Part shown: positions 1-14,640 of the stretch, in pieces
Position numbering within the stretch: position 1 is the first letter of the stretch
Layout: every line of letters begins with the position of its first letter
Source: a virus
Lineage: Duplodnaviria; Heunggongvirae; Uroviricota; Caudoviricetes
IMG/VR virus record: IMGVR_UViG_2630968342_000015
Length of the DNA stretch: 14,640 nucleotides
Reading direction: 5' to 3' (one strand)
Program-made: the position numbers and the translations under genes
The notes under the pieces: model-generated
Databases searched by the model: none
What the model saw: the letters and a program-made list of their open reading frames with translations, nothing else
Told to the model about the DNA's origin: nothing

Positions 1-1218
1 ATGAACAAACTGAGCGATACCTTGCTAAGGAAACTTCATGGTAAGCCAGCGGAGAAAAACACGTTTTATAGTGATGGCGGAAACCTGAGCGTGAAATATT
101 TAACATCAGGGAAATTGACCTGGTATTTCACATACAGGGCCGGAACGGGAAGGGAGACACGACCCGAACGCATTAAGCTGGGAAGTTATCCTGATCTGAG
201 CCTGAAAGCAGCCAGGGAAAAAGCCGCACAGTGTCGCACATGGCTGGCTGAGGGGAAAAATCCACGTCATGAGATGAATTACACCGTACAGGAAGCGTTA
301 AAGCCCGTAACGGTTGGCGATGCGCTCACCTACTGGCTTGAGTATTACGTAAAGGAAAACCGCGTGGATTATATCGCCCTGAAAAGGCGACTTAATAATC
401 ACGTAATACAGCAGATTGGTGCTATGCCGCTGGATAAATGCGAGCTACGGCACTGGCTGGCCTGTTTTGACCAGGTGGCAAAGCGAACGCCTGTTACTGC
501 CGGATTCGTGCTACAGGCGTGCAAACAGGCGCTTAAGTTCTGCCGTAGGCGGCGCTATGCAATCAGCAACGTTCTGGACGATCTGAACGTGGCGGACGTT
601 GGGAAAAAACCGGATATAAGCGAACGTGTCTTAAGTAACAAAGAACTTGGCGAATTATTGCAGGCACTGGACAAAAAAATATTCTCCCCTTACTACGTCG
701 CGTTAATCCGCCTCCTGATTGTCTTCGGAGCCAGAACGGTAGAACTGAGGTTATCGGAGATCGGAGAGTGGGATTTTACGGAAATGCTATGGACCGTTCC
801 GAAGGAGCACAGCAAAACGAAGGTCGCAATATTCCGGCCCATACCGGAAGCGATCCTGCCGTTCGTCACGCAGCTGGTGGAGCAGAACAGGCACACGGGC
901 TTATTGCTGGGGGAAGTGAAACAGGAGGCCAGCGTATCGCAGTATGGAAGATTAGCGCACAGGAGGCTTAATCATCCTCACTGGTCACTGCATGACATCC
1001 GGCGCACCTTTACAACCATGCTGAACGATTTAGGCGTTGATCCGCATGTCGTGGAGCAGCTTACAGGCCACCAGATGCCAGGAATGCAGCGAGTTTATAA
1101 TCATTCCCGTTATCTGGATGCTAAACGCAATGCGCTGGATATGTGGACGGAGCGGTTAGGGATACTGGCGGGAACACATGAAAACGTAACCACGCTACCA
1201 GTAGCCAGAAGAAAATAA
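1..1218 (+). CDS. int: P4-family tyrosine integrase (site-specific recombinase)
   Basis: 405-aa ORF. The N-terminus has the P4-type arm-binding pattern (LSDTLLRKL...FYSDGGNLSVKY...W.FTYR...RIKLGSYPDLSLKAAREKA). The catalytic region has ARTVELR, HDIRRT and a C-terminal tyrosine region (RVYNHSRYLD). Confidence 0.95.
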   Translation: MNKLSDTLLRKLHGKPAEKNTFYSDGGNLSVKYLTSGKLTWYFTYRAGTGRETRPERIKLGSYPDLSLKAAREKAAQCRTWLAEGKNPRHEMNYTVQEALKPVTVGDALTYWLEYYVKENRVDYIALKRRLNNHVIQQIGAMPLDKCELRHWLACFDQVAKRTPVTAGFVLQACKQALKFCRRRRYAISNVLDDLNVADVGKKPDISERVLSNKELGELLQALDKKIFSPYYVALIRLLIVFGARTVELRLSEIGEWDFTEMLWTVPKEHSKTKVAIFRPIPEAILPFVTQLVEQNRHTGLLLGEVKQEASVSQYGRLAHRRLNHPHWSLHDIRRTFTTMLNDLGVDPHVVEQLTGHQMPGMQRVYNHSRYLDAKRNALDMWTERLGILAGTHENVTTLPVARRK

Positions 1219-1235
1219 TTTTTTTCGTGTTTTTT

Positions 1236-1251
1236 CAGTATGCGCATACTG
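1236..1251. repeat. 16-bp perfect palindrome CAGTATGCGCATACTG just downstream of int; function unknown
   Basis: Read directly; the sequence equals its own reverse complement. TATGCG recurs at 1254-1259. Confidence 0.9.
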
Positions 1252-1258
1252 GATATGC

Positions 1259-1310
1259 GAACAGATACAACGTGCAACAATGAGCAACAATGCGGAACAA
1301 CTACGAACAA
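1259..1310 (-). repeat. Array of six TTGTTC-like motifs, five of them on a 10-bp phase (minus-strand orientation); candidate protein-binding array
   Basis: The plus strand reads gaacag/atacaa/caacaa/caacaa/gaacaa/gaacaa, with the last five ending at 1270, 1280, 1290, 1300 and 1310. The reverse complement of 1285-1310 matches 6862-6887 at 22 of 26 positions. Confidence 0.7.
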
Positions 1311-1405
1311 GAGGCGAAAAAGTGTACGGATTTATAAGTAGCTGATTTTTAATGTGTTACTGGTTTTTTATACACTAGCGAATCACTCTTTAAATAGCGA
1401 GAAAA

Positions 1406-1440
1406 AAGGCATGAAACAATATTTTATGCCTTTGTATTAA
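1406..1440 (+). terminator. Hairpin downstream of int; probable int terminator, possibly bidirectional
   Basis: AAGGCATGAAA/TTTTATGCCTT forms an 11-bp stem including one G.U that pairs only in plus-strand RNA, with a 5-nt loop. It is followed by TGTATT on plus. On minus it is followed by a better T-run (TTTTCTC). Confidence 0.5.
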
Positions 1441-1502
1441 CATGAATTTAAATGATTTTATCCTGATTATTCCTCTTTCTGTAAACCATGCGACCTCAAC
1501 AT

Positions 1503-1531
1503 TTGCCAACTCTGAATCATCCTGACACAAT
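1503..1531 (+). promoter_or_regulatory. Candidate sigma70 promoter for alpA (TTGCCA-17 bp-CACAAT)
   Basis: Hexamers and 17-bp spacing read by eye, about 60 bp upstream of the alpA GTG. No other support. Confidence 0.3.
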
Positions 1532-1592
1532 CAGACACATCCCAACGCAATAGAACACGAAATAACTCTTTAAGAAACGAAAGGGGGCAATA

Positions 1593-1781
1593 GTGTTAAG
1601 CACTGATCGGTTTATACGTGAAAAAGAATGCGAAAAGCTAACAGGCCTTAGCCGCTCATGCCGCTACCGCCTGGAAAAGGCCGGACAATTCCCATCACGT
1701 CGTAAACTTAGCGGTCGTTCCGTTGGCTGGTCTTTATCCGAGGTTCTGGCCTGGAAGGATAGCTGCAAGGCAGTTCATTAA
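1593..1781 (+). CDS. alpA: AlpA-family (MerR-like wHTH) regulator/excisionase
   Basis: 62-aa ORF with a GTG start 5 nt after AAGGGGG. Matches the Phage_AlpA pattern (EKLTGLSRSCRYRLEKAGQFPSRRKLSGRSVGWSLSEVLAW). Sits downstream of int as in P4-like islands and PICIs. Confidence 0.85.
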   Translation: MLSTDRFIREKECEKLTGLSRSCRYRLEKAGQFPSRRKLSGRSVGWSLSEVLAWKDSCKAVH

Positions 1782-1927
1782 TCACGCTGGCGGCACGCAG
1801 CCGCCACACATCAATCATCTGAACACAGAGCTATAACCATGAAGATTGAATATACGCCAGAACGTGGGCGGGGATTCGTTCGCCCTGGTGAAACTGAAAA
1901 ACAACAAAATTGGGGTTTTTCAGGTAT

Positions 1928-1956
1928 AAAAAAAGCGGCCCCGAAATGGAGCCGCC
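1928..1956 (-). terminator. Rho-independent terminator for the leftward Arc-like operon
   Basis: Minus strand: GCGGC..GCCGC stem extended by CC/GG, followed by TTTTTTT (plus-strand A-run 1928-1934). Lies about 95 nt past the stop of the 2051-2224 ORF. Confidence 0.6.
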
Positions 1957-2050
1957 TTTCTGAACAGATAACCCGCTGCGCCGTTTGTGTGTGTGATCCC
2001 AAACATAAGCACGGGGATGATAGCCGCTATCAGGCTGGTGGGCAATGCAA

Positions 2051-2224
2051 TCAGTCTGGTTCAGTTCGTTGCCATACCTGCAATGAGCGCTTTTCCCTGT
2101 ACTCTTTAAGGAATTGCTCAAGGGCAAAAGCACATGGTGCGAATCTTTCTGATTCATGCTCTATCTTTCTGCGCCGTCTTTTCCGTGCCGGTGATAATGT
2201 TTTGGTCAATTCTTTATCGGTCAT
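2051..2224 (-). CDS. Hypothetical small basic protein (57 aa), second gene of the Arc-like operon
   Basis: ORF with AGGA 7 nt upstream of the ATG at 2224; the ATG at 2239 lacks a well-spaced SD. Has an RKRRRRK stretch and a helical C-terminus (FALEQFLKEYREKRSL). No family recognised. Confidence 0.4.
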   Translation of the reverse strand: MTDKELTKTLSPARKRRRRKIEHESERFAPCAFALEQFLKEYREKRSLQVWQRTEPD

Positions 2225-2281
2225 TGTGTTGTCCTGCATAGCAATGCGCCGTAATACCTCACACCACGGCGCTGATAGTTT

Positions 2282-2473
2282 TTATCCTTTGGGTTCTATA
2301 CCGCGCCGCTTTAGTTCAGTACGCCCCAACTCTTTAAGCCAGTTGGCTAGGCTTATGCCGTCGCTCTGTGCTTCTTTATCGAATTGCTCTTTTAGCTCTG
2401 GAGAAATTCGCATTCTGAATTGTGGGGATTGCCCGTCCCCTTTAGGGCTTTTATCGCGTTTGATTGTTGACAA
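2282..2473 (-). CDS. Arc/Mnt-family ribbon-helix-helix DNA-binding repressor
   Basis: 63 aa, TTG start with AGGTGA 4 nt upstream. SPQFRMRISPELKEQFDKEAQSDGISLANWLKELGRTELKRRGI aligns by eye with P22 Arc (PQFNLRWPREVLDLVRKVAEENGRSVNSEIYQRVMESFKKEGRI). Confidence 0.65.
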   Translation of the reverse strand: MSTIKRDKSPKGDGQSPQFRMRISPELKEQFDKEAQSDGISLANWLKELGRTELKRRGIEPKG

Positions 2474-2518
2474 GTGGTCACCTATTGAATTAGCCTTTCT
2501 ATTGTTAGGTGGTCACCT
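2474..2518. promoter_or_regulatory. Two copies of GTGGTCACCT (palindromic GGTNACC core), each preceded by ATTGTT; candidate operators
   Basis: Copies at 2474-2483 and 2509-2518, 35 bp apart, in the gap between the leftward RHH gene and the rightward operon. The first copy overlaps the RHH SD. Confidence 0.5.
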
Positions 2519-2534
2519 TAACACAAGAGCACTT

Positions 2535-2578
2535 AAAAAAGCAAAGCCCCGCAAGTGTCATTACCACTCGCAGGGCTT
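2535..2578 (-). terminator. Strong minus-strand rho-independent terminator
   Basis: Arms 2545-2557 and 2565-2577 with a 7-nt loop. Plus-strand RNA has two C.A/A.C mismatches that become G.U wobbles in minus-strand RNA, giving 13 uninterrupted pairs. Followed on minus by TTGCTTTTTT. Confidence 0.7.
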
Positions 2579-2616
2579 CTAACCAACAACGTAAACTAGG
2601 AGCCGTTATGGTTGCT
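2535..2616 (-). ncRNA. Candidate ~80-nt cis-antisense RNA covering the SD and ATG of the Icd-like gene (predicted, unverified)
   Basis: The terminator above, plus an extended -10-like TGGTATATG on minus (plus coordinates 2623-2631). The transcript would be complementary to AGGAG (2598-2602) and the ATG at 2608. Confidence 0.3.
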
Positions 2617-2805
2617 GTAAATCATATACCACACCTTGTACACACACAAACGGCCTTTGTGTGGCGTTTTCTGGCACTGAGTGCCGGAGAATCTCAAATC
2701 ATCCACGTAACCGCCTGGACGGAACGCGAAGCGCGTAGCCGTTGCCCGTCCGGTTGTGTTGCTGTATTCGCCGCCCGTATTCGTCAGGGGGGGTGCCATG
2801 CCTGA
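2608..2805 (+). CDS. Icd-like small protein (P4-type host cell division inhibitor family), first gene of the rightward operon
   Basis: ATG 5 nt after AGGAG; 65 aa. The pattern FVWRFLALSAG...IIHVTAWTEREARSRC...VAVFAARIRQ resembles Icd-like proteins of P4-like prophages, from memory. The ORF-track start at 2509 is an upstream extension. Confidence 0.5.
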   Translation: MVAVNHIPHLVHTQTAFVWRFLALSAGESQIIHVTAWTEREARSRCPSGCVAVFAARIRQGGCHA

Positions 2806-3118
2806 CATGACCAATTACCAGTACCTGATTAATCCGCATTTTAACTGTGAGCATGATATTGCTAAAAAGGTTTATTCCGCTGCGGATGGGGCTACTGACA
2901 ATATATCAATGGCTGTTGCGTCAATTGGTAGCCTGATGTGGCATGCGTCAGAAAATGAGGACTATGACGAAAAGGCCATGCGCATTGATATGGGTAATAT
3001 TGGTTTGTTACTGGCAATGCTTGGACATTTTGATATTTCGTTACGGTGCACCATTGGAAATGCCACAGATGCATTAAATGCTATAAAGAAAGCGAATACT
3101 GATTCAAATCGGGGATAA
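2798..3118 (+). CDS. Hypothetical protein (106 aa)
   Basis: ATG at 2798 follows a G-rich SD and overlaps the previous stop. Ordinary protein-like composition; no family recognised. Confidence 0.6.
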   Translation: MPDMTNYQYLINPHFNCEHDIAKKVYSAADGATDNISMAVASIGSLMWHASENEDYDEKAMRIDMGNIGLLLAMLGHFDISLRCTIGNATDALNAIKKANTDSNRG

Positions 3119-3124
3119 ATAATC

Positions 3125-3424
3125 ATGAGAACGTATTTATCTGGCTTTACTGCCAGCGGTTATGCACACCCCAAAATTATCCCCGGCGCTATTTATCTGG
3201 ATAAGAACGGTAACAGAGTAACGGTAAAAGAACTGATGTTTGACCGTGTGTATTTTATTCGTGATGGCTATTCATTTCATAGTTCGCTGAACGTGGAGAT
3301 CTTTATTAGCAGATTCCGGCGGGAAATCCCGCTTTCCAGAAATAACCATGTGTCATGTATGGATGTTGATAAAAAACTACAGGAACTGAAAAACATGATT
3401 GCCGCGTGGAGAGAGCAGAAATGA
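3125..3424 (+). CDS. Hypothetical protein, possibly DUF4222-like
   Basis: 99-aa ORF. GAIYLDKNGNRVTVKELMFDRVYFIRDGY resembles small DUF4222 proteins found upstream of primases in enterobacterial islands (recall only). Confidence 0.55.
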   Translation: MRTYLSGFTASGYAHPKIIPGAIYLDKNGNRVTVKELMFDRVYFIRDGYSFHSSLNVEIFISRFRREIPLSRNNHVSCMDVDKKLQELKNMIAAWREQK

Positions 3425-5238
3425 AAAAAGCGCCAAATTTAAAACACCAGCCGCGTGACAAAATGACGGAAGTCATCATTTTTGCGGGTAGTGATGCGTG
3501 GGCACATGCGAAGCAGTGGCAGGAACAGGACGGGCGACTGGCTGGCGATAACGTGCCACCTGTCTGGCTTGGAGAGCAACAACTTGCCGAACTGGACAAC
3601 CTGCAAATCGTACCGGACGGACGCTATCGCGTGCGTCTCTACCAGGCGGGGTTATTGCGTCCGGGGCTTGTTAATACCATCGGGCAGAAACTGGCAGCGG
3701 CAGGTGTCAGGGATGCTGATTATTACCCTGAAGGAATGCACAGCCAGAAACGGGAGAACTGGCGCGAATATCTGGAACGTGAGCGGGGAGAGCTGGCGGA
3801 AAAGAAAAAGGTAGTTGAACTGCCTGTAAAGAAAAAAGAGCGGGTAAAAGACGATAACGCTTCATCACTGGCGCTTAACCAGATGGGAGCAAGTCAACGC
3901 GGCGAAGTTCTCCTGGCACATTATGGCGGTGAACTGGCGATTCATGCTGACTCTGACACTGTTCACTATTACAACGGCGTTGTATGGGAGCCAGTACAGG
4001 ATAAAGAATTACAGCGAGCTATGGCGCAGATTTTCATTGATGCGGAGATCAGCTATTCGCAGAACGCCATTAAATCGGCGGTCGATACCATGAAGTTAAG
4101 TTTGCCTGTAATGGGGAATACAGCCCGTAACCTGATTGGATTCAGTAACGGTGTTTTTGATACCCGGACAGGCGATTTTCGGGAGCATAACAAAAACGAC
4201 TGGTTGTTAATTGCCAGTGAATTACCTTTCAGCCCACCAGCAGAGGGGGAAACGCTGGCAACACATGCGCCGAATTTCTGGAAGTGGTTACGCCGTTCGG
4301 TGGCTGAGAATGACCGCAAGGCGGATCGCGTACTGGCTGCATTATTCATGGTGCTGGCGAACCGGTACGACTGGCAGTTATTCATTGAGGTAACAGGTCC
4401 AGGGGGAAGTGGTAAAAGCGTGATGGCGGAGATTTGCACCATGCTGGCGGGTAAGGCCAACACGGTATCGGCAAGCATGAAGGCGCTGGAAGATGCCAGG
4501 GAACGCGCGTTAGTGGTTGGCTTTTCGCTGATTATCATGCCGGATATGACCCGTTACGCTGGTGATGGCGCAGGAATTAAGGCCATTACAGGCGGTGACA
4601 AGGTGGCAATCGACCCGAAGCATAAAGCCCCCTACTCAACACGCATTCAGGCGGTAGTGTTGGCGGTGAACAATAACGCCATGTCATTCAGTGACCGCAG
4701 CGGGGGGATTTCACGTCGTCGGGTGATATTCAATTTTTCGGAGGTTGTACCGGAAAACGAACGCGACCCCATGCTGGCAGAAAAAATAGAAGGAGAGCTG
4801 GCGGTTGTGATTCGCCACCTGCTTACTCGTTTTTCTGACCAGGACGCAGCTAAACGCCTGCTGTATGAGCAGCAGAAATCAGAAGAAGCTCTGGTGATAA
4901 AACGCGAGGGCGATTCGCTGGTGGACTTCTGCGGCTATCTCATGTCGTCGGTAATGTGTGATGGTCTGTTAGTGGGTAATGCCGAAATTATTCCGTTCAG
5001 TCCGCGCAGGTATCTTTATCACGCCTATCTGGCATATATGAGGGCACACGGATTCGGTAAACCTGTAACACTGACGCGCTTCGGTAAAGATATGCCGGGG
5101 GCAATGGCGGAATATGGCAGGGAGTATATGAAACGGAAAACGAAGCACGGTTTGCGTTCAAACGTGACACTGACGGAGGAATCAGAAGACTGGATGCCAT
5201 CATGTGTATCGGTCACTAATGACGATAGCAAAAATTAA
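3421..5238 (+). CDS. P4-alpha/D5-type primase-helicase (SF3 helicase with a C-terminal origin-binding region)
   Basis: ATG at 3421 (GGAGAG 7 nt upstream) overlaps the previous stop. Walker A GPGGSGKS at 4396-4419 and Walker B-like LIIMPD. Overall resembles the P4-family primase C-terminal domain. An iteron origin lies immediately 3'. Confidence 0.9.
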   Translation: MKKAPNLKHQPRDKMTEVIIFAGSDAWAHAKQWQEQDGRLAGDNVPPVWLGEQQLAELDNLQIVPDGRYRVRLYQAGLLRPGLVNTIGQKLAAAGVRDADYYPEGMHSQKRENWREYLERERGELAEKKKVVELPVKKKERVKDDNASSLALNQMGASQRGEVLLAHYGGELAIHADSDTVHYYNGVVWEPVQDKELQRAMAQIFIDAEISYSQNAIKSAVDTMKLSLPVMGNTARNLIGFSNGVFDTRTGDFREHNKNDWLLIASELPFSPPAEGETLATHAPNFWKWLRRSVAENDRKADRVLAALFMVLANRYDWQLFIEVTGPGGSGKSVMAEICTMLAGKANTVSASMKALEDARERALVVGFSLIIMPDMTRYAGDGAGIKAITGGDKVAIDPKHKAPYSTRIQAVVLAVNNNAMSFSDRSGGISRRRVIFNFSEVVPENERDPMLAEKIEGELAVVIRHLLTRFSDQDAAKRLLYEQQKSEEALVIKREGDSLVDFCGYLMSSVMCDGLLVGNAEIIPFSPRRYLYHAYLAYMRAHGFGKPVTLTRFGKDMPGAMAEYGREYMKRKTKHGLRSNVTLTEESEDWMPSCVSVTNDDSKN

Positions 5239-5250
5239 ACTTATGGAATA

Positions 5251-5475
5251 ACTGTTCACCACTGTTCACCCTGTCATAAATATCTTTTGTATCAGTATGT
5301 TATAGGGTGAACAGTTATTTATGAACTGTTCACCAAACTATTCACTGTTCACCTTTTTGATTGTTTATTGAGCTTCAAGGGTGAACAGTGGTGAATAGTT
5401 GGTGAATAGTTTTTGTGAAACTGTTCACCCCTTAATATTATGAATTAAAAGATAAAATATCAAAAGGTGAACAGG
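5251..5475. repeat. Origin of replication: about 11 copies of the 10-bp iteron ACTGTTCACC in both orientations around AT-rich DNA
   Basis: Plus-oriented copies at 5251, 5261, 5325, 5344 and 5420, with a degenerate one at 5337. Inverted copies (GGTGAACAGT/GGTGAATAGT) at 5306, 5380, 5390, 5401 and 5466. AT-rich stretch at 5430-5465. Confidence 0.8.
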
Positions 5476-5525
5476 TGAAGGGTTAAAACGCAAAAATTTT
5501 AATTTACTGCTGTGAGATAAAGCCT

Positions 5526-5771
5526 ATGACAGCGAAGCACACAAAAAAATCACAATCGCACGCCCTTGATTTGACGGAACACTGGTTAAGGGTGTCGATA
5601 AAAATCATCGACCGCAACGCCGGGGAAGGATATGCGAAAGCACATCCCGAACTGATTAGCTCATTCATGACAACGGCAGCTGCAAACTTTGCCACGCTGA
5701 CAGAACGGGAGATTGCCGAAGCGGAACAGGTGACAACCATCAACGTTAAAACCGGAGAGCAGACAGCATGA
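5526..5771 (+). CDS. Hypothetical protein (81 aa)
   Basis: ORF whose stop overlaps the ssb start (ATGA). No family recognised. Confidence 0.55.
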   Translation: MTAKHTKKSQSHALDLTEHWLRVSIKIIDRNAGEGYAKAHPELISSFMTTAAANFATLTEREIAEAEQVTTINVKTGEQTA

Positions 5772-6178
5772 CAGCACAGATAGCAGCTTACGGGCGGCTG
5801 GTGGACGACCCGCAGGTAAAACAGACCAGTAAGGGCACACCGATGACGCTGGCGCGTATGGCGGTATCGTTGCCATGTAGTCAGGCGCAGGATGGGCAGG
5901 CGACGTTATGGCTATCGGTCATCGCATTTGGTAAGCAGGCCGACTTCCTGGCTAAACATCAAAAAGGCGACGTTGCCAGCGTATCCGGCACGATGCAGGT
6001 CAGCCAGTGGACCGGACAGAACGGGGAAACGCGGCAGGGTTATCAGGTTATTGCAGACAGCGTAATCAGTGCCCGTGCGGCACGTCCTGGCGGGAACAGA
6101 CGCAAAACCACAGGCACACAGGGTAATCAGCCACCAGCGGGAGGCGATGACCCTTACGGTGACGGTATTCCGTTCTGA
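5768..6178 (+). CDS. ssb: Single-stranded DNA-binding protein
   Basis: 136 aa. OB-fold-like N-terminus (YGRLVDDPQVKQTSKGTPMT...ATLWLSVIAFGKQA), Gly/Pro/Gln-rich linker, and the canonical acidic C-terminal tip DDPYGDGIPF. Confidence 0.85.
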   Translation: MTAQIAAYGRLVDDPQVKQTSKGTPMTLARMAVSLPCSQAQDGQATLWLSVIAFGKQADFLAKHQKGDVASVSGTMQVSQWTGQNGETRQGYQVIADSVISARAARPGGNRRKTTGTQGNQPPAGGDDPYGDGIPF

Positions 6179-6188
6179 GGGGGTGGCG

Positions 6189-6461
6189 ATGGTACATGAC
6201 CGCATAGCGGAAGAACTCGAGGCGAAAGGCTTTTACCGGAGGGCGGCGGCGCGATGGGGTGAAGTCATGCTGCTGGTGGAGACAGACAAGGAACGGCATC
6301 AGGTTACGATGCGACGGCTGGAATGTTCCAGGAAGGCACAGAAGCCACCGGAGCCGCCGGATAACTTCGGAGACCTGAGAAAGGCAGTAGATCGCACTTA
6401 TGCTGAAATGGGTATAGATGGTGTAAGCGATGAAATATGGCGTAATTACCCAGACAGCTAA
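6189..6461 (+). CDS. PerC-family-like transcriptional regulator
   Basis: ATG at 6189 after GAGGGGG; 90 aa. The N-terminal AEELEAKGFYRRAAARWGEVM resembles the PerC/Pch family signature (recall only). Confidence 0.5.
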   Translation: MVHDRIAEELEAKGFYRRAAARWGEVMLLVETDKERHQVTMRRLECSRKAQKPPEPPDNFGDLRKAVDRTYAEMGIDGVSDEIWRNYPDS

Positions 6462-6465
6462 TCAA

Positions 6466-6490
6466 CAGCCGGAGAAATCCGGCTTTTTTT
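6466..6490 (+). terminator. Rho-independent terminator
   Basis: AGCCGGA-GAAA-TCCGGCT followed by seven T. Confidence 0.85.
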
Positions 6491-6585
6491 GCACCAGTTG
6501 AAACGGTATGGCGCATTACCGGGTTTTCGTCACGGTCAGGCATAGTTACTATCTGAAACAAACAGACACAACAGAGGAAAAAACA

Positions 6586-6810
6586 ATGCCGATGAAATTT
6601 GATGAGATATTAAAACAGCGTGATAAATACCATGCTGACAACATGGAGACGATGAGCATCAATGATTACCGCGCATTCCTGGAGACGGGCGCACTGATTG
6701 AAAAGGATCAGCATGGTTTTGTGAGATGTGCTCTGTCCGGTGAAATGCTGGCGGTAAATCCTGAACAGATAGATGCATTGATAGAATTTCTGAAAGGGAT
6801 CAGGGACTGA
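6586..6810 (+). CDS. Hypothetical protein (74 aa), moron-like cassette
   Basis: ATG at 6586, 8 nt after AGAGGA. Flanked by two near-identical terminators. Confidence 0.55.
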   Translation: MPMKFDEILKQRDKYHADNMETMSINDYRAFLETGALIEKDQHGFVRCALSGEMLAVNPEQIDALIEFLKGIRD

Positions 6811-6819
6811 GCACGCATA

Positions 6820-6843
6820 CAGCCGGAGCAATCCGGCTTTTTG
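6820..6843 (+). terminator. Rho-independent terminator (near-duplicate of 6466-6490)
   Basis: AGCCGGA-GCAA-TCCGGCT followed by TTTTT. Confidence 0.85.
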
Positions 6844-6861
6844 TCATTTTTTGTAAATTAT

Positions 6862-6896
6862 TTGTTCGTGGTTGTTCCACGTTGTTCACTGACAGG
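6862..6896 (+). repeat. Three TTGTTC motifs on a 10-bp phase upstream of the head operon; candidate activator/Rep-binding site and promoter region
   Basis: TTGTTC at 6862, 6872 and 6882. The 15-mer TTGTTCCACGTTGTT (6872-6886) recurs exactly at 14374-14388. A possible -10 TATTTT lies at 6904-6909. Confidence 0.65.
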
Positions 6897-6964
6897 ATCG
6901 GCATATTTTACCCGAACTGAATCATGAGTATTCTCGCCCGTGGTGCCAGGACGCTGGGGCCACT

Positions 6965-7010
6965 TTCCCGCCTGTTAATGTGCTCGCCAATATTCATTAC
7001 CAGGCGGGAA
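6965..7010 (+). other. Long-range 10-bp inverted repeat in the head-operon leader
   Basis: TTCCCGCCTG (6965-6974) pairs perfectly with CAGGCGGGAA (7001-7010) across a 26-nt loop. Confidence 0.6.
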
Positions 7011-7064
7011 AACGATCGGTGCGATTGCTGATTTCCTTATGAAAAACGGTTGAGTTTTTGCCGC

Positions 7065-7102
7065 GTCCTGGAGTTCCTTACTTAACCCCAGGACTTTTTT
7101 TT
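7065..7102 (+). terminator. Intrinsic terminator directly abutting the capsid start codon
   Basis: GTCCTGGAGTT/AACCCCAGGAC gives an 11-bp stem with one mismatch and an 8-nt loop. It is followed by eight T (7095-7102) and then the ATG at 7103. Confidence 0.75.
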
Positions 7103-8260
7103 ATGCCGAGAATAATCGAATTACGCCAGCAGAAAACCGCCATTAAAAATCAGATGCGCGACATGCTGGAGAACGCGGAAAAAGAAAACCGCAGCCTTAA
7201 CGATGCAGAGGGCGCAAAATTTGACGAATTACGCGCTAAAGCTGAATCCCTCGATAAAGACATTTCCCGCCTTGAAGCCATTGCAGACGAAGAGCGCAGC
7301 AAGCCAGGTAAAAGCAGCCAGACCACTGACCCGGCAGAACTCCGCAACTACATCCTGACAGGTGAAACCCGCGCATTAAGTACAGGCGTTCCCGCTGATG
7401 GTGGTTATACCGTTATCCCCGAACTGAACACCGAAATCATGCGAATGCTGACGGATGAATCCACCATGCGCCGCATCTGTACCGTGAAGAAAATCAGCAG
7501 CAACGAGTTTAAGCAGCTTGTTTCCGCTGGCGGTGCGACCGTTAACCACGGTGAAGAGGGTAAGACACGCGAACAGACCAGCACCCCGCAGATTAACGAG
7601 GTGAGCATTAAGCTGTATCCGGTCTATGCGTACCCGCGCACCACACAGGAAATCGTGGATTTTTCCGATGTGGACATCCTTTCATGGCTGACGGGTGAGA
7701 TTGGCGACACCTTCACGGAAACCGAAGAAAGCGATCTGGTTGTGGGCGACGGTGACAAAAAAGCAAAAGGTTTTTTATCCGTACCCCGTGCAGAGAAGAA
7801 CGACAAAGAGCGTGATTTTGGTACGTTGCAGGTAATTAAACCTTCCGAATCTCTGGCGTGGACATCTGCGGACCCGCTGATCGACCTGAAATTTGCATTA
7901 CGTAAAAAATACCGCAAAAACGCGGTCTGGGTGGTTAACTCCACGACGGCGGCAAAACTTCAGAAGGTGAAGAACGCGAACGGTGATTACATCTGGCGCG
8001 ACCGTTTACAGGCGGGTGATCCTGATACGTTGCTGGGCCTTCCGGTCGAATATCTGGAGTTTATGCCTGATAACGTTATTGCCCTGGGTGACTTCAAACG
8101 CGGTTACTACATTGTTGATCACGAAACAGGTGTTCGCACCAGACCGGACAACCTCACAGAGCCGGGCTTCATCAAAATTTTCACGCAGAAATATTTAGGC
8201 GGTGGCGTGGTGGATTCGAACGCGATCAAGATTCTGGAACTGCCACAGGACGACGATTAA
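7103..8260 (+). CDS. HK97-family major capsid protein with an N-terminal delta/scaffold-like coiled coil
   Basis: The N-terminus MPRIIELRQQKTAIKNQMRDMLENAEKENRSLNDAEGAKFDELRAKAESLDKDISRLE is typical of HK97-type MCP delta domains. The body has GGYTVIPE... and ...LVVGDGDKKAKGFL motifs. Confidence 0.9.
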   Translation: MPRIIELRQQKTAIKNQMRDMLENAEKENRSLNDAEGAKFDELRAKAESLDKDISRLEAIADEERSKPGKSSQTTDPAELRNYILTGETRALSTGVPADGGYTVIPELNTEIMRMLTDESTMRRICTVKKISSNEFKQLVSAGGATVNHGEEGKTREQTSTPQINEVSIKLYPVYAYPRTTQEIVDFSDVDILSWLTGEIGDTFTETEESDLVVGDGDKKAKGFLSVPRAEKNDKERDFGTLQVIKPSESLAWTSADPLIDLKFALRKKYRKNAVWVVNSTTAAKLQKVKNANGDYIWRDRLQAGDPDTLLGLPVEYLEFMPDNVIALGDFKRGYYIVDHETGVRTRPDNLTEPGFIKIFTQKYLGGGVVDSNAIKILELPQDDD

Positions 8261-8270
8261 CAGCATACAG

Positions 8271-8299
8271 AAGGGGCTTAAAAGCCCCTTTAGTGTTTT
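8271..8299 (+). terminator. Hairpin with an interrupted U-tract after the capsid gene; probable partial terminator or attenuator
   Basis: AAGGGGCT-TAAA-AGCCCCTT (8-bp stem) followed by TAGTGTTTTA. Confidence 0.5.
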
Positions 8300-8314
8300 A
8301 TGGGTGAAAAAATT

Positions 8315-8872
8315 ATGAAGAGTATGGAAATCCGGTCATCGGAAATCACCACCAGCGCCAGCAACACGCTTACAGGCTACGTTGTTCGCTGGGATAAGCT
8401 TTCAGAGCTGCTATGGGGGGAGTTTTACGAAAAATTCCAGCGGGGAGCGTTTACTGAATGGCTTGCGGCGGGTAATGACGTTCGCGGCCTGTATGAGCAT
8501 GACCACAGCATGTTGCTGGGGCGTACCCGTTCCGGCACGCTGAAACTGGAAGAGGACGAAACAGGGTTACGCTTTGAACTGACCCCACCGGATACCAGTA
8601 CAGGGCGCGACGTTATCGAACTGGTTAAGCGTGGGGACATCTCGGGGATGAGCTTTGGCTTTCGCTCCCGTAAGGATGTATGGGATACCACAACAGATCC
8701 ATGCGTGCGCACCGTGCTGGTGGCGGAACTGTACGAAATTACCGTTACATCGGTACCGGCTTACCCTGATTCCGGCGTGGAGCTGGCCCGCCGTTCCCTG
8801 TATGAGCAGCACCCCGAAAAAATGCCGCGTGCGGATAATCGCCGCTGGTGGGTGGATTTAGCGGGGGTGTGA
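8315..8872 (+). CDS. HK97-family prohead protease (peptidase S78/U35)
   Basis: Family-typical pattern MEIRS...LTGYVVRWDKLSE...FQRGAF...DVRGLYEHD...LGRTRSGTLKLEEDETGLRFELTPPDTSTGRDVIELVKRGDISGMSFGF. The start is uncertain (8300, 8315 or 8324). Confidence 0.9.
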   Translation: MKSMEIRSSEITTSASNTLTGYVVRWDKLSELLWGEFYEKFQRGAFTEWLAAGNDVRGLYEHDHSMLLGRTRSGTLKLEEDETGLRFELTPPDTSTGRDVIELVKRGDISGMSFGFRSRKDVWDTTTDPCVRTVLVAELYEITVTSVPAYPDSGVELARRSLYEQHPEKMPRADNRRWWVDLAGV

Positions 8873-8873
8873 T

Positions 8874-10085
8874 ATGTGGCTTTTCAGAAGAAAAAAAGAG
8901 CAGCGCAGCATGACGCTTGATGAATTTATGGCGCTGGCTGGCACATCGAACACGGGGGCGGGTGAGTACGTATCATCGGGGACAGCGGAATCACTGCCCG
9001 CCGTCATGAACGCCGTGACGGTCATCTCTGAGGCGGTGGCTACCATGCCGTGTTACCTGTACCTGGTACGCAATGAGAAGGGGAAGGAGGCCCGCGAGTG
9101 GCTTGATTCTCATCCGGTCGATCACATCCTCAACGAGCGCCCGAACGCGTGGCAGACTCCCTACCAGTTTAAGCGAATGATGATCCGCCACTGCCTGTTA
9201 AACGGTAATGCTTATGCGGTGATTCAGTGGGGGCGTGATGGTTTTCCGGTGGCTTTACATCCTTACCCGCCGCAGTCGGTGAACGTGGAGCAGACAGGCG
9301 AACACAACTGGCGCTACTGCATCACTGACGCCTACACCGGAAACACCCGCAACTATTTACCGTGGGAGGTTCTCCACCTTCGTTACTCCACGGATGACGG
9401 TTTTATGGGGCGCTCACCTGTAACCATCTGCCGCGAATCGCTGGGGCTTGGGCTGGCCCAACAACGCCACGGCGCGAGCGTGATGCGTGATGGCATGATG
9501 GCGGCAGGGGTTATCACGTCAGGCGAATGGCTGGACGGCGTGAAGGGCAAACAGGCATTAGCCGCACTGGAACGCTACAAAGGGGCCAGAAACGCCGGAA
9601 AAACGCCCATCCTTGAAGGGGGTATGAGCTATCAGCAGCTGGGCATGAGTAATCAGGATGCTGAATGGCTGGCCTCCCGTCGCTTCACCATTGAAGACAT
9701 CGCCCGAATGTTCAACGTCTCGCCGATTTTTCTGCAGGAATACAGCAACAGCACCTACAGCAATTTCAGCGAGGCAAGCCGCGCATTTCTCACCATGACA
9801 ATGCGCCCGTGGCTGGCGAACTTTGAGCAGCAGATAAAAAACGCCCTGCTGGTGGCCTCGCCTGTACCTGGTATCCGGTATCAGGTGGAGTTTGACAGCG
9901 CGGACCTGTTACGGGCCACACCTGGCGAACGCTTTGCCACCTATGAACGCGGCATCAAATCCGGCGTTATGTGCCCGAACGAAGCCCGCGAACGTGAAGG
10001 GCTGTCCCCGCGTGATGGTGGTGATGAGTTCAGCCAGGCATGGAAACAGGAAGTAAAAATCAGCGAGGGAGAAAAACCGGAATGA
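8874..10085 (+). CDS. HK97-family portal protein
   Basis: 403-aa ORF with the size and overall sequence character of Phage_portal family proteins. SD GGGGG lies 6 nt upstream. Sits within the head module. Confidence 0.85.
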   Translation: MWLFRRKKEQRSMTLDEFMALAGTSNTGAGEYVSSGTAESLPAVMNAVTVISEAVATMPCYLYLVRNEKGKEAREWLDSHPVDHILNERPNAWQTPYQFKRMMIRHCLLNGNAYAVIQWGRDGFPVALHPYPPQSVNVEQTGEHNWRYCITDAYTGNTRNYLPWEVLHLRYSTDDGFMGRSPVTICRESLGLGLAQQRHGASVMRDGMMAAGVITSGEWLDGVKGKQALAALERYKGARNAGKTPILEGGMSYQQLGMSNQDAEWLASRRFTIEDIARMFNVSPIFLQEYSNSTYSNFSEASRAFLTMTMRPWLANFEQQIKNALLVASPVPGIRYQVEFDSADLLRATPGERFATYERGIKSGVMCPNEAREREGLSPRDGGDEFSQAWKQEVKISEGEKPE

Positions 10086-10420
10086 ACATAGGGCGACTGC
10101 GTGACAGGGTAACGATTCAGACCCTGAAACAGACCAGGGATATAACCGGCGAAATACTCGAAACGTGGGAGGACGGTCACACACTCTGGGCAAGCGTGAA
10201 CATGATCAGCAGCAAGGAGGCCATTTCATCGGGTGCAGAGCTGGCGATTGGTACCGTAAGGATCTGGATACGGTACCGGAAGGACATCAATGCCACCAGC
10301 CGGATAAAGGTCAGTACGGGGCCGCTGGCGGGGCGTGTACTGAATATCATCGGGCAGCCGCTGCCGGATGCCGCCAGGACACGCCTTGAAATTCTTTGTC
10401 GTGAGGGCGCGGAAAAATGA
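10082..10420 (+). CDS. Head-closure / head-tail adaptor protein (SPP1 gp16-like, Phage_H_T_join)
   Basis: ATG at 10082 overlaps the portal stop (ATGA). MNIGRLRDRVTIQ...WEDGHTLWASV...IRYRKDI...ILCREG is the typical family pattern. Confidence 0.8.
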   Translation: MNIGRLRDRVTIQTLKQTRDITGEILETWEDGHTLWASVNMISSKEAISSGAELAIGTVRIWIRYRKDINATSRIKVSTGPLAGRVLNIIGQPLPDAARTRLEILCREGAEK

Positions 10421-10713
10421 CAGAAGAACTTATCACCCTGGAAGAAGTGAAACTCCATTGCCGCATCGATGGCGACGAGGAAGACCAGTTAATCAGCGGA
10501 TACATCGCCGCATCGCTTGAGGCGTGCCAGATACACATAGGCAGGCGCTTTGATGACGGGCTGGAGTTCACGCCAGCCATAAAGATTGGCTGCATGATGT
10601 TTATCGCTCACCTGTATGAAAATCGCCAGATTGTCGCGGATAACGCAAAAACACGCGTACCCATGACGATTGGTGCACTCTGGACGGCTTACCGTGATGT
10701 GGGGGTGTACTGA
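10417..10713 (+). CDS. gp6-like head-tail connector protein (Phage_connect_1)
   Basis: ATGA overlap with the previous gene. ITLEEVKLHCRIDGDEEDQLISGYIAASLEACQIHIGRRF is the family-typical N-terminus. Confidence 0.8.
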   Translation: MTEELITLEEVKLHCRIDGDEEDQLISGYIAASLEACQIHIGRRFDDGLEFTPAIKIGCMMFIAHLYENRQIVADNAKTRVPMTIGALWTAYRDVGVY

Positions 10714-11153
10714 TGCCGTGGCAACCATTAAGACGATGCACAGAACCAGGCTGTAACAGGCGCGTGAAGTCCGGCAAGTGTGAGGAGCACAGGCGGGCGG
10801 CATGGCGTGCAGAGGATGCCAGACGAGGACACCGCCGCGCGCGTGGGTACTCCAGACAGTGGGACAAATACCGCGCCATGTATCTGAGTAAAAACCCGTT
10901 ATGCGTGCGATGCCTTGAGAAGGGGATATATACGCCCGCCGTGGTGGTGGATCACATTATCCCGATTAATGGCGGTGATGATGTTCTCTTCTGGCCCGAA
11001 TGGAACCATCAGCCATTGTGCCAGGCGTGCCATAACCAGAAAACGAAATGGCTTGATCCGGCAACAAAAAGCAAGCGTGCCGCAGGTGGATTTCGTGAAG
11101 AGGAAGAACGGGCCGCTAACCGCAATAACTGGATGTATGACGCTGATGAATGA
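10713..11153 (+). CDS. Phage HNH endonuclease (packaging-associated)
   Basis: N-terminal Cys cluster CTEPGCNRRVKSGKCEEH and HNH core DHIIPINGGDD...NHQPLCQACHNQKT. Sits upstream of terS as in HK97-like cos phages. Confidence 0.9.
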   Translation: MPWQPLRRCTEPGCNRRVKSGKCEEHRRAAWRAEDARRGHRRARGYSRQWDKYRAMYLSKNPLCVRCLEKGIYTPAVVVDHIIPINGGDDVLFWPEWNHQPLCQACHNQKTKWLDPATKSKRAAGGFREEEERAANRNNWMYDADE

Positions 11154-11319
11154 GCGGGAACAAAACCGCCTTATCCGTGGACTTATAAGGCAGCGTGACG
11201 CATGGAAGACACAGGAAACAGGGCATAAAGATAAAGCGTCAGGACGCGCAGAACGCATCACAGCGAAGCGATTAACCGACCGTGACCGCGAGGTTATGGA
11301 ATGTTTCCGCAATCGCTGA
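11146..11319 (+). CDS. Possible small charged protein (57 aa) in the HNH-terS gap
   Basis: ATG at 11146 overlaps the HNH stop (ATGAATGA). It is the only open frame across 11153-11319. No clear SD and no family recognised. Confidence 0.3.
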   Translation: MNEREQNRLIRGLIRQRDAWKTQETGHKDKASGRAERITAKRLTDRDREVMECFRNR

Positions 11320-11441
11320 TGAGGCTGTATGACGGGGTGGGGGGCGTTTTCAGGACAAACCCGACCCCGCCGGGCACCGACCGCCTCCTCAAATTTTTAT
11401 GCACGGGAATTTTTTGAAAAATAATCTGACGAAAAATAAGC
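11320..11441. other. Candidate cos region
   Basis: Lies between HNH and terS, the HK97-like position for cos. G-rich (11331-11346) and C-rich (11361-11389) segments are partly complementary and are followed by AT-rich DNA. Positional inference only. Confidence 0.35.
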
Positions 11442-11798
11442 ATGGCAAGACCACCGAAAGCCCCCGCCTACCTGGATGACATCGCCGTGAAGCAGTGGCG
11501 GGAAAAATCGCGGCAGCTTGCGGAACGGGGAGACCTGACCCCCGCCGACTGGAGCAATCTGGAACTGTATTGTGTCAACTACTCCATTTACCGGAAAGCC
11601 GTCGCAGACCTTGCGGCGCGCGGGTTCAGCATTGTTAACAGTCAGGGCGGCGAGAGCAGAAACCCCGCATTAAGCGCGAAATCAGACGCTGAAAGGGTGA
11701 TGATAAAAATGGCCTCCTTGCTCGGTTTTGACCCGATAAGCCGCCGTAAAAACCCACCGGAAACAGAAGAAGAGGACGAGCTTGACCGCCTGGAATAA
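11442..11798 (+). CDS. terS: Terminase small subunit, P27 family
   Basis: Family-typical pattern PPKAPAYLDDIAVKQWREKSRQLAERGDLTPADWSNLELYCVNYSIYRKA...NPALSAKSDAERVMIKMASLLGFDPISRRK. Confidence 0.85.
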   Translation: MARPPKAPAYLDDIAVKQWREKSRQLAERGDLTPADWSNLELYCVNYSIYRKAVADLAARGFSIVNSQGGESRNPALSAKSDAERVMIKMASLLGFDPISRRKNPPETEEEDELDRLE

Positions 11799-13443
11799 GT
11801 ACGCAGAAGACGTAAAAACGGGCAAAATTCAGGCCTGTAAACGGTTAAAACAGGCCGTTAAACGGTACTTTTCGGACCTTAAAAGCCCCCTTTACACGTT
11901 CGATCGTGAGGTTGTGGATCGGTTTATTGCCTTTTCCAGGGTGTGCCCGCACGTAAAAGGGCCGATGCGTGGCAGACCCATTGAGCTGGAGCCGTGGCAG
12001 CAGTTCGCCTTTGCGTGCATCCTCGGCTTTAAGGTTAAGGCCACCGGACGGCGCAAATATACGAGCGCCTTTATCGAAGTGCCGCGCAAAAATGCTAAAT
12101 CAACGACCGCCGCGATTCTGGCTAACTGGTTTCTGATTATGGAGAACGGTCAGCAGGATATTTACACCGCAGCGGTGAGCCGTGACCAGGCGAGGATCGT
12201 ATTTGATGATGCGCGTCAGATGTGCATTTTATCCCGACCGTTACGCAGGCGGGTGAATATTCAGGCGCATAAGGTGATACACCCGAAAACCAACAGCCTG
12301 TTAAAGCCGCTGGCAGCAAAAGCGGCAACTATCGAGGGCACAAACCCCAGTCTTTCTATCGTGGACGAATACCACCTACACCCCGACAACGGCGTATATT
12401 CTGCGCTTGAACTGGGGATGGGGGCACGTCCCGAAGGGCTGTTATTTGCCATTACCACATCGGGAAGTAACGTCGTTTCAGCCTGTAAGCAGCATTATGA
12501 TTATTGCTGCCAGATCCTGGACGGCGAAGAGGTTAACGAATCGCTTTTTGTGCTGATTTACGAACTGGACGACGAAAACGAGGTTGATGATCCGGAGATG
12601 TGGATAAAGGCGAACCCTAATATCGATGTTTCCGTGGATCGTGAAAAACTGGCCTCAACCATTCAGAAAGCGCGGGGTATTCCGTCGCAATGGGTGGAGA
12701 TGATGACAAAGCGATTTAATATCTGGTGTCAGGGGACTACCCCGTGGATGGGTAATGGTGCATGGGCTGAGTGTGCCGGAACGTTCACGGAGGAAGATTT
12801 ACACGGTCAGGAGTGTTACGCGGGGCTGGACTTATCATCAACCAGCGATATTTCCAGCGTGTGCTATGCCTTTCCGGTCGGTAAAACCATTATGATGATT
12901 TCCCGTCATTATCTGCCGGAGTTCCAGCTACAGAACCCCGCCAATAAAAACCGCGCTGTCTATCGTCAGTGGGCTAAAGCAGGCTGGATACGCACAACGC
13001 CTGGCGACTGCATTGATTACGACCGGATCAGAGATGACATCATGCAGGACGCGGAGAAATTTAATATCAGGCTGGTGGGCTTTGATACGTGGAACGCCAC
13101 GCATCTCAGAACGCAATTACAGGGGGCAGGTTTTGAGGTGGAGCCGTTCCCGCAAACCTACCTCAGATTCAGTCCGGCGGCGAAATCGTTCGAAGTTTTT
13201 GTTAACCGCAGGGTGATTGTGCATCGTGGCGATCCGGTGTTGTCCTGGTCGATGAGTAACGTCGTGATGCAGAGTGACGCGAACGCCAATATCAAGCCGA
13301 ACAAGAAAAAATCACCGAACAAGATAGACCCGAGCGTGGCGGCGCTGATGGCGTTTGGTACATTCCAGGCAGAGCATGAGGATTTTGCTTTTGATATAAG
13401 CGACAGCCACCGCCAGAAACTGGAAGAATTTAGCGGGGTGTAA
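11782..13443 (+). CDS. terL: Terminase large subunit (Terminase_1 family)
   Basis: 553 aa. TTG start with GAGGA 5 nt upstream; no ATG or GTG is available between the upstream in-frame stop and 11782. Walker A-like VPRKNAKST and Walker B-like LSIVDEYH. Confidence 0.9.
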   Translation: MTAWNKYAEDVKTGKIQACKRLKQAVKRYFSDLKSPLYTFDREVVDRFIAFSRVCPHVKGPMRGRPIELEPWQQFAFACILGFKVKATGRRKYTSAFIEVPRKNAKSTTAAILANWFLIMENGQQDIYTAAVSRDQARIVFDDARQMCILSRPLRRRVNIQAHKVIHPKTNSLLKPLAAKAATIEGTNPSLSIVDEYHLHPDNGVYSALELGMGARPEGLLFAITTSGSNVVSACKQHYDYCCQILDGEEVNESLFVLIYELDDENEVDDPEMWIKANPNIDVSVDREKLASTIQKARGIPSQWVEMMTKRFNIWCQGTTPWMGNGAWAECAGTFTEEDLHGQECYAGLDLSSTSDISSVCYAFPVGKTIMMISRHYLPEFQLQNPANKNRAVYRQWAKAGWIRTTPGDCIDYDRIRDDIMQDAEKFNIRLVGFDTWNATHLRTQLQGAGFEVEPFPQTYLRFSPAAKSFEVFVNRRVIVHRGDPVLSWSMSNVVMQSDANANIKPNKKKSPNKIDPSVAALMAFGTFQAEHEDFAFDISDSHRQKLEEFSGV

Positions 13444-13456
13444 TGAGGTCAGCAGC

Positions 13457-13738
13457 ATGACAGAAGCCGAAATAACGGGATTAATCCGCCGCGTTGCCGG
13501 AATCAGCCAGCAGGCTGACGAACAGGCCACGCAGCCGGACAGCGTGACAGCCGAAAACTATGCGCGTGTTGTTGCTGAGGTGATGCGCCGTGATGGTATA
13601 GAACTTAATGGCGTGGATATGCGCAACATACGAACCAGAGTTCTTGAGTTGCTGGCCTACCGTCGCCGCGTGGAGATGTATCGGGAGAAGGAGAAAATAA
13701 CGTACCACTGGAAGAAGCCGGAGCGGTTGCGGCGGTAA
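13457..13738 (+). CDS. Hypothetical protein (93 aa), last gene of the packaging operon
   Basis: GAGGT 7 nt upstream of the ATG. Protein-like composition; no family recognised. Confidence 0.6.
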   Translation: MTEAEITGLIRRVAGISQQADEQATQPDSVTAENYARVVAEVMRRDGIELNGVDMRNIRTRVLELLAYRRRVEMYREKEKITYHWKKPERLRR

Positions 13739-14031
13739 CTGGTTGATATTCCCGACGGACCAAAAATGGGTGGCTACATCCCTCGCTTCTGAGGACTGTT
13801 AACAAGCTGCCTGAAAGACAGTCACAAACTACGAAATTTTCGCAGTTTAATTAATGATCAGCTTAATCGCTAACCCGCTGATATTTTCGGAAACCTCAAT
13901 TTGAGGAAGTCGGCGCGGTAACTCGCTGAACTTTAAGCAAAGTGCAAAATTGCGCTTGCTGAATAATCATTATGATTACGCAGATGATTAAGGAATGACC
14001 GAAGGCGGAAATTCGCCTGTGGTTAATGGGG

Positions 14032-14051
14032 GAGTTGCAGATCTGCAACTC
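14032..14051. repeat. 20-bp perfect palindrome GAGTTGCAGATCTGCAACTC
   Basis: Read directly; the sequence equals its own reverse complement. Confidence 0.9.
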
Positions 14052-14071
14052 GACCATGAAACTACGGAAAC

Positions 14072-14142
14072 TACCCGTAGTTTGGGTAGTAAGAGTAACA
14101 CCCAGATTTTGGGTCTTACTCGTGATACCCAAATTTGGGGTA
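14072..14142. repeat. Three 17-bp palindromic sites (T)ACCC-N7-GGGT(A) with centres exactly 27 bp apart; operator-like or tandem RNA hairpins
   Basis: TACCCgtagtttGGGTA 14072-14088, cACCCagattttGGGTc 14099-14115, TACCCaaatttgGGGTA 14126-14142. Centres at 14080, 14107 and 14134. Confidence 0.75.
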
Positions 14143-14363
14143 TCAGTGGCAACCATAACGACTTTCGTTACGGTTGATGCTTTTACCCCATTGGGGGAAA
14201 GGTATTACGATAATCATAACACCTACCGAACAGGTAAAGCCCACCAGCCTGATTAACGTTTAACCGGAAAAAAATTCCGGTAGGTGGGGATCCCCATATC
14301 GACATTAACGCCCCTCATGAATTGGTGCGCTTCCCCCTGGAAAGATGATCCGCCTGTATATTT

Positions 14364-14398
14364 CTTGTGTCTATTTGTTCCACGTTGTTTCATACAGT
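14364..14398 (+). repeat. Three TTGT-core motifs on a 10-bp phase near the right end; homolog of 6862-6896
   Basis: TTGTGT 14364, TTGTTC 14374, TTGTTT 14384. Shares an exact 15-mer with 6872-6886. Confidence 0.65.
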
Positions 14399-14407
14399 GC
14401 ACCGAAC

Positions 14408-14430
14408 GGTGTAGTCACTGGTGTAGTCAT
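14408..14430 (+). repeat. Tandem direct repeat GGTGTAGTCA x2 (12-bp period); candidate integrase arm-type sites
   Basis: Copies at 14408-14417 and 14420-14429, about 70-90 bp from the presumed junction. Confidence 0.4.
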
Positions 14431-14473
14431 TTTGCGATTTTTGGCACTTTTTGCGGTGAAAATTATTTAATTA

Positions 14474-14486
14474 AATCAACGTGTTA
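14474..14486 (+). promoter_or_regulatory. IHF consensus match (WATCAANNNNTTR) with an A/T-rich upstream tract
   Basis: AATCAACGTGTTA matches every consensus position. It is preceded by AAAATTATTTAATTAA and lies about 15-25 bp from the presumed junction. Confidence 0.45.
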
Positions 14487-14640
14487 TGTGAAATAAGTTA
14501 TATATAACAGCAATAAATAATGCGAGAATAAACGGCACGATGATCTCGGCGGCAAAACGGATACCGCAGAGAATAATGACCAGCATTCCCAACATAATGA
14601 CGATTTTTAGGCCATTGAGCGTGATGATCGGCTTTGCCAT
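14476..14640 (-). pseudogene. tqsA: Truncated 5' fragment of a tqsA/ydgG-like AI-2E (PerM) family permease gene, disrupted by the island
   Basis: The minus-strand ATG at 14640 gives [46 protein letters not shown], which matches my recollection of the E. coli TqsA N-terminus. It then diverges (YNLFHITR) to a stop at 14476-14478. Too short (54 aa) to appear in the ORF track. Confidence 0.55.

Follow-up and report, generated by a model that had tools for sequence, protein, structure and literature searches.

The window, by which we mean the whole 14,640-nucleotide stretch of IMG/VR record IMGVR_UViG_2630968342_000015, is very probably a capsid-forming PICI (cf-PICI) of the EcCIEDL933 lineage, integrated at nucleotides 129-137 of tqsA in Escherichia coli G1/2, whose chromosome is 100% identical to it. 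A sequence-only reading had already placed it in this class; that reading is correct, but what it describes is already known. Membership was judged by the criteria of Alqurainy et al. 2022 (bioRxiv 10.1101/2022.09.08.507074), the virome criteria of He et al. 2025 (10.1101/2025.02.11.637232) and the 11 core components of SatelliteFinder (PMC10085698). Every cf-PICI feature that can be tested from sequence was found, with 11 of 11 core genes in canonical order and the packaging genes in the published Proteobacterial order of capsid, protease, portal, adaptor and connector, followed by hnh, terS and terL. The major capsid protein (MCP) matches all 385 residues of chain B in PDB 9GYI, described by the authors of the structure as the cryo-EM T=4 capsid of EcCIEDL933. 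EcCIEDL933 builds its own small capsids, is packaged in lysates of helper capsid mutants and needs only tails from the helper.

Boundaries and gene content

Comparison of G1/2 with the uninterrupted tqsA of K-12 identified the att core as a 9-bp overlap, ATAACAGCA, which is duplicated at both ends of the island. The island interrupts tqsA and measures 14,699 bp from att to att, with pntB and tqsA' on its left and 'tqsA and mdtJ on its right. The window had been called complete, and attR does lie inside it; attL and the first four codons (12 nt) of int (RefSeq CDS WP_000085276.1), however, lie 12-195 bp upstream of its first base, and the window is therefore slightly short of complete.

Profile searches of Pfam and NCBIfam bear out the int, alpA, SF3-type replication gene, ssb and head and packaging set named in the earlier reading, all on the + strand and all above curated Pfam thresholds. 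Its list overlooked perC, the icd-like and DUF4222 genes and the 60-aa ORF at 11137-11319 (Table 1). Between the mapped att boundaries we find no genes beyond those in the window; tail and lysis genes, which might have lain outside the window but inside the att sites, are absent there, as are their remnants and pseudogenes. The lack of tail, lysis and cI/Cro genes in the window also stands: searches of Pfam, PHROGs, NCBIfam and PADLOC assign none of its remaining ORFs to a repressor, endolysin, holin or tail family.

Table 1. Features of the island in window coordinates, with protein identity to the EDL933 copy. DNA and per-protein comparisons used the O157:H7 island, and EDL933 was confirmed to carry the same proteins.
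Feature	Position	Strand	Evidence or remark	Identity to EDL933
attL core ATAACAGCA	-195 to -187 (locus L001 7805-7813)		outside window
Tyrosine integrase (int)	1-1218	+	Arm-DNA-bind_3 1.4e-18, Phage_integrase 2.9e-16 (Pfam)	91.2%
TTGTT units, 10-bp phase, int-alpA spacer	1276-1310	-	candidate regulator site
alpA, activator of satellite cycle	1593-1781	+	Pfam Phage_AlpA 1.9e-17	96.8%
247-aa accessory gene, variable slot 3' of alpA	1839-2582	+	function not assigned	100%
Icd-like small protein	2608-2805	+	RefSeq annotation; PHROGs phrog_29966, phrog_1743
106-aa hypothetical and DUF4222 genes, start of swapped replication module	2798-3424	+	phrog_15327 (given for the pair)
DUF4222 gene	3125-3424	+	Pfam DUF4222 7.2e-17
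Pri-Rep, D5/P4-alpha-type SF3 helicase	3421-5238	+	D5_N 1.3e-13, DUF5906 8.3e-11, Pox_D5 6.6e-13
Iteron-type replication origin	5252-5474		GGTGAAYAG repeats
81-aa hypothetical gene and ssb (ssb 5768-6178)	5526-6178	+	Pfam SSB 4.2e-17	SSB 100%
PerC-family regulator (perC)	6189-6461	+	Pfam PerC 9.1e-45	100%
74-aa hypothetical gene	6586-6810	+	phrog_1957	100%
Phased TTGTT array, 5' of capsid operon	6862-6886	+
HK97-fold MCP	7103-8260	+	Phage_capsid 2.6e-61	100%
Prohead serine protease	8300-8872	+	Peptidase_S78 4.4e-48	98.9%
Portal protein	8874-10085	+	Phage_portal 9.1e-91	99.3%
Head-tail adaptor (head closure protein)	10082-10420	+	Phage_HCP 5.2e-23; TIGR01563; PDB 2KZ4 'putative head-tail adaptor' 5.3e-70	96.4%
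Head-tail connector	10417-10713	+	Phage_connect_1 8.4e-12; TIGR01560	100%
HNH endonuclease, packaging cofactor	10713-11153	+	Pfam HNH 1.8e-8	99.3%
60-aa ORF, homologue of EcCIEDL933 gene 1792	11137-11319	+	phrog_3173	100%
Candidate cos site	11320-11441		122-bp G+C-rich gap, HNH/1792 genes to terS
Small terminase (TerS), P27 family	11442-11798	+	Terminase_4 1.3e-23; TIGR01558	100%
Large terminase (TerL)	11782-13443	+	TerL_ATPase 3.4e-25, TerL_nuclease 1.8e-49	98.0%
93-aa hypothetical gene	13457-13738	+	phrog_1561	87%
Non-coding right arm	13739-14503
TTGTT array; tandem GGTGTAGTCA(C/T)	14375-14389; 14408-14430		candidate Int arm-type sites
attR core ATAACAGCA	14504-14512		comparison with empty K-12 tqsA

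Head and packaging module

The prototype EcCIEDL933 lies between roxA and phoQ in E. coli O157:H7 EDL933 (NZ_CP008957.1, about 1,680,100-1,695,600) and shares its architecture and gene order with the window. Alignment to this island, proposed as a check in the earlier reading, gives 97.7% DNA identity over the ssb-to-packaging block (window 5586-13750), and the MCP is not the only protein carried over unchanged (Table 1). The adaptor differs at four residues (V10I, D20A, I21M and A97V) and TerL at 11; such substitutions might affect activity or which tails are used. The adaptor and connector had been proposed to determine which helper tails the satellite can use, which is right for the EcCIEDL933 family, where the pair sets tail specificity by experiment (He et al. 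2025, 10.1101/2025.02.11.637232). The 60-aa ORF corresponds to gene 1792 when genes are counted from the MCP gene as 1786, and an EcCIEDL933 1792 mutant is transferred very poorly. DNA of cf-PICIs has cohesive ends, and the cos site of the island probably lies in the gap before terS: the related 16.5-kb record LR881103.1 has its termini at the homologous spot, directly 3' of the conserved block GGGGTGGGGGnGGTTTTCAGGAC.

Classical E. coli PICIs such as EcCICFT073 and EcCIED1a share with the island the int-alpA-pri-rep left half and the alpA-dependent, helper-triggered induction expected of it, but they lack genes for capsid, portal, connector and TerL and use helper-made capsids for packaging. 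A classical PICI or a satellite like P4, remodelling capsids encoded by its helper for its own use, would account for the P4-family integrase, the Vis-like AlpA and the P4-alpha-like Pri-Rep of the window. We give this explanation almost no credence: the capsid, protease, portal, adaptor, connector and TerL are all products of the island itself, own head genes and TerL being forbidden or discriminating components in the SatelliteFinder PICI model, and no ORF matches families of the Sid, Psu, Delta or Rpp type in Pfam or PHROGs.

HK97 and its relatives (including the helper HK106) have in common with the island the HK97-fold capsid, S78 protease, portal, gp6-like connector and head-closure protein, as well as the HNH-dependent cos packaging by TerS and TerL that is predicted for it. 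These phages, however, are about 40 kb with T=7 capsids, against about 14.7 kb for the island and T=4 for the prototype capsid, and unlike them the island lacks genes for tails, lysis and immunity. Identities between cf-PICI proteins and their phage homologues are low (Alqurainy et al. 2022, bioRxiv 10.1101/2022.09.08.507074). None of 50,697 records is a full-size phage with DNA similarity to the packaging module. Only two matches covering more than 40% of the query carry gene annotation, LR881103.1 and Pasteurella phage Pmp8, both of 15-16.5 kb; among the remaining hits are short fragments without annotation and, from a 106.5-kb record of a Klebsiella phage, its terminal 4 kb. Among 5,426 complete E. 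coli genomes, about 410 carry 80% or more of the packaging module, and at least 80% of the window is present in 70 complete genomes. The HK97-type families of the head and packaging genes in the window would also fit a decayed prophage of the HK97 kind, from which deletion removed the genes for tail, lysis and immunity, rather than an autonomous satellite; we consider this explanation highly improbable. Apart from the absence of DNA-level similarity to full-size phages, this explanation is opposed by the clean att boundaries with their 9-bp core and no tail or lysis remnants, by the PICI-typical int-alpA-Pri-Rep module of the left half, by a compact architecture that recurs, 97-100% identical, across many unrelated strains and two att sites, and by the T=4 satellite capsids that the identical capsid protein forms in the prototype.

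Candidate regulatory repeats and the replication module

In the prototype, an island with a mutated alpA is neither induced nor transferred (Alqurainy et al. 2022, bioRxiv 10.1101/2022.09.08.507074). The phased TTGTT array between int and alpA may be a site of AlpA action; its position is kept in EcCIEDL933 and in a tqsA-inserted element of E. coli O26. The array before the capsid operon, directly preceded by a terminator-like hairpin at 6821-6838, is likewise kept in EDL933 (locus L004 27883-27907). The motif TTGTTNNNNNTTGTT has six matches against 0.10 expected, every one non-coding. The TTGTT arrays as a group persist in EcCIEDL933, and the arm-type repeats are retained there as the variant GGTGTAGTTA/GGTGTAGTCA. 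The right non-coding arm as a whole has only partial similarity to that of the prototype. Small ORFs in this arm match no PHROGs family. A 76-nt imperfect repeat of the right arm (family D2) also occurs 5' of int, beyond the window.

The replication module (window 2802-5585) sets the island apart from EcCIEDL933: a D5-type Pri-Rep of 605 aa with GGTGAAYAG iterons takes the place of a 710-aa DUF927 Rep, and no DNA similarity to the prototype is seen across 2802-3379. The iteron origin noted earlier beside the replication gene is well founded, with 10 copies where 0.14 would be expected; they occur in both orientations, and none lies outside the origin interval. Of the label SF3 primase-helicase, the helicase part agrees with the D5/SF3-type families; the N-terminal 165-170 aa or so match no Pfam family and 'primase' is therefore a family label only. 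The score against TIGR01613 (P4-family primase C-terminal) is 97 bits, below the cut-off of 108.7.

The same Pri-Rep allele and origin, together with the tqsA site, an Int differing by three residues and the packaging module, are found in cf-PICIs of O26 and O111 EHEC, for example E. coli O26 RM10386 (NZ_CP028126.1, 2294717-2309535), which is 97-98.5% identical across 97% of the window. The slot 3' of alpA holds a truncated ORF and a YlcI/YnfO gene in O26, whereas G1/2 has the EDL933 allele, the 247-aa ORF, whose product finds no match in Pfam, PHROGs or PADLOC.

A cf-PICI by descent might nevertheless be inactive in G1/2, through the replication swap, the adaptor and TerL substitutions or the want of a compatible helper. 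The Pri-Rep allele other than that of the prototype, the four and 11 substitutions and the fact that no helper phage is identified for G1/2 would fit such a copy, which we consider unlikely. None of the 21 ORFs is truncated, each having the length of its counterpart in the prototype or in the copy from O26, the att core duplication is intact, and the Pri-Rep allele and origin occur at 80% coverage or more in 426 complete genomes, which argues for selection.

Proposed life cycle and place among E. coli PICIs

By homology with EcCIEDL933, we infer that the G1/2 copy would be induced, excised, encapsidated and transferred as follows. A helper phage would turn on alpA, and AlpA would activate the island, which Int would then excise. 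The D5-type Pri-Rep and the island SSB would replicate it from the iteron origin, while capsid protein, S78 protease and portal would assemble into small T=4 heads. With help from the 60-aa product, TerS, TerL and HNH would cut cos and package one unit of about 14.7 kb, and adaptor and connector would complete the head. Finished heads might be released without a tail or attached to siphovirus tails from the helper, and after injection Int would insert the island into tqsA at ATAACAGCA.

The island also departs from EcCIEDL933 in size (14.7 kb against 15.4-15.5 kb) and in its att core, which lies inside tqsA here and in EDL933 is about GGACATATTT between roxA and phoQ; 27 of the 36 differences between the two integrases fall in residues 1-142. 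The exchange of the replication module and the retargeting of the integrase are what modular recombination ordinarily produces among E. coli PICIs. Judged by its sequence, the island of G1/2 is a close mosaic sibling of the characterised prototype, an ordinary and already understood element.

Class membership and boundaries

The element is a mosaic closely related to EcCIEDL933, the prototype capsid-forming phage-inducible chromosomal island (cf-PICI) of E. coli O157:H7 EDL933; it is common in E. coli and already known. All seven features of cf-PICIs that can be tested in sequence are present, and the interpretation offered by the sequence-only reading, that of a complete, tail-less cf-PICI, is correct as to class. 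An integrase at one end is combined with an AlpA-type regulator (Pfam). The element has its own capsid, prohead protease and portal, adaptor and connector proteins of the Phage_HCP and Phage_connect_1 families, and a replication module consisting of a D5_N/DUF5906/Pox_D5 protein and an adjacent iteron array. By coordinates, the morphogenesis genes are followed by hnh-terS-terL, which matches the published Proteobacterial order, and none of the 21 ORFs, all of them scanned, belongs to a tail module or is a lysis gene. The distance between the ATAACAGCA cores is 14,699 bp, within the att-bounded size of about 10-18 kb given for the class (He et al. 2025, 10.1101/2025.02.11.637232, section 39).

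The window is 100% identical to positions 2,491,600-2,506,239 of E. coli G1/2 (NZ_CP060083.1), where the element interrupts the AI-2 exporter gene tqsA, with pntAB to the left and mdtJI to the right. Each junction holds one copy of the 9-bp overlap ATAACAGCA, equivalent to nt 129-137 of the uninterrupted K-12 tqsA; attR occupies 14504-14512 and attL lies 187-195 bp to the left of base 1. The two parts of the gene are found at 14497-14640 (minus strand) and at 6907-7812 of L001, the G1/2 chromosome stretch that includes the flanks, and the break falls after nt 137 of 1035. tqsA is presumably inactivated both in G1/2 and in the O26/O111 EHEC that share the insertion. A scan for tRNA genes found none in the window; the element is therefore not integrated at a tRNA.

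To call the window complete is a slight overstatement: it holds nearly the whole element, but attL, the sequence upstream of int and four initial int codons fall outside it. Since the 195 bp of the element beyond the window comprise only attL, the int upstream/promoter region and, on the other strand, a hypothetical ORF of 60 aa to which no function is assigned, no tail or lysis genes, whose discovery would have counted against the sequence-only reading, are found between the att boundaries.

Gene content

ORF listing and Pfam scans resolve the genes of the window into one dense plus-strand array, and the NCBIfam assignments concur with Pfam for the named families. Every family recognized from the sequence is thereby recovered on one strand; the 60-aa counterpart of EcCIEDL933 gene 1792, mutation of which severely reduces transfer of the prototype, had been overlooked. 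The other ORFs are the 247-aa gene, an icd-like gene, a DUF4222 gene, the PerC-family gene, and genes for 106-, 81-, 74-, 60- and 93-aa products. Among these, searches of Pfam, PHROGs, NCBIfam and PADLOC detected no tail, holin, endolysin, repressor or defence family; PADLOC, run on all unassigned ORFs and on the replication protein (Pri-Rep), likewise returned no defence family. Pfam searches extended to E = 5 found no match for the Pri-Rep N-terminus or the 247-, 60- and 93-aa ORFs. The PerC-family protein is identical to the EDL933 copy; a passage of PMC11773190, citing Porter et al. 2005, has LEE1 promoter fusions unaffected by the EcCIEDL933 PerC-like protein.

Features of the element and segments compared with the O157:H7 island (window positions unless marked L001)
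Feature	Position	Strand	Remarks
int	1-1218	+	Pfam Arm-DNA-bind_3 1.4e-18, Phage_integrase 2.9e-16
alpA	1593-1781	+	Pfam 1.9e-17
247-aa gene	1839-2582	+	downstream of alpA; no family match in any library
Replication protein (Pri-Rep, 605 aa)	3421-5238	+	D5_N, DUF5906, Pox_D5
ssb	5768-6178	+	Pfam
PerC-family regulator	6189-6461	+	between ssb and capsid operon
HK97-type major capsid protein (MCP), 385 aa	7103-8260	+	Phage_capsid 2.6e-61
S78 prohead protease	8300-8872	+	Peptidase_S78 4.4e-48
Portal	8874-10085	+	Phage_portal 9.1e-91
Head-closure/adaptor protein	10082-10420	+	Phage_HCP 5.2e-23; matches PDB 2KZ4, 'putative head-tail adaptor'
gp6-like connector	10417-10713	+	Phage_connect_1 8.4e-12
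HNH	10713-11153	+	Pfam
60-aa ORF, counterpart of EcCIEDL933 'gene 1792'	11137-11319	+	numbering derived from MCP = 1786
P27-family TerS	11442-11798	+	Pfam
TerL	11782-13443	+	Pfam
Phased TTGTT array	1276-1310	-	int-alpA spacer
Phased TTGTT array	6862-6886	+	immediately upstream of capsid gene
Phased TTGTT array	14375-14389	+	att arm
Phased TTGTT array	L001 7899-7922		upstream of int, other att arm, outside window
Left segment	4-2801		94.3% DNA identity to O157:H7 island
Replication segment	2802-5585		essentially unrelated to O157:H7 island, except 71% over 3380-3786
ssb-to-packaging segment	5586-13750		97.7% DNA identity to O157:H7 island
Right non-coding arm			patchy, 75-90% DNA identity to O157:H7 island

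Satellite or phage

Three other classes were considered and rejected. A classical PICI is ruled out by the presence of portal, adaptor, connector and TerL, all of which serve as exclusion markers for that class in SatelliteFinder (PMC10085698). A P4-like satellite is ruled out as well, no ORF having a Sid-, Psu- or Delta-type family and the head gene set being complete. A temperate HK97-like prophage is ruled out by the lack of a tail module, a lysis cassette and cI/Cro-type immunity within the att boundaries. A decayed prophage might also present head genes without tails, but the att duplication is clean, no gene remnants are left, and the compact architecture is conserved at two different att sites, which excludes decay as a better reading than a cf-PICI.

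Comparison of the packaging module with 50,697 phage records revealed no full-size phage with detectable DNA similarity. Two 'phages' of 15-16.5 kb, vB_KppS-Ant (LR881103.1) and Pasteurella Pmp8, account for the gene-annotated matches covering more than 40% of the query. Among the remaining matches are a terminal 4-kb stretch of the 106.5-kb Klebsiella phage record PQ569648.1, whose ORFs are unnamed, and short unannotated fragments. LR881103.1 (Escherichia phage vB_KppS-Ant, 1-16548), deposited as a phage, carries TerS, TerL, int, primase, capsid, protease, portal, connectors and HNH, a gene content that looks like that of a cf-PICI. After TerL it also has a 765-aa gene labelled 'tail length tape measure protein', possibly an accessory gene that has been given the wrong annotation.

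Replication module

The iteron origin proposed from the sequence is borne out by ten copies of GGTGAAYAG, in both orientations and all within 5252-5474 (0.14 expected), which adjoin the replication protein gene. The label of primase-helicase given to the encoded protein holds for its SF3-helicase part; the primase part is a family label only, because about 165 N-terminal residues have no recognisable family. Whereas the EcCIEDL933 replication protein is a 710-aa DUF927 protein, the present element has another allele, in which a D5-type Pri-Rep of 605 aa comes with iterons of its own. This allele occurs at 80% coverage or more in 426 complete E. coli genomes and is widespread independently of the rest of the element, which fits the published finding that E. 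coli PICIs draw on several interchangeable Pri-Rep and AlpA alleles. An Rfam search at a permissive E-value gave no real RNA family, only sub-threshold matches to miRNA models that are due to inverted repeats in the origin.

Relationship to the prototype and mosaicism

The prototype island was located in an O157:H7 strain and then in EDL933 itself, where it lies between roxA and phoQ and its proteins have the same accessions. All 385 residues of the MCP are identical to those of chain B of PDB 9GYI, the EcCIEDL933 capsid model, whose T=4 shell measures 47.5 nm (He et al. 2025). Identity to EcCIEDL933 is also 100% for the connector, TerS, SSB, PerC and the 247-, 74- and 60-aa ORFs; it is 99.3% for portal and HNH, 98.9% for the protease, 98.0% for TerL, 96.8% for AlpA, 96.4% for the adaptor (V10I, D20A, I21M, A97V) and 91.2% for Int. 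ORF lengths equal those of their counterparts throughout.

Int differs at 36 of 409 residues, and 27 of the 36 changes fall in residues 1-142, which span the arm-binding domain and the first part of the core-binding domain. This cluster accompanies a switch of the core site, from approximately GGACATATTT in the roxA/phoQ spacer for EcCIEDL933 to ATAACAGCA in tqsA, and the integrase is retargeted relative to the EDL933 copy. An O26 EHEC strain carries a cf-PICI with the same tqsA insertion, Int and Pri-Rep, in which another gene follows alpA. The 247-aa gene that occupies this slot in the present element matches the EDL933 allele at 100%, against about 94% for the DNA on either side, and the O26 element has a replacement for it. 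The 247-aa gene is a recombination patch in a known variable slot. The G1/2 copy is thus a mosaic in which the tqsA backbone carries the EDL933 allele at that position. Of 5,426 complete E. coli genomes, 70 match the window over 80% or more of its length, and 410 match the packaging module to the same extent.

Non-coding repeats

TTGTT units spaced exactly 10 bp apart (TTGTTNNNNNTTGTT, 6 matches against 0.10 expected) form arrays at only four spots, all non-coding, and the same four are occupied in the EDL933 and O26 elements. The significance is confined to the 14-mer and the phased pattern: the short motif TTGTTYCAYG, with one mismatch allowed, has 6 matches against 4.8 expected and is not above chance. 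One and the same regulator of the island might conceivably, if on balance doubtfully, bind all the arrays; AlpA, in a role like that of P4 Vis or lambda Xis, would be the most plausible candidate. Should this be so, one helper-induced protein would couple excision, auto-activation of alpA and the switching-on of the capsid/packaging operon. No comparable cis-regulatory map was met in the portions of the cf-PICI literature covered by searches on topics other than binding sites.

Tandem GGTGTAGTCA(C/T) repeats adjoin each att-proximal TTGT-type array, at 14408-14430 and L001 7942-7964, within a 76-nt imperfect direct repeat common to both arms; EcCIEDL933 has the variant GGTGTAGTTA/GGTGTAGTCA. 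They look like candidate Int arm-type sites. A G+C-rich gap of 122 bp (11320-11441) separates the 60-aa ORF from terS, and the termini of LR881103.1 map to a homologous point at about 11356, after the conserved 23-nt block GGGGTGGGGGnGGTTTTCAGGAC. The cos site likely lies within this gap. Two terminator-like hairpins of 24 nt (6465-6488 and 6819-6842), 96% identical and of the form ACAGCCGGAG(A/C)AATCCGGCTTTTT, flank the 74-aa ORF, one after perC and the other before the capsid-operon control region. Scans for promoter and terminator consensus sequences gave no enrichment over shuffles, and single hairpins are descriptive only.

Life cycle and significance

Helper-triggered, alpA-dependent excision and replication have been demonstrated for EcCIEDL933 only, and HK106 tail mutants established that the prototype needs helper tails only for infectivity. 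By homology with that island, a helper phage would induce alpA, AlpA would activate the island and Int would excise it, and Pri-Rep and SSB would replicate it from the iteron origin. MCP, protease and portal would assemble T=4 heads, into which TerS, TerL and HNH, together with the 60-aa product, would package one unit after cutting at cos. Adaptor and connector would complete the head, and the heads would leave tail-less or joined to helper siphovirus tails. Given the identity of the MCP to the 9GYI protein, we infer that this copy makes small capsids of its own and packages only itself. The proposal that the adaptor/connector pair sets tail choice is correct and already published (He et al. 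2025, section 12). Since this element and EcCIEDL933 have the same connector, and adaptors that are 96% identical, the partner tails are predicted to be of the HK106 type.

The description of cf-PICIs dates from 2022-2023. The capsid structure has been published, as has the part that adaptor and connector play in tail choice, and the capsid protein of the prototype is identical to that of this element, which carries little weight as a discovery. Its value is one of annotation: a tqsA-disrupting cf-PICI is placed in a commensal human isolate and in O26/O111 EHEC, with a prediction, drawn from protein alignment, of the tails it would use. The packaging module of the prototype is in circulation on at least two backbones that differ in integrase/att and replicon.

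Follow-up and report, generated by a model that had tools for sequence, protein, structure and literature searches.

A helically phased TTGTNN repeat array behind the integrase gene of a capsid-forming PICI as a candidate AlpA operator

The element and the int–alpA region

The stretch of DNA analysed here, referred to as the window, comprises 14,640 nucleotides (IMG/VR record IMGVR_UViG_2630968342_000015). It represents a capsid-forming PICI (cf-PICI) satellite, which is a relative of EcCIEDL933 and is inserted in tqsA. In E. coli G1/2, a segment inserted in tqsA matches the window with 100% identity. About 190 bp of the element, among them the attL arm and the region of the int promoter, precede the window, and the int start given in RefSeq is found 12 nt upstream of it. 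The layout of the window is the same as that of the O157:H7 cf-PICI at roxA-phoQ (EcCIEDL933 type). The main genes and the right end of the element are the following:

1..1218, plus strand: int, tyrosine integrase with an N-terminal Arm-DNA-bind_3 domain
1593..1781, plus strand: alpA, 62-aa PF05930 winged-helix protein with an excisionase fold, the proposed binder of the repeats described below
3406-5238: primase gene, followed by the GGTGAACAGT repeats at 5237-5454
7058-13443: HK97-type capsid/protease/portal/HNH/TerS/TerL module
14504..14512: probable att core ATAACAGCA, common to the left junction in tqsA

The region between int and alpA is AT-rich (28-40% GC), and 887 of 5426 complete E. 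coli genomes contain a region of the window's type. It contains the following features:

1219..1235, plus strand: T7-CGTG-T6 tract directly 3′ of the int stop codon, near-invariant, with two phased A/T tracts
1236-1251: perfect 16-bp palindrome CAGTATGCGCATACTG, once per element, lineage-specific
1259..1264, minus strand: sixth repeat unit CTGTTC, out of phase with a 6-bp offset
1265..1310, minus strand: array A, five TTGTNN hexamers with an exact 10-bp period, the strongest array of the element
1405..1433, plus strand: conserved hairpin, preceded by an A-run and followed by a T-run
1503..1531, plus strand: putative alpA promoter, TTGCCA-17-CACAAT, with TG before the -10
1524..1560, minus strand: array A2, degenerate phased units TTGTGT, ATGTGT, TTGCGT and TCGTGT

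The hairpin at 1405-1433 folds better on the plus strand (-12.9 kcal/mol with a z of -4.35) than on the minus strand (-9.3), and its positions change from A-T to G.T to G-C among the relatives. It probably serves as the int terminator and seems to be bidirectional. With the hairpin as terminator, array A is enclosed by the stop codon of int on one side and its terminator on the other.

The array had originally been described as being immediately followed by a perfect 16-bp palindrome. The palindrome itself is confirmed, but it is not strictly adjacent, as 7 bp separate it from the CTGTTC unit. The expectation per window is about 0.22 perfect palindromes of 16 bp, and another, unrelated one occurs at 14034; the palindrome taken alone therefore carries little weight. 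It is present in the clade that is at least 88% identical to the window, which comprises 733 genomes. The sister clade (loci L003-5 and L018-19) is without the palindrome and has a sixth in-phase unit in its place, and EcCICFT073, judged from primer sequence, is grouped with the sister clade and likewise is without it. In the O157:H7 strain F7508 the palindrome is imperfect (CAGCATGCGCATACTG). Being restricted to one lineage, imperfect in O157:H7 and missing from the EcCICFT073 clade, the palindrome is probably dispensable, and it is not a conserved partner of the array. The CTGTTC unit is probably a decayed unit resulting from a 4-bp deletion, the sister clade having six in-phase units, and the two int-proximal units appear to have been rearranged locally to give CTGTTC and the palindrome. 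Two further functions were considered for the palindrome. As an intrinsic terminator it was rejected because the T-run precedes the hairpin on the plus strand and an A-run comes after it on the minus strand, and the scan did not call it. The consensus of the LexA box is CTGT-N8-ACAG. The palindrome reads CAGT-N8-ACTG, with the essential CTG/CAG triplets swapped, and was rejected as a LexA box as well.

Anatomy and conservation of array A

Read on the minus strand from 1310 to 1259, the sequence is TTGTTC gtag TTGTTC cgca TTGTTG ctca TTGTTG cacg TTGTAT CTGTTC. The five units of array A are thus TTGTTC, TTGTTC, TTGTTG, TTGTTG and TTGTAT. The original prediction had reported five motifs on a 10-bp phase, a sixth at a 6-bp offset and a match to the stretch 6862-6887 at 22 of 26 positions; each of these statements is correct, and the repeat search returned the same pair as 25 nt at 88%. 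The pattern TTGTTSN4TTGTTS is matched six times in the window against 0.42 matches expected, and none of 200 shuffles reached six. A run of at least three phased TTGT units appeared in none of 500 shuffles.

The variability of array A was assessed over 11 E. coli variants and 50 unique IMG/VR variants. Only 1 of 44 columns is variable in the TTGT core, compared with 29 of 66 at unit positions 5-10 (Fisher p = 4.5e-7), and unit position 7 is C or G in all variants. The relatives carry five to six units; one variant contains an exact duplication of a single 10-bp unit, and in the O157:H7 cf-PICIs one unit has decayed. The retention of the TTGT core and of the 10-bp register through indels points to protein sites for which the helical register matters. 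Such a pattern does not fit a coding sequence or a decaying relic. It is under selection, and the earlier suggestion of a regulatory or high-affinity site for the protein that reads the other arrays belongs to the right class of ideas. Array A is absent in the loci L020-L022 and in the IMG/VR relatives with 59-66% AlpA identity, the int–alpA regions of which differ. As these other intergenic types do without it, array A is not essential to the int/alpA module as such.

Array A lies upstream of the alpA promoter, its end being 193-205 bp from the -35. The promoter scan and the alignment of the relatives gave no convincing promoter downstream of array A in either direction. Neither of two minus-strand candidates, TTTAAA-16-TATAAA (1396-1367) and TTTACA-17-GATAAA (1486-1458), has the -7 T or was called by the scan, and on the plus strand nothing just to the right of array A is conserved in the alignment. 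The antisense control of int that had been proposed, with array A as an upstream activating site, thus finds no sequence support. A comparison of the whole window with Rfam matched no family.

Related arrays in the element

Array A belongs to a family of TTGTNN arrays with members at several places in the element. Within the window, the following features are relevant in addition to those listed above:

6862..6887, plus strand: array B, three TTGTTC units, directly after the terminator 6821-6838
6907-6912 and 6929-6934: putative capsid-operon promoter, TTTACC and TATTCT with a spacer of 16
14365..14390, plus strand: array C, three units, in the attR arm
14408..14431, plus strand: tandem 12-bp motif GGTGTAGTCACT GGTGTAGTCATT, candidate Int arm-type sites in the attR arm, with a partner upstream of int

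A further array of four units, that of the attL arm, is situated just upstream of int outside the window (flanked locus L001, 2899-2934). The assignment of array A to the same motif family as arrays B and C, made in the original prediction, is supported, and so is its larger size: array A has five units and reaches 51 bits with the weight matrix, against 31-32 bits for the other two. Among the fetched loci, the TTGTNN motif is found in both att arms of every relative, across four integration sites. The att arms contain three to four units and the capsid promoter three. The arrays of the att arms include cacg spacers, as array A does. Array A had also been considered an unlikely att arm, and this view is borne out by its distance of about 1.35 kb from the attL core and by the lack of an Int arm-type doublet.

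Array B, too, is away from the element ends: it sits upstream of the putative capsid-operon promoter and ends 18-19 bp upstream of its -35. The homologous capsid promoter of L005, TTTACA-16-TATGTT, was called by the scan. The units of array B are located near -54, -64 and -74 of this predicted sigma-70-like promoter, which is the geometry of an activator.

Array A2, which the original prediction did not list, has the orientation of array A and spans the -10 of the putative alpA promoter into the leader. The number of its units changes among the relatives by exact 10-bp indels. The -35 of the alpA promoter is invariant among the relatives and the spacer is not conserved. The distance from array A to A2 is 220, 221, 223, 224 or 232 bp, corresponding to about 21 or 22 turns, with a loose phase and too few independent values for significance. 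Relative to the predicted alpA promoter, neither array A nor A2 is at a classical activator position.

Several candidate binders could be set aside. The replication initiator, listed among the possible binders in the original prediction, is unlikely because a separate set of iterons, GGTGAACAGT in inverted and direct orientation, follows the primase gene at 5237-5454, where TTGTTC arrays are absent. The conserved small ORF upstream of array B was rejected because it is present in relatives without array B, and the PerC homologue because it is missing from relatives that retain array B.

Candidate integrase arm-type sites

Both att arms share a module of 76 nt, in which a TTGTNN array is followed by the 12-bp doublet. 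In attL the doublet starts 7 bp past the last TTGTNN unit. The doublet is confined to the att arms, where it forms four half-sites, and it covaries with the first ~60 residues of Int, which correspond to the Arm-DNA-bind_3 domain. At least four types can be distinguished:

GTCACT: loci L001 and L005, Int N-terminal ...VKYLTSGKLTWYF
GTTAAT: loci L002-4, L006 and L020, Int N-terminal ...VRHSTSGLLTWYF
TGTGTGGTCAGT: locus L022, Int N-terminal different
TGTGTATTGCAC: loci L021/L092, Int N-terminal different

Locus L005 is mosaic: it is like L004 in its catalytic domain, core site and AlpA, and like L001 in its Int N-terminus and in the doublets of both arms. This combination speaks against simple linkage. 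The GTCACT of the doublet is also contained in the lambda arm-type sites. Owing to its covariation with the Int N-terminus, this GTCACT and a geometry like that of the published motif described below, the doublet can be assigned to Int, and TTGTTC is left for a second recombination protein. The TTGTNN motif is constant across the four Int N-terminal types and is also present at promoters, which indicates that it represents the sites of another protein.

A motif of this kind has been described before. In helper-embedded PICIs, Mageeney et al. 2023 reported a doubled attP motif that is likewise a tandem of 12 bp and has a similar placement, at about -81 and +132 from the attP centre; the copies reported here start at -100 and +133. 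The loci L021/L092 carry exactly the published tgTGTATTGCa, twice. The motif was called unique to HE-PICIs by Mageeney et al. 2023, who mention neither adjacent TTGTTC arrays nor arrays outside attP.

AlpA as the candidate binding protein

AlpA matches PF05930 with 63 bits. The best match of its AlphaFold model (pLDDT 87) is the GIsul2 excisionase 8c3t with a TM of 0.84/0.91, and further structural matches are RdfS, Pukovnik Xis and TorI. The gene is the sole HTH gene annotated in every related element fetched. In EcCICFT073, the over-expression of AlpA alone leads to Int-dependent excision and to the activation of PalpA-lacZ (PMC6092414). In the PICMI satellites AlpA, which is TorI/Xis-like, is necessary and sufficient for excision (PMC10803314). 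The primers of the reporters that respond to AlpA and to the helper begin in the int 3′ end, and arrays A and A2 are thus part of the reporter fragments. A plasmid containing only the intergenic region and alpA is enough for helper phages to induce alpA (PMC6092414). The activity of Pint in EcCICFT073 is unaffected by AlpA (PMC6092414). The attL array lies at the Pint region of EcCICFT073 despite this non-response.

The relation between the motif and AlpA was followed through more distant elements. The TTGTTC of the att arms is unchanged in L020 and L022 despite an AlpA identity of only 55-66%, and the helper-embedded cf-PICI L021/L092 has retained array B with different AlpA-like proteins. 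The recognition-helix region of AlpA, TGLSRSxRY, is largely conserved among divergent AlpAs, which makes an unchanged specificity plausible. As the motif stays constant while AlpA varies, there is no positive covariation between the two, and on this point a conserved host or helper factor fits equally well. The control regions of alpA are more diverse. Locus L014 (60% AlpA identity) contains a different phased array, CTTGGTAT in three copies, upstream of alpA, and L010, one of the relatives with 60-66% AlpA identity, has no phased array near alpA. The IMG/VR relatives with 59-66% AlpA identity are without the intergenic arrays and possess a different alpA control region, with a hairpin abutting the ATG and GTGATATCAC palindromes. 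The search for AlpA homologues returned only 16 matches, most of them close, and the scan of genome contigs for AlpA only three loci, two of which are without int–alpA synteny or arrays. An exact IMG/VR scan for three phased TTGTTY units led to 120 mostly unrelated contigs, with AlpA in only 2 of them; the pattern alone is therefore not diagnostic. Clear phased arrays were not found in CP4-57, the element of the founding AlpA. In lambda attP no comparable phased TTGT array was found, so that cross-recognition by a helper Xis is without sequence support.

Proposed function of array A and alternative explanations

We propose, with moderate confidence, that array A consists of five to six helically phased AlpA operators and is part of an element-wide excisionase-regulator system. 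Apart from the Int doublet, the att arms contain no other repeats besides TTGTNN, and AlpA together with Int suffices for excision without a helper (PMC6092414, PMC10803314); the arms must consequently carry AlpA sites. By this elimination and by analogy with other excisionases, AlpA is most likely the binder of the arrays; the contribution of array A itself is an inference. The arrays have the properties of excisionase operators: they are direct repeats with a 10-bp period and at least three adjacent units, and copies in the att arms lie beside Int sites. The element encodes a winged-helix protein of the RDF family, and arrays are located at predicted promoters away from att. Units of 6 bp, a period of 10 bp and at least three adjacent units are what is found at the sites of Apl, Cox and TorI (PMC7498355, PMC3936717, PMC2951348).

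According to this proposal, AlpA would assemble cooperatively into a DNA-bending filament on short direct repeats spaced by one helical turn. Its binding at both att arms, beside the Int doublets, would determine the directionality of recombination. Upstream of the capsid-operon promoter it would activate the packaging genes, and in the int–alpA intergenic region it would control alpA itself. Array A may act as a strong distal operator and A2 as a weak proximal operator that overlaps the alpA promoter. Array A would be filled first and nucleate AlpA binding. The two arrays, about 21 helical turns apart and in the same orientation, could then produce an AlpA-dependent response of the alpA promoter through bending, looping or the relief of silencing of the AT-rich region. 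At high AlpA levels, A2 could provide negative feedback.

A less probable explanation, which nevertheless deserves serious attention, is that the arrays are bound by a conserved host protein or by the inducer of the helper phage, array A being part of the receptor for the helper at alpA. The candidates for such a binder are a response regulator of the OmpR/PhoB type that reads 10-bp tandem repeats and a helper excisionase. TorR boxes read CTGTTCATAT. The invariance of the motif across AlpAs differing by up to 45% and across Int types is in line with this explanation, as are the odd positions of arrays A and A2 for a classical activator and the helper induction of alpA from the plasmid with the intergenic region only, the inducer being unnamed in the literature searched (PMC6092414). 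On the other hand, AlpA and Int suffice for helper-free excision (PMC6092414, PMC10803314), the att arms are without another repeated motif besides the Int-linked doublet, the recognition-helix region of AlpA is largely conserved, and lambda attP has no comparable TTGT array.

It is rather unlikely that array A merely serves as a titration sink, soaking up leaky AlpA so that excision and autoactivation start above a threshold, with no direct effect on a promoter. The array is the largest and best-matching of the element (51 against 31-32 bits), it adjoins the alpA gene and lies away from any recognisable promoter in its own orientation, and RDFs of this kind, which bind cooperatively, require three or more adjacent sites (PMC7498355). 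However, satellites with other intergenic regions do without such an array. A sink is moreover compatible with the AlpA-operator reading, and a sink and a distal operator look alike at the sequence level. A further, improbable reading regards arrays A and A2 as the cis receptor of the helper signal in Gram-negative PICIs: a winged-helix protein encoded by the helper, such as its own excisionase, or a response regulator of the host would nucleate on the strong array A, with AlpA then taking over. If this were true, helper induction, autoactivation of alpA, excision and expression of the capsid operon would all be linked by a single phased-repeat code.

There is little to recommend the view that array A is a decaying att-arm or slippage relic, or that it acts as RNA in the int 3′ UTR. 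It resembles the arrays of the att arms down to the cacg spacers, it includes an out-of-phase unit in the window and a decayed one in O157:H7, and int transcription that continued to the hairpin at 1405-1433 would pass through it. Against this stand the strong asymmetry between TTGT and spacer positions, the maintenance of the 10-bp register through indels and the negative Rfam result; a period of 10 nt is meaningful for B-DNA and not for RNA or coding sequence. Finally, the TTGTTC repeats are very unlikely to be Int arm-type sites, with array A as an extra Int-binding region used for instance in Int autoregulation. In favour of this reading, Int possesses an arm-binding domain, the repeats occur in both att arms and IntS of KplE1 represses its own promoter through arm sites (PMC2951348). 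Against it, the motif that varies together with the Int N-terminus is the 12-bp doublet and not TTGTTC; the doublet is found solely in the arms and has the lambda-like GTCACT. TTGTTC also occurs at the capsid promoter and does not change among the four Int N-terminal types, and array A is ~1.35 kb from the attL core.

Significance and comparison with known systems

AlpA is the master switch of the Gram-negative PICIs and cf-PICIs. An AlpA operator has not been reported in the literature searched, and neither TTGTNN as an AlpA operator of PICIs or cf-PICIs nor an array behind int was found there. If TTGTNN is the AlpA operator, it offers a concrete, mutable motif for work on PICIs. The regulon predicted in that case comprises the att arms, the alpA promoter region and the promoter of the cf-PICI packaging operon, including that of EcCIEDL933, and one protein of 62 aa could couple excision, autoactivation and capsid gene expression. 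The array after int is one piece of this wider picture. Separately, the "doubled" attP motif is assigned to the arm-binding domain of Int.

The closest parallels of the proposed AlpA-operator system are found among phage and satellite excisionases. The Apl protein of phage 186 uses six-bp direct-repeat operators 10-11 bp apart, in sets of three to seven units, at att and at a distant promoter (PMC7498355). Seven operators lie between pR and pL and five at attP, and at least three adjacent ones are needed for efficient binding (PMC7498355). Unlike array A, the distant Apl array is placed between face-to-face promoters and represses both; array A is behind int at a distance of ~195 bp from the promoter of alpA, and the reported action of AlpA is activation. 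P2 Cox and P4 Vis are multifunctional excisionases that occupy at least six phased boxes and bend or wrap the DNA (PMC3936717). They repress one promoter, activate another and direct excision, with an orientation of the boxes that depends on the target (PMC3936717). The targets of P2 Cox are Pe/Pc, attP and P4 PLL. P4 Vis is an AlpA-like protein of another E. coli satellite (PMC6092414). P2 Cox differs in that it recognises a 9-bp box, TTAAAG/CNCA, and is supplied by the helper phage rather than by the satellite. An array at the int 3′ end is on record for neither Cox nor Vis.

TorI of KplE1/HK620 binds GTTCG-type pentamers with a 10-bp period in attL, abutting the int promoter (PMC2951348), and three GTTCG copies at this period could be seen directly in the attL sequence of KplE1. 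In contrast to the arrays described here, TorI sites are known only in att regions, and the identity of TorI and AlpA is only 26%. The AlpA antiterminator of Pseudomonas aeruginosa belongs to the same Pfam family and is a small positive regulator acting through a promoter DNA element (PMC7969949, PMC9371919). Its element, however, is a single GGGACGN5GGTA between the -35 and the -10, and phased arrays are not involved. Phased excisionase operators at att sites and at remote promoters are well known, and what appears new here, as far as the literature searched shows, is TTGTNN as a candidate operator and the array located behind int.

Region upstream of the capsid/packaging operon

The following features were found in the region that precedes the capsid/packaging operon.

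6189-6461, PerC-family transcriptional activator gene (PF06069, E = 9e-45)
6465-6488 and 6819-6842, two near-identical copies of a terminator hairpin (ACAGCCGGAG(A/C)AATCCGGCTTTTT), 354 bp apart
6556-6571, minus strand, two phased units, TTGTGTCTGT TTGTTT
6862-6934, three TTGTTC units (array B) and a sigma-70-like promoter, with a terminator preceding the units

The three TTGTTC units are located 19 bp upstream of the predicted sigma-70-like promoter of the operon. The order of terminator, TTGTTC units and promoter is kept in cf-PICIs that carry other int/alpA modules (loci L005, L021/L092, L022 and L228). As judged from the sequence, this conserved order suggests that a separate, regulated promoter serves the packaging operon. 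Upstream of array B, all relatives contain a conserved 74-aa ORF (6586-6810), which is flanked on both sides by the copies of the duplicated terminator hairpin. The TTGTGTCTGT TTGTTT units lie directly upstream of the ribosome-binding site of this ORF, in the same orientation and position as the degenerate array A2 has to alpA. The PerC-family gene is also present in the O157:H7 relatives and is missing in other cf-PICIs retaining array B.

int 3′ end and alpA upstream region

Two further sequence elements were identified between the int stop codon and position 2338, and a phased array was found in the metagenomic element L014.

1219-1235, T7-CGTG-T6 tract directly 3′ of the int stop codon
1385-1394, 1565-1574, 2101-2110 and 2329-2338, plus strand, ACTCTTTAAG-type repeats
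L014 3214-3256, three copies of CTTGGTAT phased at 10 bp, then two copies in inverted orientation

The T7-CGTG-T6 tract is near-invariant across all variants, and the spacers of the adjoining array vary freely. The tract may represent bent DNA or a component of int 3′ end formation. The four occurrences of ACTCTTTAAG, one of which reads ACTCTTTAAA, are all on the plus strand within 1 kb (0.45 expected). One copy is located in the alpA leader and another directly upstream of the int terminator hairpin.

In the diverged IMG/VR relatives L216-L227, whose AlpA proteins show 59-66% identity, a strong hairpin (GCCCTCG...CGAGGGC) with a T-run abuts the alpA start codon. Palindromes of the GTGATATCAC type also precede alpA in several of these loci; the position noted for these upstream features is about 40 nt from alpA. 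The sequences point to a different type of alpA control in L216-L227, which is possibly termination-based. In L014, whose AlpA is 60% identical, the CTTGGTAT array precedes alpA by about 70-100 bp. This array differs from the phased array of the element studied here and occupies an analogous place near alpA.

Replication origin candidate and right-end repeats

5237-5454, dense GGTGAACAGT-type repeats, direct and inverted, directly 3′ of the primase gene
14034-14049, second perfect 16-bp palindrome, GTTGCAGATCTGCAAC
14072-14142, imperfect inverted repeat of 33 nt

The GGTGAACAGT-type repeat set, which is separate from the TTGTTC arrays, is likely to be the replication origin. The right end of the element is non-coding and carries, upstream of the attR arm, both the GTTGCAGATCTGCAAC palindrome and the 33-nt inverted repeat.

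att-arm doublet and integrase

14408-14431 (attR arm) and L001 2942-2965 (attL arm), tandem 12-bp motif, two copies of GGTGTAGTCACT

The GGTGTAGTCACT doublets start at about -100 and +133 relative to the core centre. Over at least four types, the doublet at this position covaries with the N-terminal arm-binding domain of Int. A ‘doubled motif’ has been described as unique to helper-embedded PICIs (Mageeney et al. 2023). Because the GGTGTAGTCACT doublet shares its geometry with that motif, the doubled-motif class seems to extend beyond helper-embedded PICIs and to be general to this integrase family.

Follow-up and report, generated by a model that had tools for sequence, protein, structure and literature searches.

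A candidate RHH repressor with twin predicted operators and a predicted SymR-like antisense RNA in an E. coli phage satellite, between alpA and the replication operon

Do Gram-negative PICIs possess a repressor that holds the whole element in check? In published accounts these elements, the capsid-forming ones included, are turned on by AlpA. The founding paper leaves the presence of a global repressor unclear, and in EcCICFT073 the activator AlpA is both necessary and sufficient for induction, with no repressor being invoked (PMC6092414). The window, by which we mean the whole 14,640-nucleotide stretch of DNA analyzed here, brings this question into focus. It is a capsid-forming PICI-type phage satellite of E. 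coli, and between alpA and its replication operon lies an immunity-type cassette that includes a small leftward gene for a ribbon-helix-helix (RHH) protein. The explanation that best accounts for this cassette, and which we consider probable from comparative sequence analysis and structural modeling, is that the RHH protein acts as an autoregulated repressor of the operon running from an icd-like gene to a primase gene, through twin predicted operators and with an antisense RNA as a second layer of control.

The genes of the window follow the order int, alpA, replication genes, and then capsid and terminase genes. The rightward operon that the cassette faces contains the following genes:

2608–2805, plus strand: Icd-like cell-division inhibitor of 65 aa, first gene of the rightward operon (NCBIfam NF033153, E 5.8e-18; Pfam; RefSeq annotation)
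2798–3118, plus strand: orf106, after the Icd-like gene in the rightward operon (Pfam matches, RefSeq annotation)
3125–3424, plus strand: DUF4222 gene of the rightward operon (Pfam matches, RefSeq annotation)
3406–5238, plus strand: D5-type (P4 alpha-like) primase-helicase of the rightward operon (Pfam, RefSeq annotation)

These four genes overlap or are closely spaced, and a generic promoter scan of the window found no consensus promoter between the first of them and the primase gene, so that whatever controls the predicted rightward promoter, P_R, should control replication too. The arrangement is not peculiar to the window. The order int, alpA, RHH gene, divergent first gene, DUF4222, primase, SSB, and PerC is common to classical, capsid-forming, and prophage-embedded E. 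coli PICIs, and the order of the RHH cassette is also present in a Pasteurella satellite. Other E. coli PICIs resemble the window in that the RHH gene separates the int side from the replication module and is read divergently from the replication operon. On the leftward side, the window has the following features:

2282–2473, minus strand: RHH gene, 63 aa, with a TTG start at 2473–2471 and a stop at 2284–2282 (ORF and translation); the predicted elements of the protein are a basic N-arm (residues 1–16), a β-strand (P17–I23), helix A (25–37), and helix B (42–56)
2051–2239, minus strand: possible second gene read leftward, encoding 62 aa, downstream of the RHH gene (ORF call only)

The second of these may be cargo or a spurious ORF; it has no family match, and tblastn gave 0 matches to it in the 80 related loci that we compared with the window (81 with the window included).

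The 63-aa ORF that a first-pass annotation, made from the letters of the window, had described as leading leftward from the start of the rightward operon is present, and it is a real gene. Its product has 54 homologues across Enterobacterales, mostly 58–68 aa in length, with some gene calls longer or shorter, and the N-arm is conserved. The start codon, the stop codon, and the length are conserved across genera, and nucleotide diversity at the first, second, and third codon positions of the RHH frame is 0.28, 0.23, and 0.61, a comparative signature of purifying selection in the gene's own frame. That the real gene might instead be a 247-aa ORF on the plus strand (1839–2582, WP_001304194.1), with the RHH ORF and the repeats as by-products, is next to impossible. 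In its favor, PGAP calls the long ORF wherever the region occurs in E. coli genomes, and in 22 of 34 distinct homologues no stop codon interrupts the frame antisense to the RHH gene. However, tblastn similarity of its product does not extend beyond the part opposite the RHH gene, its identity is below that of the RHH protein in most loci (60% versus 81% in locus L002, for example), diversity peaks at third codon positions when read in the RHH frame, the conserved start, stop, and length are those of the RHH gene, and the ORF runs on through the promoter region and a hairpin. This wrong-strand shadow ORF is what RefSeq annotates in 158 complete E. coli genomes.

The resemblance to P22 Arc that the first-pass annotation had drawn by eye holds for sequence, family profile, and fold alike. 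By sequence, Arc is the best match among the solved structures in the PDB (E 0.2), and a family profile compared with the PDB again finds Arc first (E 0.0049, residues 11–57 aligning with Arc 2–48), with MazE7 next. The AF2 model of the protein has a pLDDT of 80 overall and of 88–94 in helices 25–37 and 42–56. When this model is searched with Foldseek, nearly all of the top 50 matches are RHH proteins, headed by Arc with a TM score of 0.85 and an rmsd of 1.6 Å over 42 residues. In the monomer model the β-strand (17–23) runs extended without a pairing partner and is not formed as a strand, which is expected, since the strand of an RHH protein pairs only in the dimer. Pfam models of RHH type are matched by 28 of 32 family members (HicB by 28, NikA-like by 7, RHH_5 and RHH_1 by 3 each, RHH_10 and Arc by 1 each). 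Against the Pfam Arc model itself (PF03869), the window protein has no match at E ≤0.1, and one of the 32 relatives matches with an E of 0.005. Sequence and model together thus confirm membership of the RHH (Arc/MetJ/CopG) superfamily, with Arc as the nearest solved relative.

Several homologues are named "toxin-antitoxin system HicB family antitoxin" by NCBI, and the most frequent Pfam match in the family is likewise to HicB, which would make the protein the antitoxin of a type II toxin–antitoxin pair. We regard this as very improbable. The match of the window protein (20.4 bits, E 4.9e-4) lies below the Pfam cut-off of 21 and covers only residues 17–47, a stretch that also aligns with Arc, and a protein of 63 aa has no room for a further N-terminal HicB fold domain. 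More than 25 loci lack a downstream ORF of at least 40 aa, the rest carry unrelated ORFs, and there is no HicA or other toxin family among the neighbors. A conserved same-strand partner gene, upstream or downstream, is found in no class of loci, and on this ground the type II antitoxin reading was rejected. A search of the PADLOC defense-system library with seven small proteins likewise gave 0 matches.

How might such a protein recognize DNA? Within the family, strand residues P17, F19, and R22 are invariant, whereas positions 18 and 20 are hypervariable, with entropies of 1.7–2.0 bits, and the identity of these two residues tracks the core of the predicted operator, in keeping with the alternation on an RHH strand, where residues facing outward read bases and those facing inward pack into the protein core. 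From this we infer that the 63-aa protein is an RHH dimer that reads DNA with the outward-facing strand residues Q18, R20, and R22. The sites that it would read lie amid two predicted promoters:

2467–2496, plus strand: P_R, predicted rightward promoter, −35 TTGACA at 2467–2472, 18-nt spacer, −10 TAGCCT at 2491–2496, start predicted near 2503
2515–2544, minus strand: P_L, predicted promoter of the RHH gene, extended −10 TGTTAAGGT at 2523–2515, weak −35 TTGCTT at 2544–2539, start predicted near 2508
2472–2483, no strand assigned: proximal predicted operator, AAGTGGTCACCT on the plus and AGGTGACCACTT on the minus strand, on the RHH start codon and SD and in the P_R spacer
2507–2518, no strand assigned: distal predicted operator AGGTGGTCACCT, a 12-bp palindrome with 5/6 symmetric pairs, on the −10 of P_L and at about +4 to +15 of the rightward transcript
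At both predicted operators: GTGGTCAC

The identical 10-mers reported in the first-pass annotation are there as described: GTGGTCACCT has exactly two copies in the 14.6-kb window, located at 2474–2483 and 2509–2518, 35 bp apart. The only other match in the window, at 5728, has one mismatch, and shuffled sequences give a mean of 0.59 matches per whole window when one mismatch is tolerated. It is also correct that one copy overlaps the SD of the RHH gene, since the proximal copy abuts the TTG and provides AGGTGA on the minus strand 4 nt upstream of it. The proposed palindromic core GGTNACC did not survive: we rejected it as the operator unit in favor of a 12-bp palindrome, AGGT-N4-ACCT, of which the exact 10-mers are the cores and which fits all classes of loci better. 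The repeat as a whole extends in register over 17 nt (2467–2483 and 2502–2518). ATTGTT does precede each 10-mer, at 2463–2468 and 2501–2506, but we rejected it as a part of the site, because its offsets differ (5 nt versus 2 nt), it is not conserved in the relatives, and the first copy is coding, being the reverse complement of RHH codons 3–4.

These repeats are conserved among related loci. The proximal site keeps its position and its sequence class across the 81 related loci, all from Enterobacterales. A distal copy that matches the proximal core of its own locus is present 31–35 bp upstream (48 bp in two cases) in 69 of the 81 loci, compared with 2.8% of shuffles, which excludes a chance origin of the twin sites. 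At least 5/6 symmetric pairs are retained by the distal palindrome in 41 of 58 loci, against a background of 0.5%, and 5/6 pairs by the proximal palindrome in 32 of 58. Moreover, the core varies with the residues at positions 18 and 20: QR goes with GTGACCAC, QK with GTGGCCAC, TQ with GTACGTAC, PH with GTGTACAC, AQ with GTACACAC, and MN, LN, or IS with GTATAGAC/GTATGGAC, although part of this association could reflect co-inheritance rather than co-adaptation, since the RHH gene adjoins its sites. Operator and protein have thus evolved in a coupled manner, and the comparison suggests at least six specificity classes among the 81 loci. That the two sites co-vary within a locus, stay palindromic, and track the strand residues supports their assignment as cognate predicted operators.

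The promoter elements are similarly conserved. The −35 TTGACA of P_R overlaps RHH codons 1–3 and has a fixed position in 73 of 78 distinct loci; the Ser2 codon of the RHH gene is TCA in 73/73 cases, whereas other conserved Ser codons are mixed. TAnnnT follows 18 nt after TTGACA in 53 of the 78 loci, and in locus L087 the generic scan calls TTGACA-17-TATTAT (11/12) at the position of P_R. P_L likewise occupies a fixed position on the distal operator, with TG at −15/−14 in 57 and TAnnnT in 55 of 67 loci. In the window itself, the generic scan called neither P_R nor P_L; the −10 of P_R, TAGCCT, and the hexamers of P_L are poor matches. The two predicted promoters face each other and overlap, and probably exclude one another for that reason.

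In the mechanism that we propose, an RHH dimer would bind each of the palindromes at 2507–2518 and 2472–2483, probably with one dimer per site. The proximal site would fill the spacer beside the −35 of P_R, the presumed driver of the icd-like, orf106, DUF4222, and primase genes, and the distal site would cover the extended −10 of P_L just downstream of the P_R start. With one site in P_R and the other on P_L, occupancy should shut the replication operon and at the same time autoregulate the repressor. The spacing of 33–35 bp does not correspond to an integral number of helical turns, and cooperative looping is thus not obviously favored. The general layout, an autoregulated repressor facing a divergent operon, had been recognized in the first-pass annotation, and the conserved promoter elements, with one operator inside P_R and the other on P_L, bear it out. 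The protein may also be the "master switch" for which it was put forward there as a candidate.

The closest textbook parallel is the immI region of phage P22, where the repressors Arc and Mnt control the overlapping promoters Pant and Pmnt, and where a small RHH protein with an N-terminal arm is subject to negative autoregulation. Both Arc and the protein described here are small RHH proteins of ~53–63 aa, Q9/N11/R13 of Arc align with Q18/R20/R22, and in both cases operators, here predicted ones, lie inside two closely opposed promoters. However, Arc has one 21-bp operator that it occupies as a tetramer (a dimer of dimers), whereas the window has two 12-bp palindromes 35 bp apart. In addition, the RHH gene is divergent from the operon, which is the position of Mnt, while arc is the first gene of the operon that it represses. 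Finally, the target in P22 is an antirepressor gene, whereas here it would be the replication operon of a satellite. The mechanism as such is textbook; no paper on the 63-aa RHH protein was found among the open-access literature.

The kinship with Arc also raises the possibility that the protein is a transient brake, which after entry or induction shuts the early operon and itself, quiescence being due to the absence of AlpA. Apart from Arc being the nearest structural relative, a palindrome located on P_L would make for tight autorepression and keep the protein scarce at steady state, and expression of AlpA alone induces EcCICFT073 (PMC6092414). We nevertheless find this reading distinctly unlikely, because the RHH gene is divergent from the operon that it would brake, unlike arc, which is the first gene of its own, because the site within the P_R spacer equals the distal one in conservation, and because at least six specificities look like the outcome of immunity-type selection. 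In position and logic, the RHH gene has a parallel in the Stl/Rpr master repressors of the SaPIs, which are Gram-positive PICIs; their gene also adjoins the int side and is read away from the replication operon (PMC6092414), and the allelic diversity of the RHH protein fits element-specific control of that kind. The proteins differ: Stl is a larger helix-turn-helix protein with a domain that binds helper-phage inducers, whereas the 63-aa RHH protein has no obvious sensor domain, and Gram-negative PICIs differ further in needing the activator AlpA.

Repression by the RHH protein would not be the only control on the operon. Downstream of the operators, the following features are predicted:

2535–2613, minus strand: predicted cis-antisense RNA of ~80 nt, SymR type, with a 5' end complementary to the icd-like gene at its start codon and SD; its parts are an anti-SD CUCC in the 5' domain and a 3' hairpin (2579–2543) followed by a U-run
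2621–2649, minus strand: predicted promoter of the antisense RNA, −35 TTGTGT at 2649–2644, 17-nt spacer, −10 TATGAT at 2626–2621, predicted start A2613

This promoter is located inside codons 5–14 of the icd-like gene. TAnnnT occurs 5–9 nt upstream of the A in AGCCAT in 55 of 73 such RNAs, and the promoter of K-12 symR has the same geometry (TAGAAT, 7 nt, then the start). A two-domain fold is conserved in most of the 73 antisense RNAs that we folded. Across 66 sequences, the counted pairing amounts to 96.8% and 17 of 21 pairs show compensatory changes, with 0 of 500 shuffles scoring as high. RNAalifold predicted no structure from a plain MAFFT alignment of the antisense region, because the stems are out of register in it, and a model-guided alignment is needed. 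A first covariance model, R1, found the window copy weakly (16.4 bits, E 0.13) and missed K-12 symR. A broader model, R2, built from satellite and island loci only, without K-12 or the window, found both: the window copy at 2543–2613 on the minus strand (23.1 bits, E 7.4e-4) and, in E. coli K-12, symR at its annotated coordinates (2836–2912 of locus L084; 25.1 bits, E 2.4e-4). The Rfam SymR model (RF01809) gave no match in the window, even at an E of 10 on a 181-nt stretch, and its threshold of 61 was reached by no locus tested, the best related locus, L025, scoring 30.2 bits. Other Rfam matches in the window are at chance level, e.g., those of rnk leader and miRNA models to the origin repeats. 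We also considered whether the hairpin at 2543–2579 could be the leader of the rightward mRNA. This was disfavored, since on that strand its numerous G-U pairs would turn into C-A mismatches, which favors the antisense strand instead. The RNA from 2613 to 2535 is therefore predicted to be a SymR-like cis-antisense RNA, detectably related to K-12 symR, and it would block translation of the potentially toxic first gene of the operon. It is not annotated at all, no paper on a SymR-like RNA in satellites was found among the open-access literature, and the first-pass annotation had missed this layer as well as the swappable nature of the cassette position discussed below.

Two known systems resemble this module. 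Like the RNA of SymE/SymR, a type I toxin–antitoxin locus of K-12, the predicted RNA is a cis-antisense RNA of ~77–80 nt that starts a few nucleotides inside its target, covers the start codon and SD, and has the same two-domain fold. The target in the window differs, being an Icd-like gene that heads a replication operon, and predicted RHH operators lie upstream where K-12, as we read its sequence, has a LexA box. The immI operon of phage P1 consists of the c4 antisense RNA, icd, and ant, so that an Icd-type inhibitor heads the operon of an immunity determinant. The window shares with it an Icd-type cell-division inhibitor at the head of the operon that would be held down by a small antisense RNA. 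However, c4 arises by processing of the operon's own transcript and works in trans on complementary sites, whereas the RNA in the window is cis-antisense and of SymR type. Rfam C4 has no match in the window, and the window cassette adds a protein repressor.

Another reading is that the RHH protein regulates a self-contained toxin module, comprising an Icd- or SymE-like gene and a SymR-like antitoxin and serving addiction, defense, or stress responses, which sits at the head of the operon by chance and has no part in the satellite life cycle. Of 63 loci, 15 have an Icd-like gene and another 15 have SymE as the first divergent gene, and in related loci the RHH gene, the operators, and the antisense-RNA block stay together, whereas the genes beyond them are variable. 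Many related loci have no primase gene within 4 kb downstream, so that the RHH cassette is not restricted to replication operons. The homologous symR/symE pair of K-12, moreover, is found by itself among restriction genes, and the annotation shows no neighboring RHH gene. On the other hand, all E. coli PICIs examined, like the window, have overlapping or closely spaced genes leading from the first gene through DUF4222 to the primase gene, and the lack of a consensus promoter along this stretch of the window ties the two together. We consider a stand-alone toxin module unlikely as the full explanation, and it is not mutually exclusive with the replication-repressor reading.

That reading gains from a second type of cassette. 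In the model PICI of CFT073, EcCICFT073, and in capsid-forming PICIs of O157, small proteins of the YlcI/YnfO family (DUF3950) take the place of the RHH protein between alpA and the icd-like gene; they are also encoded leftward and are of similar size, 59–101 aa. Each of these cassettes comes with twin repeats of its own, the first within the spacer of a rightward promoter of TTGAC type and the second directly behind its −10, and downstream of them are a hairpin and an icd leader as in the window. The repeat sequences (GTGGGCCACACCT, TGTGTTTCA, and GTGCGATTCA) differ from those of the window. An hhalign comparison of the RHH family with a YlcI/YnfO-type protein was not significant (probability 2.7%, E 0.017), and we therefore do not claim that the two proteins are homologous. 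By comparison of these loci, the position of the putative repressor between alpA and the operon is a swappable cassette.

Taken together, the comparative data mark out the RHH cassette as a strong candidate for the repressor supposedly missing from Gram-negative satellites. A broader proposal, which we put forward tentatively and without expecting all of it to hold, is that the RHH and the unrelated YlcI/YnfO cassettes together constitute the master repressor of Gram-negative PICIs. These would silence the element through twin operators, have at least six non-cross-reacting specificities that let satellites share a cell, use a SymR-type RNA as backup, and be induced by the helper phage via AlpA or an anti-repressor. 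A conserved small candidate repressor with cognate sites on the replication promoter provides a concrete candidate for the global-repressor question. Up to six such satellite elements coexist in one E. coli genome, and immunity-like specificity classes may explain how they do so. The pairing of two strand residues with an operator core would amount to a natural RHH recognition code, and the cassette bears both on how helper phages induce satellites, for which the block would have to be lifted by the helper or by AlpA, and on the engineering of PICIs as delivery vehicles.

The window is a capsid-forming PICI-type satellite (PICIs being phage-inducible satellites), and its rightward genes are arranged as follows.

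1-1218, plus strand: tyrosine integrase (family matches)
1593-1781, plus strand: AlpA (family matches)
2608-2805, plus strand: Icd-like gene, then orf106 and DUF4222
3406-5238, plus strand: D5-type (P4 alpha-like) primase-helicase
after the primase-helicase, in this order, plus strand: SSB, PerC
plus strand: major capsid, prohead protease, portal, head completion, connector, HNH, TerS, TerL

The stretch 1500-3500 (2 kb compared) is 100% identical to E. coli chromosomes, where the element adjoins tqsA, and this allele is carried by 158 of 5426 complete E. coli genomes. Right after the primase gene, an AT-rich stretch (5240-5480) holds at least ten copies of GGTGAACAG(T) and the variant GGTGAATAGT, in both orientations, together with a 56-nt inverted repeat. 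It is probably a replication origin with iterons; its repeats gave spurious miRNA-family matches in Rfam.

Leftward genes are confined to the interval between alpA and the Icd-like gene. The ribbon-helix-helix (RHH) gene is the minus-strand ORF 2473-2282 (TTG start), which translates to MSTIKRDKSPKGDGQSPQFRMRISPELKEQFDKEAQSDGISLANWLKELGRTELKRRGIEPKG. It is left without annotation in E. coli and called a HicB family antitoxin in other genera, and RefSeq/PGAP instead annotates a plus-strand hypothetical protein of 247 aa spanning the whole region (1839-2582, WP_001304194.1). This call is disfavored by four observations. First, a search of 5.8 billion proteins yielded 54 relatives of the RHH protein, mostly of 58-68 aa, from Escherichia, Providencia, Xenorhabdus, Erwinia, Proteus, Morganella, Dickeya, Pantoea, Edwardsiella, Serratia, and others, with conservation of the N-terminal arm and of GIEPKG at the C-terminus. 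Second, per-site diversity at RHH-frame codon positions 1/2/3 is 0.28/0.23/0.61 among 34 distinct 63-codon genes. Third, similarity to the 247-aa product in other genomes is restricted to the part opposite the RHH gene, and in most loci the RHH protein shows the higher identity. Fourth, the RHH family is narrow, with only 135 clusters (50% identity) at E 0.001 among 1.84 billion representatives. The RHH gene is thus real despite its omission from RefSeq, and the WP_001304194.1 ORF looks like a shadow ORF lying opposite it and the promoter region. A type II toxin-antitoxin reading fails as well, because, across related loci, the RHH gene has no conserved gene downstream of it on its strand. The ORF found there in the window (2239-2051, minus strand, 62 aa, arginine-rich with RKRRRRK, no family match) has a counterpart in none of 80 related loci and is unique to this element; its place is elsewhere empty or taken by varied cargo, for example, a 128-aa protein in Pectobacterium or a Bro-N protein in locus L089.

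The resemblance to Arc, which the first-pass annotation had proposed by eye, is borne out by profile and fold comparisons. By sequence, the best PDB match of the protein is Arc (E 0.2), and the family profile improves this to E 0.0049 in an alignment that pairs residues 11-57 with Arc 2-48 and places PQFRMR opposite Arc PQFNLR. AlphaFold2 with the family alignment gives a mean pLDDT of 80 and confident helices at 25-37 and 42-56, and Foldseek ranks Arc first in the PDB (TM 0.85, rmsd 1.6 Å); nearly all its other matches are also RHH proteins (NikA, CopG, AmrZ, ParG, and the TacA/AtaR/VapB/MazE antitoxins). Among 32 family members, 28 match the short HicB model of Pfam and a few the NikA-like, RHH_1, RHH_5, RHH_10, or Arc models, while the window protein reaches 20.4 bits on HicB, under the cut-off of 21, over residues 17-47 only. 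The modeled fold is thus ribbon-helix-helix with Arc as the nearest solved relative, and these profile, fold, and Pfam results suggest a protein that would work like Arc and Mnt, yet falls outside the Arc Pfam family.

The putative operators lie at and upstream of the start of the RHH gene. The 10-mer GTGGTCACCT, noted earlier as two identical copies, occurs exactly twice in 14.6 kb (2474-2483 and 2509-2518), and the proximal copy adjoins the RHH start codon and supplies its SD, AGGTGA, on the minus strand, which agrees with the earlier reading of an SD overlap. The GGTNACC core proposed as the symmetric unit gives way to two 12-bp palindromes:

2507-2518: distal palindrome, AGGTGGTCACCT
2472-2483: proximal palindrome, AAGTGGTCACCT

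The ATTGTT noted before both copies is present, but does not belong to the sites: its offsets differ (5 nt and 2 nt), it is not conserved, and one copy is RHH codons 3-4 in reverse.

For comparison, 80 loci, one per species' reference genome, were fetched with the RHH gene in a common orientation, making 81 with the window. In 69 of the 81, the central 8-mer of the start-codon site recurs 31-35 bp upstream (48 bp in two), counted direct or inverted with at most one mismatch, compared with 2.8% in shuffles. The cores are lineage-specific (GTGACCAC, GTGGCCAC, GTACGTAC, GTGTACAC/GTGCACAC, GTACACAC, and GTATAGAC/GTATGGAC), while the flanking AGGT...ACCT is retained, and at least five of six symmetric pairs are found in 41 of 58 distinct distal sites versus 0.5% of background 12-mers. 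Core classes correspond one-to-one with the residues at strand positions 18 and 20, an association to which co-inheritance adds, protein and sites being adjacent.

Residues at RHH positions 18 and 20, and the operator core found with them
QR, QK: GTG(A/G)CCAC
TQ: GTACGTAC
PH: GTGTACAC
AQ: GTACACAC
MN/LN/IS: GTATAGAC/GTATGGAC

Co-inheritance leaves unexplained the concerted change of two sites, the kept dyad symmetry, and the focus of change on DNA-facing positions. In the strand P17-Q18-F19-R20-M21-R22-I23, residues 17, 19, and 22 are invariant, and entropy reaches 1.7-2.0 bits at 18 and 20. Arc residues Q9, N11, and R13 face the major groove, and this alternation is as expected if residues 18, 20, and 22 did likewise. 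Both sites thus behave, in these comparisons, as cognate operators to which the RHH protein is predicted to bind. One locus, L068 (~3950-4001), is a hybrid: a TQ-class protein has a matching GTACGTAC distal site, but the proximal site is GGGTCCATAC, of the type that accompanies MN/IS-class proteins elsewhere, as if two cassettes had recombined.

Conserved promoter elements coincide with both sites. TTGACA lies over RHH codons 1-3 at a fixed position in 73 of 78 distinct loci, and wherever residue 2 is Ser (73 loci) its codon is TCA, against mixed codons at two other conserved serines (TCT 23/TCA 18/TCC 12/TCG 6; AGT 44/AGC 28). TAnnnT follows TTGACA after 18 nt in 53 of the 78. On the distal operator, about 55 of 67 loci have an extended -10 of the form TGnTAnnnT. 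The elements predict two promoters in the window:

plus strand, P_R, rightward operon: -35 at 2467-2472, -10 TAGCCT at 2491-2496, start near 2503
minus strand, P_L, RHH gene: TGTTAAGGT at 2523-2515, start near 2508

The window's own hexamers are weak and went uncalled in a generic promoter scan; in the E. coli PICI L087, that scan gives TTGACA-17-TATTAT (11/12) at the place of P_R. The proximal operator occupies the P_R spacer, beginning at the last base of the -35, and the distal operator spans about +4 to +15 of the predicted rightward transcript. From these positions, the promoters face each other with overlapping footprints, and RHH protein bound at either site would block both. The divergent layout suggested earlier fits these elements, and its predicted logic is that of an autoregulated repressor of a divergent operon.

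A putative second layer of regulation, absent from the first-pass annotation, lies beyond P_L. A hairpin rich in GC (2579-2543), with a T-run following it on the minus strand, stands between P_L and the Icd-like gene, and related loci conserve the block that reaches from this hairpin into the first rightward gene (gene 1), over its first dozen or so codons, whereas gene 1 varies (Icd-like in 15 of 63 loci, SymE in 15, other proteins in the remainder). Because the block is conserved, unrelated gene 1 proteins share the N-terminus MAxxxSTxT. Read on the RHH strand, it contains a -10-like TAnnnT, then, after 5-9 nt, A(G/A)CCAT (the start codon in reverse complement), and next a two-domain fold with an anti-SD CUCC within the 5' domain; E. 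coli K-12 symR shares this geometry (TAGAAT, 7 nt, AGTCAT). A first covariance model (28 sequences) recovered held-out loci. In a 66-sequence alignment, fitted to the model and hence favoring pairing, 96.8% of cells pair, compared with 36-51% in slid controls, and compensatory changes support 17 of 21 pairs, with none of 500 shuffles as high. These 66 sequences, which exclude K-12 and the window, were the basis of a second model. It recovers K-12 symR exactly where that gene is annotated (25.1 bits, E 2.4e-4), and in the window its match is 2543-2613, minus strand (23.1 bits, E 7.4e-4). The Rfam SymR model stays below threshold. Many G-U pairs favor the antisense strand over an mRNA leader. 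We infer a cis-antisense RNA of SymR type over the Icd-like start:

2613 to ~2535, minus strand: predicted antisense RNA, ~80 nt
2649-2621, minus strand: predicted antisense promoter TTGTGT-17-TATGAT, inside the Icd-like gene

Such an RNA would mask the Icd-like gene's SD and start codon. It is unannotated, and its module is conserved in about 66 related loci whichever gene 1 is present. A terminator-like hairpin, CACACAAACGGCCTTTGTGTG then GCGTTTTCTG, lies within the Icd-like ORF (2643-2673, plus strand), overlaps the -35 of the predicted antisense promoter, and is conserved in a close relative (L083, 2676-2706). Locus L073 has a second, higher-scoring module copy (5788-5860, 73.8 bits) ~1.9 kb from the first and may hold two cassettes side by side. 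SymE-type cassettes in Citrobacter (L062, 4883-4973; L069, 4865-4955) lie ~0.7 kb from a tRNA-Sec gene, a classic island integration site.

The RHH cassette is found in classical PICIs, capsid-forming PICIs, and one prophage-embedded PICI. Gene order is kept in elements with the E. coli alleles P0036 (TQ class) and P0010 (PH class): int and alpA precede the RHH gene, with optional cargo (a Bro-N gene, for example) in between, and the divergent side starts with a gene 1 of 66-67 aa and continues through small ORFs and DUF4222 to a primase or helicase (DUF927, D5_N/DUF5906, or AAA_25), followed by SSB and, in most, by PerC. A homologue also stands divergent from the primase operon of a 15-kb Pasteurella element that was deposited as a phage. 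In the CFT073 PICI, whose site is between roxA and phoQ, and in capsid-forming PICIs of O157, a small leftward protein of another kind (YlcI/YnfO family) takes the same slot (L094, 5650-5860, in CFT073; L082, 3550-3790; L083, 2430-2650). Each has its own twin repeats, and beyond them come the same hairpin and icd leader; the CFT073 repeat, GTGGGCCACACCT, is found once within the TTGACG-18-TATAGT spacer and once right after the -10. Given the different protein and its own repeats, the slot appears to be a swappable repressor-operator cassette, like an immunity region.

The paper defining Gram-negative PICIs reports AlpA as an activator required for their induction (PMC6092414). The word "repressor" is absent from the cf-PICI paper, and a genomic survey of Gram-negative PICIs mentions, for this zone, Bro-N proteins and immunity RNAs of C4/isrK type, and no RHH protein (PMC10111431). 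The open-access literature (full text) yielded no description of the RHH protein, nor of any satellite-borne SymR-like RNA. The initial observation is confirmed. The mechanism read from it, an RHH autorepressor acting on divergent promoters, follows a textbook scheme and is supported as far as sequence analysis goes, with binding and repression predicted. The RHH protein is a candidate for the repressor so far missing from Gram-negative PICIs, and with its operators it would offer a natural recognition code of at least six specificity classes, the coupling of its cassette to a SymR-type antisense RNA being a further point of interest.

Follow-up and report, generated by a model that had tools for sequence, protein, structure and literature searches.

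A minus-strand RNA element, probably a cis-antisense regulator, at the head of the replication operon of a capsid-forming satellite island

The island and the start of its replication operon

The window, as we call the whole stretch of DNA analysed here, is the 14,640-nucleotide viral record IMGVR_UViG_2630968342_000015. Pfam matches identify an integrase, alpA, a primase-type replication module and the island's own capsid, protease, portal, TerS and TerL genes; tail genes are absent. This gene set is the one described for capsid-forming PICIs (bioRxiv 10.1101/2022.09.08.507074) and, judged by it, the window is a capsid-forming PICI satellite island of E. coli. The paper in question (bioRxiv 10.1101/2022.09.08.507074) is silent on repressors, promoters and antisense RNAs. 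In E. coli strain G1/2, which matches the window with 100% identity, the island is inserted in tqsA and adjoins pntB. A 651-nt region around the hairpin element that is the subject of this report finds at least partial matches in 1196 of 5426 complete E. coli genomes, O157 strains included. The features that frame the element are the following.

1-1218: integrase (Pfam)
1593-1781: alpA (Pfam)
Between alpA and the plus-strand operon, minus strand: small genes
2282-2473, minus strand: divergent small ribbon-helix-helix (RHH)-like gene, presumed repressor of the module
2467-2496, plus strand: operon promoter TTGACA-18-TAGCCT, as read from the sequence (TTGACA at 2467-2472)
2472-2518: operator repeats AAGTGGTCACCT (2472-2483) and AGGTGGTCACCT (2507-2518), flanking the operon -10
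2598-2602, plus strand: Shine-Dalgarno sequence (SD) AGGAG of the icd-like gene, antisense target
2608-2610, plus strand: ATG of the icd-like gene, antisense target
2608-2805, plus strand: icd-like gene (NF033153, NCBIfam Icd-like, E 5.8e-18), first gene of the operon
3406-5238, plus strand: D5-type primase-helicase, to which the icd-headed operon leads
Further genes of the island (Pfam): SSB, major capsid protein, prohead protease, portal, TerS, TerL

The plus-strand operon thus runs from the icd-like gene through an unknown ORF and a DUF4222 gene to the primase-helicase. On the other side of the promoter, the divergent gene is recognizable as RHH only through weak matches to HicB and TraJ (E 4.9e-4 and 7e-3). 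The initial annotation had seen here an Arc-like repressor and an echo of the P22 immI arrangement; as a functional analogy this holds good, whereas homology does not. The family matches extend upstream of the internal ATG at 2413, so that the RHH-like frame apparently requires a TTG start at 2473. This start codon (2471-2473) overlaps the -35 of the operon promoter (2467-2472), and the promoter of the repressor gene must therefore sit either between 2474 and the hairpin or beyond the hairpin.

Two minor features of this region can be mentioned. Between the internal ATG of the RHH-like frame (2413) and the operon -35, the plus strand carries a small hairpin, GGGGA-TTGCCCG-TCCCC followed by TTTAGGGCTTTTAT (2424-2455), which may be a weak terminator shielding the operon from int/alpA read-through; it is absent from the list produced by our consensus terminator scan. 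RefSeq also annotates a 247-aa hypothetical protein (WP_001304194.1) at 1839-2582 on the plus strand, antisense to the small minus-strand genes. Its frame crosses the operon promoter and both operators and stops within the hairpin element. The protein has no family match, and in a relative the corresponding gene carries a pseudogene flag; the gene call is probably spurious.

A strand-biased hairpin at a module junction

The position of the operon promoter puts the element about 40 nt into the plus-strand 5' leader. On the minus strand, it belongs to the following set of features, given in the direction of increasing coordinates.

2533-2542, minus strand: U-rich tail GCUUUUUUAA, which together with U2545-2543 reads UUUGCUUUUUU; predicted 3' end at about 2535-2540
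2543-2579, minus strand: SL2, predicted terminator hairpin with which the antisense RNA would end; 15 bp, of which 3 are G.U, and a 7-nt loop
2581-2613, minus strand: SL1, AACCAUAACG[GCUCCUAGUUUA]CGUUG-UUGGUU, with the anti-SD CUCC in the loop
2614-2616, minus strand: predicted 5' end of the antisense RNA, placed by inference 5-7 nt after the -10
2626->2621, minus strand: candidate -10 hexamer TATGAT, inside icd codons 5-7
2649->2644, minus strand: candidate -35 hexamer TTGTGT, 17 nt upstream of the -10, as read from the sequence

The initial annotation described the hairpin as a 13-bp stem (2545-2577) whose two mismatches in plus-strand RNA turn into G.U wobbles on the minus strand, and noted that it adjoins the SD and ATG of an Icd-like gene. 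The sequence bears out both statements: on the plus strand, 2545-2557 pairs with 2565-2577 except at C2550.A2572 and A2553.C2569, which become U.G and G.U on the minus strand. Read on the minus strand from 2579 to 2543, the stem is rich in G+C (8 G-C among 15 bp), has a short loop and is followed by GCUUUUUU (2542->2535). A U tract accompanies the hairpin on this strand only: the minus strand reads UUUGCUUUUUU whereas the 3' flank on the plus strand is UUCUAACCAAC, for which reason SL2 cannot be a plus-strand terminator. The further proposal that the hairpin is an intrinsic terminator on the minus strand alone agrees with the consensus scan and is strongly supported by the comparison with relatives presented below. 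In folding calculations, the minus strand reaches -29.0 kcal/mol (z -3.9, with 1 of 200 shuffles as good) against -16.3 kcal/mol (z -2.2) for the plus strand. Terminator-like hairpins are not rare, however, the scan finding five in 2.5 kb where 2.8 are expected; as one such hairpin could be due to chance, the weight of the argument rests on the relatives.

About 250 related loci were assembled from exact matches to the hairpin in IMG/VR, from relatives of the Icd-like gene and from metagenomes scanned for the conserved flank. Every true relative has the element between an operator-flanked plus-strand sigma-70 promoter and the SD of an icd-like gene. The promoters found at this place in relatives are clearer than that of the window (TTGACG-17-TAATAT and TTGACA-17-TATTAT are examples). 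The upstream modules are mutually unrelated, each with an operator repeat pair of its own in the same geometry, and the small divergent minus-strand genes differ from module to module (weakly RHH-like in the window, elsewhere YlcI/YnfO). Clustering yielded 29 upstream groups, a few of which are chance matches to the search anchor, hence roughly 20-29 true modules; on the downstream side, the element is found with at least three icd 5' types. BLAST matches in E. coli genomes break at query positions 288-324, equivalent to 2537-2573 of the window. As these positions lie inside the hairpin, the element marks the junction where immunity modules are exchanged. Identical hairpins join unrelated flanks, and the element stays with icd when repressor modules are swapped.

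Several observations made in the course of this survey deserve mention in their own right. Three relatives carry a second full promoter-operator-hairpin unit about 750 bp upstream of the main one (L002, 1670-1900; L088, 1600-1830; L022, minus strand, around 8995); next to it comes an icd-like ORF in decay (MAIKEHSLLFIHTQTPRKR...), with TTGTGT-17-TATGCT still present on its minus strand. From their sequence, these units look like tandem or relic immunity modules. Two environmental metagenome contigs, seemingly non-enterobacterial (L205 and L231), show a G+C-rich hairpin, CTCTAACCA, a small stem-loop around an SD and an ATG, followed by ORFs that are not Icd-like. This layout may point to a wider family, or be a matter of chance. 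What seemed an additional gene type with a TATAAT hexamer (L032, MVADYKV) proved to be a tRNA region to which the search anchor had matched. An Icd profile search of genome contigs returned two loci only, and neither the hairpin nor icd had a match in the phage collection.

At least 24 hairpins that differ in sequence are found at this one site, which allows the two strands to be compared. Folded individually, 22 of 24 distinct variants are more stable as minus-strand RNA, by 6.1 kcal/mol on average, and G.U pairs number 59 in the minus folds against 14 in the plus folds. RNAalifold, applied to 28 aligned minus-strand sequences, all of them distinct and full-length, predicted 18 pairs, five of which have changes on both sides. 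Within the same alignment columns, 97.6% of the SL1 and SL2 stem cells are paired when read as minus strand and 80.2% when read as plus strand; for the 13 pairs of SL2 the figures are 97.2% and 83.1%. Wobble-type cells are entirely one-sided: all 87 are G.U in minus-strand RNA and C.A or A.C in plus-strand RNA, where no G.U occurs and 99 mismatches are counted; the sequences being related, such cell counts overstate the number of independent events, but the direction of the bias never reverses. It recurs at differing stem positions among independent types (the window type, CACTG/CAGTAA, GCTGGCG/CACCAAC, CAGTG/CACATAC and others). In 500 shuffles, neither the pairing nor the covariation score of the real alignment was reached, and pairing fell to 36-48% when the partner columns were slid. 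The comparison of homologs that had been suggested as a check, namely whether they preserve minus-strand pairing through G.U or compensatory changes, thus reveals both a one-sided G.U bias and covariation.

The tail behaves in the same way. Of 44 distinct flanks, which derive from unrelated modules, 39 have five or more U among the nine minus-strand nucleotides that follow the last G-C pair; some relatives have weak tails such as UUCGUCGUUUC. The persistence of both minus-strand structure and U tail in unrelated modules indicates that a minus-strand RNA, predicted to end at SL2, is under selection. From the sequence comparisons, we consider it highly probable that the element is a selected minus-strand RNA element. 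A minus-strand protein gene was considered and set aside: the minus-strand ORF that stops before the terminator (2814->2596, 72 aa) ranges from fewer than 10 to about 100 aa among relatives and is not conserved.

A second stem-loop and a candidate promoter over the icd start

The conservation around the element is not confined to the terminator. Immediately upstream of it in the minus direction, the complement of the icd ATG and second codon pairs with the complement of the invariant sequence TCTAACCA to form the basal stem of SL1. The plus-strand flank (T/G)TCTAACCA is invariant among relatives and its complement, UGGUUA, pairs with AACCAU, AGCCAU or UAGCUACC depending on the icd type, so that the existence of a second minus-strand helix explains why the flank does not vary. 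Pairing in this basal stem amounts to 98.6% on the minus strand versus 72.9% on the plus strand, a bias which implies that the selected RNA extends at least to ATG+6. Above the basal stem stands an apical stem-loop, which in icd types 1 and 3 displays the anti-SD in its loop. The antisense strand therefore combines a conserved structure, attested by covariation in SL1 and SL2, with a complement of the target (CUCC) in the SL1 loop.

In icd type 2, the SL1 loop has 7 nt and occurs in 12 different sequences between invariant flanks. Viewed on the plus strand, these loci (L007-L048 and L129-L247; equivalent of window 2590-2600) present a stem-loop CGATA-N7-TATCG just before the SD, with 12 purine-rich 7-nt loop variants while some 40 flanking bases remain invariant. 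These sequences give the impression of an RNA loop under diversifying selection. The idea that the hypervariable loop is the target of a same-strand RNA such as C4 was rejected, no complement being found at any fixed offset, which leaves the opposite strand as the only built-in partner.

The transcript would begin within icd. The initial annotation had pointed to an extended -10-like motif, TGGTATATG, at 2631->2623 on the minus strand. The motif is there, but the hexamer that is conserved is the overlapping TATGAT at 2626->2621. TATGAT, TATGCT or TATAAT is found at a fixed place on the minus strand, within icd codons 3-7, in 102 of 102 distinct icd genes, which encode about 17 different N-terminal peptides. 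The window has TATGAT, another type TATGCT, and type 2 TGgTATGAT, which His->Tyr variants turn into TGgTATAAT. The His codon that supplies the key A of the -10 is CAT in 97 of 97 genes versus 26% CAT at the other His codons of the same genes; a single silent CAT->CAC change offers a simple experimental handle. The fuller arrangement TTGTGT-17-TATGMT occurs in icd types 1 and 3 and in a decayed icd copy whose Icd reading frame is lost. TTGTGT overlaps the conserved codons HTQT, however, and does not count as independent evidence; more generally, the overlap of both the -10 and the -35 with codons confounds their conservation with protein constraint and shared ancestry. In the window, the candidate promoter TTGTGT-17-TATGAT, which likewise overlaps icd codons, scores 8/12 and is absent from the scan list.

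When the relatives' sequences are cut 7 nt after the hexamer, the resulting RNAs all have the same length and, in every type, fold into SL1 and SL2 from nt 1-2 onward, the predicted 5' end coinciding with the base of SL1. The evidence for the promoter is good but circumstantial. The original proposal of an RNA of about 80 nt antisense to the translation start of icd gains support from the minus-biased SL1, the fixed position of the -10 and the constant predicted length.

The same region of icd contains a further structure on the plus strand, a terminator-like hairpin CACACAAA-CGGCC-TTTGTGTG followed by GCGTTTTCTG (2643-2673, inside codons 12-22). Types 1 and 3 of icd possess it and type 2 lacks it; its position overlaps that of the candidate antisense -35. 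From its sequence, it could be an attenuator coupling icd translation to operon read-through.

Proposed antisense control and its alternatives

The reading that best accounts for these features, and one that we regard as reasonably likely, is that of a discrete cis-antisense regulator of about 76-81 nt, with its ends at about 2615 and about 2535, that would mask the SD and AUG of icd. The comparisons establish minus-strand selection on the structure, the U tail, the constant position and the conserved -10-like element; expression of the RNA, the site of its 5' end and its function we infer. Transcription would start at a sigma-70-type promoter within the first icd codons (TTGTGT-17-TATGAT), and the RNA would fold into SL1, with the anti-SD in its loop, and SL2, the intrinsic terminator. 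SL2 would halt minus-strand polymerases about 30 bp short of the start site of the convergent operon promoter, and termination at that distance suggests that the effect would be post-transcriptional rather than promoter occlusion. Folding indicates that the complementary stem-loop in the mRNA presents the SD in a 12-nt loop, and the most likely course is a first loop-loop contact between it and SL1, after which a duplex would form and initiation of icd translation would be blocked. Full complementarity to the leader, SD and AUG makes such a block the most likely outcome. Lost translation would in turn bring down the output of the replication genes farther along the operon, by way of polarity or mRNA decay. 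In a silent island, repressor/operator control would thus be reinforced by a post-transcriptional lock; after derepression, strong plus-strand transcription would run across the antisense promoter.

Other explanations must be weighed against this one. The minus-strand terminator could be real and yet serve as an insulator or attenuator, stopping operon-derived antisense transcription before it reaches the operon promoter and the repressor gene; alternatively, it could lie in a long repressor mRNA leader begun inside icd, in the manner of the lambda P_RE transcript antisense to cro. A repressor-type gene does follow the terminator, in the minus direction, in every module, and the apparent TTG start at 2473 together with the lack of a clear repressor promoter at 2474-2540 would suit this explanation. 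We nonetheless find this unlikely. A 15-bp stem with a U tract would end most transcripts short of the repressor gene, the element remains with icd through exchange of the repressor module, and the minus-biased SL1, fixed -10-to-SL1 distance and hypervariable loop all favor a discrete structured RNA.

Still less probable are two readings in which the minus strand has no role of its own. The hairpin might work in the plus-strand mRNA leader, as a 5' stabilizer or a processing or protein-binding site, its resemblance to a minus-strand terminator being incidental. Every relative does have the hairpin some 40 nt inside the plus-strand 5' UTR, and the plus strand still folds at -16 kcal/mol. Yet all the wobble-type substitutions favor the minus strand (the 87 versus 0 G.U cells and 99 plus-strand mismatches noted above), the A-rich 5' flank that encodes the minus-strand U tail is kept in unrelated modules, and the complete turnover of the arm sequences argues against a sequence-specific protein site, so that we consider this explanation quite improbable. 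A DNA-level inverted repeat or recombination linker, marking the mosaic junction between immunity and replication modules, would be in keeping with the break of BLAST matches at 2537-2573 and with the joining of unrelated flanks by identical hairpins. We give it very little credence as the sole explanation, since a palindrome provides no reason for a one-sided G.U bias or a U tail and since different sequences are found at the same place with the structure kept. The two readings are compatible, however: a functional RNA element can double as a crossover point. An antisense RNA, for its part, would explain why a short element is nearly invariant at a junction where immunity modules are swapped.

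The control of Gram-negative PICIs and P4-like satellites is currently explained by AlpA and poorly characterized repressors. If the antisense reading is correct, a post-transcriptional layer over the first gene of the replication operon would have to be added. It is tempting to speculate further, by analogy with plasmid incompatibility, that the RNA is an immunity determinant with a specificity of its own, its hypervariable SL1 loop letting each of several co-resident islands (up to six matches are found per genome) silence its own icd and replication operon only, and that the RNA might also act as an antitoxin to a putatively toxic Icd-like protein. These are doubtful extensions; in the latter case, the RNA would help island stability.

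Judging from the literature found and from Rfam, an antisense control layer over a satellite replication operon appears not to have been described previously. An Rfam search of both strands assigned no family, the sole match being a weak rnk-leader that reflects likeness to a terminator, and a search of the literature on Icd-like antisense or small RNAs, PICI antisense RNAs and cf-PICIs found no paper describing this RNA. Esr41, also covered by the search, lies in OI-43 and is unrelated. By architecture, the closest known system is sar of phage P22, reportedly a cis-antisense RNA of about 69 nt whose promoter lies inside the start of its target gene, ant, which encodes the antirepressor; the RNA is said to cover the ribosome-binding site and end at an intrinsic terminator, with an RHH repressor adjoining and a strong lytic-type promoter converging on it. 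As predicted, the island RNA would share with sar the placement of its (here candidate) promoter, the coverage of the ribosome-binding site, the terminator, an RHH-like neighbor and a convergent promoter, but there is no sequence or Rfam relationship between them. The targets differ as well, ant in P22 and an icd-like gene heading a primase operon in the island, and the island RNA would consist of two stem-loops with its terminator in the mRNA leader, whereas that of sar is in an intercistronic region.

A looser likeness, without homology, exists to IS10 RNA-OUT/RNA-IN and to type I pairs such as SymR/SymE. There, two promoters about 100 bp or less apart face each other, and the signals for translating a potentially harmful protein, SD and AUG, are hidden by an antisense RNA some 70-80 nt long. 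Those elements head a single gene, the island element a long operon.

By target, the closest relatives are the C4 RNAs (Rfam RF01695: c4 of P1/P7, CI of P4, with their a/b target sites), which control icd translation through pairing with the SD. A C4 RNA and its target share one coding strand, and the C4 RNA, a processing product of the operon transcript, works by means of two short loops. The island RNA would come from the opposite strand and be fully complementary. C4 and isrK (RF01394) models found no match at gathering score in the window and none at E<=10 in 2250-2900, and the window is devoid of tandem isrK/C4/icd cassettes. The same search gave matches in five relatives (L013, L020, L030, L047 and L077), where the order, as in L020 at 3235-3898, is icd1 - isrK (RF01394) - C4 (RF01695) - icd2 - a1b1 site - C4 - icd3. 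In these relatives, the second and the third icd-like gene each have a C4 copy ahead of them, and the loops of the copies co-vary with the SD region that follows. The presence of C4 RNAs before the later icd-like genes suggests that antisense RNAs repeatedly target the translation starts of icd genes.

Follow-up and report, generated by a model that had tools for sequence, protein, structure and literature searches.

How is the production of capsids controlled in a satellite that makes its own? Capsid-forming PICIs (cf-PICIs) build small capsids of their own and borrow only tails from phage. Their capsids have been reported without helper induction, including in a non-lysogen, and recent work reports the release of tail-less capsids even then. 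No description of the control of the capsid operon was found in the cf-PICI literature examined. The window analysed here, the whole 14,640-nt stretch of the IMG/VR record IMGVR_UViG_2630968342_000015, is a cf-PICI of the EcCIEDL933 type from E. coli O157:H7, EcCIEDL933 being the cf-PICI prototype, and it raises the question directly: a terminator-like hairpin abuts the start codon of its capsid gene.

Genomic context

According to Pfam and PHROGs, the island encodes int, alpA and a primase together with capsid, protease, portal, connector, HNH, TerS and TerL; neither database detected tail or lysis genes among the island proteins. The capsid leader and its flanks are 100% identical to the EDL933 island situated between roxA and phoQ, and the capsid ATG at 7103-7105 is the start annotated by PGAP in identical genomes. 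Two features delimit the region:

6821..6845, + strand: intrinsic terminator of the upstream gene (AGCCGGA-GCAA-TCCGGCT and a T-run; terminator scan, -12.1 kcal/mol)
7103..8260, + strand: HK97-fold major capsid protein gene (Pfam Phage_capsid, E = 2.3e-61), first gene of the capsid/packaging operon

The terminator insulates the leader from upstream transcription and is the left edge of the capsid module; megablast matches in other E. coli islands end abruptly at about 6816-6842. Further downstream, a second hairpin lies 3' of the capsid gene (8270-8291), and the hnh-terS interval, the canonical position of cos, holds a 120-bp non-coding stretch (11320-11441) that is first G+C-rich and then A+T-rich.

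Transcription start and promoter region

The following features precede or overlap the 5' part of the leader:

6846..6861, + strand: A+T-rich box ATTTTTTGTAAATTAT, with the core TTTGTAAATTAT at 6850-6861
6862-6867, 6872-6877 and 6882-6887, + strand: three TTGTTC hexamers in exact 10-bp phase
6907..6934, + strand: predicted promoter-like pair from the comparison of relatives, -35 TTTACC (6907-6912), 16-nt spacer, -10 TATTCT (6929-6934)
6924..7031, + strand: small ORF of 35 codons from the ATG at 6924, published as XECs153 with one extra N-terminal residue (PMC5597208 Tables S2, S3)

Among the capsid-gene starts in Table S5 of PMC10469882, Cappable-seq places a transcription start at window position 6897 (EDL933 coordinate 1687918) on the + strand in seven of eight uninduced conditions. 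These data show that the three TTGTTC repeats overlap a promoter that is active in uninduced cells and gives rise to a 206-nt leader, which ends with the hairpin hp3 and its T-run. The leader is also transcribed in uninduced Sakai (RPKM 29, 34 and 10), with RNA-seq signal over 6921-7028, and a promoter has been predicted 31 bp upstream of the small ORF (PMC5597208). The start at 6897 has poor -10 and -35 hexamers. A sigma-70 consensus scan found no promoter in 6400-7500, both the promoter of the 6897 start and that at 6907-6934 falling below its threshold.

The A+T-rich box occurs in nearly all lineages regardless of the upstream DNA and as a single copy in the window. It spans -51 to -36 of the mapped start, which is the position of an UP element, and it may act as one. 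The phased TTGTTC site reported by the first-pass annotation was confirmed as three copies at 6862-6887 with exact 10-bp spacing: TTGTTC-N4-TTGTTC with up to two mismatches matches 10 times in the window against 1.75 expected, and none of 200 shuffles reaches 10. The repeats cover -35 to -10 relative to the mapped start, or -79 to -54 if counted from the predicted second promoter; in other lineages, three phased hexamers of other sequence, for example TTACCC, occupy the same place. These repeats are probably protein-binding sites.

The -10 element proposed earlier at 6904-6909 has to be given up, as it lies downstream of the mapped start and overlaps the -35-like TTTACC at 6907-6912 recognised by comparative alignment. 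Across 75 distinct upstream sequences, the geometry of the TTTACC/TATTCT pair is constant and its spacer varies, and both hexamers are retained between the window and the divergent relative L124, in which the spacer differs. Its predicted start, at about 6940-6942, coincides with the base of hp1, and we infer from this comparison that 6907-6934 may be a second promoter. The capsid-gene starts covered by the analysis of the Cappable-seq tables for uninduced cells include none at about 6941 (PMC10469882). They likewise include none downstream of 7102, where a mapped promoter had been named as evidence against the earlier reading of the locus (PMC10469882).

Hairpin at the capsid start codon

Three features occupy the last 40 nucleotides before the capsid gene:

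7063..7094, + strand: hp3 (stem 7065-7075 with 7084-7094) and two bases 5' of it, which complete the complement of hp1
7090..7093, + strand: AGGA, the only Shine-Dalgarno-like sequence upstream of the ATG, 9 nt before it and within the 3' arm of hp3
7095..7102, + strand: run of eight T, starting at the first base after the hp3 stem and followed directly by the capsid ATG

An 11-bp-stem hairpin with eight U ending at the base before the ATG had been described here. The position is correct, with the T-run at 7095-7102, whereas the 11-nt arms contain one A.C mismatch and form 10 of 11 pairs around an 8-nt loop (-12.7 to -14.1 kcal/mol). At its base, hp3 has seven uninterrupted pairs, five of them G-C, and it matches or exceeds the two ordinary terminators in its neighbourhood (-12.1 kcal/mol). 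A G+C-rich stem, a U-tract and a transcribed region on the same strand, the anatomical hallmarks of an intrinsic terminator, are all present, and a rho-independent terminator has been called independently at hp3, 35 bp downstream of the small ORF (PMC5597208 Table S3). Searches of published RNA 3'-end and small-RNA lists returned no entry for the locus. A hairpin with seven perfect basal pairs followed by at least seven T occurs 0.02 times per dinucleotide-shuffled window, both strands considered (4 in 200 shuffles). The leader as a whole (6900-7125) folds with z = -4.76 relative to 200 shuffles, none of which folds as well. The statement that no Shine-Dalgarno sequence lies outside the hairpin also stands, the sole AGGA being that in the 3' arm.

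Natural variation respects this hairpin. Two relatives, L024 (CC to TT) and L017 (C to T), keep the hp3 pairing through G.U pairs, and the A.C mismatch is repaired in L024 and L124; these substitutions argue for selection on the RNA hairpin. Seven or eight T are found in all 20 distinct sequences of the window lineage (type A), and the length of the run is also kept in L124. In RNA that reads through, the T8 run may provide a single-stranded standby or enhancer site for ribosomes.

Leader structure in related islands

The comparison covered 137 distinct capsid-upstream regions. A leader of about 160-206 bases with three hairpins (hp1, hp2 and hp3) is common to the family; in the window, its parts upstream of hp3 are:

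6940..6963, + strand: hp1, with a 5-bp outer stem, a 4-bp inner stem and a GACG loop at 6950-6953 (-15.6 kcal/mol)
6964..7011, + strand: hp2, directly after hp1, with 17-nt arms (6964-6980 and 6995-7011), 94% complementary and 14 nt apart (-22.6 kcal/mol)
7012..7062, + strand: linker, poorly conserved in the alignment of the window with L124

The inner stem of hp1 forms four of four pairs in all haplotypes, with three different sequences, and G.U-compatible substitutions occur in hp1 as well as in hp3. The perfect 10-bp repeat noted earlier (6965-6974 with 7001-7010) is present; rather than a long-range element, it is the base of the local hairpin hp2. A helix of at least 8 bp starting no more than 4 nt from hp1 was found in 38 of 41 leaders, with 19 distinct arms, compared with 49 of 2050 shuffles (2.4%). 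The structure of hp2 is conserved and its sequence is free, and hp2 is probably a clamp that brings hp1 and hp3 together. RNAalifold recovered all three hairpins with nine compensatory pairs. At the level of aligned sequences, the predicted hp1 and hp2 are backed by compensatory changes, and the covariation is clear.

The relatives also reveal what is not shared. A stable hairpin ending 5-7 nt before the AUG is present in 125 of the 137 distinct upstream regions, among them 101 type B and four type C regions in which, at about that distance, it has no T-tail. The T-run itself is confined to type A (20/137). As the U-tract is absent from 117 of the 137, termination is not the conserved function of hp3; comparison of the predicted folds indicates that the feature conserved in the family is the hairpin over the ribosome-binding site.

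A covariance model built for type B (R1) gave one match per type B island, ending at the capsid ATG. Window positions 6940-7011 align to its hp1 and hp2 (14.6 bits, E = 3e-4 in 601 nt with filters off), and the promoter-like hexamers of the window have the same geometry relative to hp1 as in the type B leader motif. With default filters, no full-length R1 match was obtained in the window. The type B form of hp3 (UGGUUUC.CGU...ACGGAAACCA, ending about 5 nt before the AUG) does not occur in the window, where hp3 is GUCCUGG...CCAGGAC followed by U8 after a longer linker than in type B. Searches of Rfam 15 with the window and five related loci returned no leader match at E <= 1, and none of 50,697 phage records contains the leader, except for satellites deposited as phages. 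Strand asymmetry in folding is weak, the + strand being more stable in 29 of 41 leaders by a mean of 1.4 kcal/mol. We regard the leader as a candidate for a new cis-regulatory RNA family that has no Rfam entry.

Complementarity of hp1 and hp3

A further element lies within hp1:

6946..6954, + strand: candidate anti-terminator strand CCAGGACGC, a perfect 9-bp complement of 7063-7071

In each lineage that carries hp1 (types A, B and B'), the hp1 apex is complementary to the 5' arm of hp3, although the sequences differ. The cognate duplexes reach -17 to -25 kcal/mol, and at most 3% of shuffled targets are as good in 13 of 14 leaders from these types, the exception being L089, fourth from the weakest case (18/200). 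In alignment A2, neither the GACG loop nor CGTC varies, and CGTC (7064-7067) is invariant across lineages. Between types B and B', a bulged A in hp3 is replaced by C exactly where the proposed hp1 partner changes from U to G; this covariation comprises few independent events, spread over types A, B and B'. Type C departs from this scheme in that its 5' element is paired with the Shine-Dalgarno side instead of the 5' arm; the logic is not uniform across the family.

The alternative helix would take the 5' arm of hp3 and exclude the terminator, as is expected of an attenuator. When enforced, the anti-terminator fold is feasible, with the terminator fold 5-13 kcal/mol more stable. The earlier prediction of conditional capsid control fares unevenly: the 9-bp complement fits it, but the T-run is specific to one lineage (20/137). 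Formally, the same complementarity of hp1 and hp3 is an inverted DNA repeat. Pairing of the first 43 nt (6897-6939) with the capsid initiation region, through an 8-bp and a 10/11 complement, was rejected because it was no better than in shuffles (31/500 for the window, 186/500 for L124).

Candidate regulators

The first-pass annotation had suggested a helper late regulator, AlpA or PerC as the factor acting on the leader. A helper late regulator is unlikely, since the leader occurs in no true phage among the records searched, Pfam and PHROGs sequence searches detected no Q-family antiterminator among the island proteins, and capsids have been reported without helper induction. AlpA is not supported, as its alleles do not track the promoter repeats: identical promoters with three TTGTTC copies coexist with AlpA alleles only 49-64% identical to that of the window, and islands with other AlpA alleles have no TTGTTC repeats elsewhere. 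The island AlpA is a 62-aa helix-turn-helix protein of the Vis/Xis type and shares only its name with the AlpA antiterminator of Pseudomonas aeruginosa, an eight-helix, 21Q-like protein (PMC9371919). PerC does co-occur with the terminator-type leader: all 10 type A islands examined and L124 have it. Most islands with a leader of this family, however, do not (PerC in 3/42 of type B, none of types C and D). It was rejected as a general regulator and remains a lead for type A only. The upstream gene at 6586-6810 (phrog_1957) was likewise discarded, as it is missing from Ec15103, which has the same leader, and from many other islands. The search for a sensor in the leader found no conserved leader peptide, no known protein-binding motif, no Rfam family and, with hp2 variable, no conserved aptamer.

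Discussion

We propose, with a probability of about 0.5, that the leader is a default-OFF attenuator and translational gate placed on a constitutively firing promoter. In this hypothetical scheme, (i) positions 6897-7102 would be the 5' leader RNA of the cf-PICI capsid/packaging operon; (ii) the RNA would fold into hp1 (6940-6963), hp2 (6964-7011) and hp3 (7065-7094), as predicted by folding and backed by the comparison of relatives; (iii) hp3 and U8, judging from their anatomy, would form an intrinsic terminator at which most polymerases stop, one base short of the capsid AUG, and in RNA that reads through, hp3 would bury the only Shine-Dalgarno sequence, so that the operon would be OFF by default at two levels; (iv) release, as the covariation suggests, would come about when the hp1 apex (6946-6954) captures the 5' arm of hp3 (7063-7071), the hp2 clamp holding the partners close, and this pairing would prevent the terminator and free the Shine-Dalgarno sequence; (v) the balance could be shifted by a factor opening hp1 or by use of the second, promoter-like element (6907-6934), the transcripts of which would start from the base of hp1. 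Since capsids have been reported without helper induction, any block is leaky, and leaky read-through would account for this basal capsid production. In the window lineage, capsid production is probably held back by default.

Two counterpoints concern the function of the T-run: a strong block before the most abundantly needed protein is paradoxical, and the run could serve translation instead, since most relatives have no U-tract. In line with the latter, hp3 could mainly mask the Shine-Dalgarno sequence, as a translational operator or mRNA element, with U8 as a standby or enhancer site and spacer, little termination, and a capsid yield controlled post-transcriptionally. The 101 type B and four type C hairpins without a T-tail suit such an operator, as control in a majority lineage that has no U-tract must be post-transcriptional; a GGA or AGGAG within or adjoining the 3' arm, some 9 nt ahead of the AUG, is common to types A, B and C, the spacing between Shine-Dalgarno sequence and AUG is equal in types A and B, and capsids form without helper induction. 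However, a G+C-rich stem with 7-8 U is a canonical termination signal for E. coli RNA polymerase regardless of any masking, a published predictor called a terminator there (PMC5597208), the combination of hairpin and T-run has a chance expectation of 0.02 per window, and the length of the run is kept in all type A variants and L124. As a full account of the window, we consider control by translation unlikely. Still less probable is that 6897-7102 encodes a discrete small RNA, some 206 nt long, which the lysogen makes constitutively and which functions in trans, with the capsid gene expressed by separate read-through. The constitutive start at 6897, transcription of the region in uninduced Sakai, the strongly structured body and a 3' end of hairpin and U8 like that of Hfq-dependent small RNAs are what such a gene would have, and a precedent exists in StxS, described in PMC7547250 as the short PR'-tR' transcript of Stx phages, which arises from an always-active late promoter terminated immediately downstream. 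The locus does not appear in the text lists of an Hfq cross-linking study or an EDL933 ncRNA study, it has no known target, evidence of Hfq binding was not found, and most relatives have no terminator and cannot make a discrete RNA in this way. A small RNA would be compatible with attenuation.

Processive antitermination, in which a protein of helper or island origin loaded at the promoter (of the Q or P. aeruginosa AlpA type) or a put-like hp1-hp2 element carries polymerase through hp3 and the downstream hairpins, would match the layout of lambda PR'-tR', in which a constitutive promoter is followed by a leader some 200 nt long, a terminator and the late genes. The repeats cover -35 to -10 of the start, where the binding elements of Q and AlpA lie (PMC9371919), the promoter is followed, as in putL (PMC9378689), by a pair of adjoining stem-loops, and a second hairpin follows the capsid gene (8270-8291). 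We nevertheless judge it quite improbable: no Q-like island protein was found in Pfam or PHROGs, a 62-aa AlpA is unlike the eight-helix antiterminator of that name, the leader is in no true phage and capsids form in a non-lysogen, neither similarity to HK022 put nor an Rfam match was detected, and the free sequence of hp2 is unlike that of a polymerase-binding element. The only -10-like hexamer downstream of the start is TATTCT at +33 to +38, which, as far as we are aware, is farther out than known pause elements. Attenuation through a leader peptide, whereby translation of the 35-codon ORF (XECs153) through hp1 and hp2 would decide whether the terminator forms, is more improbable again. The ORF covers both hairpins, contains tandem rare arginine codons (AGG, CGG) and has weak ribosome footprints, with a coverage value of 0.42 in LB that falls to 0.10 and 0.04 in other conditions (PMC5597208). 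Nonetheless, it has no Shine-Dalgarno sequence, was labelled 'pseudo' by the published classifier and has no homologues (PMC5597208), and it is not preserved in relatives: L124 has a GTG start and no corresponding stop, and type B either has another ORF, about 10 codons long, or lacks one altogether. A ribosome terminating on XECs153 would not contact hp3, since the stop codon of this ORF is 34 nt upstream of the hairpin. The small ORF is probably not a functional leader peptide. Hardly credible, finally, is a DNA site (cos, replication or protein-binding) whose hairpins are incidental palindromes. In its favour, hp1 forms an imperfect palindrome of 25 bp that hardly varies across genera (identical in 65 of 93 distinct leaders), the adjoining phased repeats recall terminase or iteron sites, and no cf-PICI cos location was found in the cf-PICI literature examined. 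Against a DNA site, hp2 pairing is kept despite complete replacement of its sequence, the substitutions in hp1 and hp3 are G.U-compatible, the region is transcribed from a mapped start, and replication genes vary independently of the capsid-leader module; a cos site in particular is disfavoured by the separate non-coding stretch at the canonical hnh-terS position (11320-11441).

The proposed default-OFF attenuator shares parts with several known systems. In phage lambda, termination at PR'-tR' yields the short 6S RNA and is relieved by Q antitermination. As at lambdoid PR'-tR', the island promoter is active in the lysogen and is followed by a leader some 200 nt long, at the end of which a predicted intrinsic terminator stands directly ahead of the late (head) genes; a short RNA, like StxS (PMC7547250), would be the by-product. 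In contrast to these phages, it has no Q gene and no recognisable Q-binding or pause element, its terminator abuts the AUG and hides the Shine-Dalgarno sequence, its leader contains a candidate anti-terminator pairing of its own, and most of its relatives have no terminator. Classical attenuators (trp-type, BglG/RAT-type and riboswitch platforms) have the same topology of 1:2 and 3:4 versus 2:3 pairing with the terminator fold as ground state, but no sensor was found in the island leader, and its competing strands are about 100 nt apart, joined by hp2. As in translational operators that mask the Shine-Dalgarno sequence and have a distant upstream anti-sequestor, 125 of 137 relatives carry this sequence in the 3' arm of a stable hairpin whose end is 5-9 nt upstream of the AUG, with a complementary element further upstream; unlike in these operators, the hairpin of the window lineage also bears a full terminator U-tract and has no known regulator. 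HK022 put and the cis-acting antiterminator RNAs of, for example, Tn916 and ICEBs1 likewise consist of two adjacent stem-loops of about 70-85 nt near the 5' end of the transcript and upstream of terminators (PMC9378689). The leader differs from put in its unconstrained hp2 sequence and in having no sequence similarity to it (no blastn-short match in HK022 27600-32600 at E <= 10, and no resemblance of the cro-cII region on inspection), and also in that a terminator would serve no purpose next to an always-active antiterminator. Operon I of SaPIs (LexA, LtrC-type activators) and the late promoters of P4 (Delta/Ogr, Vis, Cox) are comparable as morphogenetic operons that are silent until the lytic programme and have phased promoter repeats. 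Those systems act at initiation through DNA-binding proteins, whereas the island promoter fires in uninduced cells and the block would lie in the RNA leader.

In summary, our analysis provides three leads on the control of cf-PICI capsids: a promoter active in uninduced cells, a conserved folded leader and, at the capsid AUG of the O157:H7 lineage, a putative terminator that also masks the Shine-Dalgarno sequence. Taken together, they give a concrete, testable account of where the capsid decision may fall and would explain low but non-zero expression. More speculatively, and doubtful in its full form, the leader could represent an undescribed family of self-contained RNA switches in which strand exchange between hp1 (GACG) and hp3 (CGUC) turns on the capsid/packaging operon, acting on translation in most lineages and additionally on termination in E. 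coli/Shigella, and driven by an island or host factor or by promoter choice. If this is true, it is at the hp1/hp3 switch that a quiescent satellite would become committed, or not, to making tail-less capsids.

Genomic setting of the capsid leader

The region 6400-7400 is 100% identical to the roxA-phoQ island of E. coli O157:H7 strains including EDL933, where it is known as EcCIEDL933 and serves as the prototype of the capsid-forming PICIs. On the left, where the integrase and primase genes lie, the window is unlike EDL933 and is therefore a mosaic relative. Besides the genes listed below, it encodes an SSB and, beyond the capsid gene, a packaging module of prohead protease, portal, head closure, connector, HNH, TerS and TerL; no tail or lysis genes are among the window genes. 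Megablast matches in other genomes end near 6816-6842, indicating that the leader moves together with the capsid module rather than with the upstream DNA.

Features of the window, with hairpins of the capsid-operon leader as hp1 to hp3
1-1218, tyrosine integrase (int)
1593-1781, AlpA/Vis-type helix-turn-helix protein, 62 aa
3406-5238, D5-type primase-helicase
6189-6461, PerC-family protein, directly upstream of the terminator-type leader (in the divergent terminator-type relative L124: 217-477)
6907-6912 and 6929-6934, promoter-like pair, predicted start at the base of hp1
6921-7031, small ORF XECs153, overlapping hp1 and hp2
6940-6963, hp1
6964-7011, hp2
7065-7094, hp3
7103-8260, major capsid protein (HK97-type capsid and packaging module)

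Several features outside the leader were also recorded. A 247-codon ORF (1839-2582) of odd Cys/Ser/Arg-rich composition, annotated as hypothetical in related genomes and without a family match, contains minus-strand terminator-like hairpins, one at 2543-2579 and a second just right of the A-run 1928-1934, with T7 after its stem on the minus strand; the ORF is possibly no real gene. The interval from the primase gene to the following ORF holds a long hairpin region (5314-5429, including a 13-bp stem at 5401-5429), whose weak matches to microRNA-precursor models are a sign of the long stem and which may be the replication origin. The frameshifted 'trigger factor' pseudogene called by PGAP at 6430-6545 (EDL933_RS35125 in the related locus L255), which overlaps the perC end and its terminator, is probably an annotation artefact. 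Near-identical intrinsic terminators at 6467-6490 and 6821-6845 (AGCCGGAG[A/C]AATCCGGCT followed by a T-run) stand after perC and the next small gene, respectively, so that the small genes upstream of the capsid module are each insulated separately. The capsid-protease interval holds a 9-bp G+C-rich hairpin with a weak T-run (8270-8291, -14.8 kcal/mol), which could be a partial terminator or a 3' stabiliser raising the capsid-to-protease ratio. The interval 11320-11441, 120 bp of non-coding DNA separating the HNH/small ORF from terS, is G+C-rich (GACGGGGTGGGGGGCG...CCCGACCCCGCCGGGCACCGACCGCC) and then A+T-rich; in position and appearance it resembles a canonical cos site.

A constitutive promoter faces a predicted terminator at the capsid ATG

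All leader features listed in the first-pass annotation are present in the sequence. The hairpin and eight T that it described up to the capsid ATG were confirmed: the arms of hp3 (7065-7075 with 7084-7094) form 10 of 11 pairs (-12.7 kcal/mol), the T-run (7095-7102) follows directly 3' and the ATG is at 7103. No Shine-Dalgarno sequence lies outside the hairpin, as had been noted, the sole AGGA (7090-7093) being in its 3' arm. The inverted repeat is likewise real, but it is not long-range: it forms a local hairpin with 17-nt arms (6964-6980 with 6995-7011). Shuffling gives an expectation of 0.02 per window for a hairpin whose seven basal pairs are perfect and which has at least seven T directly after it, and folding of the leader compared with shuffles gave z = -4.76.

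The Cappable-seq data of PMC10469882 (Table S5) assign the EDL933 capsid gene a single start, + strand position 1687918, seen in seven of eight uninduced conditions. Subtracting 1,681,021 converts EDL933 to window coordinates and places the mapped start at A6897. The three TTGTTC hexamers, which start at 6862, 6872 and 6882, thus span -35 to -10 of a start in actual use, and the '-10' formerly placed at 6904-6909 was misassigned, lying downstream of this start. A conserved A+T-rich box, TTTGTAAATTAT, occupies the position where an UP element would be. In strain Sakai, RNA-seq and ribosome profiling found the leader transcribed (RPKM 29, 34 and 10), and automated prediction placed a promoter 31 bp upstream of XECs153 (6921-7028 in that work) and, 35 bp beyond its downstream end, a rho-independent terminator (PMC5597208); this terminator is hp3. 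The promoter is constitutive and located in the TTGTTC repeats, and the mapped start together with the published leader transcription, in uninduced cells, indicates that it fires into the leader while the island is quiescent.

Comparison of upstream regions also revealed a promoter-like pair of fixed geometry, TTTAC(A/T/C) - 16 nt - TAT(C/G/T)(T/C)T, at 6907-6934. Its hexamers are common to the window and L124 while the 16-nt spacer differs, and conserved hexamers around a variable spacer are a promoter signature. No start from this pair is among those listed for uninduced EDL933, which leaves it a prediction; it perhaps serves the induced state.

The leader is a conserved RNA with a lineage-specific predicted terminator

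Approximately 170 loci encoding capsid-protein relatives, drawn from genomes, viral contigs and metagenomes, yielded 137 distinct upstream regions. Most of these follow a common plan of TTTGTAAATTAT box, three phased hexamers (TTGTTC-like, or TTACCC in another lineage), promoter-like pair, hp1, hp2, linker, hp3 and AUG. In a census of hp3 across the 137 regions, type A, to which the window belongs (20/137), has GUCCUGG...CCAGGAC followed by U7-8, and type B (101/137) has UGGUUUC.CGU...ACGGAAACCA (about -10.8 kcal/mol), which ends about 5 nt before the AUG and has no U-run. Type C accounts for four regions, and the remaining 12 have no hairpin and are A+T-rich and mostly unstructured. About 9 nt from the AUG, within or at the 3' arm of hp3, types A, B and C all have a GGA or AGGAG. 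The conserved trait is therefore a stable hairpin that covers the ribosome-binding site, and a terminator tail is seen only in the E. coli/Shigella lineage and in L124 (capsid only 69% identical). Sequence changes in hp3 comprise CC to UU in L024, giving a G.U pair and repairing the A.C mismatch, a change to a G.U pair in L017, and replacement of the upper stem and loop with repair of the mismatch in L124; type A hp3 is maintained through RNA-compatible changes.

The upstream hairpins are similarly preserved. In hp1, an outer stem of 5 bp and an inner stem of 4 bp carry a GACG loop, and the inner pairs are kept (4/4) in all haplotypes with three inner-stem sequences (CUCA/UGAG, CCAG/CUGG and CUCC/GGAG). 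A helix of at least 8 bp beginning 0-4 nt after hp1, corresponding to hp2, was present in 38 of 41 representative leaders versus 49 of 2050 dinucleotide shuffles, with 19 different 5' arm sequences. RNAalifold recovered all three hairpins from 14 type B leaders, hp2 there being a three-way junction, with compensatory double changes at nine pairs. R1, a covariance model built from these leaders, matched each type B island exactly once, at full length and ending at the capsid ATG (60-155 bits), and gave no match in HK022. On the window it aligned hp1 and hp2 only (14.6 bits, filters off); the window has the 5' two-thirds of the motif and differs in hp3. The leader matched no Rfam family and is absent from true phages. 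These patterns are evidence that the hairpins are selected RNA structures. In this conserved leader RNA, hp3 is the final helix.

Two local variations were observed. In many type B loci, including L003, L004 and L005 (at about 2800-2830), a terminator-like hairpin, ACCCC...GGGGG TTTTCTTT, follows the phased hexamers and precedes the promoter-like -10, so that it overlaps the position of the -35; the equivalent insulator terminator of the window is upstream of the TTTGTAAATTAT box instead. In the linker, at 7030-7050, CCTTATGAAAAAC is similar to the type B capsid start (CTCATGAAAAAAC), and the 3' end of R1 aligns there; it may be a relic of a recombination that made the type A 3' module.

An alternative pairing could relieve the predicted block

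The window has a perfect complement between CCAGGACGC (6946-6954), made up of the hp1 loop, the inner 5' strand and an additional base, and GCGUCCUGG (7063-7071), which comprises two bases together with the hp3 5' arm. The type B counterpart is the complementarity of GACGUGAG(CC) in hp1 with (GG)UUUCACGUC in hp3, and in type B' a U to G change in hp1, compensated within that hairpin, is matched by A to C at the hp3 bulge, a position free of constraint from hp3's own pairing. GACG and CGUC are invariant in an alignment of 26 sequences. Cognate hp1-hp3 duplexes reach -17 to -25 kcal/mol, a value equalled by no more than 3% of shuffled targets in 13 of 14 leaders (18/200 in the remaining one, L089). 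The independent covariation events behind this pairing are few, the type C 5' element pairs with the Shine-Dalgarno side instead of the hp3 5' arm, and strand asymmetry of folding is modest overall, reaching 7.5 kcal/mol in type A. As the terminator fold is favoured over the alternative helix by 5-13 kcal/mol, the modelled default state would be OFF and the alternative would need favouring. We propose that the hp1-hp3 helix would take up the whole terminator 5' arm and free the Shine-Dalgarno sequence, with hp2 as a clamp holding the two partners close, a role that would fit its variable sequence and constant presence.

Candidate regulators

A helper late regulator had been suggested to relieve the block. 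Capsids are reported to form without helper induction, even in a non-lysogen, which argues against such a regulator and for a leaky gate; no Q-like protein was found in the island. AlpA, proposed as an island factor, is known from published work as an activator of PICI genes, but its alleles do not co-vary with the promoter repeats. The antiterminator of P. aeruginosa that also bears the name 'AlpA' is unrelated, being a 21Q-like protein with eight helices. Further TTGTTC repeats of the window adjoin int (1260-1310, - strand) and lie near attR (14365-14390, + strand), only in islands with the window's int/alpA allele, and look like excisionase (AlpA) or integrase arm sites. These TTGTTC/TTGTTG repeats are phased at 10-bp spacing, just downstream of int and, on the right, about 200 bp from the phoQ end; one copy has the 15-mer TTGTTCCACGTTGTT in common with the capsid promoter, and two GGTGTAGTCA direct repeats (14409-14430) adjoin the right-hand set. 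PerC, the other proposed island factor, co-occurs with part of the family: its gene lies within 1.5 kb upstream of the leader in 10/10 type A islands and L124 (loci including L192-L194), but in only 3/42 type B islands, making it a lead for the terminator type only, with an association confounded by relatedness. The phrog_1957 gene just upstream of the leader is dispensable. XECs153, published as a candidate gene from ribosome footprints in Sakai (PMC5597208), is unlikely to be a regulator, given its weak footprints, lack of a Shine-Dalgarno sequence and lack of conservation in relatives.

Conditional control at the terminator and Shine-Dalgarno mask, as the first-pass annotation had predicted, is our best reading of the leader. 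Relief most likely comes from RNA rearrangement within the leader, rather than from a helper factor. Termination would be a lineage-specific addition to a family-wide translational mask, both being predicted from sequence.

Follow-up and report, generated by a model that had tools for sequence, protein, structure and literature searches.

The window, meaning the whole stretch of 14,640 nucleotides analysed here, is a capsid-forming PICI (cf-PICI) integrated in the E. coli gene tqsA. Pfam and RefSeq annotation assign genes for an integrase (int), AlpA, a primase/replicase, capsid, protease, portal, connectors, HNH, TerS and TerL. Tail and lysis genes are absent from the island, and the insert occupies 14.5 kb in tqsA at a dedicated att site. 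The published definition of cf-PICIs includes a size of ~10–15 kb and no tail or lysis genes (10.1101/2022.09.08.507074). The GTG start of int is annotated 12 nt upstream of the window (RefSeq, NZ_CP060083), and at the right end the host match starts at 14504 in >5000 genomes. The island primase-helicase shares 51% identity with P4 alpha across 452 aa. A search for RNA families and tRNAs within the window found none. The features discussed below lie as follows.

1–1218, plus strand: int, a P4-type tyrosine integrase with an N-terminal arm-binding domain (Pfam Arm-DNA-bind_3 and Phage_integrase)
1261–1310, minus strand: array A, five units, TTGTTCGTAG TTGTTCCGCA TTGTTGCTCA TTGTTGCACG TTGTATCTGT, in the int–alpA spacer
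1593–1781, plus strand: alpA, encoding a 62-aa winged-helix protein (Pfam Phage_AlpA, PF05930, E 1.9e-17)
6821–6843, plus strand: intrinsic terminator ending the upstream operon, with a twin at 6467–6490 (repeat family D12)
6841–6891, plus strand: array B, five units, TTGTCATTTT TTGTAAATTAT TTGTTCGTGG TTGTTCCACG TTGTTCACTG
6851–6861, plus strand: conserved box TTGTAAATTAT at the head of the capsid block
6862–6891, plus strand: core of array B, TTGTTCGTGG TTGTTCCACG TTGTTCACTG, 211 bp upstream of the capsid ATG (7103)
6892–7102, plus strand: structured leader of the capsid operon, with a hairpin (GTCCTGG...CCAGGAC) and T8 directly before the ATG
13457–14503, plus strand: conserved right arm, comprising a 93-aa ORF, an ORF-free stretch and the attR arm, common to islands without the capsid block
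14365–14404, plus strand: array C in the attR (P) arm, TTGTGTCTAT TTGTTCCACG TTGTTTCATA (14365–14394) and a degenerate fourth unit CAGTGCACCG
14408–14431, plus strand: tandem 12-bp pair GGTGTAGTCACT GGTGTAGTCATT, putative integrase arm-type sites of the P arm
14504–14512, plus strand: att core ATAACAGCA and right junction, where tqsA resumes, placed by comparison of the IAI1 empty site with both junctions

The first-pass annotation had described two sites of three TTGT units each, sharing a 15-mer in the same orientation. The 15-mer TTGTTCCACGTTGTT occurs exactly and on the plus strand in both, at 6872–6886 and at 14375–14389, the latter one nucleotide beyond the 14374–14388 originally given. 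The unit counts differ from that description: array B contains five units rather than three, and array C has three plus the degenerate fourth. A third related array, placed at 1259–1310, was recovered at 1261–1310 on the minus strand, and the reported distance of about 110 bp from the right junction holds, since array C ends 110 bp before the att core at 14504–14512. A fourth array lies in attL, outside the window, 62–101 bp upstream of position 1. All four arrays consist of at least three direct repeats one helical turn apart, with a unit spacing of 10 bp (once 11), a unit consensus of TTGTTC(C/G)(A/T)N(G/A) and a core of GTTC(G/C). Array A is located 43–92 bp past the int stop and ~280 bp upstream of alpA. 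The T-tract of the terminator at 6821–6843 runs into the first TTGT of array B, whose first unit thus overlaps it, and the second unit is the separately conserved box. Within the window, chains of at least three phased TTGT units are confined to arrays A, B and C, and the 19.6-kb locus holds only four, all at functional sites. The background rate is 1 chain per 88 kb in flanking host, prophage and P4 DNA, and 2 per 1.2 Mb in distant cf-PICI loci. With up to three mismatches, TTGTTCCACGTTGTT yields seven matches against 0.66 expected, all seven falling in three places; this number was reached in 0/200 dinucleotide shuffles.

The earlier interpretation had been made to depend on positional conservation in homologous islands, and the positions are kept: arrays occupy the same four sites, namely attL, the int–alpA spacer, the region upstream of the HK97-type capsid operon, and attR. 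The loci used for this positional check had been found by homology rather than by motif (L004, L005, L006, L007, L008 and EcCICFT073). The position and strand of array A are maintained with five units in eight islands (L005, L008, L019, L050, L093, L107, L120 and L128) and with six units in four others (L052, L095, L117 and EcCICFT073). Array C stands ahead of the right-end 12-bp pair in L005, L010, L050, L052, L060, L095, L128 and EcCICFT073, and L004, L086 and L118 carry variant units there. Part of the comparative set was found via the TTGTTC motif itself, in a motif-first scan of viral contigs that returned 120 loci (~30 related islands). Because this set is subject to ascertainment bias, a search with the capsid protein was also performed; array B was present 210–230 bp upstream of the capsid start in 40/40 loci (at least 97% capsid-protein identity). 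Array B is likewise present in L004 and L029 despite Int identities of 75% and 41%, and it is absent from the compared islands that lack this capsid block.

Both att arms share a layout in which the array is followed, in the same orientation, by two tandem copies of GGTGTAGTCACT. In attR the order is array (14365–14404), pair (14408–14431) and core (14504–14512); in attL it is core, 83 bp, array, an identical 12-bp pair, 22 bp and int. Array C and the attL arm align column for column, with TGT invariant every 10 columns, and the resulting array-plus-arm-site blocks of ~70 bp are near-duplicates on the two arms. We infer that the 12-bp pair represents integrase arm-type sites of the P4 type: it is tandem, it occurs on both arms, and the int-side pair lies near the int start. 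P4 similarly has annotated 12-bp tandem arm repeats on both arms, and attL of CP4-57 shows the same layout with two copies of TAGGCCCA. Furthermore, the pair covaries with the arm-binding strand of Int, as four pair motifs match four strand variants (KYLTSGKL with GTAGTCACT, RHSTxGLL with GTAGTTAAT, KHSKGGKL with GTGGTCAGT and RVSKYGCV with GTATTGCA). It is independent of AlpA, being common to L004 and L005 at 62% and 97% AlpA identity.

Covariation with the Int arm domain is not seen for the TTGTTC units; they are retained at Int identities between 100% and 67%, and in part at 41%. This behaviour bears on the proposal that the arrays are a second class of integrase arm site, bound by the Int N-terminal domain, with A and B serving as Int-dependent regulatory sites. 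Arm-type sites can indeed be tandem direct repeats with ~10-bp spacing, two of the arrays adjoin 12-bp pairs in the att arms, and in P4 and KplE1 Int is known to autoregulate through att sites. However, across the four Int arm-domain classes the adjacent pair changes and the TTGTTC units stay as they are, and the distance to the core is 1.3 kb for array A and 6.9 kb for array B. Arm repeats of the P4 type are tandem pairs of 12 bp, and here the GGTGTAGTCACT pairs already take that role. An integrase assignment is unlikely on these grounds. Across the compared Int classes, the AlpA recognition helix keeps R-x-x-R-Y. The motif is constant over four Int arm-domain classes with a conserved AlpA helix, and among the compared islands none with the same Int and a clearly different AlpA specificity was found. 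Since AlpA and Int diverge together in most of these islands, the constancy of TTGTTC fits AlpA as the binder without proving it.

The 62-aa island AlpA is 45% identical to P4 Vis, its closest characterised homologue and likewise a member of Phage_AlpA, and shares 58/62 residues with the AlpA of EcCICFT073. An AF2 model (pLDDT 84) displays a helix-helix-wing-helix fold, whose best match is the GIsul2 excisionase (PDB 8c3t, TM 0.81–0.88), with further matches to RdfS and TorI; the literature search found no paper on PDB 8c3t. Excisionases recognise direct repeats with a spacing of one helical turn, and promoter regulation is a second function of some of them (PMC7498355). The arrays sit where such an excisionase or regulator should act, in the att arms and beside the Int arm sites or the int start, and their core and period match the mapped sites of the TorI excisionase (GTTCG, 10 bp). 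We estimate a probability of roughly 60% that the four TTGTTC arrays are operator arrays for the island AlpA, by which excision, self-amplification and capsid/terminase expression would be coupled. The suggestion that the repeats are common sites for one AlpA-type regulator therefore stands as the favoured reading, strengthened by the conserved positions and by the independence from Int, Rep and PerC, with AlpA binding itself a prediction from sequence. Several observations count against AlpA: array A lies 130–200 bp upstream of the best alpA promoter-like sites and points in the opposite direction, L004-type islands (AlpA 62%) have no A array of at least three units, and in EcCICFT073, where an array adjoins int, AlpA left a Pint reporter unchanged.

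Among the closest known systems are EcCICFT073 and EcCIEDL933, the prototype PICI and cf-PICI, which belong to the same island family as the window. In EcCICFT073, AlpA and Int are 94% and 91% identical to those of the window, and arrays occur at attL, in the int–alpA spacer (its largest array) and at attR; its morphogenesis block is different, and there is no B array. The EcCICFT073 AlpA activates a PalpA reporter, and its overexpression leads to Int-dependent excision and replication (PMC6092414). AlpA is also required for induction and transfer according to the literature on these two islands. The accessible portion of that literature defines neither AlpA binding sites nor a capsid-operon promoter, and the search found no paper that defines the DNA sites of a PICI AlpA.

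In KplE1 (CPS-53), as in the island, the sites are direct repeats, with the cores GTTCG, GATCG and GTCCG, and three of them follow a 10-bp period. Sites I3-I4-I5 in attL read GTTCG-N5-GTTCG-N5-GATCG, lie between the att core and int, and abut the intS promoter at its -35 element, and TorI itself is a 66-aa winged-helix excisionase that also represses intS (PMC2951348). The relationship is distant, with 26% identity over 42 aa and a pairwise E of 1e-4; TorI falls outside Pfam Phage_AlpA, and KplE1 IntS, unlike the island Int, is not a P4-type integrase. Moreover, the TorI sites are described in the available part of the TorI report in attL only, whereas the island has one array on each arm and two internal ones. 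For an excisionase, it is unusual to have arrays on both att arms. Apl (186) and Cox (P2) bind 5–7 direct repeats with 10–11 bp spacing at att and in the promoter region, cooperatively, head-to-tail and with DNA bending (PMC7498355). Their families are unrelated to AlpA, and their role is repression at a lysis-lysogeny switch. In PICIs, AlpA acts instead as an activator, and here it would also control the structural-gene operon. The AlpA of Pseudomonas aeruginosa acts through a single 6-bp element between -35 and -10, with one monomer per site; it has eight helices, contacts DNA through residues up to 142 and then enters the RNA exit channel (PMC9371919). Its Q-like antitermination was considered for the island and rejected, as the island AlpA has 62 aa and the sites are multi-unit arrays. 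PerC was discarded as a binder, since L052 and L095 lack PerC and keep the arrays.

A motif that stays constant while island proteins vary might instead be read by a host factor that recognises phased direct repeats, either of the OmpR/PhoB class (e.g. ArcA, PhoP) or a nucleoid protein. Part of array B (TGTAAATTATTTGTTC) loosely resembles what we take to be an ArcA-type direct repeat. The period, however, is 10 bp and not 11, and the arrays are rare both in host DNA (1 in 88 kb) and in distant islands of other hosts (2 in 1.2 Mb). In both arms they directly adjoin Int arm sites, as is typical for a directionality factor encoded by the element. A host protein is quite unlikely to be the reader.

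An equally doubtful proposal, also raised in the first-pass annotation, holds that array C is or controls a promoter that crosses the closed attP junction into int after circularisation. Array C points to the core and int, and CP4-57 AlpA raises intA expression, as cited in PMC6092414. However, there is no rightward promoter-like site near C, and the EcCICFT073 AlpA left a Pint reporter unchanged (PMC6092414), although an array adjoins int there. Such a promoter is also not needed, because attL holds its own array and pair 22 bp from int.

The capsid/packaging block extends over ~6843–13456, as judged from homology breakpoints (blastn). On its left side, homology with islands lacking the block ends at the terminator (6842/6843); on its right side, the match to L005, L050 and L052 begins again at exactly 13457. 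The idea that the repeats bracket the module is correct as to position but reflects an incomplete picture, since there are four arrays, two of them att-arm elements. Module boundaries coincide with repeats only on the left, where B lies at the breakpoint, the right boundary being 13457 and not C. Arrays B and C might nevertheless be scars or recombination hot spots that mark insertion of the block: B starts exactly at the left breakpoint 6842/6843 and moves with the capsid block into L029, L122 and L124, whose int, alpA and rep are very different. Array B, however, is the first element inside the block, and C lies ~900 bp past its right edge. Array C and its flanks are nearly identical in L005, L050, L052, L095, L128 and EcCICFT073, which never had the block, and the TTGTTC motif is also found at attL and in the int–alpA spacer. 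The bracketing and the footprint of modular acquisition are unsupported, because block-less islands keep the right-end array and the block ends ~900 bp earlier. For C the scar interpretation is contradicted, and for the arrays as a whole it is very improbable; they are most likely putative landing pads for AlpA rather than capsid insertion marks.

Still weaker, to the point of being barely credible, is the notion that the arrays are replication iterons (a second, P4 crr-like site for the primase-helicase) or sites recognised by the terminase: TTGTTCAC is similar to the type I iteron of P4, TGTTCACC, and the primase-helicase resembles P4 alpha, but the true cluster is separate, and the idea is contradicted by islands that keep the arrays with another replicase and other iterons and by islands that keep arrays A, attL and attR without their own HNH, TerS and TerL. 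All eight exact intergenic copies of TGTTCACC lie at 5253–5473, and none is in A, B or C. The primase-helicase, whose C-terminus had been named as a candidate binder, has iterons of a different motif, and L005, with a RepA-type replicase, AAAGTGAGG iterons and no TGTTCACC, keeps the arrays.

Under the AlpA reading, helper-phage induction would raise the AlpA level, and AlpA monomers would line up head-to-tail along consecutive helical turns, bending the DNA. The AlpA filament beside the two GGTGTAGTCACT arm sites at attL and at attR would give the excisive intasome its shape, and the int promoter could be modulated by it as well. The array in the int–alpA spacer would provide positive autoregulation of the kind measured in EcCICFT073. 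For the capsid block, AlpA bound at its head would switch on an activator-dependent promoter downstream of the twin terminators. No consensus sigma-70 promoter was found in 6450–7110, and consensus promoter scans at B, C and attL gave nothing above chance. The RNA of 6905–7105 folds at -70.3 kcal/mol (z = -5.0 against shuffles). A single protein would thereby couple excision, self-amplification and capsid/terminase expression. More tentatively, and as a possibility that we would not call probable, AlpA could be one master switch that uses one operator code (GTTCG-type units at a 10-bp phase) at the att arms, its own promoter and the capsid/terminase operon. The capsid block would then be a plug-in cassette with an AlpA-responsive control region made up of the TTGTAAATTAT box, the array and the structured, terminator-ended leader, and it would carry this region along when it moves between islands. 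With the ~70-bp blocks on both arms, the excisive complex would be symmetric, in contrast to the one-armed model of lambda and KplE1.

As satellites, PICIs and cf-PICIs are widespread, and virulence and defence genes move with them. The life cycle of Gram-negative PICIs hinges on AlpA, and the searched literature reports no AlpA site on DNA. A conserved motif at four sites makes three matters testable: the coupling of excision, self-induction and capsid production by one protein; the status of AlpA in PICIs, as a genuine directionality factor or as an activator only; and the regulation of capsid modules after a swap between islands. In addition, the succession of array and 12-bp pair marks both att arms and can help annotators to locate island ends.

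The recognition helix differs between Vis (SRSTIY) and the island AlpA (SRSCRY), and in P4 and CP4-57 (helix TIY motif) TCCG-type units take the place of TTGTTC. In P4, a 10-bp phased chain of three to four TCCG units, as opposed to TTGTTC, abuts the 12-bp pair on the int side only. It is the sole such chain in the genome and was reached by 1/500 shuffles. Vis is said to regulate late promoters (work attributed to Polo et al. 1996 and Cali et al. 2004); no phased TCCG chain was found at the Vis-regulated late promoters, the sole chain being at attP. P4 Int and Vis both repress Pint (PMC7286903), and Vis is needed for P4 excision, as cited in PMC6092414 (ref 45).

Among 80 distant cf-PICIs, strict TTGT arrays are almost absent. 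TTGTAAAT is nevertheless found upstream of the capsid gene in 71/80 of these loci, regardless of the units that follow, and the TTGTAAATTAT box is probably an element separate from the TTGTTC units. The units after the box vary and include GTTCG/GTTCA, TTACCC and others, and in L211, the one island checked for this, the capsid-upstream units are not matched in its own attL. Both findings count against the AlpA reading: array B may answer to a different factor, or what matters there may be the box itself. The attL of L203 reads GTTCG-N5-GATCG-N5-GTTTT.

The window contains three arrays (A–C) of TTGT-headed units, whose consensus over 36 distinct units is TTGTTC(C/G)(A/T)N(G/A), repeated on a 10-bp phase with one step of 11 bp. 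The first-pass annotation had noted a 15-mer shared by two sites, and direct reading confirms exact copies of TTGTTCCACGTTGTT at 6872-6886 and 14375-14389, the second coordinate having been set one nucleotide too low. With up to three mismatches allowed, TTGTTCCACGTTGTT has seven matches in the window against 0.66 expected, a number reached by 0 of 200 shuffles, and all seven are confined to the arrays. The 10-bp phasing and the third array described in that annotation are likewise real, whereas array B comprises five units rather than three.

Phased TTGT-headed arrays of the island
1261-1310, minus strand: array A, five units
6841-6891, plus strand: array B, five TTGT-headed units
14365-14394, plus strand: array C, three units and a degenerate fourth
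attL, read from the full locus: fourth array, units TTGTTCCAGC TTGTTTCACG TTGTAGCCCT TTGTGCAACG

No further chain of at least three phased units was found in the window. Under the same criterion, flanking host, prophage and P4 sequence totalling 88 kb contains a single chain, and 1.2 Mb from distantly related islands contains two. A perfect 16-bp palindrome, CAGTATGCGCATACTG at 1237-1252, adjoins array A; it is kept in all islands with a five-unit A array, is absent from the six-unit type (the prototype PICI EcCICFT073 and loci L052 and L095), and could be the site of a helper-dependent factor inducing alpA.

The island interrupts tqsA, and comparison with the empty site in IAI1 shows the 9-bp att core ATAACAGCA at each end, with the right copy at 14504-14512. 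The gene content, taken from Pfam scans and from what RefSeq annotates at the identical E. coli G1/2 locus, comprises genes for a P4-type integrase, a 62-aa AlpA, a D5/P4-alpha-type primase-helicase, SSB and PerC, and a block encoding an HK97-type capsid, protease, portal, two connectors, HNH, TerS and TerL. Tail genes are absent, and the gene set agrees with the definition published for capsid-forming PICIs (10.1101/2022.09.08.507074). Since the window opens at the int coding region, attL was read from the full locus, where CGGTGTAGTCACTGGTGTAGTCAC directly follows the fourth array and the int start comes 22 bp later. Behind array C stands the same 12-bp tandem pair (the GGTGTAGTCACT pair, 14408-14431), with the core 72 bp further on. 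An alignment of the arms covers blocks of about 70 nt, with TGT invariant every ten columns and CGGTGTAGTnAnTGGTGTAGTnAnTT invariant between them. Because both arms align, with the same 12-bp pair next to the array, array C is an element of the att arm. Two annotated or mechanical ORFs, the hypothetical WP_001332680.1 (minus strand, 2319-2501 of the island locus L001) across attL and a 70-aa ORF across array C (14284-14496), lie on this regulatory DNA and are probably not genes.

The 12-bp pair varies with a strand of the Int arm domain in the four classes compared.

Pair motifs and corresponding Int strands
GTAGTCACT: KYLTSGKL
GTAGTTAAT: RHSTxGLL
GTGGTCAGT: KHSKGGKL
GTATTGCA: RVSKYGCV

The pair does not track AlpA: the related islands L004 and L005 share a pair at 62% and 97% AlpA identity, while the pairs of L004 and L007 differ at 90%. 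For P4, the sequence record lists tandem repeats of 12 bp in each arm under the name "attP arm sequence repeats". Since the pairs follow Int rather than AlpA and have parallels in P4 and CP4-57, they are, on this comparative evidence, putative integrase arm-type sites. The TTGTTC units are constant across the four Int classes, and the AlpA recognition helix retains R-x-x-R-Y.

Such arrays belong to a known class, and our literature search found no paper defining them for a PICI AlpA. Excisionases bind cooperatively to direct repeats one helical turn apart and bend the DNA, and for Apl and Cox such arrays serve at att sites and promoters alike (PMC7498355). The TorI study of KplE1 maps three attL sites with a 10-bp period beside the intS -35 (PMC2951348); in the K-12 sequence these read GTTCG-N5-GTTCG-N5-GATCG, with the same core and period as the island arrays. 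P4 Vis, which is 45% identical to the island AlpA, is required for excision (PMC6092414) and represses Pint together with Int (PMC7286903), and a unique phased TCCG chain abuts the int-side arm pair of P4. CP4-57, the founding AlpA system (K-12 attL 630-740), has the island's layout ahead of its intA gene, with units GTCCCG/GTCCGA/TCCGA followed by two copies of the 12-bp TAGGCCCA before intA, and, as in P4, an inverted copy near the start codon. The structure nearest to the AlpA model (pLDDT 84) is that of the GIsul2 excisionase, and RdfS and TorI also match. The EcCICFT073 AlpA, identical to that of the window at 58 of 62 residues, activates a PalpA reporter, and its overexpression leads to Int-dependent excision and replication (PMC6092414); the largest array of that island (six units) lies in the int-alpA spacer.

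From these parallels, we infer that AlpA binds the arrays, and the downstream effects follow as conditional steps. Helper induction would raise AlpA, which would load on the arrays. At both att arms, AlpA together with Int on the adjacent pairs would form an excisive complex, array A would mediate AlpA feedback on alpA, and array B would allow AlpA to turn on the capsid/packaging operon. Several points weaken this reading: array A faces away from alpA and lies 130-200 bp from the best promoter-like sites, L004-type islands have no clear A array, AlpA left Pint unaffected in EcCICFT073 (PMC6092414), and AlpA and Int co-diverge in most comparisons. A direct link between AlpA and a cf-PICI capsid operon, if true, would be new but modest.

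The positional conservation expected of the arrays in homologous islands was borne out in loci found by homology.

Arrays in related islands (identity to the window proteins)
L004, at cspD/clpS, Int 75%, AlpA 62%: attL, capsid upstream, attR
L005 and EcCICFT073, at roxA/phoQ, Int 91%, AlpA 94-97%: attL, int-alpA spacer, attR
L007, at rcnR, Int 67%: attL

A motif-first scan of viral contigs yielded about 30 related islands, whose arrays fall into these four position classes; since this set is biased by how it was found, the test was rerun through the capsid protein. Array B lies 210-230 bp upstream of the capsid ATG in 40/40 loci at ≥97% capsid identity, in one of eight at 66-70% and in none of six at ≤33%. 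A few cases depart from the four classes: L052 and L060 carry a TGTCAC-type chain in their right arms, L086 has an additional array just past alpA, and one chain (L082, L099) belongs to an unrelated phage.

Two intrinsic terminators of 24 nt, 96% identical (6465-6488 and 6819-6842), flank a small ORF (6586-6810), and the second runs into array B, which follows immediately. A short TTGT-type pair, TTGTGTCTGT TTGTTTCAGA (6548-6571, minus strand), lies over the ribosome-binding region of this ORF. Its sequence is similar to the opening units of array C, and it may be either a weak fifth site or a chance match. No consensus promoter was found near array B, which fits activator dependence. The leader of the capsid operon (6892-7102, about 200 nt) has strong secondary structure (MFE -70.3 kcal/mol, z = -5.0); its last element is the hairpin GTCCTGG...CCAGGAC, after which come T8 and the capsid ATG. 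This hairpin hides the only Shine-Dalgarno-like AGGA, and the leader looks like an attenuator or translational gate. Array B includes a box, TTGTAAATTAT (6851-6861), and of 80 distant cf-PICI loci (L193-L272) 71 keep this box, as TTGTAAAT(TAT), ahead of the capsid gene. The 10-11-bp units downstream of it vary by lineage (GTTCG/GTTCA, TTACCC, TTTTCG and others) and, in the single distant island compared, do not mirror the attL units. On this evidence the box may be a separate control element, and array B may not belong to AlpA alone.

The suggestion that the repeats are a footprint of acquisition of the block fails at its boundaries. In blastn comparisons with L005 and L050, which share the int-alpA backbone and have no HK97 block, homology stops on the left at 6842 (L005) and 6489 (L050) and resumes on the right at exactly 13457 in both. 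Array B is thus the first element of the block, and the right arm (13457-14503) is backbone that islands without the block also carry, including array C, about 900 bp beyond the block. Since array C and the right arm are backbone outside the block, the B and C repeats are not insertion marks. A perfect 18-nt inverted repeat, ATCAGGCTGGTGGGCTTT / AAAGCCCACCAGCCTGAT, links 13066-13083 inside terL with 14236-14253 in the ORF-free right arm (about 0.002 such pairs expected by chance, a rough estimate). Its right-arm copy is also present in the terL-less islands L050 and L128, and the repeat could reflect long-range RNA pairing or a packaging-related site.

Other candidate readers of the arrays were set aside. 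The helicase part of the primase-helicase shares 51% identity with P4 alpha over 452 aa, and directly 3' of its gene an origin-like cluster (5253-5473) holds eight exact copies of TGTTCACC, the P4 type I iteron, in both orientations, together with GGTGAATAG variants. In related islands whose replicases differ, this position holds different iterons; L005, whose replicase is of RepA type and whose iterons are AAAGTGAGG, has no TGTTCACC yet retains the arrays, which argues against the primase-helicase. PerC is dismissed because L052 and L095 have arrays and no PerC, and the Pseudomonas AlpA antiterminator is a different, larger, Q-like protein with a single 6-bp site (PMC9371919). One further island, L029 (IMG/VR contig 2778261094_000010), encodes two alpA paralogues in tandem, whose recognition helices differ (GRRHRA and SRSRRW); its Int identity is only 41%, yet its capsid-upstream array is the same as that of L004.

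Follow-up and report, generated by a model that had tools for sequence, protein, structure and literature searches.

Capsid-forming satellites of the cf-PICI type are best known from EcCIEDL933 (CP-933C), the prototype cf-PICI of E. coli O157:H7 (Alqurainy et al., 10.1101/2022.09.08.507074; He et al., 10.1101/2025.02.11.637232). Published genetics has established that every packaging gene of this element (1786 to 1794) is needed for transfer, and the literature describes a T=4 capsid that requires only the tails of a helper phage. For the proteobacterial group, the cf-PICI literature gives the gene order as 'capsid-protease-portal-head connectors', then 'hnh-terS-terL', and calls the core gene organization 'very conserved'. 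The Firmicutes cf-PICIs (Bacillus/Clostridium/Staphylococcus and Lactococcus/Enterococcus groups) are reported as independent origins. They have the same lifestyle and the same gene content, but their published text places 'portal, protease and capsid' before or after hnh-terS-terL. Here we compare these systems with a head gene operon from a 14,640-nucleotide stretch of DNA recorded as a tailed virus (IMG/VR IMGVR_UViG_2630968342_000015), hereafter the window.

Gene content and identity of the element

Nine genes run in one direction on the + strand, and Pfam and PHROGs agree on their order: major capsid protein (MCP), S78 protease, portal, head closure Hc1, head-tail adaptor Ad1, HNH endonuclease, a small ORF, TerS and TerL. 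The family assignments made in an earlier note on this DNA hold at their coordinates, which are also those of the RefSeq gene calls for a locus in E. coli G1/2 with 100% DNA identity to the window. The MCP (7103..8260; Phage_capsid PF05065, E 2.6e-61; WP_001137345.1, as in O157:H7 Sakai) is of the HK97 fold, bears a delta domain at its N terminus, aligns with PDB 9GYI from end to end (residues 1-385, E 6.9e-257) and carries D257, K290, D295, E319 and R345, the residues mutated in published work. The prohead serine protease (8300..8872; Peptidase_S78 PF04586, E 4.4e-48; RefSeq annotation) may start at 8315, where GGGTGA lies six nt upstream, instead of at 8300. The portal (8874..10085; Phage_portal PF04860, E 9.1e-91) has portal homologues in the PDB. 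Hc1, which is HK97 gp7-like (10082..10420; Phage_HCP PF05521, E 5.2e-23; PHROG 25 'head closure Hc1', E 1.5e-34), matches PDB 2KZ4 at full length (1-112 of 112 residues, E 5.3e-70), and Ad1 is HK97 gp6-like (10417..10713; Phage_connect_1 PF05135, E 8.4e-12; PHROG 40 'head-tail adaptor Ad1', E 7.9e-36).

The HNH endonuclease (10713..11153; PF01844; PHROG 144, E 8.1e-45) is followed by a conserved ORF of 60 aa (11137..11319; PHROG 3173, E 7.5e-37; WP_000174068.1, as in the O157:H7 element). Judged by position, this ORF is the homologue of the hypothetical gene 1792 of EcCIEDL933, mutation of which severely reduced transfer in published genetics. A P27/Terminase_4 TerS (11442..11798; PF05119, E 1.3e-23) and a TTG-initiated TerL with ATPase and nuclease domains (11782..13443; PF03354 and PF20441; RefSeq annotation) complete the operon. 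Stop and start codons overlap, as the earlier note had read them, at 10082 (ATGA, portal/Hc1), 10417 (ATGA, Hc1/Ad1) and 10713 (TGATG, Ad1/HNH). HNH and the small ORF share 17 nt, as do TerS and TerL, and a 1-nt gap separates protease from portal (TGAtATG).

As in other cf-PICIs, the left end of the element carries an integrase (1-1218; Phage_integrase and Arm-DNA-bind_3 in Pfam), an AlpA-type regulator (1593-1781; PF05930, E 1.9e-17) and a primase/replication module with a D5/primase family protein (3406-5238; Pfam). The iterons GGTGAACAG at 5232-5474, found by repeat search, are probably the replication origin, and PerC lies at 6189-6461. From int to the last gene the element spans ~13.7 kb, within the cf-PICI size range of about 10-15 kb, and a split tqsA flanks the island, which places its integration site in that gene. 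The complete set of MCP, prohead protease, portal, adaptor, connector, HNH, TerS and TerL is intact and in the order published for the proteobacterial group. No tail, holin or lysis families were found among the window ORFs with Pfam and PHROGs, and an Rfam scan of the window gave no credible family. The G1/2 island likewise has int, AlpA, primase, SSB and PerC upstream and is without tail and lysis genes. The locus does not qualify as a functional HK97-like prophage, with its non-canonical order and absent tail and lysis modules.

The same nine packaging genes occur in the same order in EcCIEDL933, as judged from Sakai and other O157:H7 genomes standing in for the EDL933 record. The module (7000-13500) has 97.9-98.2% DNA identity to O157:H7 strains, and MCP, Ad1, small ORF, TerS, SSB and PerC have the same RefSeq accessions as in Sakai. 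The Sakai island differs in its integrase allele, in its site (between roxA and phoQ, versus tqsA), in using a DUF927 protein for replication where the window has the D5/primase family, and in some small genes. The locus is very probably the capsid and packaging operon of an EcCIEDL933-type cf-PICI, an E. coli phage satellite, and none of the observations speaks against this identification. Since the module is ~98% identical in DNA to that of O157:H7 and the MCP accession is shared, the window allele would be expected to be induced by a helper phage, to form small capsids and to depend on the helper for tails only. A 1.6 kb record, "Escherichia phage ECO95 1-6-1" (host ATCC 43895), was considered as a piece of EcCIEDL933 and rejected; its best genome matches are non-O157 strains, which assigns it to another cf-PICI lineage.

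Gene order in phages and satellites

The earlier note described the head genes as scrambled relative to the HK97 paradigm while remaining co-directional. The departure itself is confirmed: the portal/protease/MCP trio is reversed and the two connectors are swapped, and no rotation of the HK97 order gives the window layout, so it is not a circular permutation. The possibility that the two connector assignments were reversed can be set aside. PHROGs identify 10082-10420 as Hc1 and 10417-10713 as Ad1, Pfam agrees, and the swap is real because the same Pfam models applied to HK97 return gp6 as Phage_connect_1 followed by gp7 as Phage_HCP.

The nearest true phages have 30-40% protein identity and canonical order. 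HK97, Pseudomonas VW-6S, Yersinia YeP1 and Shigella SfIV encode the same families, including Terminase_4 TerS, TerL, an HK97-type portal, S78 protease, an HK97-fold MCP with delta domain, Ad1, Hc1 and HNH. On circular maps, they also have the HNH-cos-terS-terL neighborhood of the window. Their genes run terS, terL, portal, protease, MCP, Ad1, Hc1 and then tail genes. Unlike these phages, the window has its head genes upstream of HNH, a reversed trio, Hc1 before Ad1, and no tail or lysis genes.

Although the order departs from HK97, it is no peculiarity of this locus. MCP precedes protease and protease precedes portal in all 66 loci from other species (Enterobacterales and Orbales), and the 58 loci complete through terL are collinear without exception (58/58); Pasteurella Pmp8 and vB_KppS-Ant have the same order. 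The order is thus the norm in the closest relatives, which are themselves satellites, and the part of the earlier claim that treated it as a local scramble fails. The window order is common to the whole gammaproteobacterial cf-PICI lineage, in which it is fixed and has been published before, and is not a local rearrangement; it was very likely inherited by the window element. In neighboring MCP clades the order is canonical in 67/67 loci. A diverse alignment of 16 MCP sequences contained no stretch conserved enough to scan with. Some cf-PICIs are without Hc1.

The MCP-protease-portal order also extends to satellite-like elements of Vibrio and Alteromonas, at ~40% MCP identity. A Vibrio hibernica MAG element and cf-PISP TG54 of V. 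crassostreae, which is a plasmid and not an island (Nat Commun 2026, PMC13230959), have MCP, protease and portal first, then connectors, HNH, TerS and TerL, as in the window. Their MCPs group with those of cf-PICIs at an identity of only ~38-40%. The connector swap is narrower than the trio order: the Vibrio satellites have the canonical Ad1 then Hc1, versus Hc1 then Ad1 in the window. As a single query, a protein of the V. hibernica element returned nothing in viral or metagenome contigs, and its context was obtained via a cluster member. The Alteromonas islands encode an integrase along with replication genes, the MCP-protease-portal trio and TerS. Some also have HNH, and the two loci that span the whole element lack TerL and the connectors. 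Alteromonas sp. RKMC-009 carries an island of this kind, without TerL or connector genes. No description of these islands was found in the literature searched. Identity with marine VEIMEs was considered and rejected, since major capsid genes are reportedly missing from VEIMEs. The cf-PICI MCPs cluster with those of the Vibrio and Alteromonas elements in a single clade (99% of 200 NJ bootstraps).

Non-coding elements of the operon

Directly 3' of the MCP stop lies a terminator-like hairpin with an interrupted T tract (8270..8299, + strand), also recognized in the earlier note. Its stem (8270-8291; 9 bp, 5 of them G-C) is followed by AGTGTTTTAT, and the resulting U tract is short and interrupted. 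The hairpin has an MFE of -17.3 kcal/mol (z = -3.08), and 0/200 shuffles fold as well. Of 73 distinct family sequences, 65 have the hairpin in this place, in 28 stem variants, and a few members are without it. The GGGG/CCCC stem core is nearly invariant, and covariation support in the stem is weak because this core is conserved in sequence. A claim of covariation was dropped, as RNAalifold on 63 post-MCP sequences gave only 3 pairs, with MAFFT subgroups out of register and the core invariant.

The earlier note suggested that an MCP gene placed first and followed by a partial terminator would give an excess of capsid protein, which is a plausible hypothesis. As a cause of the re-ordering, the idea is weakened by HK97, which has an annotated putative terminator in the equivalent place directly after its MCP gene despite canonical order; the hairpin alone therefore does not explain why MCP comes first. 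In phage VW-6S, too, a hairpin directly follows MCP and portal is still first.

Upstream of MCP, a non-coding leader/promoter region (6811..7102, + strand) was delimited from sequence, terminator scan, repeats and folding. The upstream module ends with a terminator-like hairpin (6821-6838), an inverted repeat of 17 nt occupies 6964-6980/6995-7011, and the hairpin GTCCTGG...CCAGGAC (about 7066-7094), followed by T8, lies directly 5' of the MCP ATG. The MCP leader does not fold clearly better than its shuffles (z only -1.72), and the claim of a leader structure was dropped. A sigma-70 consensus scan of the + strand found no promoter. The leader is specific to the EcCIEDL933 type, and those of other cf-PICIs differ.

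The intergenic block at 11320..11441 (GGGGTGGGGGG ... CCGCCTCCTCAAATTTTTATGCACGG ... ATTTTTTGAAAAATA; no strand assigned) is strongly conserved in 59 distinct family sequences and is the probable cos site. The linear, virion-derived record of vB_KppS-Ant opens with terS and stops behind the small ORF, without ~73 nt exactly at this block. Its ends were considered as the exact cos ends, but with ~73 conserved nt missing at the junction they only bracket cos, within which the cleavage position would lie.

Function and origin of the order

By analogy with the prototype, for which the literature reports T=4, the operon would build a small T=4 HK97-fold capsid whose MCP is cleaved by the S78 protease, together with a portal and with two connector proteins that dock tails stolen from the helper phage. 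The DNA of the island would be cut and packaged by HNH-TerS-TerL at a cos of its own, which lies between the small ORF and terS. The genes may form one transcription unit from a promoter in 6840-7100, with the post-MCP hairpin either lowering read-through or stabilizing the MCP message. The output of MCP (~235 copies per T=4 shell) would then exceed that of portal and connectors (~12 each) and of the catalytic packaging proteins, and overlapping stop/start codons may couple translation of the downstream genes.

Such a scheme suggests that the order was selected as one of descending copy number (MCP > protease > portal/connectors > packaging enzymes), with polarity and an attenuator setting stoichiometry in one compact operon. 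This is possible, if rather doubtful. It fits the copy numbers expected for T=4 (themselves inferred), the tight packing with overlaps, the frequency of the hairpin at the MCP/protease boundary and the persistence of the order down to ~40% MCP identity in Vibrio and Alteromonas. However, HK97 and VW-6S combine a post-MCP hairpin with portal first, most Alteromonas elements have next to no spacer between MCP and protease and lack the hairpin, and the Firmicutes cf-PICIs keep portal-protease-capsid, which shows that a small satellite capsid can be built without MCP in first place. Alternatively, the order may be a frozen accident, derived from one ancestral rearrangement or an unsampled phage ancestor and locked by overlaps and co-adapted parts, an explanation to which we give close to an even chance. 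A single MCP clade to which the order is common, flanked by clades of canonical order, is consistent with this, and the three stop/start overlaps (10082, 10417, 10713) would put a cost on any later reshuffling of these genes. Selection would equally account for strict conservation across this much divergence, and connectors re-ordered or exchanged within the clade argue that the operon is not immovable.

The earlier note also raised a mosaic origin. Recent joining of MCP, portal and terminase from different phages in a non-canonical order is highly unlikely, although the top true phages do differ between VW-6S (MCP), a Ralstonia phage (portal) and Brucella BiPBO1 (TerL). At an identity of only 30-40%, the ranking of those matches says little, and YeP1 and SfIV are among the matches for MCP as well as for portal. 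Portals of Alteromonas elements score 272-343 bits against 211 bits for the best phage portal, and the TerLs of the Vibrio element and of L098 score 382 and 454 bits against 281 bits for the best phage TerL, which argues that the genes travel together. For MCP, portal and TerL alike, one and the same set of reversed-order satellites lies nearer than any of 50,697 phage records, and the mosaic idea finds no support. It is more improbable still that the locus is what is left of a cryptic prophage, decayed, rearranged and without a function, the old 'CP-933C' reading. Homologues elsewhere do carry labels like 'capsid protein of prophage CP-933C', and the element has no tail or lysis genes. Yet all nine ORFs are intact and kept across dozens of species, the prototype module works experimentally and its capsid structure is solved; for the prototype, published genetics has already refuted that reading.

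We tentatively propose, at somewhat less than even confidence, that the MCP-protease-portal order is a shared derived marker of one old gammaproteobacterial satellite capsid lineage, and that the Hc1/Ad1 swap came later and separately, linked to exchange of the tail-docking cassette. The lineage may include the Enterobacterales, Pasteurellales and Orbales cf-PICIs, the Vibrio satellites and the Alteromonas islands. In that case, gene order would be enough to tell satellite capsid modules from those of phages, and the lineage would go back to one capture of a head module from a phage and not to repeated captures. The locus itself is almost a copy of the capsid-forming satellite that has been studied best, and its 'scrambled' order needs no special explanation there. 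As is implicit in published work, a functional HK97-type head is possible with genes out of assembly order, and phage head synteny, although nearly universal, is not mechanically required. Modest additions are how deep the trio order reaches, a connector arrangement that came later and varies, and the Alteromonas elements without TerL; these could help annotation pipelines split satellites from prophages and provide a starting point for dating satellite capsid modules.

Gene content and identity of the element

The ORF listing and Pfam scans describe a single co-directional element in the window. The left half encodes a tyrosine integrase (1-1218), an AlpA regulator (1593-1781, PF05930), a D5/primase-family replication protein (3406-5238), an SSB and several small genes, and a PerC-family regulator (6189-6461) lies just upstream of the capsid operon. 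The operon, on the + strand, comprises MCP (7103-8260), an S78 prohead protease (8300-8872), portal (8874-10085), a Phage_HCP head closure protein (10082-10420; PHROGs 'head closure Hc1'), a Phage_connect_1 gp6-like adaptor (10417-10713; PHROGs 'head-tail adaptor Ad1'), HNH (10713-11153), a 60-aa ORF (11137-11319), a Terminase_4 TerS (11442-11798) and TerL (11782-13443). These coordinates agree with the RefSeq gene calls at the 100%-identical locus of E. coli G1/2, a strain whose tqsA is interrupted by the island. Tail, holin and lysis families have zero matches among the window ORFs (Pfam, PHROGs), and neither tRNA genes nor Rfam families were found in the window, the only sequence covered by the Rfam scan. 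The protease start annotated at 8300 lacks a ribosome-binding motif; GGGTGA lies six nt before the ATG at 8315, and a start there gives a better alignment with the MKNDFEIR N-termini of relatives.

The module is present with 97.9-98.2% DNA identity across the whole query in O157:H7 strains (Sakai, 86-24 and others), and Sakai and the window's strain have common RefSeq accessions for MCP, Ad1, the small ORF, TerS, SSB and PerC. The window MCP matches PDB 9GYI across all 385 residues (E 6.9e-257). The four chains of 9GYI equal the number of MCPs in the asymmetric unit of the published T=4 capsid of EcCIEDL933, the prototype capsid-forming PICI (cf-PICI), and the window MCP has the residues mutated in that capsid study (D257, K290, D295, E319 and R345), identically numbered. 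Hc1 matches PDB 2KZ4 full length (residues 1-112, E 5.3e-70). From the ~98% DNA identity of the module, the common RefSeq proteins and the 9GYI match, the window is identified, at the sequence level, as an EcCIEDL933-type cf-PICI with a swapped integration/replication end. The O157:H7 Sakai element has an identical gene order but lies between roxA and phoQ, rather than in tqsA, and differs in its integrase allele and in encoding a DUF927 instead of a D5/primase replication protein. The packaging half is common to both elements and the left halves differ (window 1-6500 versus 1309-8462 of L087, the O157:H7 locus), a modular exchange of the left half. The PerC-family activator, the same RefSeq protein in both elements, could regulate the morphogenesis operon. 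Among complete E. coli genomes, 538 of 5,426 contain a match to the module, every one chromosomal.

Gene order relative to HK97 and to relatives

The HK97 genome, fetched as a baseline, reads terS, terL, portal, protease, MCP, Ad1 (gp6), Hc1 (gp7) and then tail genes, with gp6 and gp7 assigned to Phage_connect_1 and Phage_HCP by the same Pfam models as the window proteins. Relative to HK97, the window's trio of portal, protease and MCP is reversed and both connector genes are swapped, on one strand throughout, and of the circular map only the HNH-cos-terS-terL neighbourhood is kept. The non-canonical, co-directional order described in the earlier note is thus real, and it is not a circular permutation, as no rotation turns the HK97 order into that of the window. 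Pfam and PHROGs agree on the connector assignments (Hc1 at 10082-10420, Ad1 at 10417-10713), which are not reversed. Junction sequences contain the overlaps that had been claimed (ATGA at 10082 and 10417, TGATG at 10713), along with 17-nt overlaps between HNH and the small ORF and between terS and terL; a single base separates protease from portal, without overlap.

The order is no anomaly of this locus but the norm among the closest relatives, which are satellites. With one genome scanned per species, 80 loci were recovered at MCP identities of 60-98%, mostly in Xenorhabdus, Photorhabdus, Proteus, Providencia, Serratia, Erwinia, Pantoea, Kosakonia, Enterobacter, Citrobacter, Gilliamella and Frischella. 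MCP precedes protease and protease precedes portal in 66/66 loci holding all three genes, and 58/58 loci complete through terL are collinear with the window. The order also recurs in vB_KppS-Ant and Pasteurella Pmp8, satellite-sized 'phage' records. The best matches in the nearest true phages have 37-40% (MCP), 35.5% (portal) and 35.9% (TerL) identity, and the order is canonical in phage VW-6S, the best full-length MCP match, and, as read from match coordinates, in YeP1, SfIV and vB_EcoM-689R6.

Xenorhabdus loci (L016-L060) include many separate capsid-module copies per genome, with four to six loci each in X. innexi, X. anantnagensis and X. mauleonii, and one locus (L022) has two MCP-protease pairs on a single contig. 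The record PQ569648.1 ('Klebsiella phage P12620-1', 106.5 kb; L005) ends in a cf-PICI-like gene set (terS, terL, int, MCP, protease, portal, Hc1, Ad1, HNH) and seems to be an assembly that is chimeric or concatenated.

The reversed trio extends beyond these loci. A HMMER search with MCP, run in full over 1.84 billion cluster representatives, recovered cf-PICI clusters at 57-76% identity and then a gap, below which two cluster representatives, P0126 and P0128, match full length at ~40% identity, followed by a crowd at ≤40%. Relatives of P0126 are marine contigs, placed in Alteromonas by exact-sequence look-up and including the isolate Alteromonas sp. RKMC-009, with MCP-protease-portal in 12/12 loci that reach downstream of the protease gene. 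Their MCP (L088-L100) is ~40% identical to that of the window, and one portal variant occurs in 225 contigs, Tara Oceans contigs included. Two loci, L096 (1-9789) and L097 (6974-17689), cover entire elements, chromosomal islands of ~10-11 kb that encode an integrase, replication genes, MCP, protease, portal, HNH (not identified in L097) and TerS; TerL and connector genes are absent from both. Identification of the islands as VEIMEs was rejected, as VEIMEs are reported to have no major capsid genes, and the islands may be an undescribed satellite type. P0128 represents an element of a Vibrio hibernica MAG (L186:508-6227, L187) with the order MCP, protease, portal, Ad1, Hc1, HNH, TerS, TerL. The trio is reversed as in the window and the connectors are canonical as in HK97, a layout intermediate between HK97 and the enterobacterial cf-PICIs. 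Among relatives of P0131 and P0155, representatives of the next MCP clades, portal precedes MCP in 67/67 loci, and Ad1 precedes Hc1 wherever both connectors were detected. In a neighbour-joining, not maximum-likelihood, tree of 79 MCPs, with outgroups picked by MCP similarity, the cf-PICIs, P0128 and the Alteromonas clade group in 99% of 200 bootstraps.

The possibility of a mosaic origin, also raised earlier, is disfavoured. Alteromonas portals score 272-343 bits against the window portal, versus 211 for the best phage, and TerL proteins of the Vibrio element (382) and of L098, an Alteromonas-type locus (454), outscore the best phage TerL (281). The Vibrio portal, at 206 bits, is no closer to the window portal than the best phage portal.

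Hc1 precedes Ad1 in Enterobacterales and Orbales loci and in Pmp8, an arrangement not found in the Vibrio element. Both connectors are present in 51 of the 60 loci spanning portal to HNH, Ad1 only in eight and neither in one. The Ad1-only loci (L017, L028, L066, L069, L070, L077, L080, L082) belong to scattered genera and have portal-HNH gaps of ~300 nt; the gap is 31 nt in L064, which has neither. Across lineages Hc1 is far more diverged than Ad1 (38% versus 62% identity to vB_KppS-Ant, 24% versus 43% to Pmp8, and no detectable match versus 38% to the Vibrio element). This fits the published EcCIEDL933 capsid study, in which otherwise near-identical cf-PICIs differ in their adaptor and connector genes, matched to different helper tails. 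The connector swap would be an event separate from, and later than, the trio reversal, and we infer that Hc1 was lost and re-inserted, or replaced, at another junction rather than transposed.

Non-coding signals and expression

The hairpin proposed to follow MCP exists, with a 9-bp stem (8270-8291) and AGTGTTTTAT after it, and folds better than 200/200 shuffles (z = -3.08). A G+C-rich hairpin with the core AGGGGC...GCCCCTTT lies ≤~15 nt from the MCP stop in 65/73 distinct family sequences, in 28 stem variants, the Proteus one being much longer; covariation gives the stem weak support, its core being conserved in sequence. In HK97 a putative terminator is annotated right behind the MCP gene, and VW-6S has a strong hairpin at that position, so the hairpin appears to have long accompanied the MCP gene and to have moved when the gene did. 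Placed as in cf-PICIs, it would set MCP apart from every other gene. The order would fit descending copy number, from an expected ~235 MCP (T=4, one portal vertex) to ~12 each of portal and connectors, with packaging enzymes, required in catalytic amounts, last. Any termination at the hairpin, the proposed source of excess capsid protein, must be partial because the downstream genes are essential, unless there is an internal promoter, and the promoter scan found none. Alternatively, a 3' hairpin could stabilise the RNA, to the same effect as partial termination.

Between the small ORF and terS, a 122-nt gap ranks among the family's most conserved non-coding stretches, and the virion-derived vB_KppS-Ant record begins at terS and ends after the small ORF, with ~73 nt missing exactly at this gap. 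Both observations support a cos site within 11320-11441 and a packaged map with terS-terL first and the head genes and HNH last.

Immediately before the MCP ATG, 7066-7102 contains the hairpin GTCCTGG (16-nt loop) CCAGGAC and then eight T, with no Shine-Dalgarno motif. The hairpin, present in the EcCIEDL933-type leader only, resembles a terminator or a structure that masks the RBS. Another leader, ~130 nt upstream of the MCP start, is strongly conserved in many other cf-PICIs (GTGGCACTCAGACGTGAGCCGCCAC ... GGCCGTTTAA...TTAAACGGCC ... CTGGTTTCACGTCT ... GGAAACC-ACT-CCATG; loci L002, L005, L007-L011, L013-L015, L020, L022, L026, L041, L061, L062, L065-L068, L070, L073-L075, L077-L080, L082-L085); it shows several apparent hairpins and may act as a regulatory RNA. 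In the window, a 17-nt inverted repeat at 6964-7011 (TTTCCCGCCTGTTAATG / CATTACCAGGCGGGAAA, 94% complementary) lies ~100 nt before MCP begins and could serve as an operator or form a leader hairpin. Near-identical terminator-like hairpins, ACAGCCGGAG[A/C]AATCCGGCTTTTT, at 6465-6488 and 6819-6842, 354 nt apart, flank a small conserved gene (6586-6810, PHROG 1957). Dense GGTGAACAG / CTGTTCACC iterons in both orientations at 5232-5474, just downstream of the primase gene, are the probable replication origin of the island; weak miRNA-like Rfam matches there were rejected, as they merely reflect a long inverted repeat.

The layout in the literature

Passages of the founding cf-PICI preprint on gene layout (10.1101/2022.09.08.507074) attribute an 'unusual genetic organisation' to EcCIEDL933, give the proteobacterial layout as capsid-protease-portal-head connectors followed by hnh-terS-terL, and list the genes of Firmicutes groups as 'portal, protease and capsid'. 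When the EcCIEDL933 packaging genes were mutated one by one, transfer was abolished in all cases except hypothetical gene 1792, whose mutation severely reduced it. Because MCP is gene 1786 in EcCIEDL933, we infer that 1792 is the counterpart of the small ORF at 11137-11319. In the SatelliteFinder paper the cfPICI core gene organisation is called 'very conserved', and a 2026 paper (Nat Commun, PMC13230959) reports gene order conserved between cf-PICIs and a plasmid-borne Vibrio relative. Together with the founding preprint, these papers make the window order published knowledge. This layout is standard in a known satellite family and has been validated experimentally, and the window is a near-copy of the prototype. 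To this the analysis makes modest additions: how deep the trio order reaches, a connector arrangement that varies and probably arose later, and Alteromonas elements without TerL.

Follow-up and report, generated by a model that had tools for sequence, protein, structure and literature searches.

The final ~750 bases of this PICI, from the last late-operon gene to attR, are a non-coding right arm in which several things are joined, not one element. What was observed directly is its anatomy, conservation, synteny, orientation and motif enrichments, together with the lack of a coding signal. For its most strongly folded part, the cassette M4, we tentatively favor, at somewhat less than even confidence, a role as structured 3′-UTR element of the late operon, with the other parts serving as DNA-level sites; given the weak covariation, a function of the palindromes purely as DNA is almost equally likely.

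The right end of a capsid-forming PICI in tqsA

The whole stretch of DNA analyzed (14,640 nt; hereafter the window) is a capsid-forming PICI of E. coli sited inside tqsA, and the same island, identical, is present in E. coli strain G1/2. Its genes are, in order, integrase, AlpA-like regulator, P4-type primase, SSB, PerC, major capsid, protease, portal, head closure and connector proteins, HNH, TerS, TerL, and a gene for a protein of 93 amino acids (Table 1). The interval flagged in a preliminary description of this DNA (13739-14360) lies between this last gene and attR. Comparison of attL, attR and the empty tqsA site agrees with the earlier placement of the segment between the last late-operon gene and the att end of a PICI: the core ATAACAGCA is found at all three, with an identity of 9 bp, and tqsA resumes at 14504, the start of the core genome match.

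The 93-aa gene is the last gene in many PICI types and forms the conserved left anchor of the non-coding region. Its family is narrow (36 representatives at 50% identity), and the C-terminus Y-x-W-K-x-P-x-RLRR is invariant. No match to the protein was found in Pfam, and an AlphaFold model consists of three helices at low confidence (pLDDT 63.5).

Table 1. Features between the last late-operon gene and the att core of the island (window coordinates).
Feature	Position	Strand	Sequence or remark
93-aa gene, last of late operon	13457-13738	+	phrog_1561 (PHROG E = 2.9e-56)
Junction repeat, copy 1	13732-13757	+	CGGTAACTGGTTGATATTCCCGACGG, then decayed small hairpin ACCAAAAATGGGT
Perfect IHF consensus, first	13736-13748	-	TATCAACCAGTTA; overlaps stop codon of 93-aa gene; first junction-motif copy
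M1	13739-13869		Module by BLAST
Junction repeat, copy 2	13868-13893	+	CGCTAACCCGCTGATATTTTCGGAAA, then hairpin CCTCAATTTGAGG; direct-repeat family D1
M2	13870-13913		Module by BLAST
M3	13915-14001		Module by BLAST
Junction repeat, copy 3	13916-13941	+	CGGTAACTCGCTGAACTTTAAGCAAA, then hairpin GTGCAAAATTGCGC; direct-repeat family D1
15-bp palindrome	13964-13978	.	TAATCAT-T-ATGATTA (TAATCATTATGATTA); inverted repeat
H0 + M4	13996-14149		Multi-hairpin cassette, ~150 nt
H0 hairpin	13996-14025	+	12 pairs, core GGCGGAAATTCGCC; just 5′ of M4 core (fold)
M4 core	14027-14149	+	Four hairpin/palindrome units
20-bp perfect palindrome	14032-14051		GAGTTGCAGATCTGCAACTC; in M4
Tandem repeat	14058-14065 and 14067-14074		GAAACTAC (AAACTAC); in M4, inside 9-bp hairpin
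9-bp hairpin	14059-14067 with 14075-14083		AAACTACGG/CCGTAGTTT; in M4; alternative pairing exists
Competing long-range pairing	14072-14104 with 14110-14142		In M4; preferred by RNAalifold
Nested hairpin	14089-14119		In M4
Hairpin	14123-14145		GATACCC/GGGTATC; in M4
M5	14150-14301	.	Chi module
Stem	14150-14176		In M5; one A.C pair, becomes U.G on minus strand
Palindrome	14186-14196		CCCCATTGGGG; in M5
Long-range 9-bp pairing	14220-14228 with 14278-14286		Competes with hairpin 14263-14281
Chi octamer	14241-14248	-	GCTGGTGG, within block CCACCAGCCTGATTAA
A-tract hairpin	14263-14281		CCGGAA...TTCCGG; in M5
12-bp palindrome	14285-14296		TGGGGATCCCCA; in M5
M6	14302-14503		attP P′ arm
attP P′ arm repeat	14375-14433	+	Direct-repeat family D2
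Putative Int arm-type sites	14408-14417 and 14420-14429	+	GGTGTAGTCA
Perfect IHF consensus, second	14474-14486	+	AATCAACGTGTTA; 18 bp from att core
att core (attR)	14504-14512	.	ATAACAGCA

Absence of a coding signal and of known RNA families

Six overlapping ORFs of 40-86 aa lie in the segment. None matched a PHROG family or gave a significant Pfam match (two hits were at chance level, E above 0.1), and their start, stop and length all change from island to island. The RefSeq annotation of the identical G1/2 island has no gene here either. With no Pfam or PHROG family and no ORF ends kept among related islands, the earlier statement that the segment holds no credible ORF stands, and a protein-coding accessory gene or a type I toxin was rejected on the same grounds. 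A 26-aa peptide frame in M4, whose alignment was inspected by hand, was judged unlikely.

A hidden small protein, encoded by the frame MKLRKLPVVWVVRVTPRFW from the ATG at 14056 within a folded mRNA as in type I toxin genes, is very improbable. In most variants no stop codon interrupts this frame within M4, and a hand count gave 5 synonymous changes among 12 substitutions. However, all six frames are open across M4, owing to base composition and symmetry, and the ORF length differs between islands (13, 26, 40, 66 or more codons), since its stop falls in a variable hairpin loop. Further, there is no Shine-Dalgarno sequence before the ATG, the charged residues in mid-sequence do not fit a membrane helix, and no Pfam or PHROG match was found.

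Searching the whole window with Rfam 15, as the preliminary description had proposed, returned no match at the gathering threshold, and a known RNA family was consequently rejected. When 13300-14640 was searched with E-values up to 10, four matches at chance level appeared (12-18 bits vs. thresholds of 33-100). A tRNA or tmRNA was not found at the att end.

A mosaic of modules shared among PICIs

BLAST comparisons divide the region into the modules M1 to M6 (Table 1), which vary in combination, order and copy number between islands. Parts of the segment were found in 1,559 of 5,426 complete E. coli genomes, at a median of one place and at most six places per genome. A blastn search against 50,697 phage records gave no match, and the matching plasmid records number six, two of them chromosome-sized. 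Every inspected place is a PICI right end, 3′ of a homolog of the 93-aa gene (phrog_1561). The host islands comprise capsid-forming, lambda-cos-type (carrying capsid, decoration and terS genes), ClpP-capsid-fusion and helper-embedded types, the last inside a prophage capsid gene; islands with segment modules have att sites at tqsA, clpS, tRNA-Ile, phoQ and yejO. The comparison of related islands suggested earlier revealed modules that many types of E. coli PICI have in common.

Among 75 loci sampled without bias, by means of the 93-aa protein, M4 is present in about 22 islands and M5 in about 40, whereas the corresponding place in other islands is taken by unrelated non-coding modules. The preliminary description had regarded the region as variable accessory cargo. 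It is indeed modular and optional, but it is not private to this island, as module identity among PICIs is 73-100%. Beyond these, a scan of species-representative genomes for distant homologs found one locus only, a metagenome scan close relatives only (77-100% identity), and a covariance model of M4, applied to islands without M4, remnants and partial copies only. A full-text search of the literature yielded no account of the M4 or M5 sequences, and nothing relevant on satellite small RNAs, on Chi enrichment in satellites or on the Chi/IHF layout of PICI ends.

PICIs have so far been studied almost entirely via their proteins. Their right end is a conserved, recombining set of non-coding modules, namely a hairpin cassette, Chi and IHF motifs and, in sister islands, repeat arrays, situated at the insertion place of defense and virulence cargo. 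The 93-aa gene together with M4 or M5 provides practical markers for delimiting PICI ends in genomes.

The segment resembles the REP/BIME elements of E. coli, including their IHF-binding RIP/RIB subtype, in being an extragenic mosaic of imperfect palindromes after the last gene of an operon, in which IHF consensus sequences are combined with palindromes and order and number are shuffled between loci. A palindromic mosaic with IHF sites at an operon 3′ end is what we find here, too. REP/BIME elements are transcribed as 3′ ends, and REP hairpins stabilize upstream mRNA. In contrast to the hundreds of REP/BIME copies per genome, the segment modules are few, and all inspected places lie in PICIs. 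M4 is also longer (about 150 nt), contains several different hairpins and is far more conserved, and we take the M4 and M5 sequences to be unlike the REP consensus.

The mosaic order, the duplications and permutations between islands and the decayed gene-end junctions described below would also be expected if the region were functionless, consisting of recombination scars and selfish palindromic repeats free of coding constraint. We consider this improbable: conservation of M4 and of the M5 core exceeds that of the neighboring protein gene, and the orientation and position of M4 are fixed. In addition, E. coli tends to lose long palindromes, and the fact that they persist here implies selection.

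Folding of the segment and conservation of the H0 and M4 hairpins

All palindromes, repeats and hairpins named in the preliminary description were found by a direct sequence check exactly where it had placed them, and its claim of very dense secondary structure is borne out by comparison with dinucleotide shuffles. For 13950-14310 on the plus strand, the minimum free energy is −138.9 kcal/mol vs. −93.4 ± 5.5 in shuffled sequences (z = −8.2), and the minus strand reaches z = −9.5. The scores of five coding controls range from about −1.5 to +2. A scan with a sliding window of 200 nt limits the folding excess to about 13940-14340 (z of −4 to −9); 13739-13940 is mildly structured only (z of −1.6 to −2.8), and from 14340 onward no excess is seen. 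H0 and M4 account for most of the excess, and all along the segment the plus-strand loops of the hairpins are rich in A.

At the position of H0, other islands carry ACGCAAAATTGCGT, GCGCAAAAGTGCGT, GCCCAAAAATGGGT, GTGCAAAAATGCAC or GAAATTACAAAATTTC. At least six unrelated stem sequences thus occupy one position, with the hairpin kept and the loop always A-rich on the plus strand. In the 15-bp palindrome at 13964-13978, two stem pairs change from A-T to G-C together in a few homologs.

For M4, 97 copies were collected from E. coli genomes and IMG/VR contigs. Each of the 97 is co-oriented with, and downstream of, the 93-aa gene, mostly 38-50 nt after its stop codon. M4 retains 93-94% identity in islands in which the DNA of the neighboring 93-aa gene has only about 85%, and it is sometimes duplicated, with the copies 434 nt apart. 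In most islands with M4, an intrinsic terminator is predicted 3′ of it. The commonest island type has a plus-strand terminator-like hairpin with a T-rich tail directly after M4 (locus L002, 6151-6176; 11-bp stem with 8 G-C pairs), and a second G+C-rich hairpin with a T6 run was seen by eye ~50 nt beyond it.

The orientation of M4, its place after the stop codon and the terminator that follows it in most islands favor its reading as a transcribed 3′ UTR, as do the exchanged H0 stems, the A-rich plus-strand loops and the wobble pairs, with 37 G.U vs. 6 A.C cells on the plus strand. Transcription of the long capsid-packaging operon would then run on through H0 and M4 as its 3′ UTR, and the M4 hairpins would form in the sense RNA, ending and protecting the operon transcript. 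A further role may be to shield the operon against read-in out of the disrupted tqsA, and M4 could be released as a 3′-UTR-derived RNA. In general terms, enterobacterial 3′-UTR-derived sRNAs and structured 3′ UTRs such as CpxQ and SroC likewise begin tens of nucleotides after a stop codon, are sense-oriented and, like M4 in most islands, end at an intrinsic terminator, predicted in the case of M4. Unlike these, the M4 copy in the window has no clear terminator. If the hairpin cassette works as RNA, Gram-negative PICIs would for the first time have a non-coding function assigned to them.

Several observations count against the 3′-UTR reading. Several palindromes have perfect centers, which RNA hairpins do not need, and a terminator search of the window gave no convincing plus-strand terminator after M4. 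Covariation is weak: 2 of 38 M4 pairs are compensatory and most are invariant. In a count of distinct states, G.U and A.C are balanced (5 vs. 4). Variants of the stem 14150-14176, immediately beyond M4, pair better on the minus strand. Further, M4 is conserved beyond the needs of a mere stabilizer, and sister islands place DNA-type modules at the same position, namely five phased GTGAC repeats in some of them and, in another type, an iteron/AT-rich block between two M4 copies. Among individual structures, the long-range pairing preferred by RNAalifold in M4 competes with two of the local hairpins, and the most diverged M4 copy (L004 type) disrupts the nested hairpin.

The loop-less perfect palindromes and the weak covariation favor DNA-level roles, as do the IHF and Chi motifs. 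It is possible, though somewhat less probable than the 3′-UTR reading, that the palindromes of M4 and M5 act as double-stranded or cruciform DNA, as sites for dimeric or iteron-binding proteins in an IHF-bent scaffold which would serve excision and integration, Chi recombination or another step in cis; RNA folding would then be a by-product of symmetry. Such a scaffold would accommodate the loop-less perfect palindromes of 20, 15 and 12 bp, the four AAACTAC/GTAGTTT 7-mers (two direct and two inverted, with 9-bp spacing), a primary sequence that is highly conserved even in the "loops", and a folding excess that is equal or stronger on the minus strand. IHF consensus sequences and Chi are concentrated in the region family-wide, and other islands have, besides the GTGAC repeats and the iteron/AT-rich block, unrelated perfect palindromes adjoining Chi at the M4 position (loci L291, L283 and L287). 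In many M4 copies elsewhere, a plus-strand Chi directly precedes the 20-bp palindrome.

Nevertheless, the stems of H0 and of the Chi-adjacent palindromes are swapped wholesale with the symmetry kept, which requires either selection at the level of structure or many co-evolving proteins. M4 is never inverted relative to the operon, although symmetric DNA sites would tolerate inversion, and it does not belong to the intasome (see below). No co-varying candidate for a binding protein emerged, as the 93-aa gene stands without M4 in about two thirds of the sampled islands.

A further reading, rather unlikely in our view, is that M4 is an undescribed non-coding cassette specific to enterobacterial satellites, an RNA or folded DNA acting on helper or host. 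It would spread between PICI lineages by recombination and might be, for instance, a decoy or a regulator of interference, induction or establishment, so that its role would go beyond that of a passive end of the transcript.

Junction repeats and IHF motifs at the gene end

Left of H0, the sequence contains a junction motif, TAAC-N3-YTGATATT. Its first copy includes the IHF consensus that overlaps the stop codon of the 93-aa gene, further copies are found at 13868 and 13916, and the motif is also present before M4 in other islands; a small hairpin follows every copy. The type of junction represented by copy 1 precedes M4 in loci L002, L004 and L019 as well. The stretch 13896-13920 looks like a decayed 3′ end of the 93-aa gene, and BLAST aligns 13915-13993 over the end of this gene in loci L006, L009 and L010. 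The stretch 13739-13995 holds three decayed gene-end junction copies, each with an IHF-like motif and a small A-loop hairpin, which we read as scars of repeated recombination in which downstream modules were swapped.

Perfect matches to the IHF consensus WATCAANNNNTTR occur just twice in the 14.6-kb window, at either end of the non-coding region (13736-13748 and 14474-14486), and judging from the consensus, IHF may bind at both. Across 68 distinct loci, the minus-oriented motif has 61 matches between −100 and +400 of the stop codon of the 93-aa gene, vs. 0-2 matches per 100-bp bin upstream of this region. In related loci, IHF motifs in the plus orientation accumulate farther out, at +400 to +800 from the gene.

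The Chi module M5

M5 occurs with or without M4, in islands at tqsA, phoQ, clpS and yejO, and the block CCACCAGCCTGATTAA, which bears the Chi octamer, is kept in all full-length M5 variants. Family-wide, Chi in the minus orientation shows enrichment between +100 and +600 from the 93-aa gene (61 matches in 68 loci). The 14.7-kb element has 14 Chi sites in total and no annotated RecBCD inhibitor.

Chi protects linear and rolling-circle DNA from RecBCD. The orientation of Chi in M5 would stop RecBCD entering from the terS-side cos end, and the form exposed to RecBCD would be linear or rolling-circle PICI DNA. As in lambda Chi+ phages and Chi-bearing rolling-circle plasmids, the island has a correctly oriented Chi, here in its non-coding end. 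Unlike in these, its Chi carries an extended context of 18 nt in common with terL. If the Chi/IHF layout is functional, it would hint at how satellites apparently lacking a RecBCD inhibitor survive as linear DNA and at how they exchange cargo.

The extended context is an exact inverted copy, in terL (13066-13083), of the 18 nt around Chi (14236-14253); the Chi-centered stretch is also complementary to 2029-2043 over 15 nt. Both complementarities could be taken to suggest an independent gene for a small RNA, either M4 or a minus-strand unit in M5/M6, as a recombining non-coding cassette acting in trans on helper-phage, host or island transcripts. The cassette-like nature of M4 would fit such a gene, as it is optional, more conserved than its flanks, sometimes duplicated and usually followed by a terminator of its own, and there is a weak minus-strand promoter-like site at 14373-14345. 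We nevertheless assign this reading a low probability. The 18-nt complementarity is centered on Chi and is better explained as extended Chi context, so that it was rejected as an sRNA seed; no sigma-70-like promoter was found upstream of M4; and neither an Rfam family nor an account of these sequences in the literature searched points to a known small RNA.

The attP P′ arm and other candidate functions

A Chi site and an attP arm, neither recognized in the preliminary description, reasonably explain the rightmost quarter of the flagged interval together with the sequence that follows. The stretch 14302-14512 is the attP P′ arm, consisting of putative Int arm repeats, an IHF consensus and the core. 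The core is identical at both island ends, arm-type repeats are present in both arms, and an IHF consensus lies near the core. An 81% identical copy of 14375-14433 is located upstream of int beside attL (L001, 3509-3567), where GGTGTAGTCA also occurs twice (3543-3564). The GGTGTAGTCA repeats are, by their sequence and arrangement, likely Int arm sites; at the equivalent arm place, locus L002 has GGTGTAGTTAA twice. The interval 14375-14512 resembles the lambda P′ arm with its H′ IHF site and P4-family attP in having arm repeats on both sides, a core identity of 9 bp and, at a distance of 18 bp from it, an IHF consensus. However, this likeness covers only the part right of about 14300 and not M4.

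M4 as a part of the intasome was rejected. Its distance to the att core is not fixed, with values between about 350 bp and over 1 kb, and in locus L004 a gene for abortive infection lies between M4 and the point where the interrupted capsid gene of the prophage continues. The GTAGT repeats of M4 were also rejected as extra Int arm sites, since they are invariant across islands with differing arm repeats and att sites and share the variable distance to the core.

Two further functions of the region were considered and discarded. Iterons of the P4 type are absent from 13739-14360, and the replication origin is indicated elsewhere by at least ten P4-type iterons (TGTTCACC) at 5240-5480, just after the primase gene. 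A lambda-type cos site was rejected since the cosN sequence GGGCGGCGACCT has no match in the window with up to two mismatches, and a cos in the structured region since cosN of lambda-type relatives adjoins terS and thus precedes the 93-aa gene. For the island itself, a GC-rich gap at 11319-11441 is the probable cos.

Chi sites and their sequence context

The Chi octamer GCTGGTGG occurs 14 times across the 14.6-kb window, nine times on the plus strand and five times on the minus strand (see table), whereas shuffles contain 0.52 sites on average and never more than 3. No Chi site was found in the 7.3 kb of host flanks of locus L001, and related PICI contigs carry 0.77 sites per kb on average. 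Since no RecBCD inhibitor was found among the annotated genes of the island, Chi loading may be a way in which these satellites protect their linear DNA.

One of the octamers, on the minus strand near the right end, lies at the centre of an 18-nt sequence which recurs exactly and in inverted orientation within terL, and a third, 15-nt copy was detected in an early gene. Given Chi, the length of the 18-nt repeat exceeds chance expectation; a Chi context that extends beyond the octamer, or gene conversion, could account for it.

Candidate sites for replication, packaging and regulation

Directly 3′ of the primase gene, an AT-rich gap contains at least ten copies of a P4-type iteron in both orientations, and this gap is the probable replication origin of the island. 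A further arrangement was observed at the right end of some relatives (L019, L039, L060, L092), in which two copies of the multi-hairpin cassette M4 lie 434 nt apart. The DNA between them holds three TTGCGGGTTA(T/C) iterons, an AT-rich stretch and, in inverted orientation, three (A)TAACCCGC iterons, and has the appearance of a replication origin or a cis-replication region. The G+C-rich gap between terS and the small ORF following HNH is likely the cos site of this capsid-forming island.

The attP P′ arm and the gap 5′ of the capsid operon have an exact 15-mer in common, of which a degenerate version is present 5′ of int in the P arm. The 15-mer may be a binding site for a regulator, with AlpA or an excision factor as candidates.

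Positions of features in the window, or in related loci where indicated
Feature	Position	Strand	Sequence
Chi	873, 2034, 4234, 4917, 5797, 6131, 6272, 8349, 8716, 8844, 9848, 10293, 13071, 14241		GCTGGTGG
18-nt repeat	14236-14253; 13066-13083		ATCAGGCTGGTGGGCTTT
15-nt copy	2029-2043
Iteron cluster	5240-5480	both	(C)TGTTCACC
G+C-rich gap	11319-11441		GGGGTGGGGGGCG...CCCGACCCCGCCGGGCACCGACCGCC
15-mer	14375-14389 (P′ arm); 6872-6886		TTGTTCCACGTTGTT
Degenerate 15-mer	L001 3500-3525
tqsA parts	14476-14640; L001 2507-3412	minus (window part)
93-aa gene	13457-13738	plus
Iteron/AT-rich block with paired M4	L019 4660-4860

The right end of the island

Insertion has divided tqsA, leaving its promoter and first ~48 codons in the right flank, where the stub ORF reads through att into island sequence up to a stop at 14476. 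Host transcription is therefore expected to run from tqsA into the island, in antisense orientation relative to the late operon.

The last gene of that operon, found in all PICI types examined, encodes a 93-aa protein. The enterobacterial family to which it belongs is narrow, with 36 representatives at 50% identity, and the basic C-terminus Y-x-W-K-x-P-x-RLRR is invariant in it. The AlphaFold model of the protein consists of three helices and is of low confidence. In islands without M4 (L233, L238, L253, L267, L271, L278, L280), the first ~60 nt 3′ of this gene, directly after its stop codon, hold four to five GTGAC repeats with 10-11 bp phasing, which look like a protein-binding array akin to terminase or Rpp binding sites.

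Follow-up and report, generated by a model that had tools for sequence, protein, structure and literature searches.

Palindromes in a mosaic non-coding tract of an E. coli phage satellite resemble segments inside KilA-N, Roi and Ant genes of lambdoid phages

Results

A portable palindromic module in a mosaic tract

The window, that is, the whole stretch of 14,640 nucleotides that was analysed (IMG/VR record IMGVR_UViG_2630968342_000015), is a capsid-forming PICI, an E. coli phage-satellite island integrated in tqsA, with all genes on the plus strand. Downstream of a conserved 93-aa ORF (orf93), the island contains a mosaic tract of about 600 bp, and three evenly spaced palindromes, singled out by a first-pass annotation of the sequence, lie within this tract, inside a portable 123-bp module:

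13457–13738, plus strand: orf93, encoding a conserved 93-aa protein, always 5' of the tract; phrog_1561, no Pfam match; present in both PICI types
13739–14330, unstranded: the whole mosaic non-coding tract, between orf93 and the attR-proximal arm, composed of shuffled cassettes that differ from island to island
14027–14149, plus strand: the portable module (20-bp palindrome plus the three sites), found alone with differing flanks in many E. coli genomes

The AlphaFold model of the orf93 product consists of three helices and is of low confidence (pLDDT 59); its homologues are all close E. coli or Shigella relatives, none of them annotated, and a scan of genome contigs returned a single locus. 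The tract holds about 15 palindromes, including the three sites. Copies of the module in E. coli genomes are 90–94% identical, and 44 distinct variants, some truncated by recombination, were found in viral and metagenome contigs; the diversity is low (mean column identity, 89%), and the indels are multiples of 3. The module occurs in PICIs of two different packaging systems, in 14 of the 39 distinct tracts (it is missing from the other 25), and the breakpoints between tract variants fall even inside it. The cassettes are confined to PICI tracts and to one position in phage regulator genes. Other islands have accessory genes at the location of the tract cassettes, for example, an Abi gene in L004.

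Searches of the window for known RNAs (Rfam 15 at the gathering threshold, tRNA and tmRNA scans) were negative, and extending the Rfam search to E values up to 10 yielded chance-level matches only. No promoter-like site beyond chance was detected in 13739–14344, and the one intrinsic terminator candidate, a weak minus-strand match (14114–14100), is within chance expectation. A TRF tandem-repeat search at score 30 returned nothing under its criterion as applied (head-to-tail copies at least about 70% alike); aligned by hand, the 27-bp units that hold sites 2 and 3 are identical at 19 of 27 positions, and those that hold sites 1 and 2 at 15 of 27. A literal sequence search of the literature found no paper.

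Three diverged tandem copies of one palindromic cassette

The three sites are the following:

14072–14088, unstranded: site 1, TACCCGTAGTTTGGGTA, core of ACTACCC-N7-GGGTAGT (14070–14090)
14099–14115, unstranded: site 2, cACCCAGATTTTGGGTc, core of GAGTAAC-ACCCA-GATTT-TGGGT-CTTACTC (14093–14121)
14126–14142, unstranded: site 3, TACCCAAATTTGGGGTA, core of TGATACCC-N7-GGGTATCA (14123–14145)

The dyads and their even spacing are as first described, with centres at 14080, 14107 and 14134, 27 bp apart in both intervals. The pattern TACCC-N7-GGGTA, originally attributed to all three sites, is present in sites 1 and 3 only; the middle site shares just ACCC-N7-GGGT with the other two. The array is far beyond chance: with 0.26 occurrences expected per window, the exact 17-mer pattern was never found three or more times in 200 shuffles, and three ACCC-N7-GGGT sites within 100 bp appeared in none of 3000 shuffles. 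A fourth, isolated match to the pattern lies inside terL (12738–12754). The entire 71 bp spanning the sites is itself 79% dyad, and a single palindromic cassette, repeated in tandem with a 27-bp period and diverged from copy to copy, makes up the three sites. The region is not strictly ORF-free, as had been stated, because mechanical ORFs of 54–86 aa overlap the sites (13995–14177 and 14026–14256 on the plus strand, 13896–14156 on the minus strand), but their starts and stops vary among the variants.

According to the first-pass annotation, lack of conservation of the motif and spacing in homologous islands would speak against a functional element. The ACCC-N7-GGG motif is kept in 13 of the 14 module-bearing tracts, and the 27-bp spacing is invariant in those 13; given that the module itself is limited to 14 of the 39 tracts, the element is, by this yardstick, not a conserved essential cis site. 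In the middle site, 37 of the 38 distinct variants have GGGG rather than GGGT, so that the pair 72–86 (A-T) is found in a single variant, and some recombinants carry just one or two of the three sites. In site 3, the arms are kept around a hypervariable A/T-rich centre, and the stem includes two two-sided changes (T-A/C-G and A-T/C-G); no other pairs showed changes on both sides. The number of pairs with a change on both sides was reached in 167 of 500 shuffles, a weak covariation signal given the low diversity; template switching at quasipalindromes could yield such changes without selection. Across the tracts, single stem mismatches are divided between G.T (43) and A.C (45) at the random ratio, and because the two are equally frequent, the array looks like a set of DNA-level dyads rather than the tandem single-strand RNA hairpins that had also been envisaged.

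Similarity to variable segments of phage regulator genes

A standard BLAST search for the tract in 50,697 phage genomes (E 1e-5) produced no match; the similarity to phages surfaced only with short-match settings and after a motif scan that pointed to L295. When 13739–14330 was compared with 21.4 kb of phage loci using blastn-short, 12 matches with a raw score of at least 14 (maximum 26) were obtained, all of them inside the variable parts of KilA-N, roi or ant genes, compared to a mean of 0.11 matches and a maximum of 2 in 200 dinucleotide shuffles. Matches of the tract to an Stx-phage endolysin region, like a handful of exact 15-mers, do not exceed chance.

In lambdoid phages, the gene for the KilA-N-domain regulator sits between rusA and Q, and its hypervariable segment is a strong palindrome in 6 of the 9 alleles examined; there are five strong palindromes in 0.96 kb of KilA-N loops vs none in the other 8.8 kb of the loci. 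Site 1 is homologous to the segment GAAACTACCCAAAATTTGGGTAGTAA of the KilA-N gene in mEp460/L295 (23/26 nt), site 2 matches the reverse complement of an mEp460 KilA-N unit (17/17 nt) and PhiR55_1 AACACCCAGAATTTGGGT (17/18), and site 3 is homologous to L295/mEp460 CGATACCCAAAATCTGGGTATCGG. The palindromes on both sides of the array have counterparts of the same kind:

13826–13848, unstranded: palindrome AAACTACGAA-ATT-TTCGCAGTTT, which matches an 'antirepressor KilAC domain' gene in Hafnia phage Pocitis76 at 25/26 nt (E = 0.07)
13998–14033, unstranded: cassette ACCGAAGGCGGAAATTCGCC followed by CCTGTGGTTAATGGGGGA, a more diverged copy than the PICI variant ACCGAGGGCGGAATTCCGCCT
14032–14051, unstranded: perfect 20-bp palindrome GAGTTGCAGATCTGCAACTC with a central GATC, which matches at 20/21 nt the KilA-N segment of phage Kati that encodes ELQICNS
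14059–14083, unstranded: alternative palindrome AAACTACGG-N7-CCGTAGTTT, overlapping site 1, like the KilA-N segment AAACTACGGGAGATTCCCGTAGT of Shigella phage VIT_AJPSC
14150–14176, unstranded: palindrome CAACCATAACGA-CTT-TCGTTACGGTTG, about 25/29 nt to the ant gene of 933W/Stx phages, antisense

The variant ACCGAGGGCGGAATTCCGCCT matches the KilA-N loop (TEGGIPP) of Stx2c and 118970_sal3 at 20/21 and 17/17 nt, and the 20-bp palindrome is shared by the alleles of Yersinia YeP2 and Morganella IME1369_02. Between 14059 and 14094, there are four AAACTAC-type heptads at 9-bp spacing, two direct followed by two inverted, the fourth one diverged. The ant match is weak on its own (E = 7), although its counterpart in ant is a palindrome with 11-bp arms, and the variant of this palindrome in the L022 tract reaches 26/29. 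Judging from these alignments, each palindrome in 13998–14176 matches one inside the antirepressor-like genes (KilA-N, Ant) of lambdoid phages; the three sites can be assigned to the class of hypervariable palindromic cassettes of KilA-N genes, a class defined here by homology, and the tract joins alternative allelic versions of palindromes that lie inside KilA-N and Ant genes. The flanks outside the dyads also resemble the phage genes; recent transfer would predict this, whereas binding-site function by itself would not. A tblastn search of the tracts detected no trace of the conserved KilA-N domain; together with the tandem arrangement of several alleles of one loop, this led us to reject the possibility that the tract is a single decayed KilA-N gene.

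Repeat units with an IHF consensus

Upstream of the module, the tract includes three repeat units of a different type:

13736–13773, minus strand: repeat unit 1, IHF consensus TATCAACCAGTTA (13736–13748, minus) beside an imperfect palindrome; contains the orf93 stop codon
13871–13913, minus strand: repeat unit 2, IHF consensus TATCAGCGGGTTA (13871–13883, minus) and palindrome CCTCAATTTGAGG (13894–13906)
13919–13960, minus strand: repeat unit 3, a degenerate IHF motif and palindrome AGCAAAGTGCA-AAAT-TGCGCTTGCT

Repeat unit 2 matches the roi/antirepressor genes of HK620, HK75, HK633, Stx2-86, P27 and Gally at 32/35 nt (E = 5e-4), antisense to roi, and the repeat-unit variants of other islands match different roi/Rha alleles, including the roi genes of JLK-2012 (91% over 46 nt, E = 1e-7) and VT2-Sakai and a Klebsiella Rha-family gene. 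Against 0.57 copies expected per strand, the 39 distinct tracts contain 48 minus-strand copies of the IHF consensus WATCARNNNNTTR and a single plus-strand one; among the units listed, nearly every copy has a palindrome of varying sequence just upstream. This Roi-type arrangement, a short dyad and then WATCARNNNNTTR within about 10 bp, is seen in repeat units 1 and 2 and in 48 units across the tracts; no IHF consensus lies beside the three sites. The roi genes of HK620 and HK022 likewise combine a palindrome with the IHF consensus, at coding position 153. The repeat units match a segment of Roi/Rha genes that consists of a variable palindrome and an IHF consensus. In HK620-type roi, polymorphism in this segment does not fall significantly below that in the remainder of the gene (3 of 49 vs 101 of 723 columns), and a scan of IMG/VR for diverse roi alleles returned only copies that are 98–100% identical.

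Discussion

The homology described here suggests that the satellite carries a collection of putative binding sites for phage regulators rather than an operator or packaging signal of its own. The first-pass annotation had speculated that the cognate binder is a helper-phage protein; its phage side is now backed by the similarity of the palindromes to those in KilA-N, Roi and Ant-type genes, and a function is inferred from that similarity. In the phages, the palindromes would be cis-acting protein-binding sites inside the regulator's own gene; if they are taken as such, the island array can by extension be construed as a set of accessory sites, with multiple specificities, for proteins of the KilA-N/Roi type from lambdoid phages that infect the host or reside in it alongside the island. 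Such an array would act on the DNA level, either by titration or interference, as a decoy, or by sensing from its position beside the attR arm, and would be needed neither for packaging nor for induction by the helper HK106. We favour this interpretation tentatively. Against it, the module is dispensable, being absent from 25 of the 39 tracts and from EcCIEDL933. Furthermore, the 28–41.5 kb region examined in HK106, which serves EcCIEDL933 as helper, contains none of the roi, KilA-N and ant genes; hence the array cannot be a general induction sensor. A broader and rather more speculative version, which we think unlikely as a whole, is that the 3' tract of enterobacterial PICIs is a satellite 'library' of the hypervariable cis-sites of lambdoid KilA-N, Roi/Rha and Ant genes, in which allelic specificities are placed side by side to titrate or sense the regulators of many phages; this would be a counter-phage or helper-sensing device made of nucleic acid alone, and the hypervariability of the phage segments would reflect an arms race.

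Readings that assign the three sites to the island's own machinery fare poorly. Three dyads of 17 bp that share an ACCC/GGGT core evoke a tripartite operator of the lambdoid type, to which a cI/Cro-like repressor from the island or a helper would bind, and such dyads can be operators elsewhere: in the unrelated viral contig L286, two TACCCC-N5-GGGGTA dyads flank TTGACA/TATAAT. In the island, however, no promoter overlaps the sites, no repressor gene is annotated (the absence of a cI/Cro-type gene had already been noted), the GGGT half of the middle site is retained in just 1 of 38 variants, the sites are separable by recombination, and the 27-bp spacing would put them on different faces of the helix; this version of the first-pass proposal is accordingly very improbable. 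Its companion, a cosB-like or pac-like recognition array for the P27-family TerS of the island, derives some appeal from the location of the sites 330 bp downstream of the terS-terL-orf93 block and from the array of three R sites in lambda cosB, but is, if anything, harder still to sustain. EcCIEDL933, the functional prototype that is packaged and transferred, encodes an identical TerS (WP_000113645.1) and lacks the module, and the same module is present in lambda-type PICIs (L003, L004) with a different TerS-like gene, where it is located upstream of the SfIV/phiP27-like cosN, on the cosQ side. In HNH-dependent cos phages, cos lies between hnh and terS, and the corresponding interval in this island is the gap at 11320–11441. 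A small protein gene, either the 60-aa ORF 13995–14177 (plus strand), with a 9-residue repeat xTQxLGxxx, or the 86-aa ORF 13896–14156 (minus strand), would account for the 27-bp period (9 codons), for the indels in multiples of 3 and for the translation of the homologous phage DNA as T-Q-N-L-G. The L003-type variants, though, have no start codon and contain an in-frame TGA just upstream, stops fall in the centre of site 3 in the L204a and L004 types, the peptide is unconserved while the arms are conserved, there is no Pfam or PHROG match, and the 20-bp palindrome and the three sites are in different plus-strand frames; there is little reason to believe in such a gene. A PICI replication origin, for which iterons that flank an A/T-rich region directly 3' of pri-rep would be expected, was rejected on position, with the tract 8.5 kb away from the primase gene (3406–5238); in the published organisation of PICIs, ori is next to rep (PMC6092414).

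Two further alternatives are harder to set aside. The tract could be a non-functional junkyard in an accessory hotspot of the island, that is, recombination debris or selfish palindromic cassettes: hairpin-prone fragments of antirepressor-like genes would be captured and shuffled by palindrome-stimulated or short-homology recombination, and template switching would keep them palindromic with no functional selection. The strong mosaicism of cassette content between islands, with breakpoints even within the module, the dispensability of the tract in EcCIEDL933, the extension of the homology to phage genes past the dyads, the random proportions of stem mismatches, the weak covariation statistics and the insertion of accessory genes at the same spot in other islands all fit this possibility. 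A junkyard would nevertheless not be expected to draw on three related regulator families and take nothing but their palindromic segments, with no remnants of conserved domains, to retain 48 exact IHF consensus sites in one orientation or, in the 13 motif-keeping tracts, to hold three alleles of the cassette strictly 27 bp apart; moreover, the island palindromes are at least as perfect as those in the phage genes, e.g., GAGGGCGGAATTCCGCC. We consider debris somewhat unlikely.

Function on the RNA level, with the tract transcribed as a 3' extension of the rightward operon and its hairpins stabilising or terminating the transcript, or else with its segments acting as a multi-target antisense RNA directed at phage roi, ant and KilA-N mRNAs, is a less probable option. 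Every island gene is on the plus strand, the tract is predicted to fold extremely well (z = -9.6 for the plus strand), in the repeat units and in 14150–14176 the plus strand is antisense to roi/ant over 29–46 nt with 86–96% identity, and palindromic segments can pair with targets in either orientation. On the other side, the minus strand folds equally well (z = -9.3), the lack of an excess of G.T over A.C in the stems leaves no signature of single-strand pairing, no promoter or intrinsic terminator exceeds chance, no Rfam family is matched, the flanks of the KilA-N-type cassettes, including the three sites, are in the sense orientation, and the loop centres (AAATTT, AGATCT) are themselves palindromic, which is needless for hairpin loops. 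There is a precedent in the Vibrio satellite PLE, where an sRNA regulates genes of the helper phage ICP1 (bioRxiv 10.1101/2022.04.08.487710). Both are non-coding satellite elements, in our case hypothetically, aimed at helper genes, but the PLE element is a defined sRNA, whereas our tract shows no strand signature, promoter or Rfam match.

The sensing of and interference with phages by Gram-negative PICIs are largely open questions (the activator was described as unidentified in a 2018 ISME J paper), and the roles of the widespread Roi, KilA-N and Ant genes in lambdoid and Stx phages are poorly understood. Should the homology reflect function, the two problems would be linked: phage regulators are predicted to bind palindromes within their own genes, and satellites are predicted to carry multi-allelic arrays of such sites. 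Even if the tract is debris, two observations appear to be unreported, namely, that the hypervariable loop of a phage regulator gene is a strong palindrome in most of the alleles examined and that satellites gather exactly these segments, which is informative with regard to recombination between satellites and phages.

Comparison with known systems

The nearest parallel to the proposed accessory sites is the Roi site of HK022: Clerget and Boccard reportedly showed in 1996 that Roi and IHF of HK022 bind within the roi coding sequence. The repeat units of the island, a roi palindrome followed by the IHF consensus, reach 96% identity to this type of segment, and the three sites would be the analogous intragenic palindromes of the antirepressor-like KilA-N family. 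The differences are that the putative island sites lie outside genes, with several allelic versions arrayed; that the satellite encodes no Roi or KilA-N protein; and that the three sites have no adjacent IHF consensus. With lambda cosB (R3, R2, R1), the tract shares an array of three short sites plus IHF, which in cosB (IHF site I1) serves a winged-helix protein, but it fails the tests of linkage to TerS and to cosN. Compared to lambdoid OR/OL, the similar scale of three 17-bp dyads is offset by the spacing of 27 rather than 23–24 bp, by half-sites that are unconserved and by the lack of a promoter and repressor in the island.

Short palindromic cassettes that occur both in frame within ORFs and in non-coding mosaics bring to mind the Rickettsia RPEs, palindromic elements located in frame in genes, and the E. 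coli BIMEs/REP, which are mosaic extragenic palindromes; the likeness noted is one of arrangement, and unlike these elements, the PICI cassettes are not dispersed across the genome. The iterons of lambda ori, inside gene O, are cis-acting dyad sites in the DNA coding for a tolerant part of the binding protein and are type-specific among lambdoid phages. They provide a precedent for cis sites embedded in the gene of their own binder; in contrast, the tract sites are copies away from their gene, and the island ori is expected directly 3' of the primase gene, not in the tract. A strong palindrome is also present within gene O of HK022.

Three palindromes in a non-coding tail

The first-pass annotation reported three evenly spaced TACCC-N7-GGGTA palindromes. 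The three dyads, centred at 14080, 14107 and 14134, are present, but the full motif is not shared by all of them: exact copies (0.26 expected per window) start at 14072, 14126 and, inside terL, 12738, whereas the middle site (14099-14115) reads cACCC-N7-GGGTc, so that all three share only the core ACCC-N7-GGGT. In 3000 shuffles, three of these cores never fell within 100 bp. The terL match (12738-12754) is isolated, with a G+C-rich centre, and is therefore probably due to chance. A longer palindrome surrounds each of the three sites, and the DNA spanning them (71 bp) is a 79% dyad overall. The sites are not isolated but belong to an unbroken string of hairpin-forming palindromes at 13930-14300 (folding z-scores: plus strand, -9.6; minus strand, -9.3).

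The window belongs with EcCIEDL933 among the capsid-forming PICIs, and DNA identical to it is found in E. coli PCN033 and many O157, O55 and O26 strains. The RefSeq annotation of PCN033 lists genes for integrase, an AlpA-type HTH protein, Icd-like proteins, primase, SSB and PerC, then HK97-type capsid, protease, portal, head-closure and connector genes, and finally HNH, P27-family TerS, TerL and a 93-aa hypothetical protein (phrog_1561, with no Pfam match). About 740 bp without annotation, which include the three sites, separate the 93-aa ORF from the split tqsA. Further along this tail, GGTGTAGTCA forms a direct repeat (14408-14417 and 14420-14429, 12 bp apart), and the tqsA junction carries an IHF consensus (AATCAACGTGTTA, 14474-14486); both are kept in most islands and are probably arm-type sites for the integrase and the IHF site of attR, respectively. 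The PICI origin is expected beside the primase gene, and just 3' of that gene the window contains an IHF consensus (5290-5302) and a 27-bp palindrome (5402-5428).

Distribution and variation of the module

The 93-aa ORF always precedes the tract, in PICIs of two packaging systems: capsid-forming PICIs and lambda-type PICIs (with capsid, decoration protein and a TerS-like gene). The tract is modular: 14027-14149, comprising a perfect 20-bp palindrome and the three sites, is found by itself, between different flanks, in many genomes, and 14148-14300 occurs alone in further genomes, EDL933 among them. Of the 39 distinct tracts drawn from IMG/VR and E. coli, 14 have the module, 13 of these with the 27/27 spacing intact. 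Five loci (L107, L204, L210, L233 and L265) contain the module twice, at a distance of 434-436 bp and with a different cassette after each copy. A 10,790-bp E. coli record from a plasmid collection, NZ_CP148328.1, contains the module at 10299-10418 (93% identity) and may correspond to the excised, circular form of a PICI, entered as a plasmid.

Scans of viral contigs and a metagenome search with its anchor outside the three sites together yielded 44 distinct variants, 38 of them aligned at full length and free of indels between the sites. Recombinant variants end after site 1, after site 2 or before site 1. Half-site conservation had been proposed to favour DNA binding and compensatory change RNA. 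Site 3 keeps its arms around a hypervariable A/T-rich centre, and two of its pairs have changed on both sides (T-A/C-G and A-T/C-G), intermediates being present. The A-T pair that gives the middle-site GGGT occurs in the allele of the window alone (1 of 38 variants). The covariation statistics are weak overall because diversity is low.

Matches to phage regulator genes

A scan of IMG/VR for two close TACCC-N7-GGGTA sites identified L295, a lambdoid prophage contig with clear homologues of sites 3 and 1 within a 280-aa KilA-N-domain gene located between rusA and Q, where ACC CAA AAT CTG GGT is translated as T-Q-N-L-G. We compared nine KilA-N alleles (mEp460, L295, PhiR55_1, Stx2c phage, Kati, Salmonella 118970_sal3, Yersinia YeP2, Shigella VIT_AJPSC and Morganella IME1369_02), all of which contain a hypervariable loop between conserved flanks. 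Six alleles have a loop that forms a strong palindrome (9 or more matched arm positions), YeP2 has a weaker one (8 of 9 matched), and Stx2c and sal3 have only a shorter GGAATTCC-centred dyad. Five strong palindromes occur in 0.96 kb of loops compared to none in the remaining 8.8 kb of the same loci.

Matches of tract features to KilA-N alleles
14032-14051, 20-bp palindrome: Kati, YeP2 and Morganella (ELQICNS), 20/21 nt
14059-14083: VIT_AJPSC
14072-14088, site 1: mEp460, 23/26
14099-14115, site 2: PhiR55_1, 17/18; mEp460 (reverse complement), 17/17
14126-14142, site 3: homologous to L295 / mEp460
GAGGGCGGAATTCCGCC cassette: Stx2c, 20/21; sal3, 17/17

The palindrome at 14150-14176 resembles the sole strong palindrome within the 933W ant gene, which has 11-bp arms, lies in the STITEIVMVA-coding region (L332 902-928; 26998-27029 in AF125520.1) and is the only strong one in its 1.8-kb locus. 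The upstream repeat units (13736-13960) match the part of roi/Rha genes that encodes the wing (32/35 nt for a window copy, E = 5e-4), and the variants in other islands match other roi/Rha alleles. On the minus strand, the conserved part of these units (WATCARNNNNTTR) is an exact IHF consensus, with 48 copies there and a single one on the opposite strand across 18.8 kb of distinct tracts (0.57 expected per strand); among the units listed, nearly every copy has a palindrome of varying sequence immediately upstream. In HK620 and HK022, the roi gene likewise pairs a palindrome with the IHF consensus at coding position 153. Roi is a DNA-binding protein linked to IHF-dependent lytic growth, and HK022 Roi reportedly binds a site inside its own gene, beside an IHF site, in agreement with this pairing.

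All 12 tract matches with a score of at least 14 fall in KilA-N, roi or ant gene segments, compared to 0.11 in shuffles, and this homology supports the link to a helper-phage protein that the first-pass annotation had offered as speculation; the examined region of HK106, the helper of EcCIEDL933, lacks roi, KilA-N and ant genes and gave chance-level matches only. One decayed KilA-N gene was ruled out because no conserved-domain remnants are present. The tract is a tandem collection of alternative allelic versions of short phage regulator segments.

Interpretation

The observed homology to phage regulator-gene segments and the tract architecture tentatively suggest that the palindromes are protein-binding sites kept by phages inside their regulators' own genes, for which the lambda origin within gene O is a precedent. 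The island would then hold an accessory array of predicted binding sites of several specificities, possibly acting as a decoy or sensor. The main rival, somewhat less likely, is that the tract is debris of palindrome-stimulated recombination in the island's accessory hotspot, where template switching could yield apparent compensatory changes. A function as RNA, either in 3'-UTR hairpins or by antisense pairing with roi and ant, is favoured by the orientation of the repeat units but appears rather improbable: the KilA-N-type flanks are in sense orientation, and single mismatches across all tract hairpins (43 G.T, 45 A.C, 149 other) occur at the random ratio, so that no strand-specific pairing signature is visible. 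The window tract also gave no terminator and no Rfam family.

The remaining readings are highly improbable. With respect to a cosB-like TerS recognition array, EcCIEDL933, the prototype mobilised experimentally, encodes an identical TerS and entirely lacks the module, which speaks strongly against the three sites being the cognate TerS array or an indispensable cis element. The same low probability applies to an operator (no promoter was found in the window tract) and to small ORFs: the DNA had been described as ORF-free, and mechanical ORFs do overlap the sites but are not conserved among variants.

Arrays of binding sites and decoys both have precedents; a multi-allelic satellite array mirroring cis-sites within phage regulator genes would, if the sequence-based reading is correct, be a new version of them, and a literature search found no prior description of the tract or of the intragenic palindromes.

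Other elements in related tracts and contigs

In L003, a lambda-type PICI tract, a cos-like segment (6198-6280; GGGAGGGGCGGGGCAAATCTC...) lies ~75 bp downstream of the three-site module and is 80-94% identical to genome ends or annotated cos sites of SfIV, phiP27 and 118970_sal3. Four other tracts (L036, L042, L059 and L074) carry an alternative cassette, absent from the window, of four GTGAC repeats at 10-bp phase (in L074, for example, in the first 60 nt downstream of orf93), followed by a hairpin and T run (GACGTGGCCAACGTCATTTTTT) that make a good plus-strand terminator. A 22-bp palindrome with a GATC centre, CGATATGGGGATCCCCATATCG, occurs in L016, L022 and L086; the window retains only its right half (14286-14301). 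In the lambda-type island L004, an abortive-infection family gene directly follows the tract on the opposite strand (6275-7036); the whole island lies inside prophage structural genes and is therefore a helper-embedded satellite. Unrelated, mostly low-GC environmental viral contigs (L283, L285, L288, L291, L297, L301, L315 and ~20 related loci) also contain TACCC-(A/T-rich)7-GGGTA dyads in arrays of two to four, and L286 (2180-2227) has a pair of these dyads flanking TTGACA and TATAAT in an operator-like arrangement.
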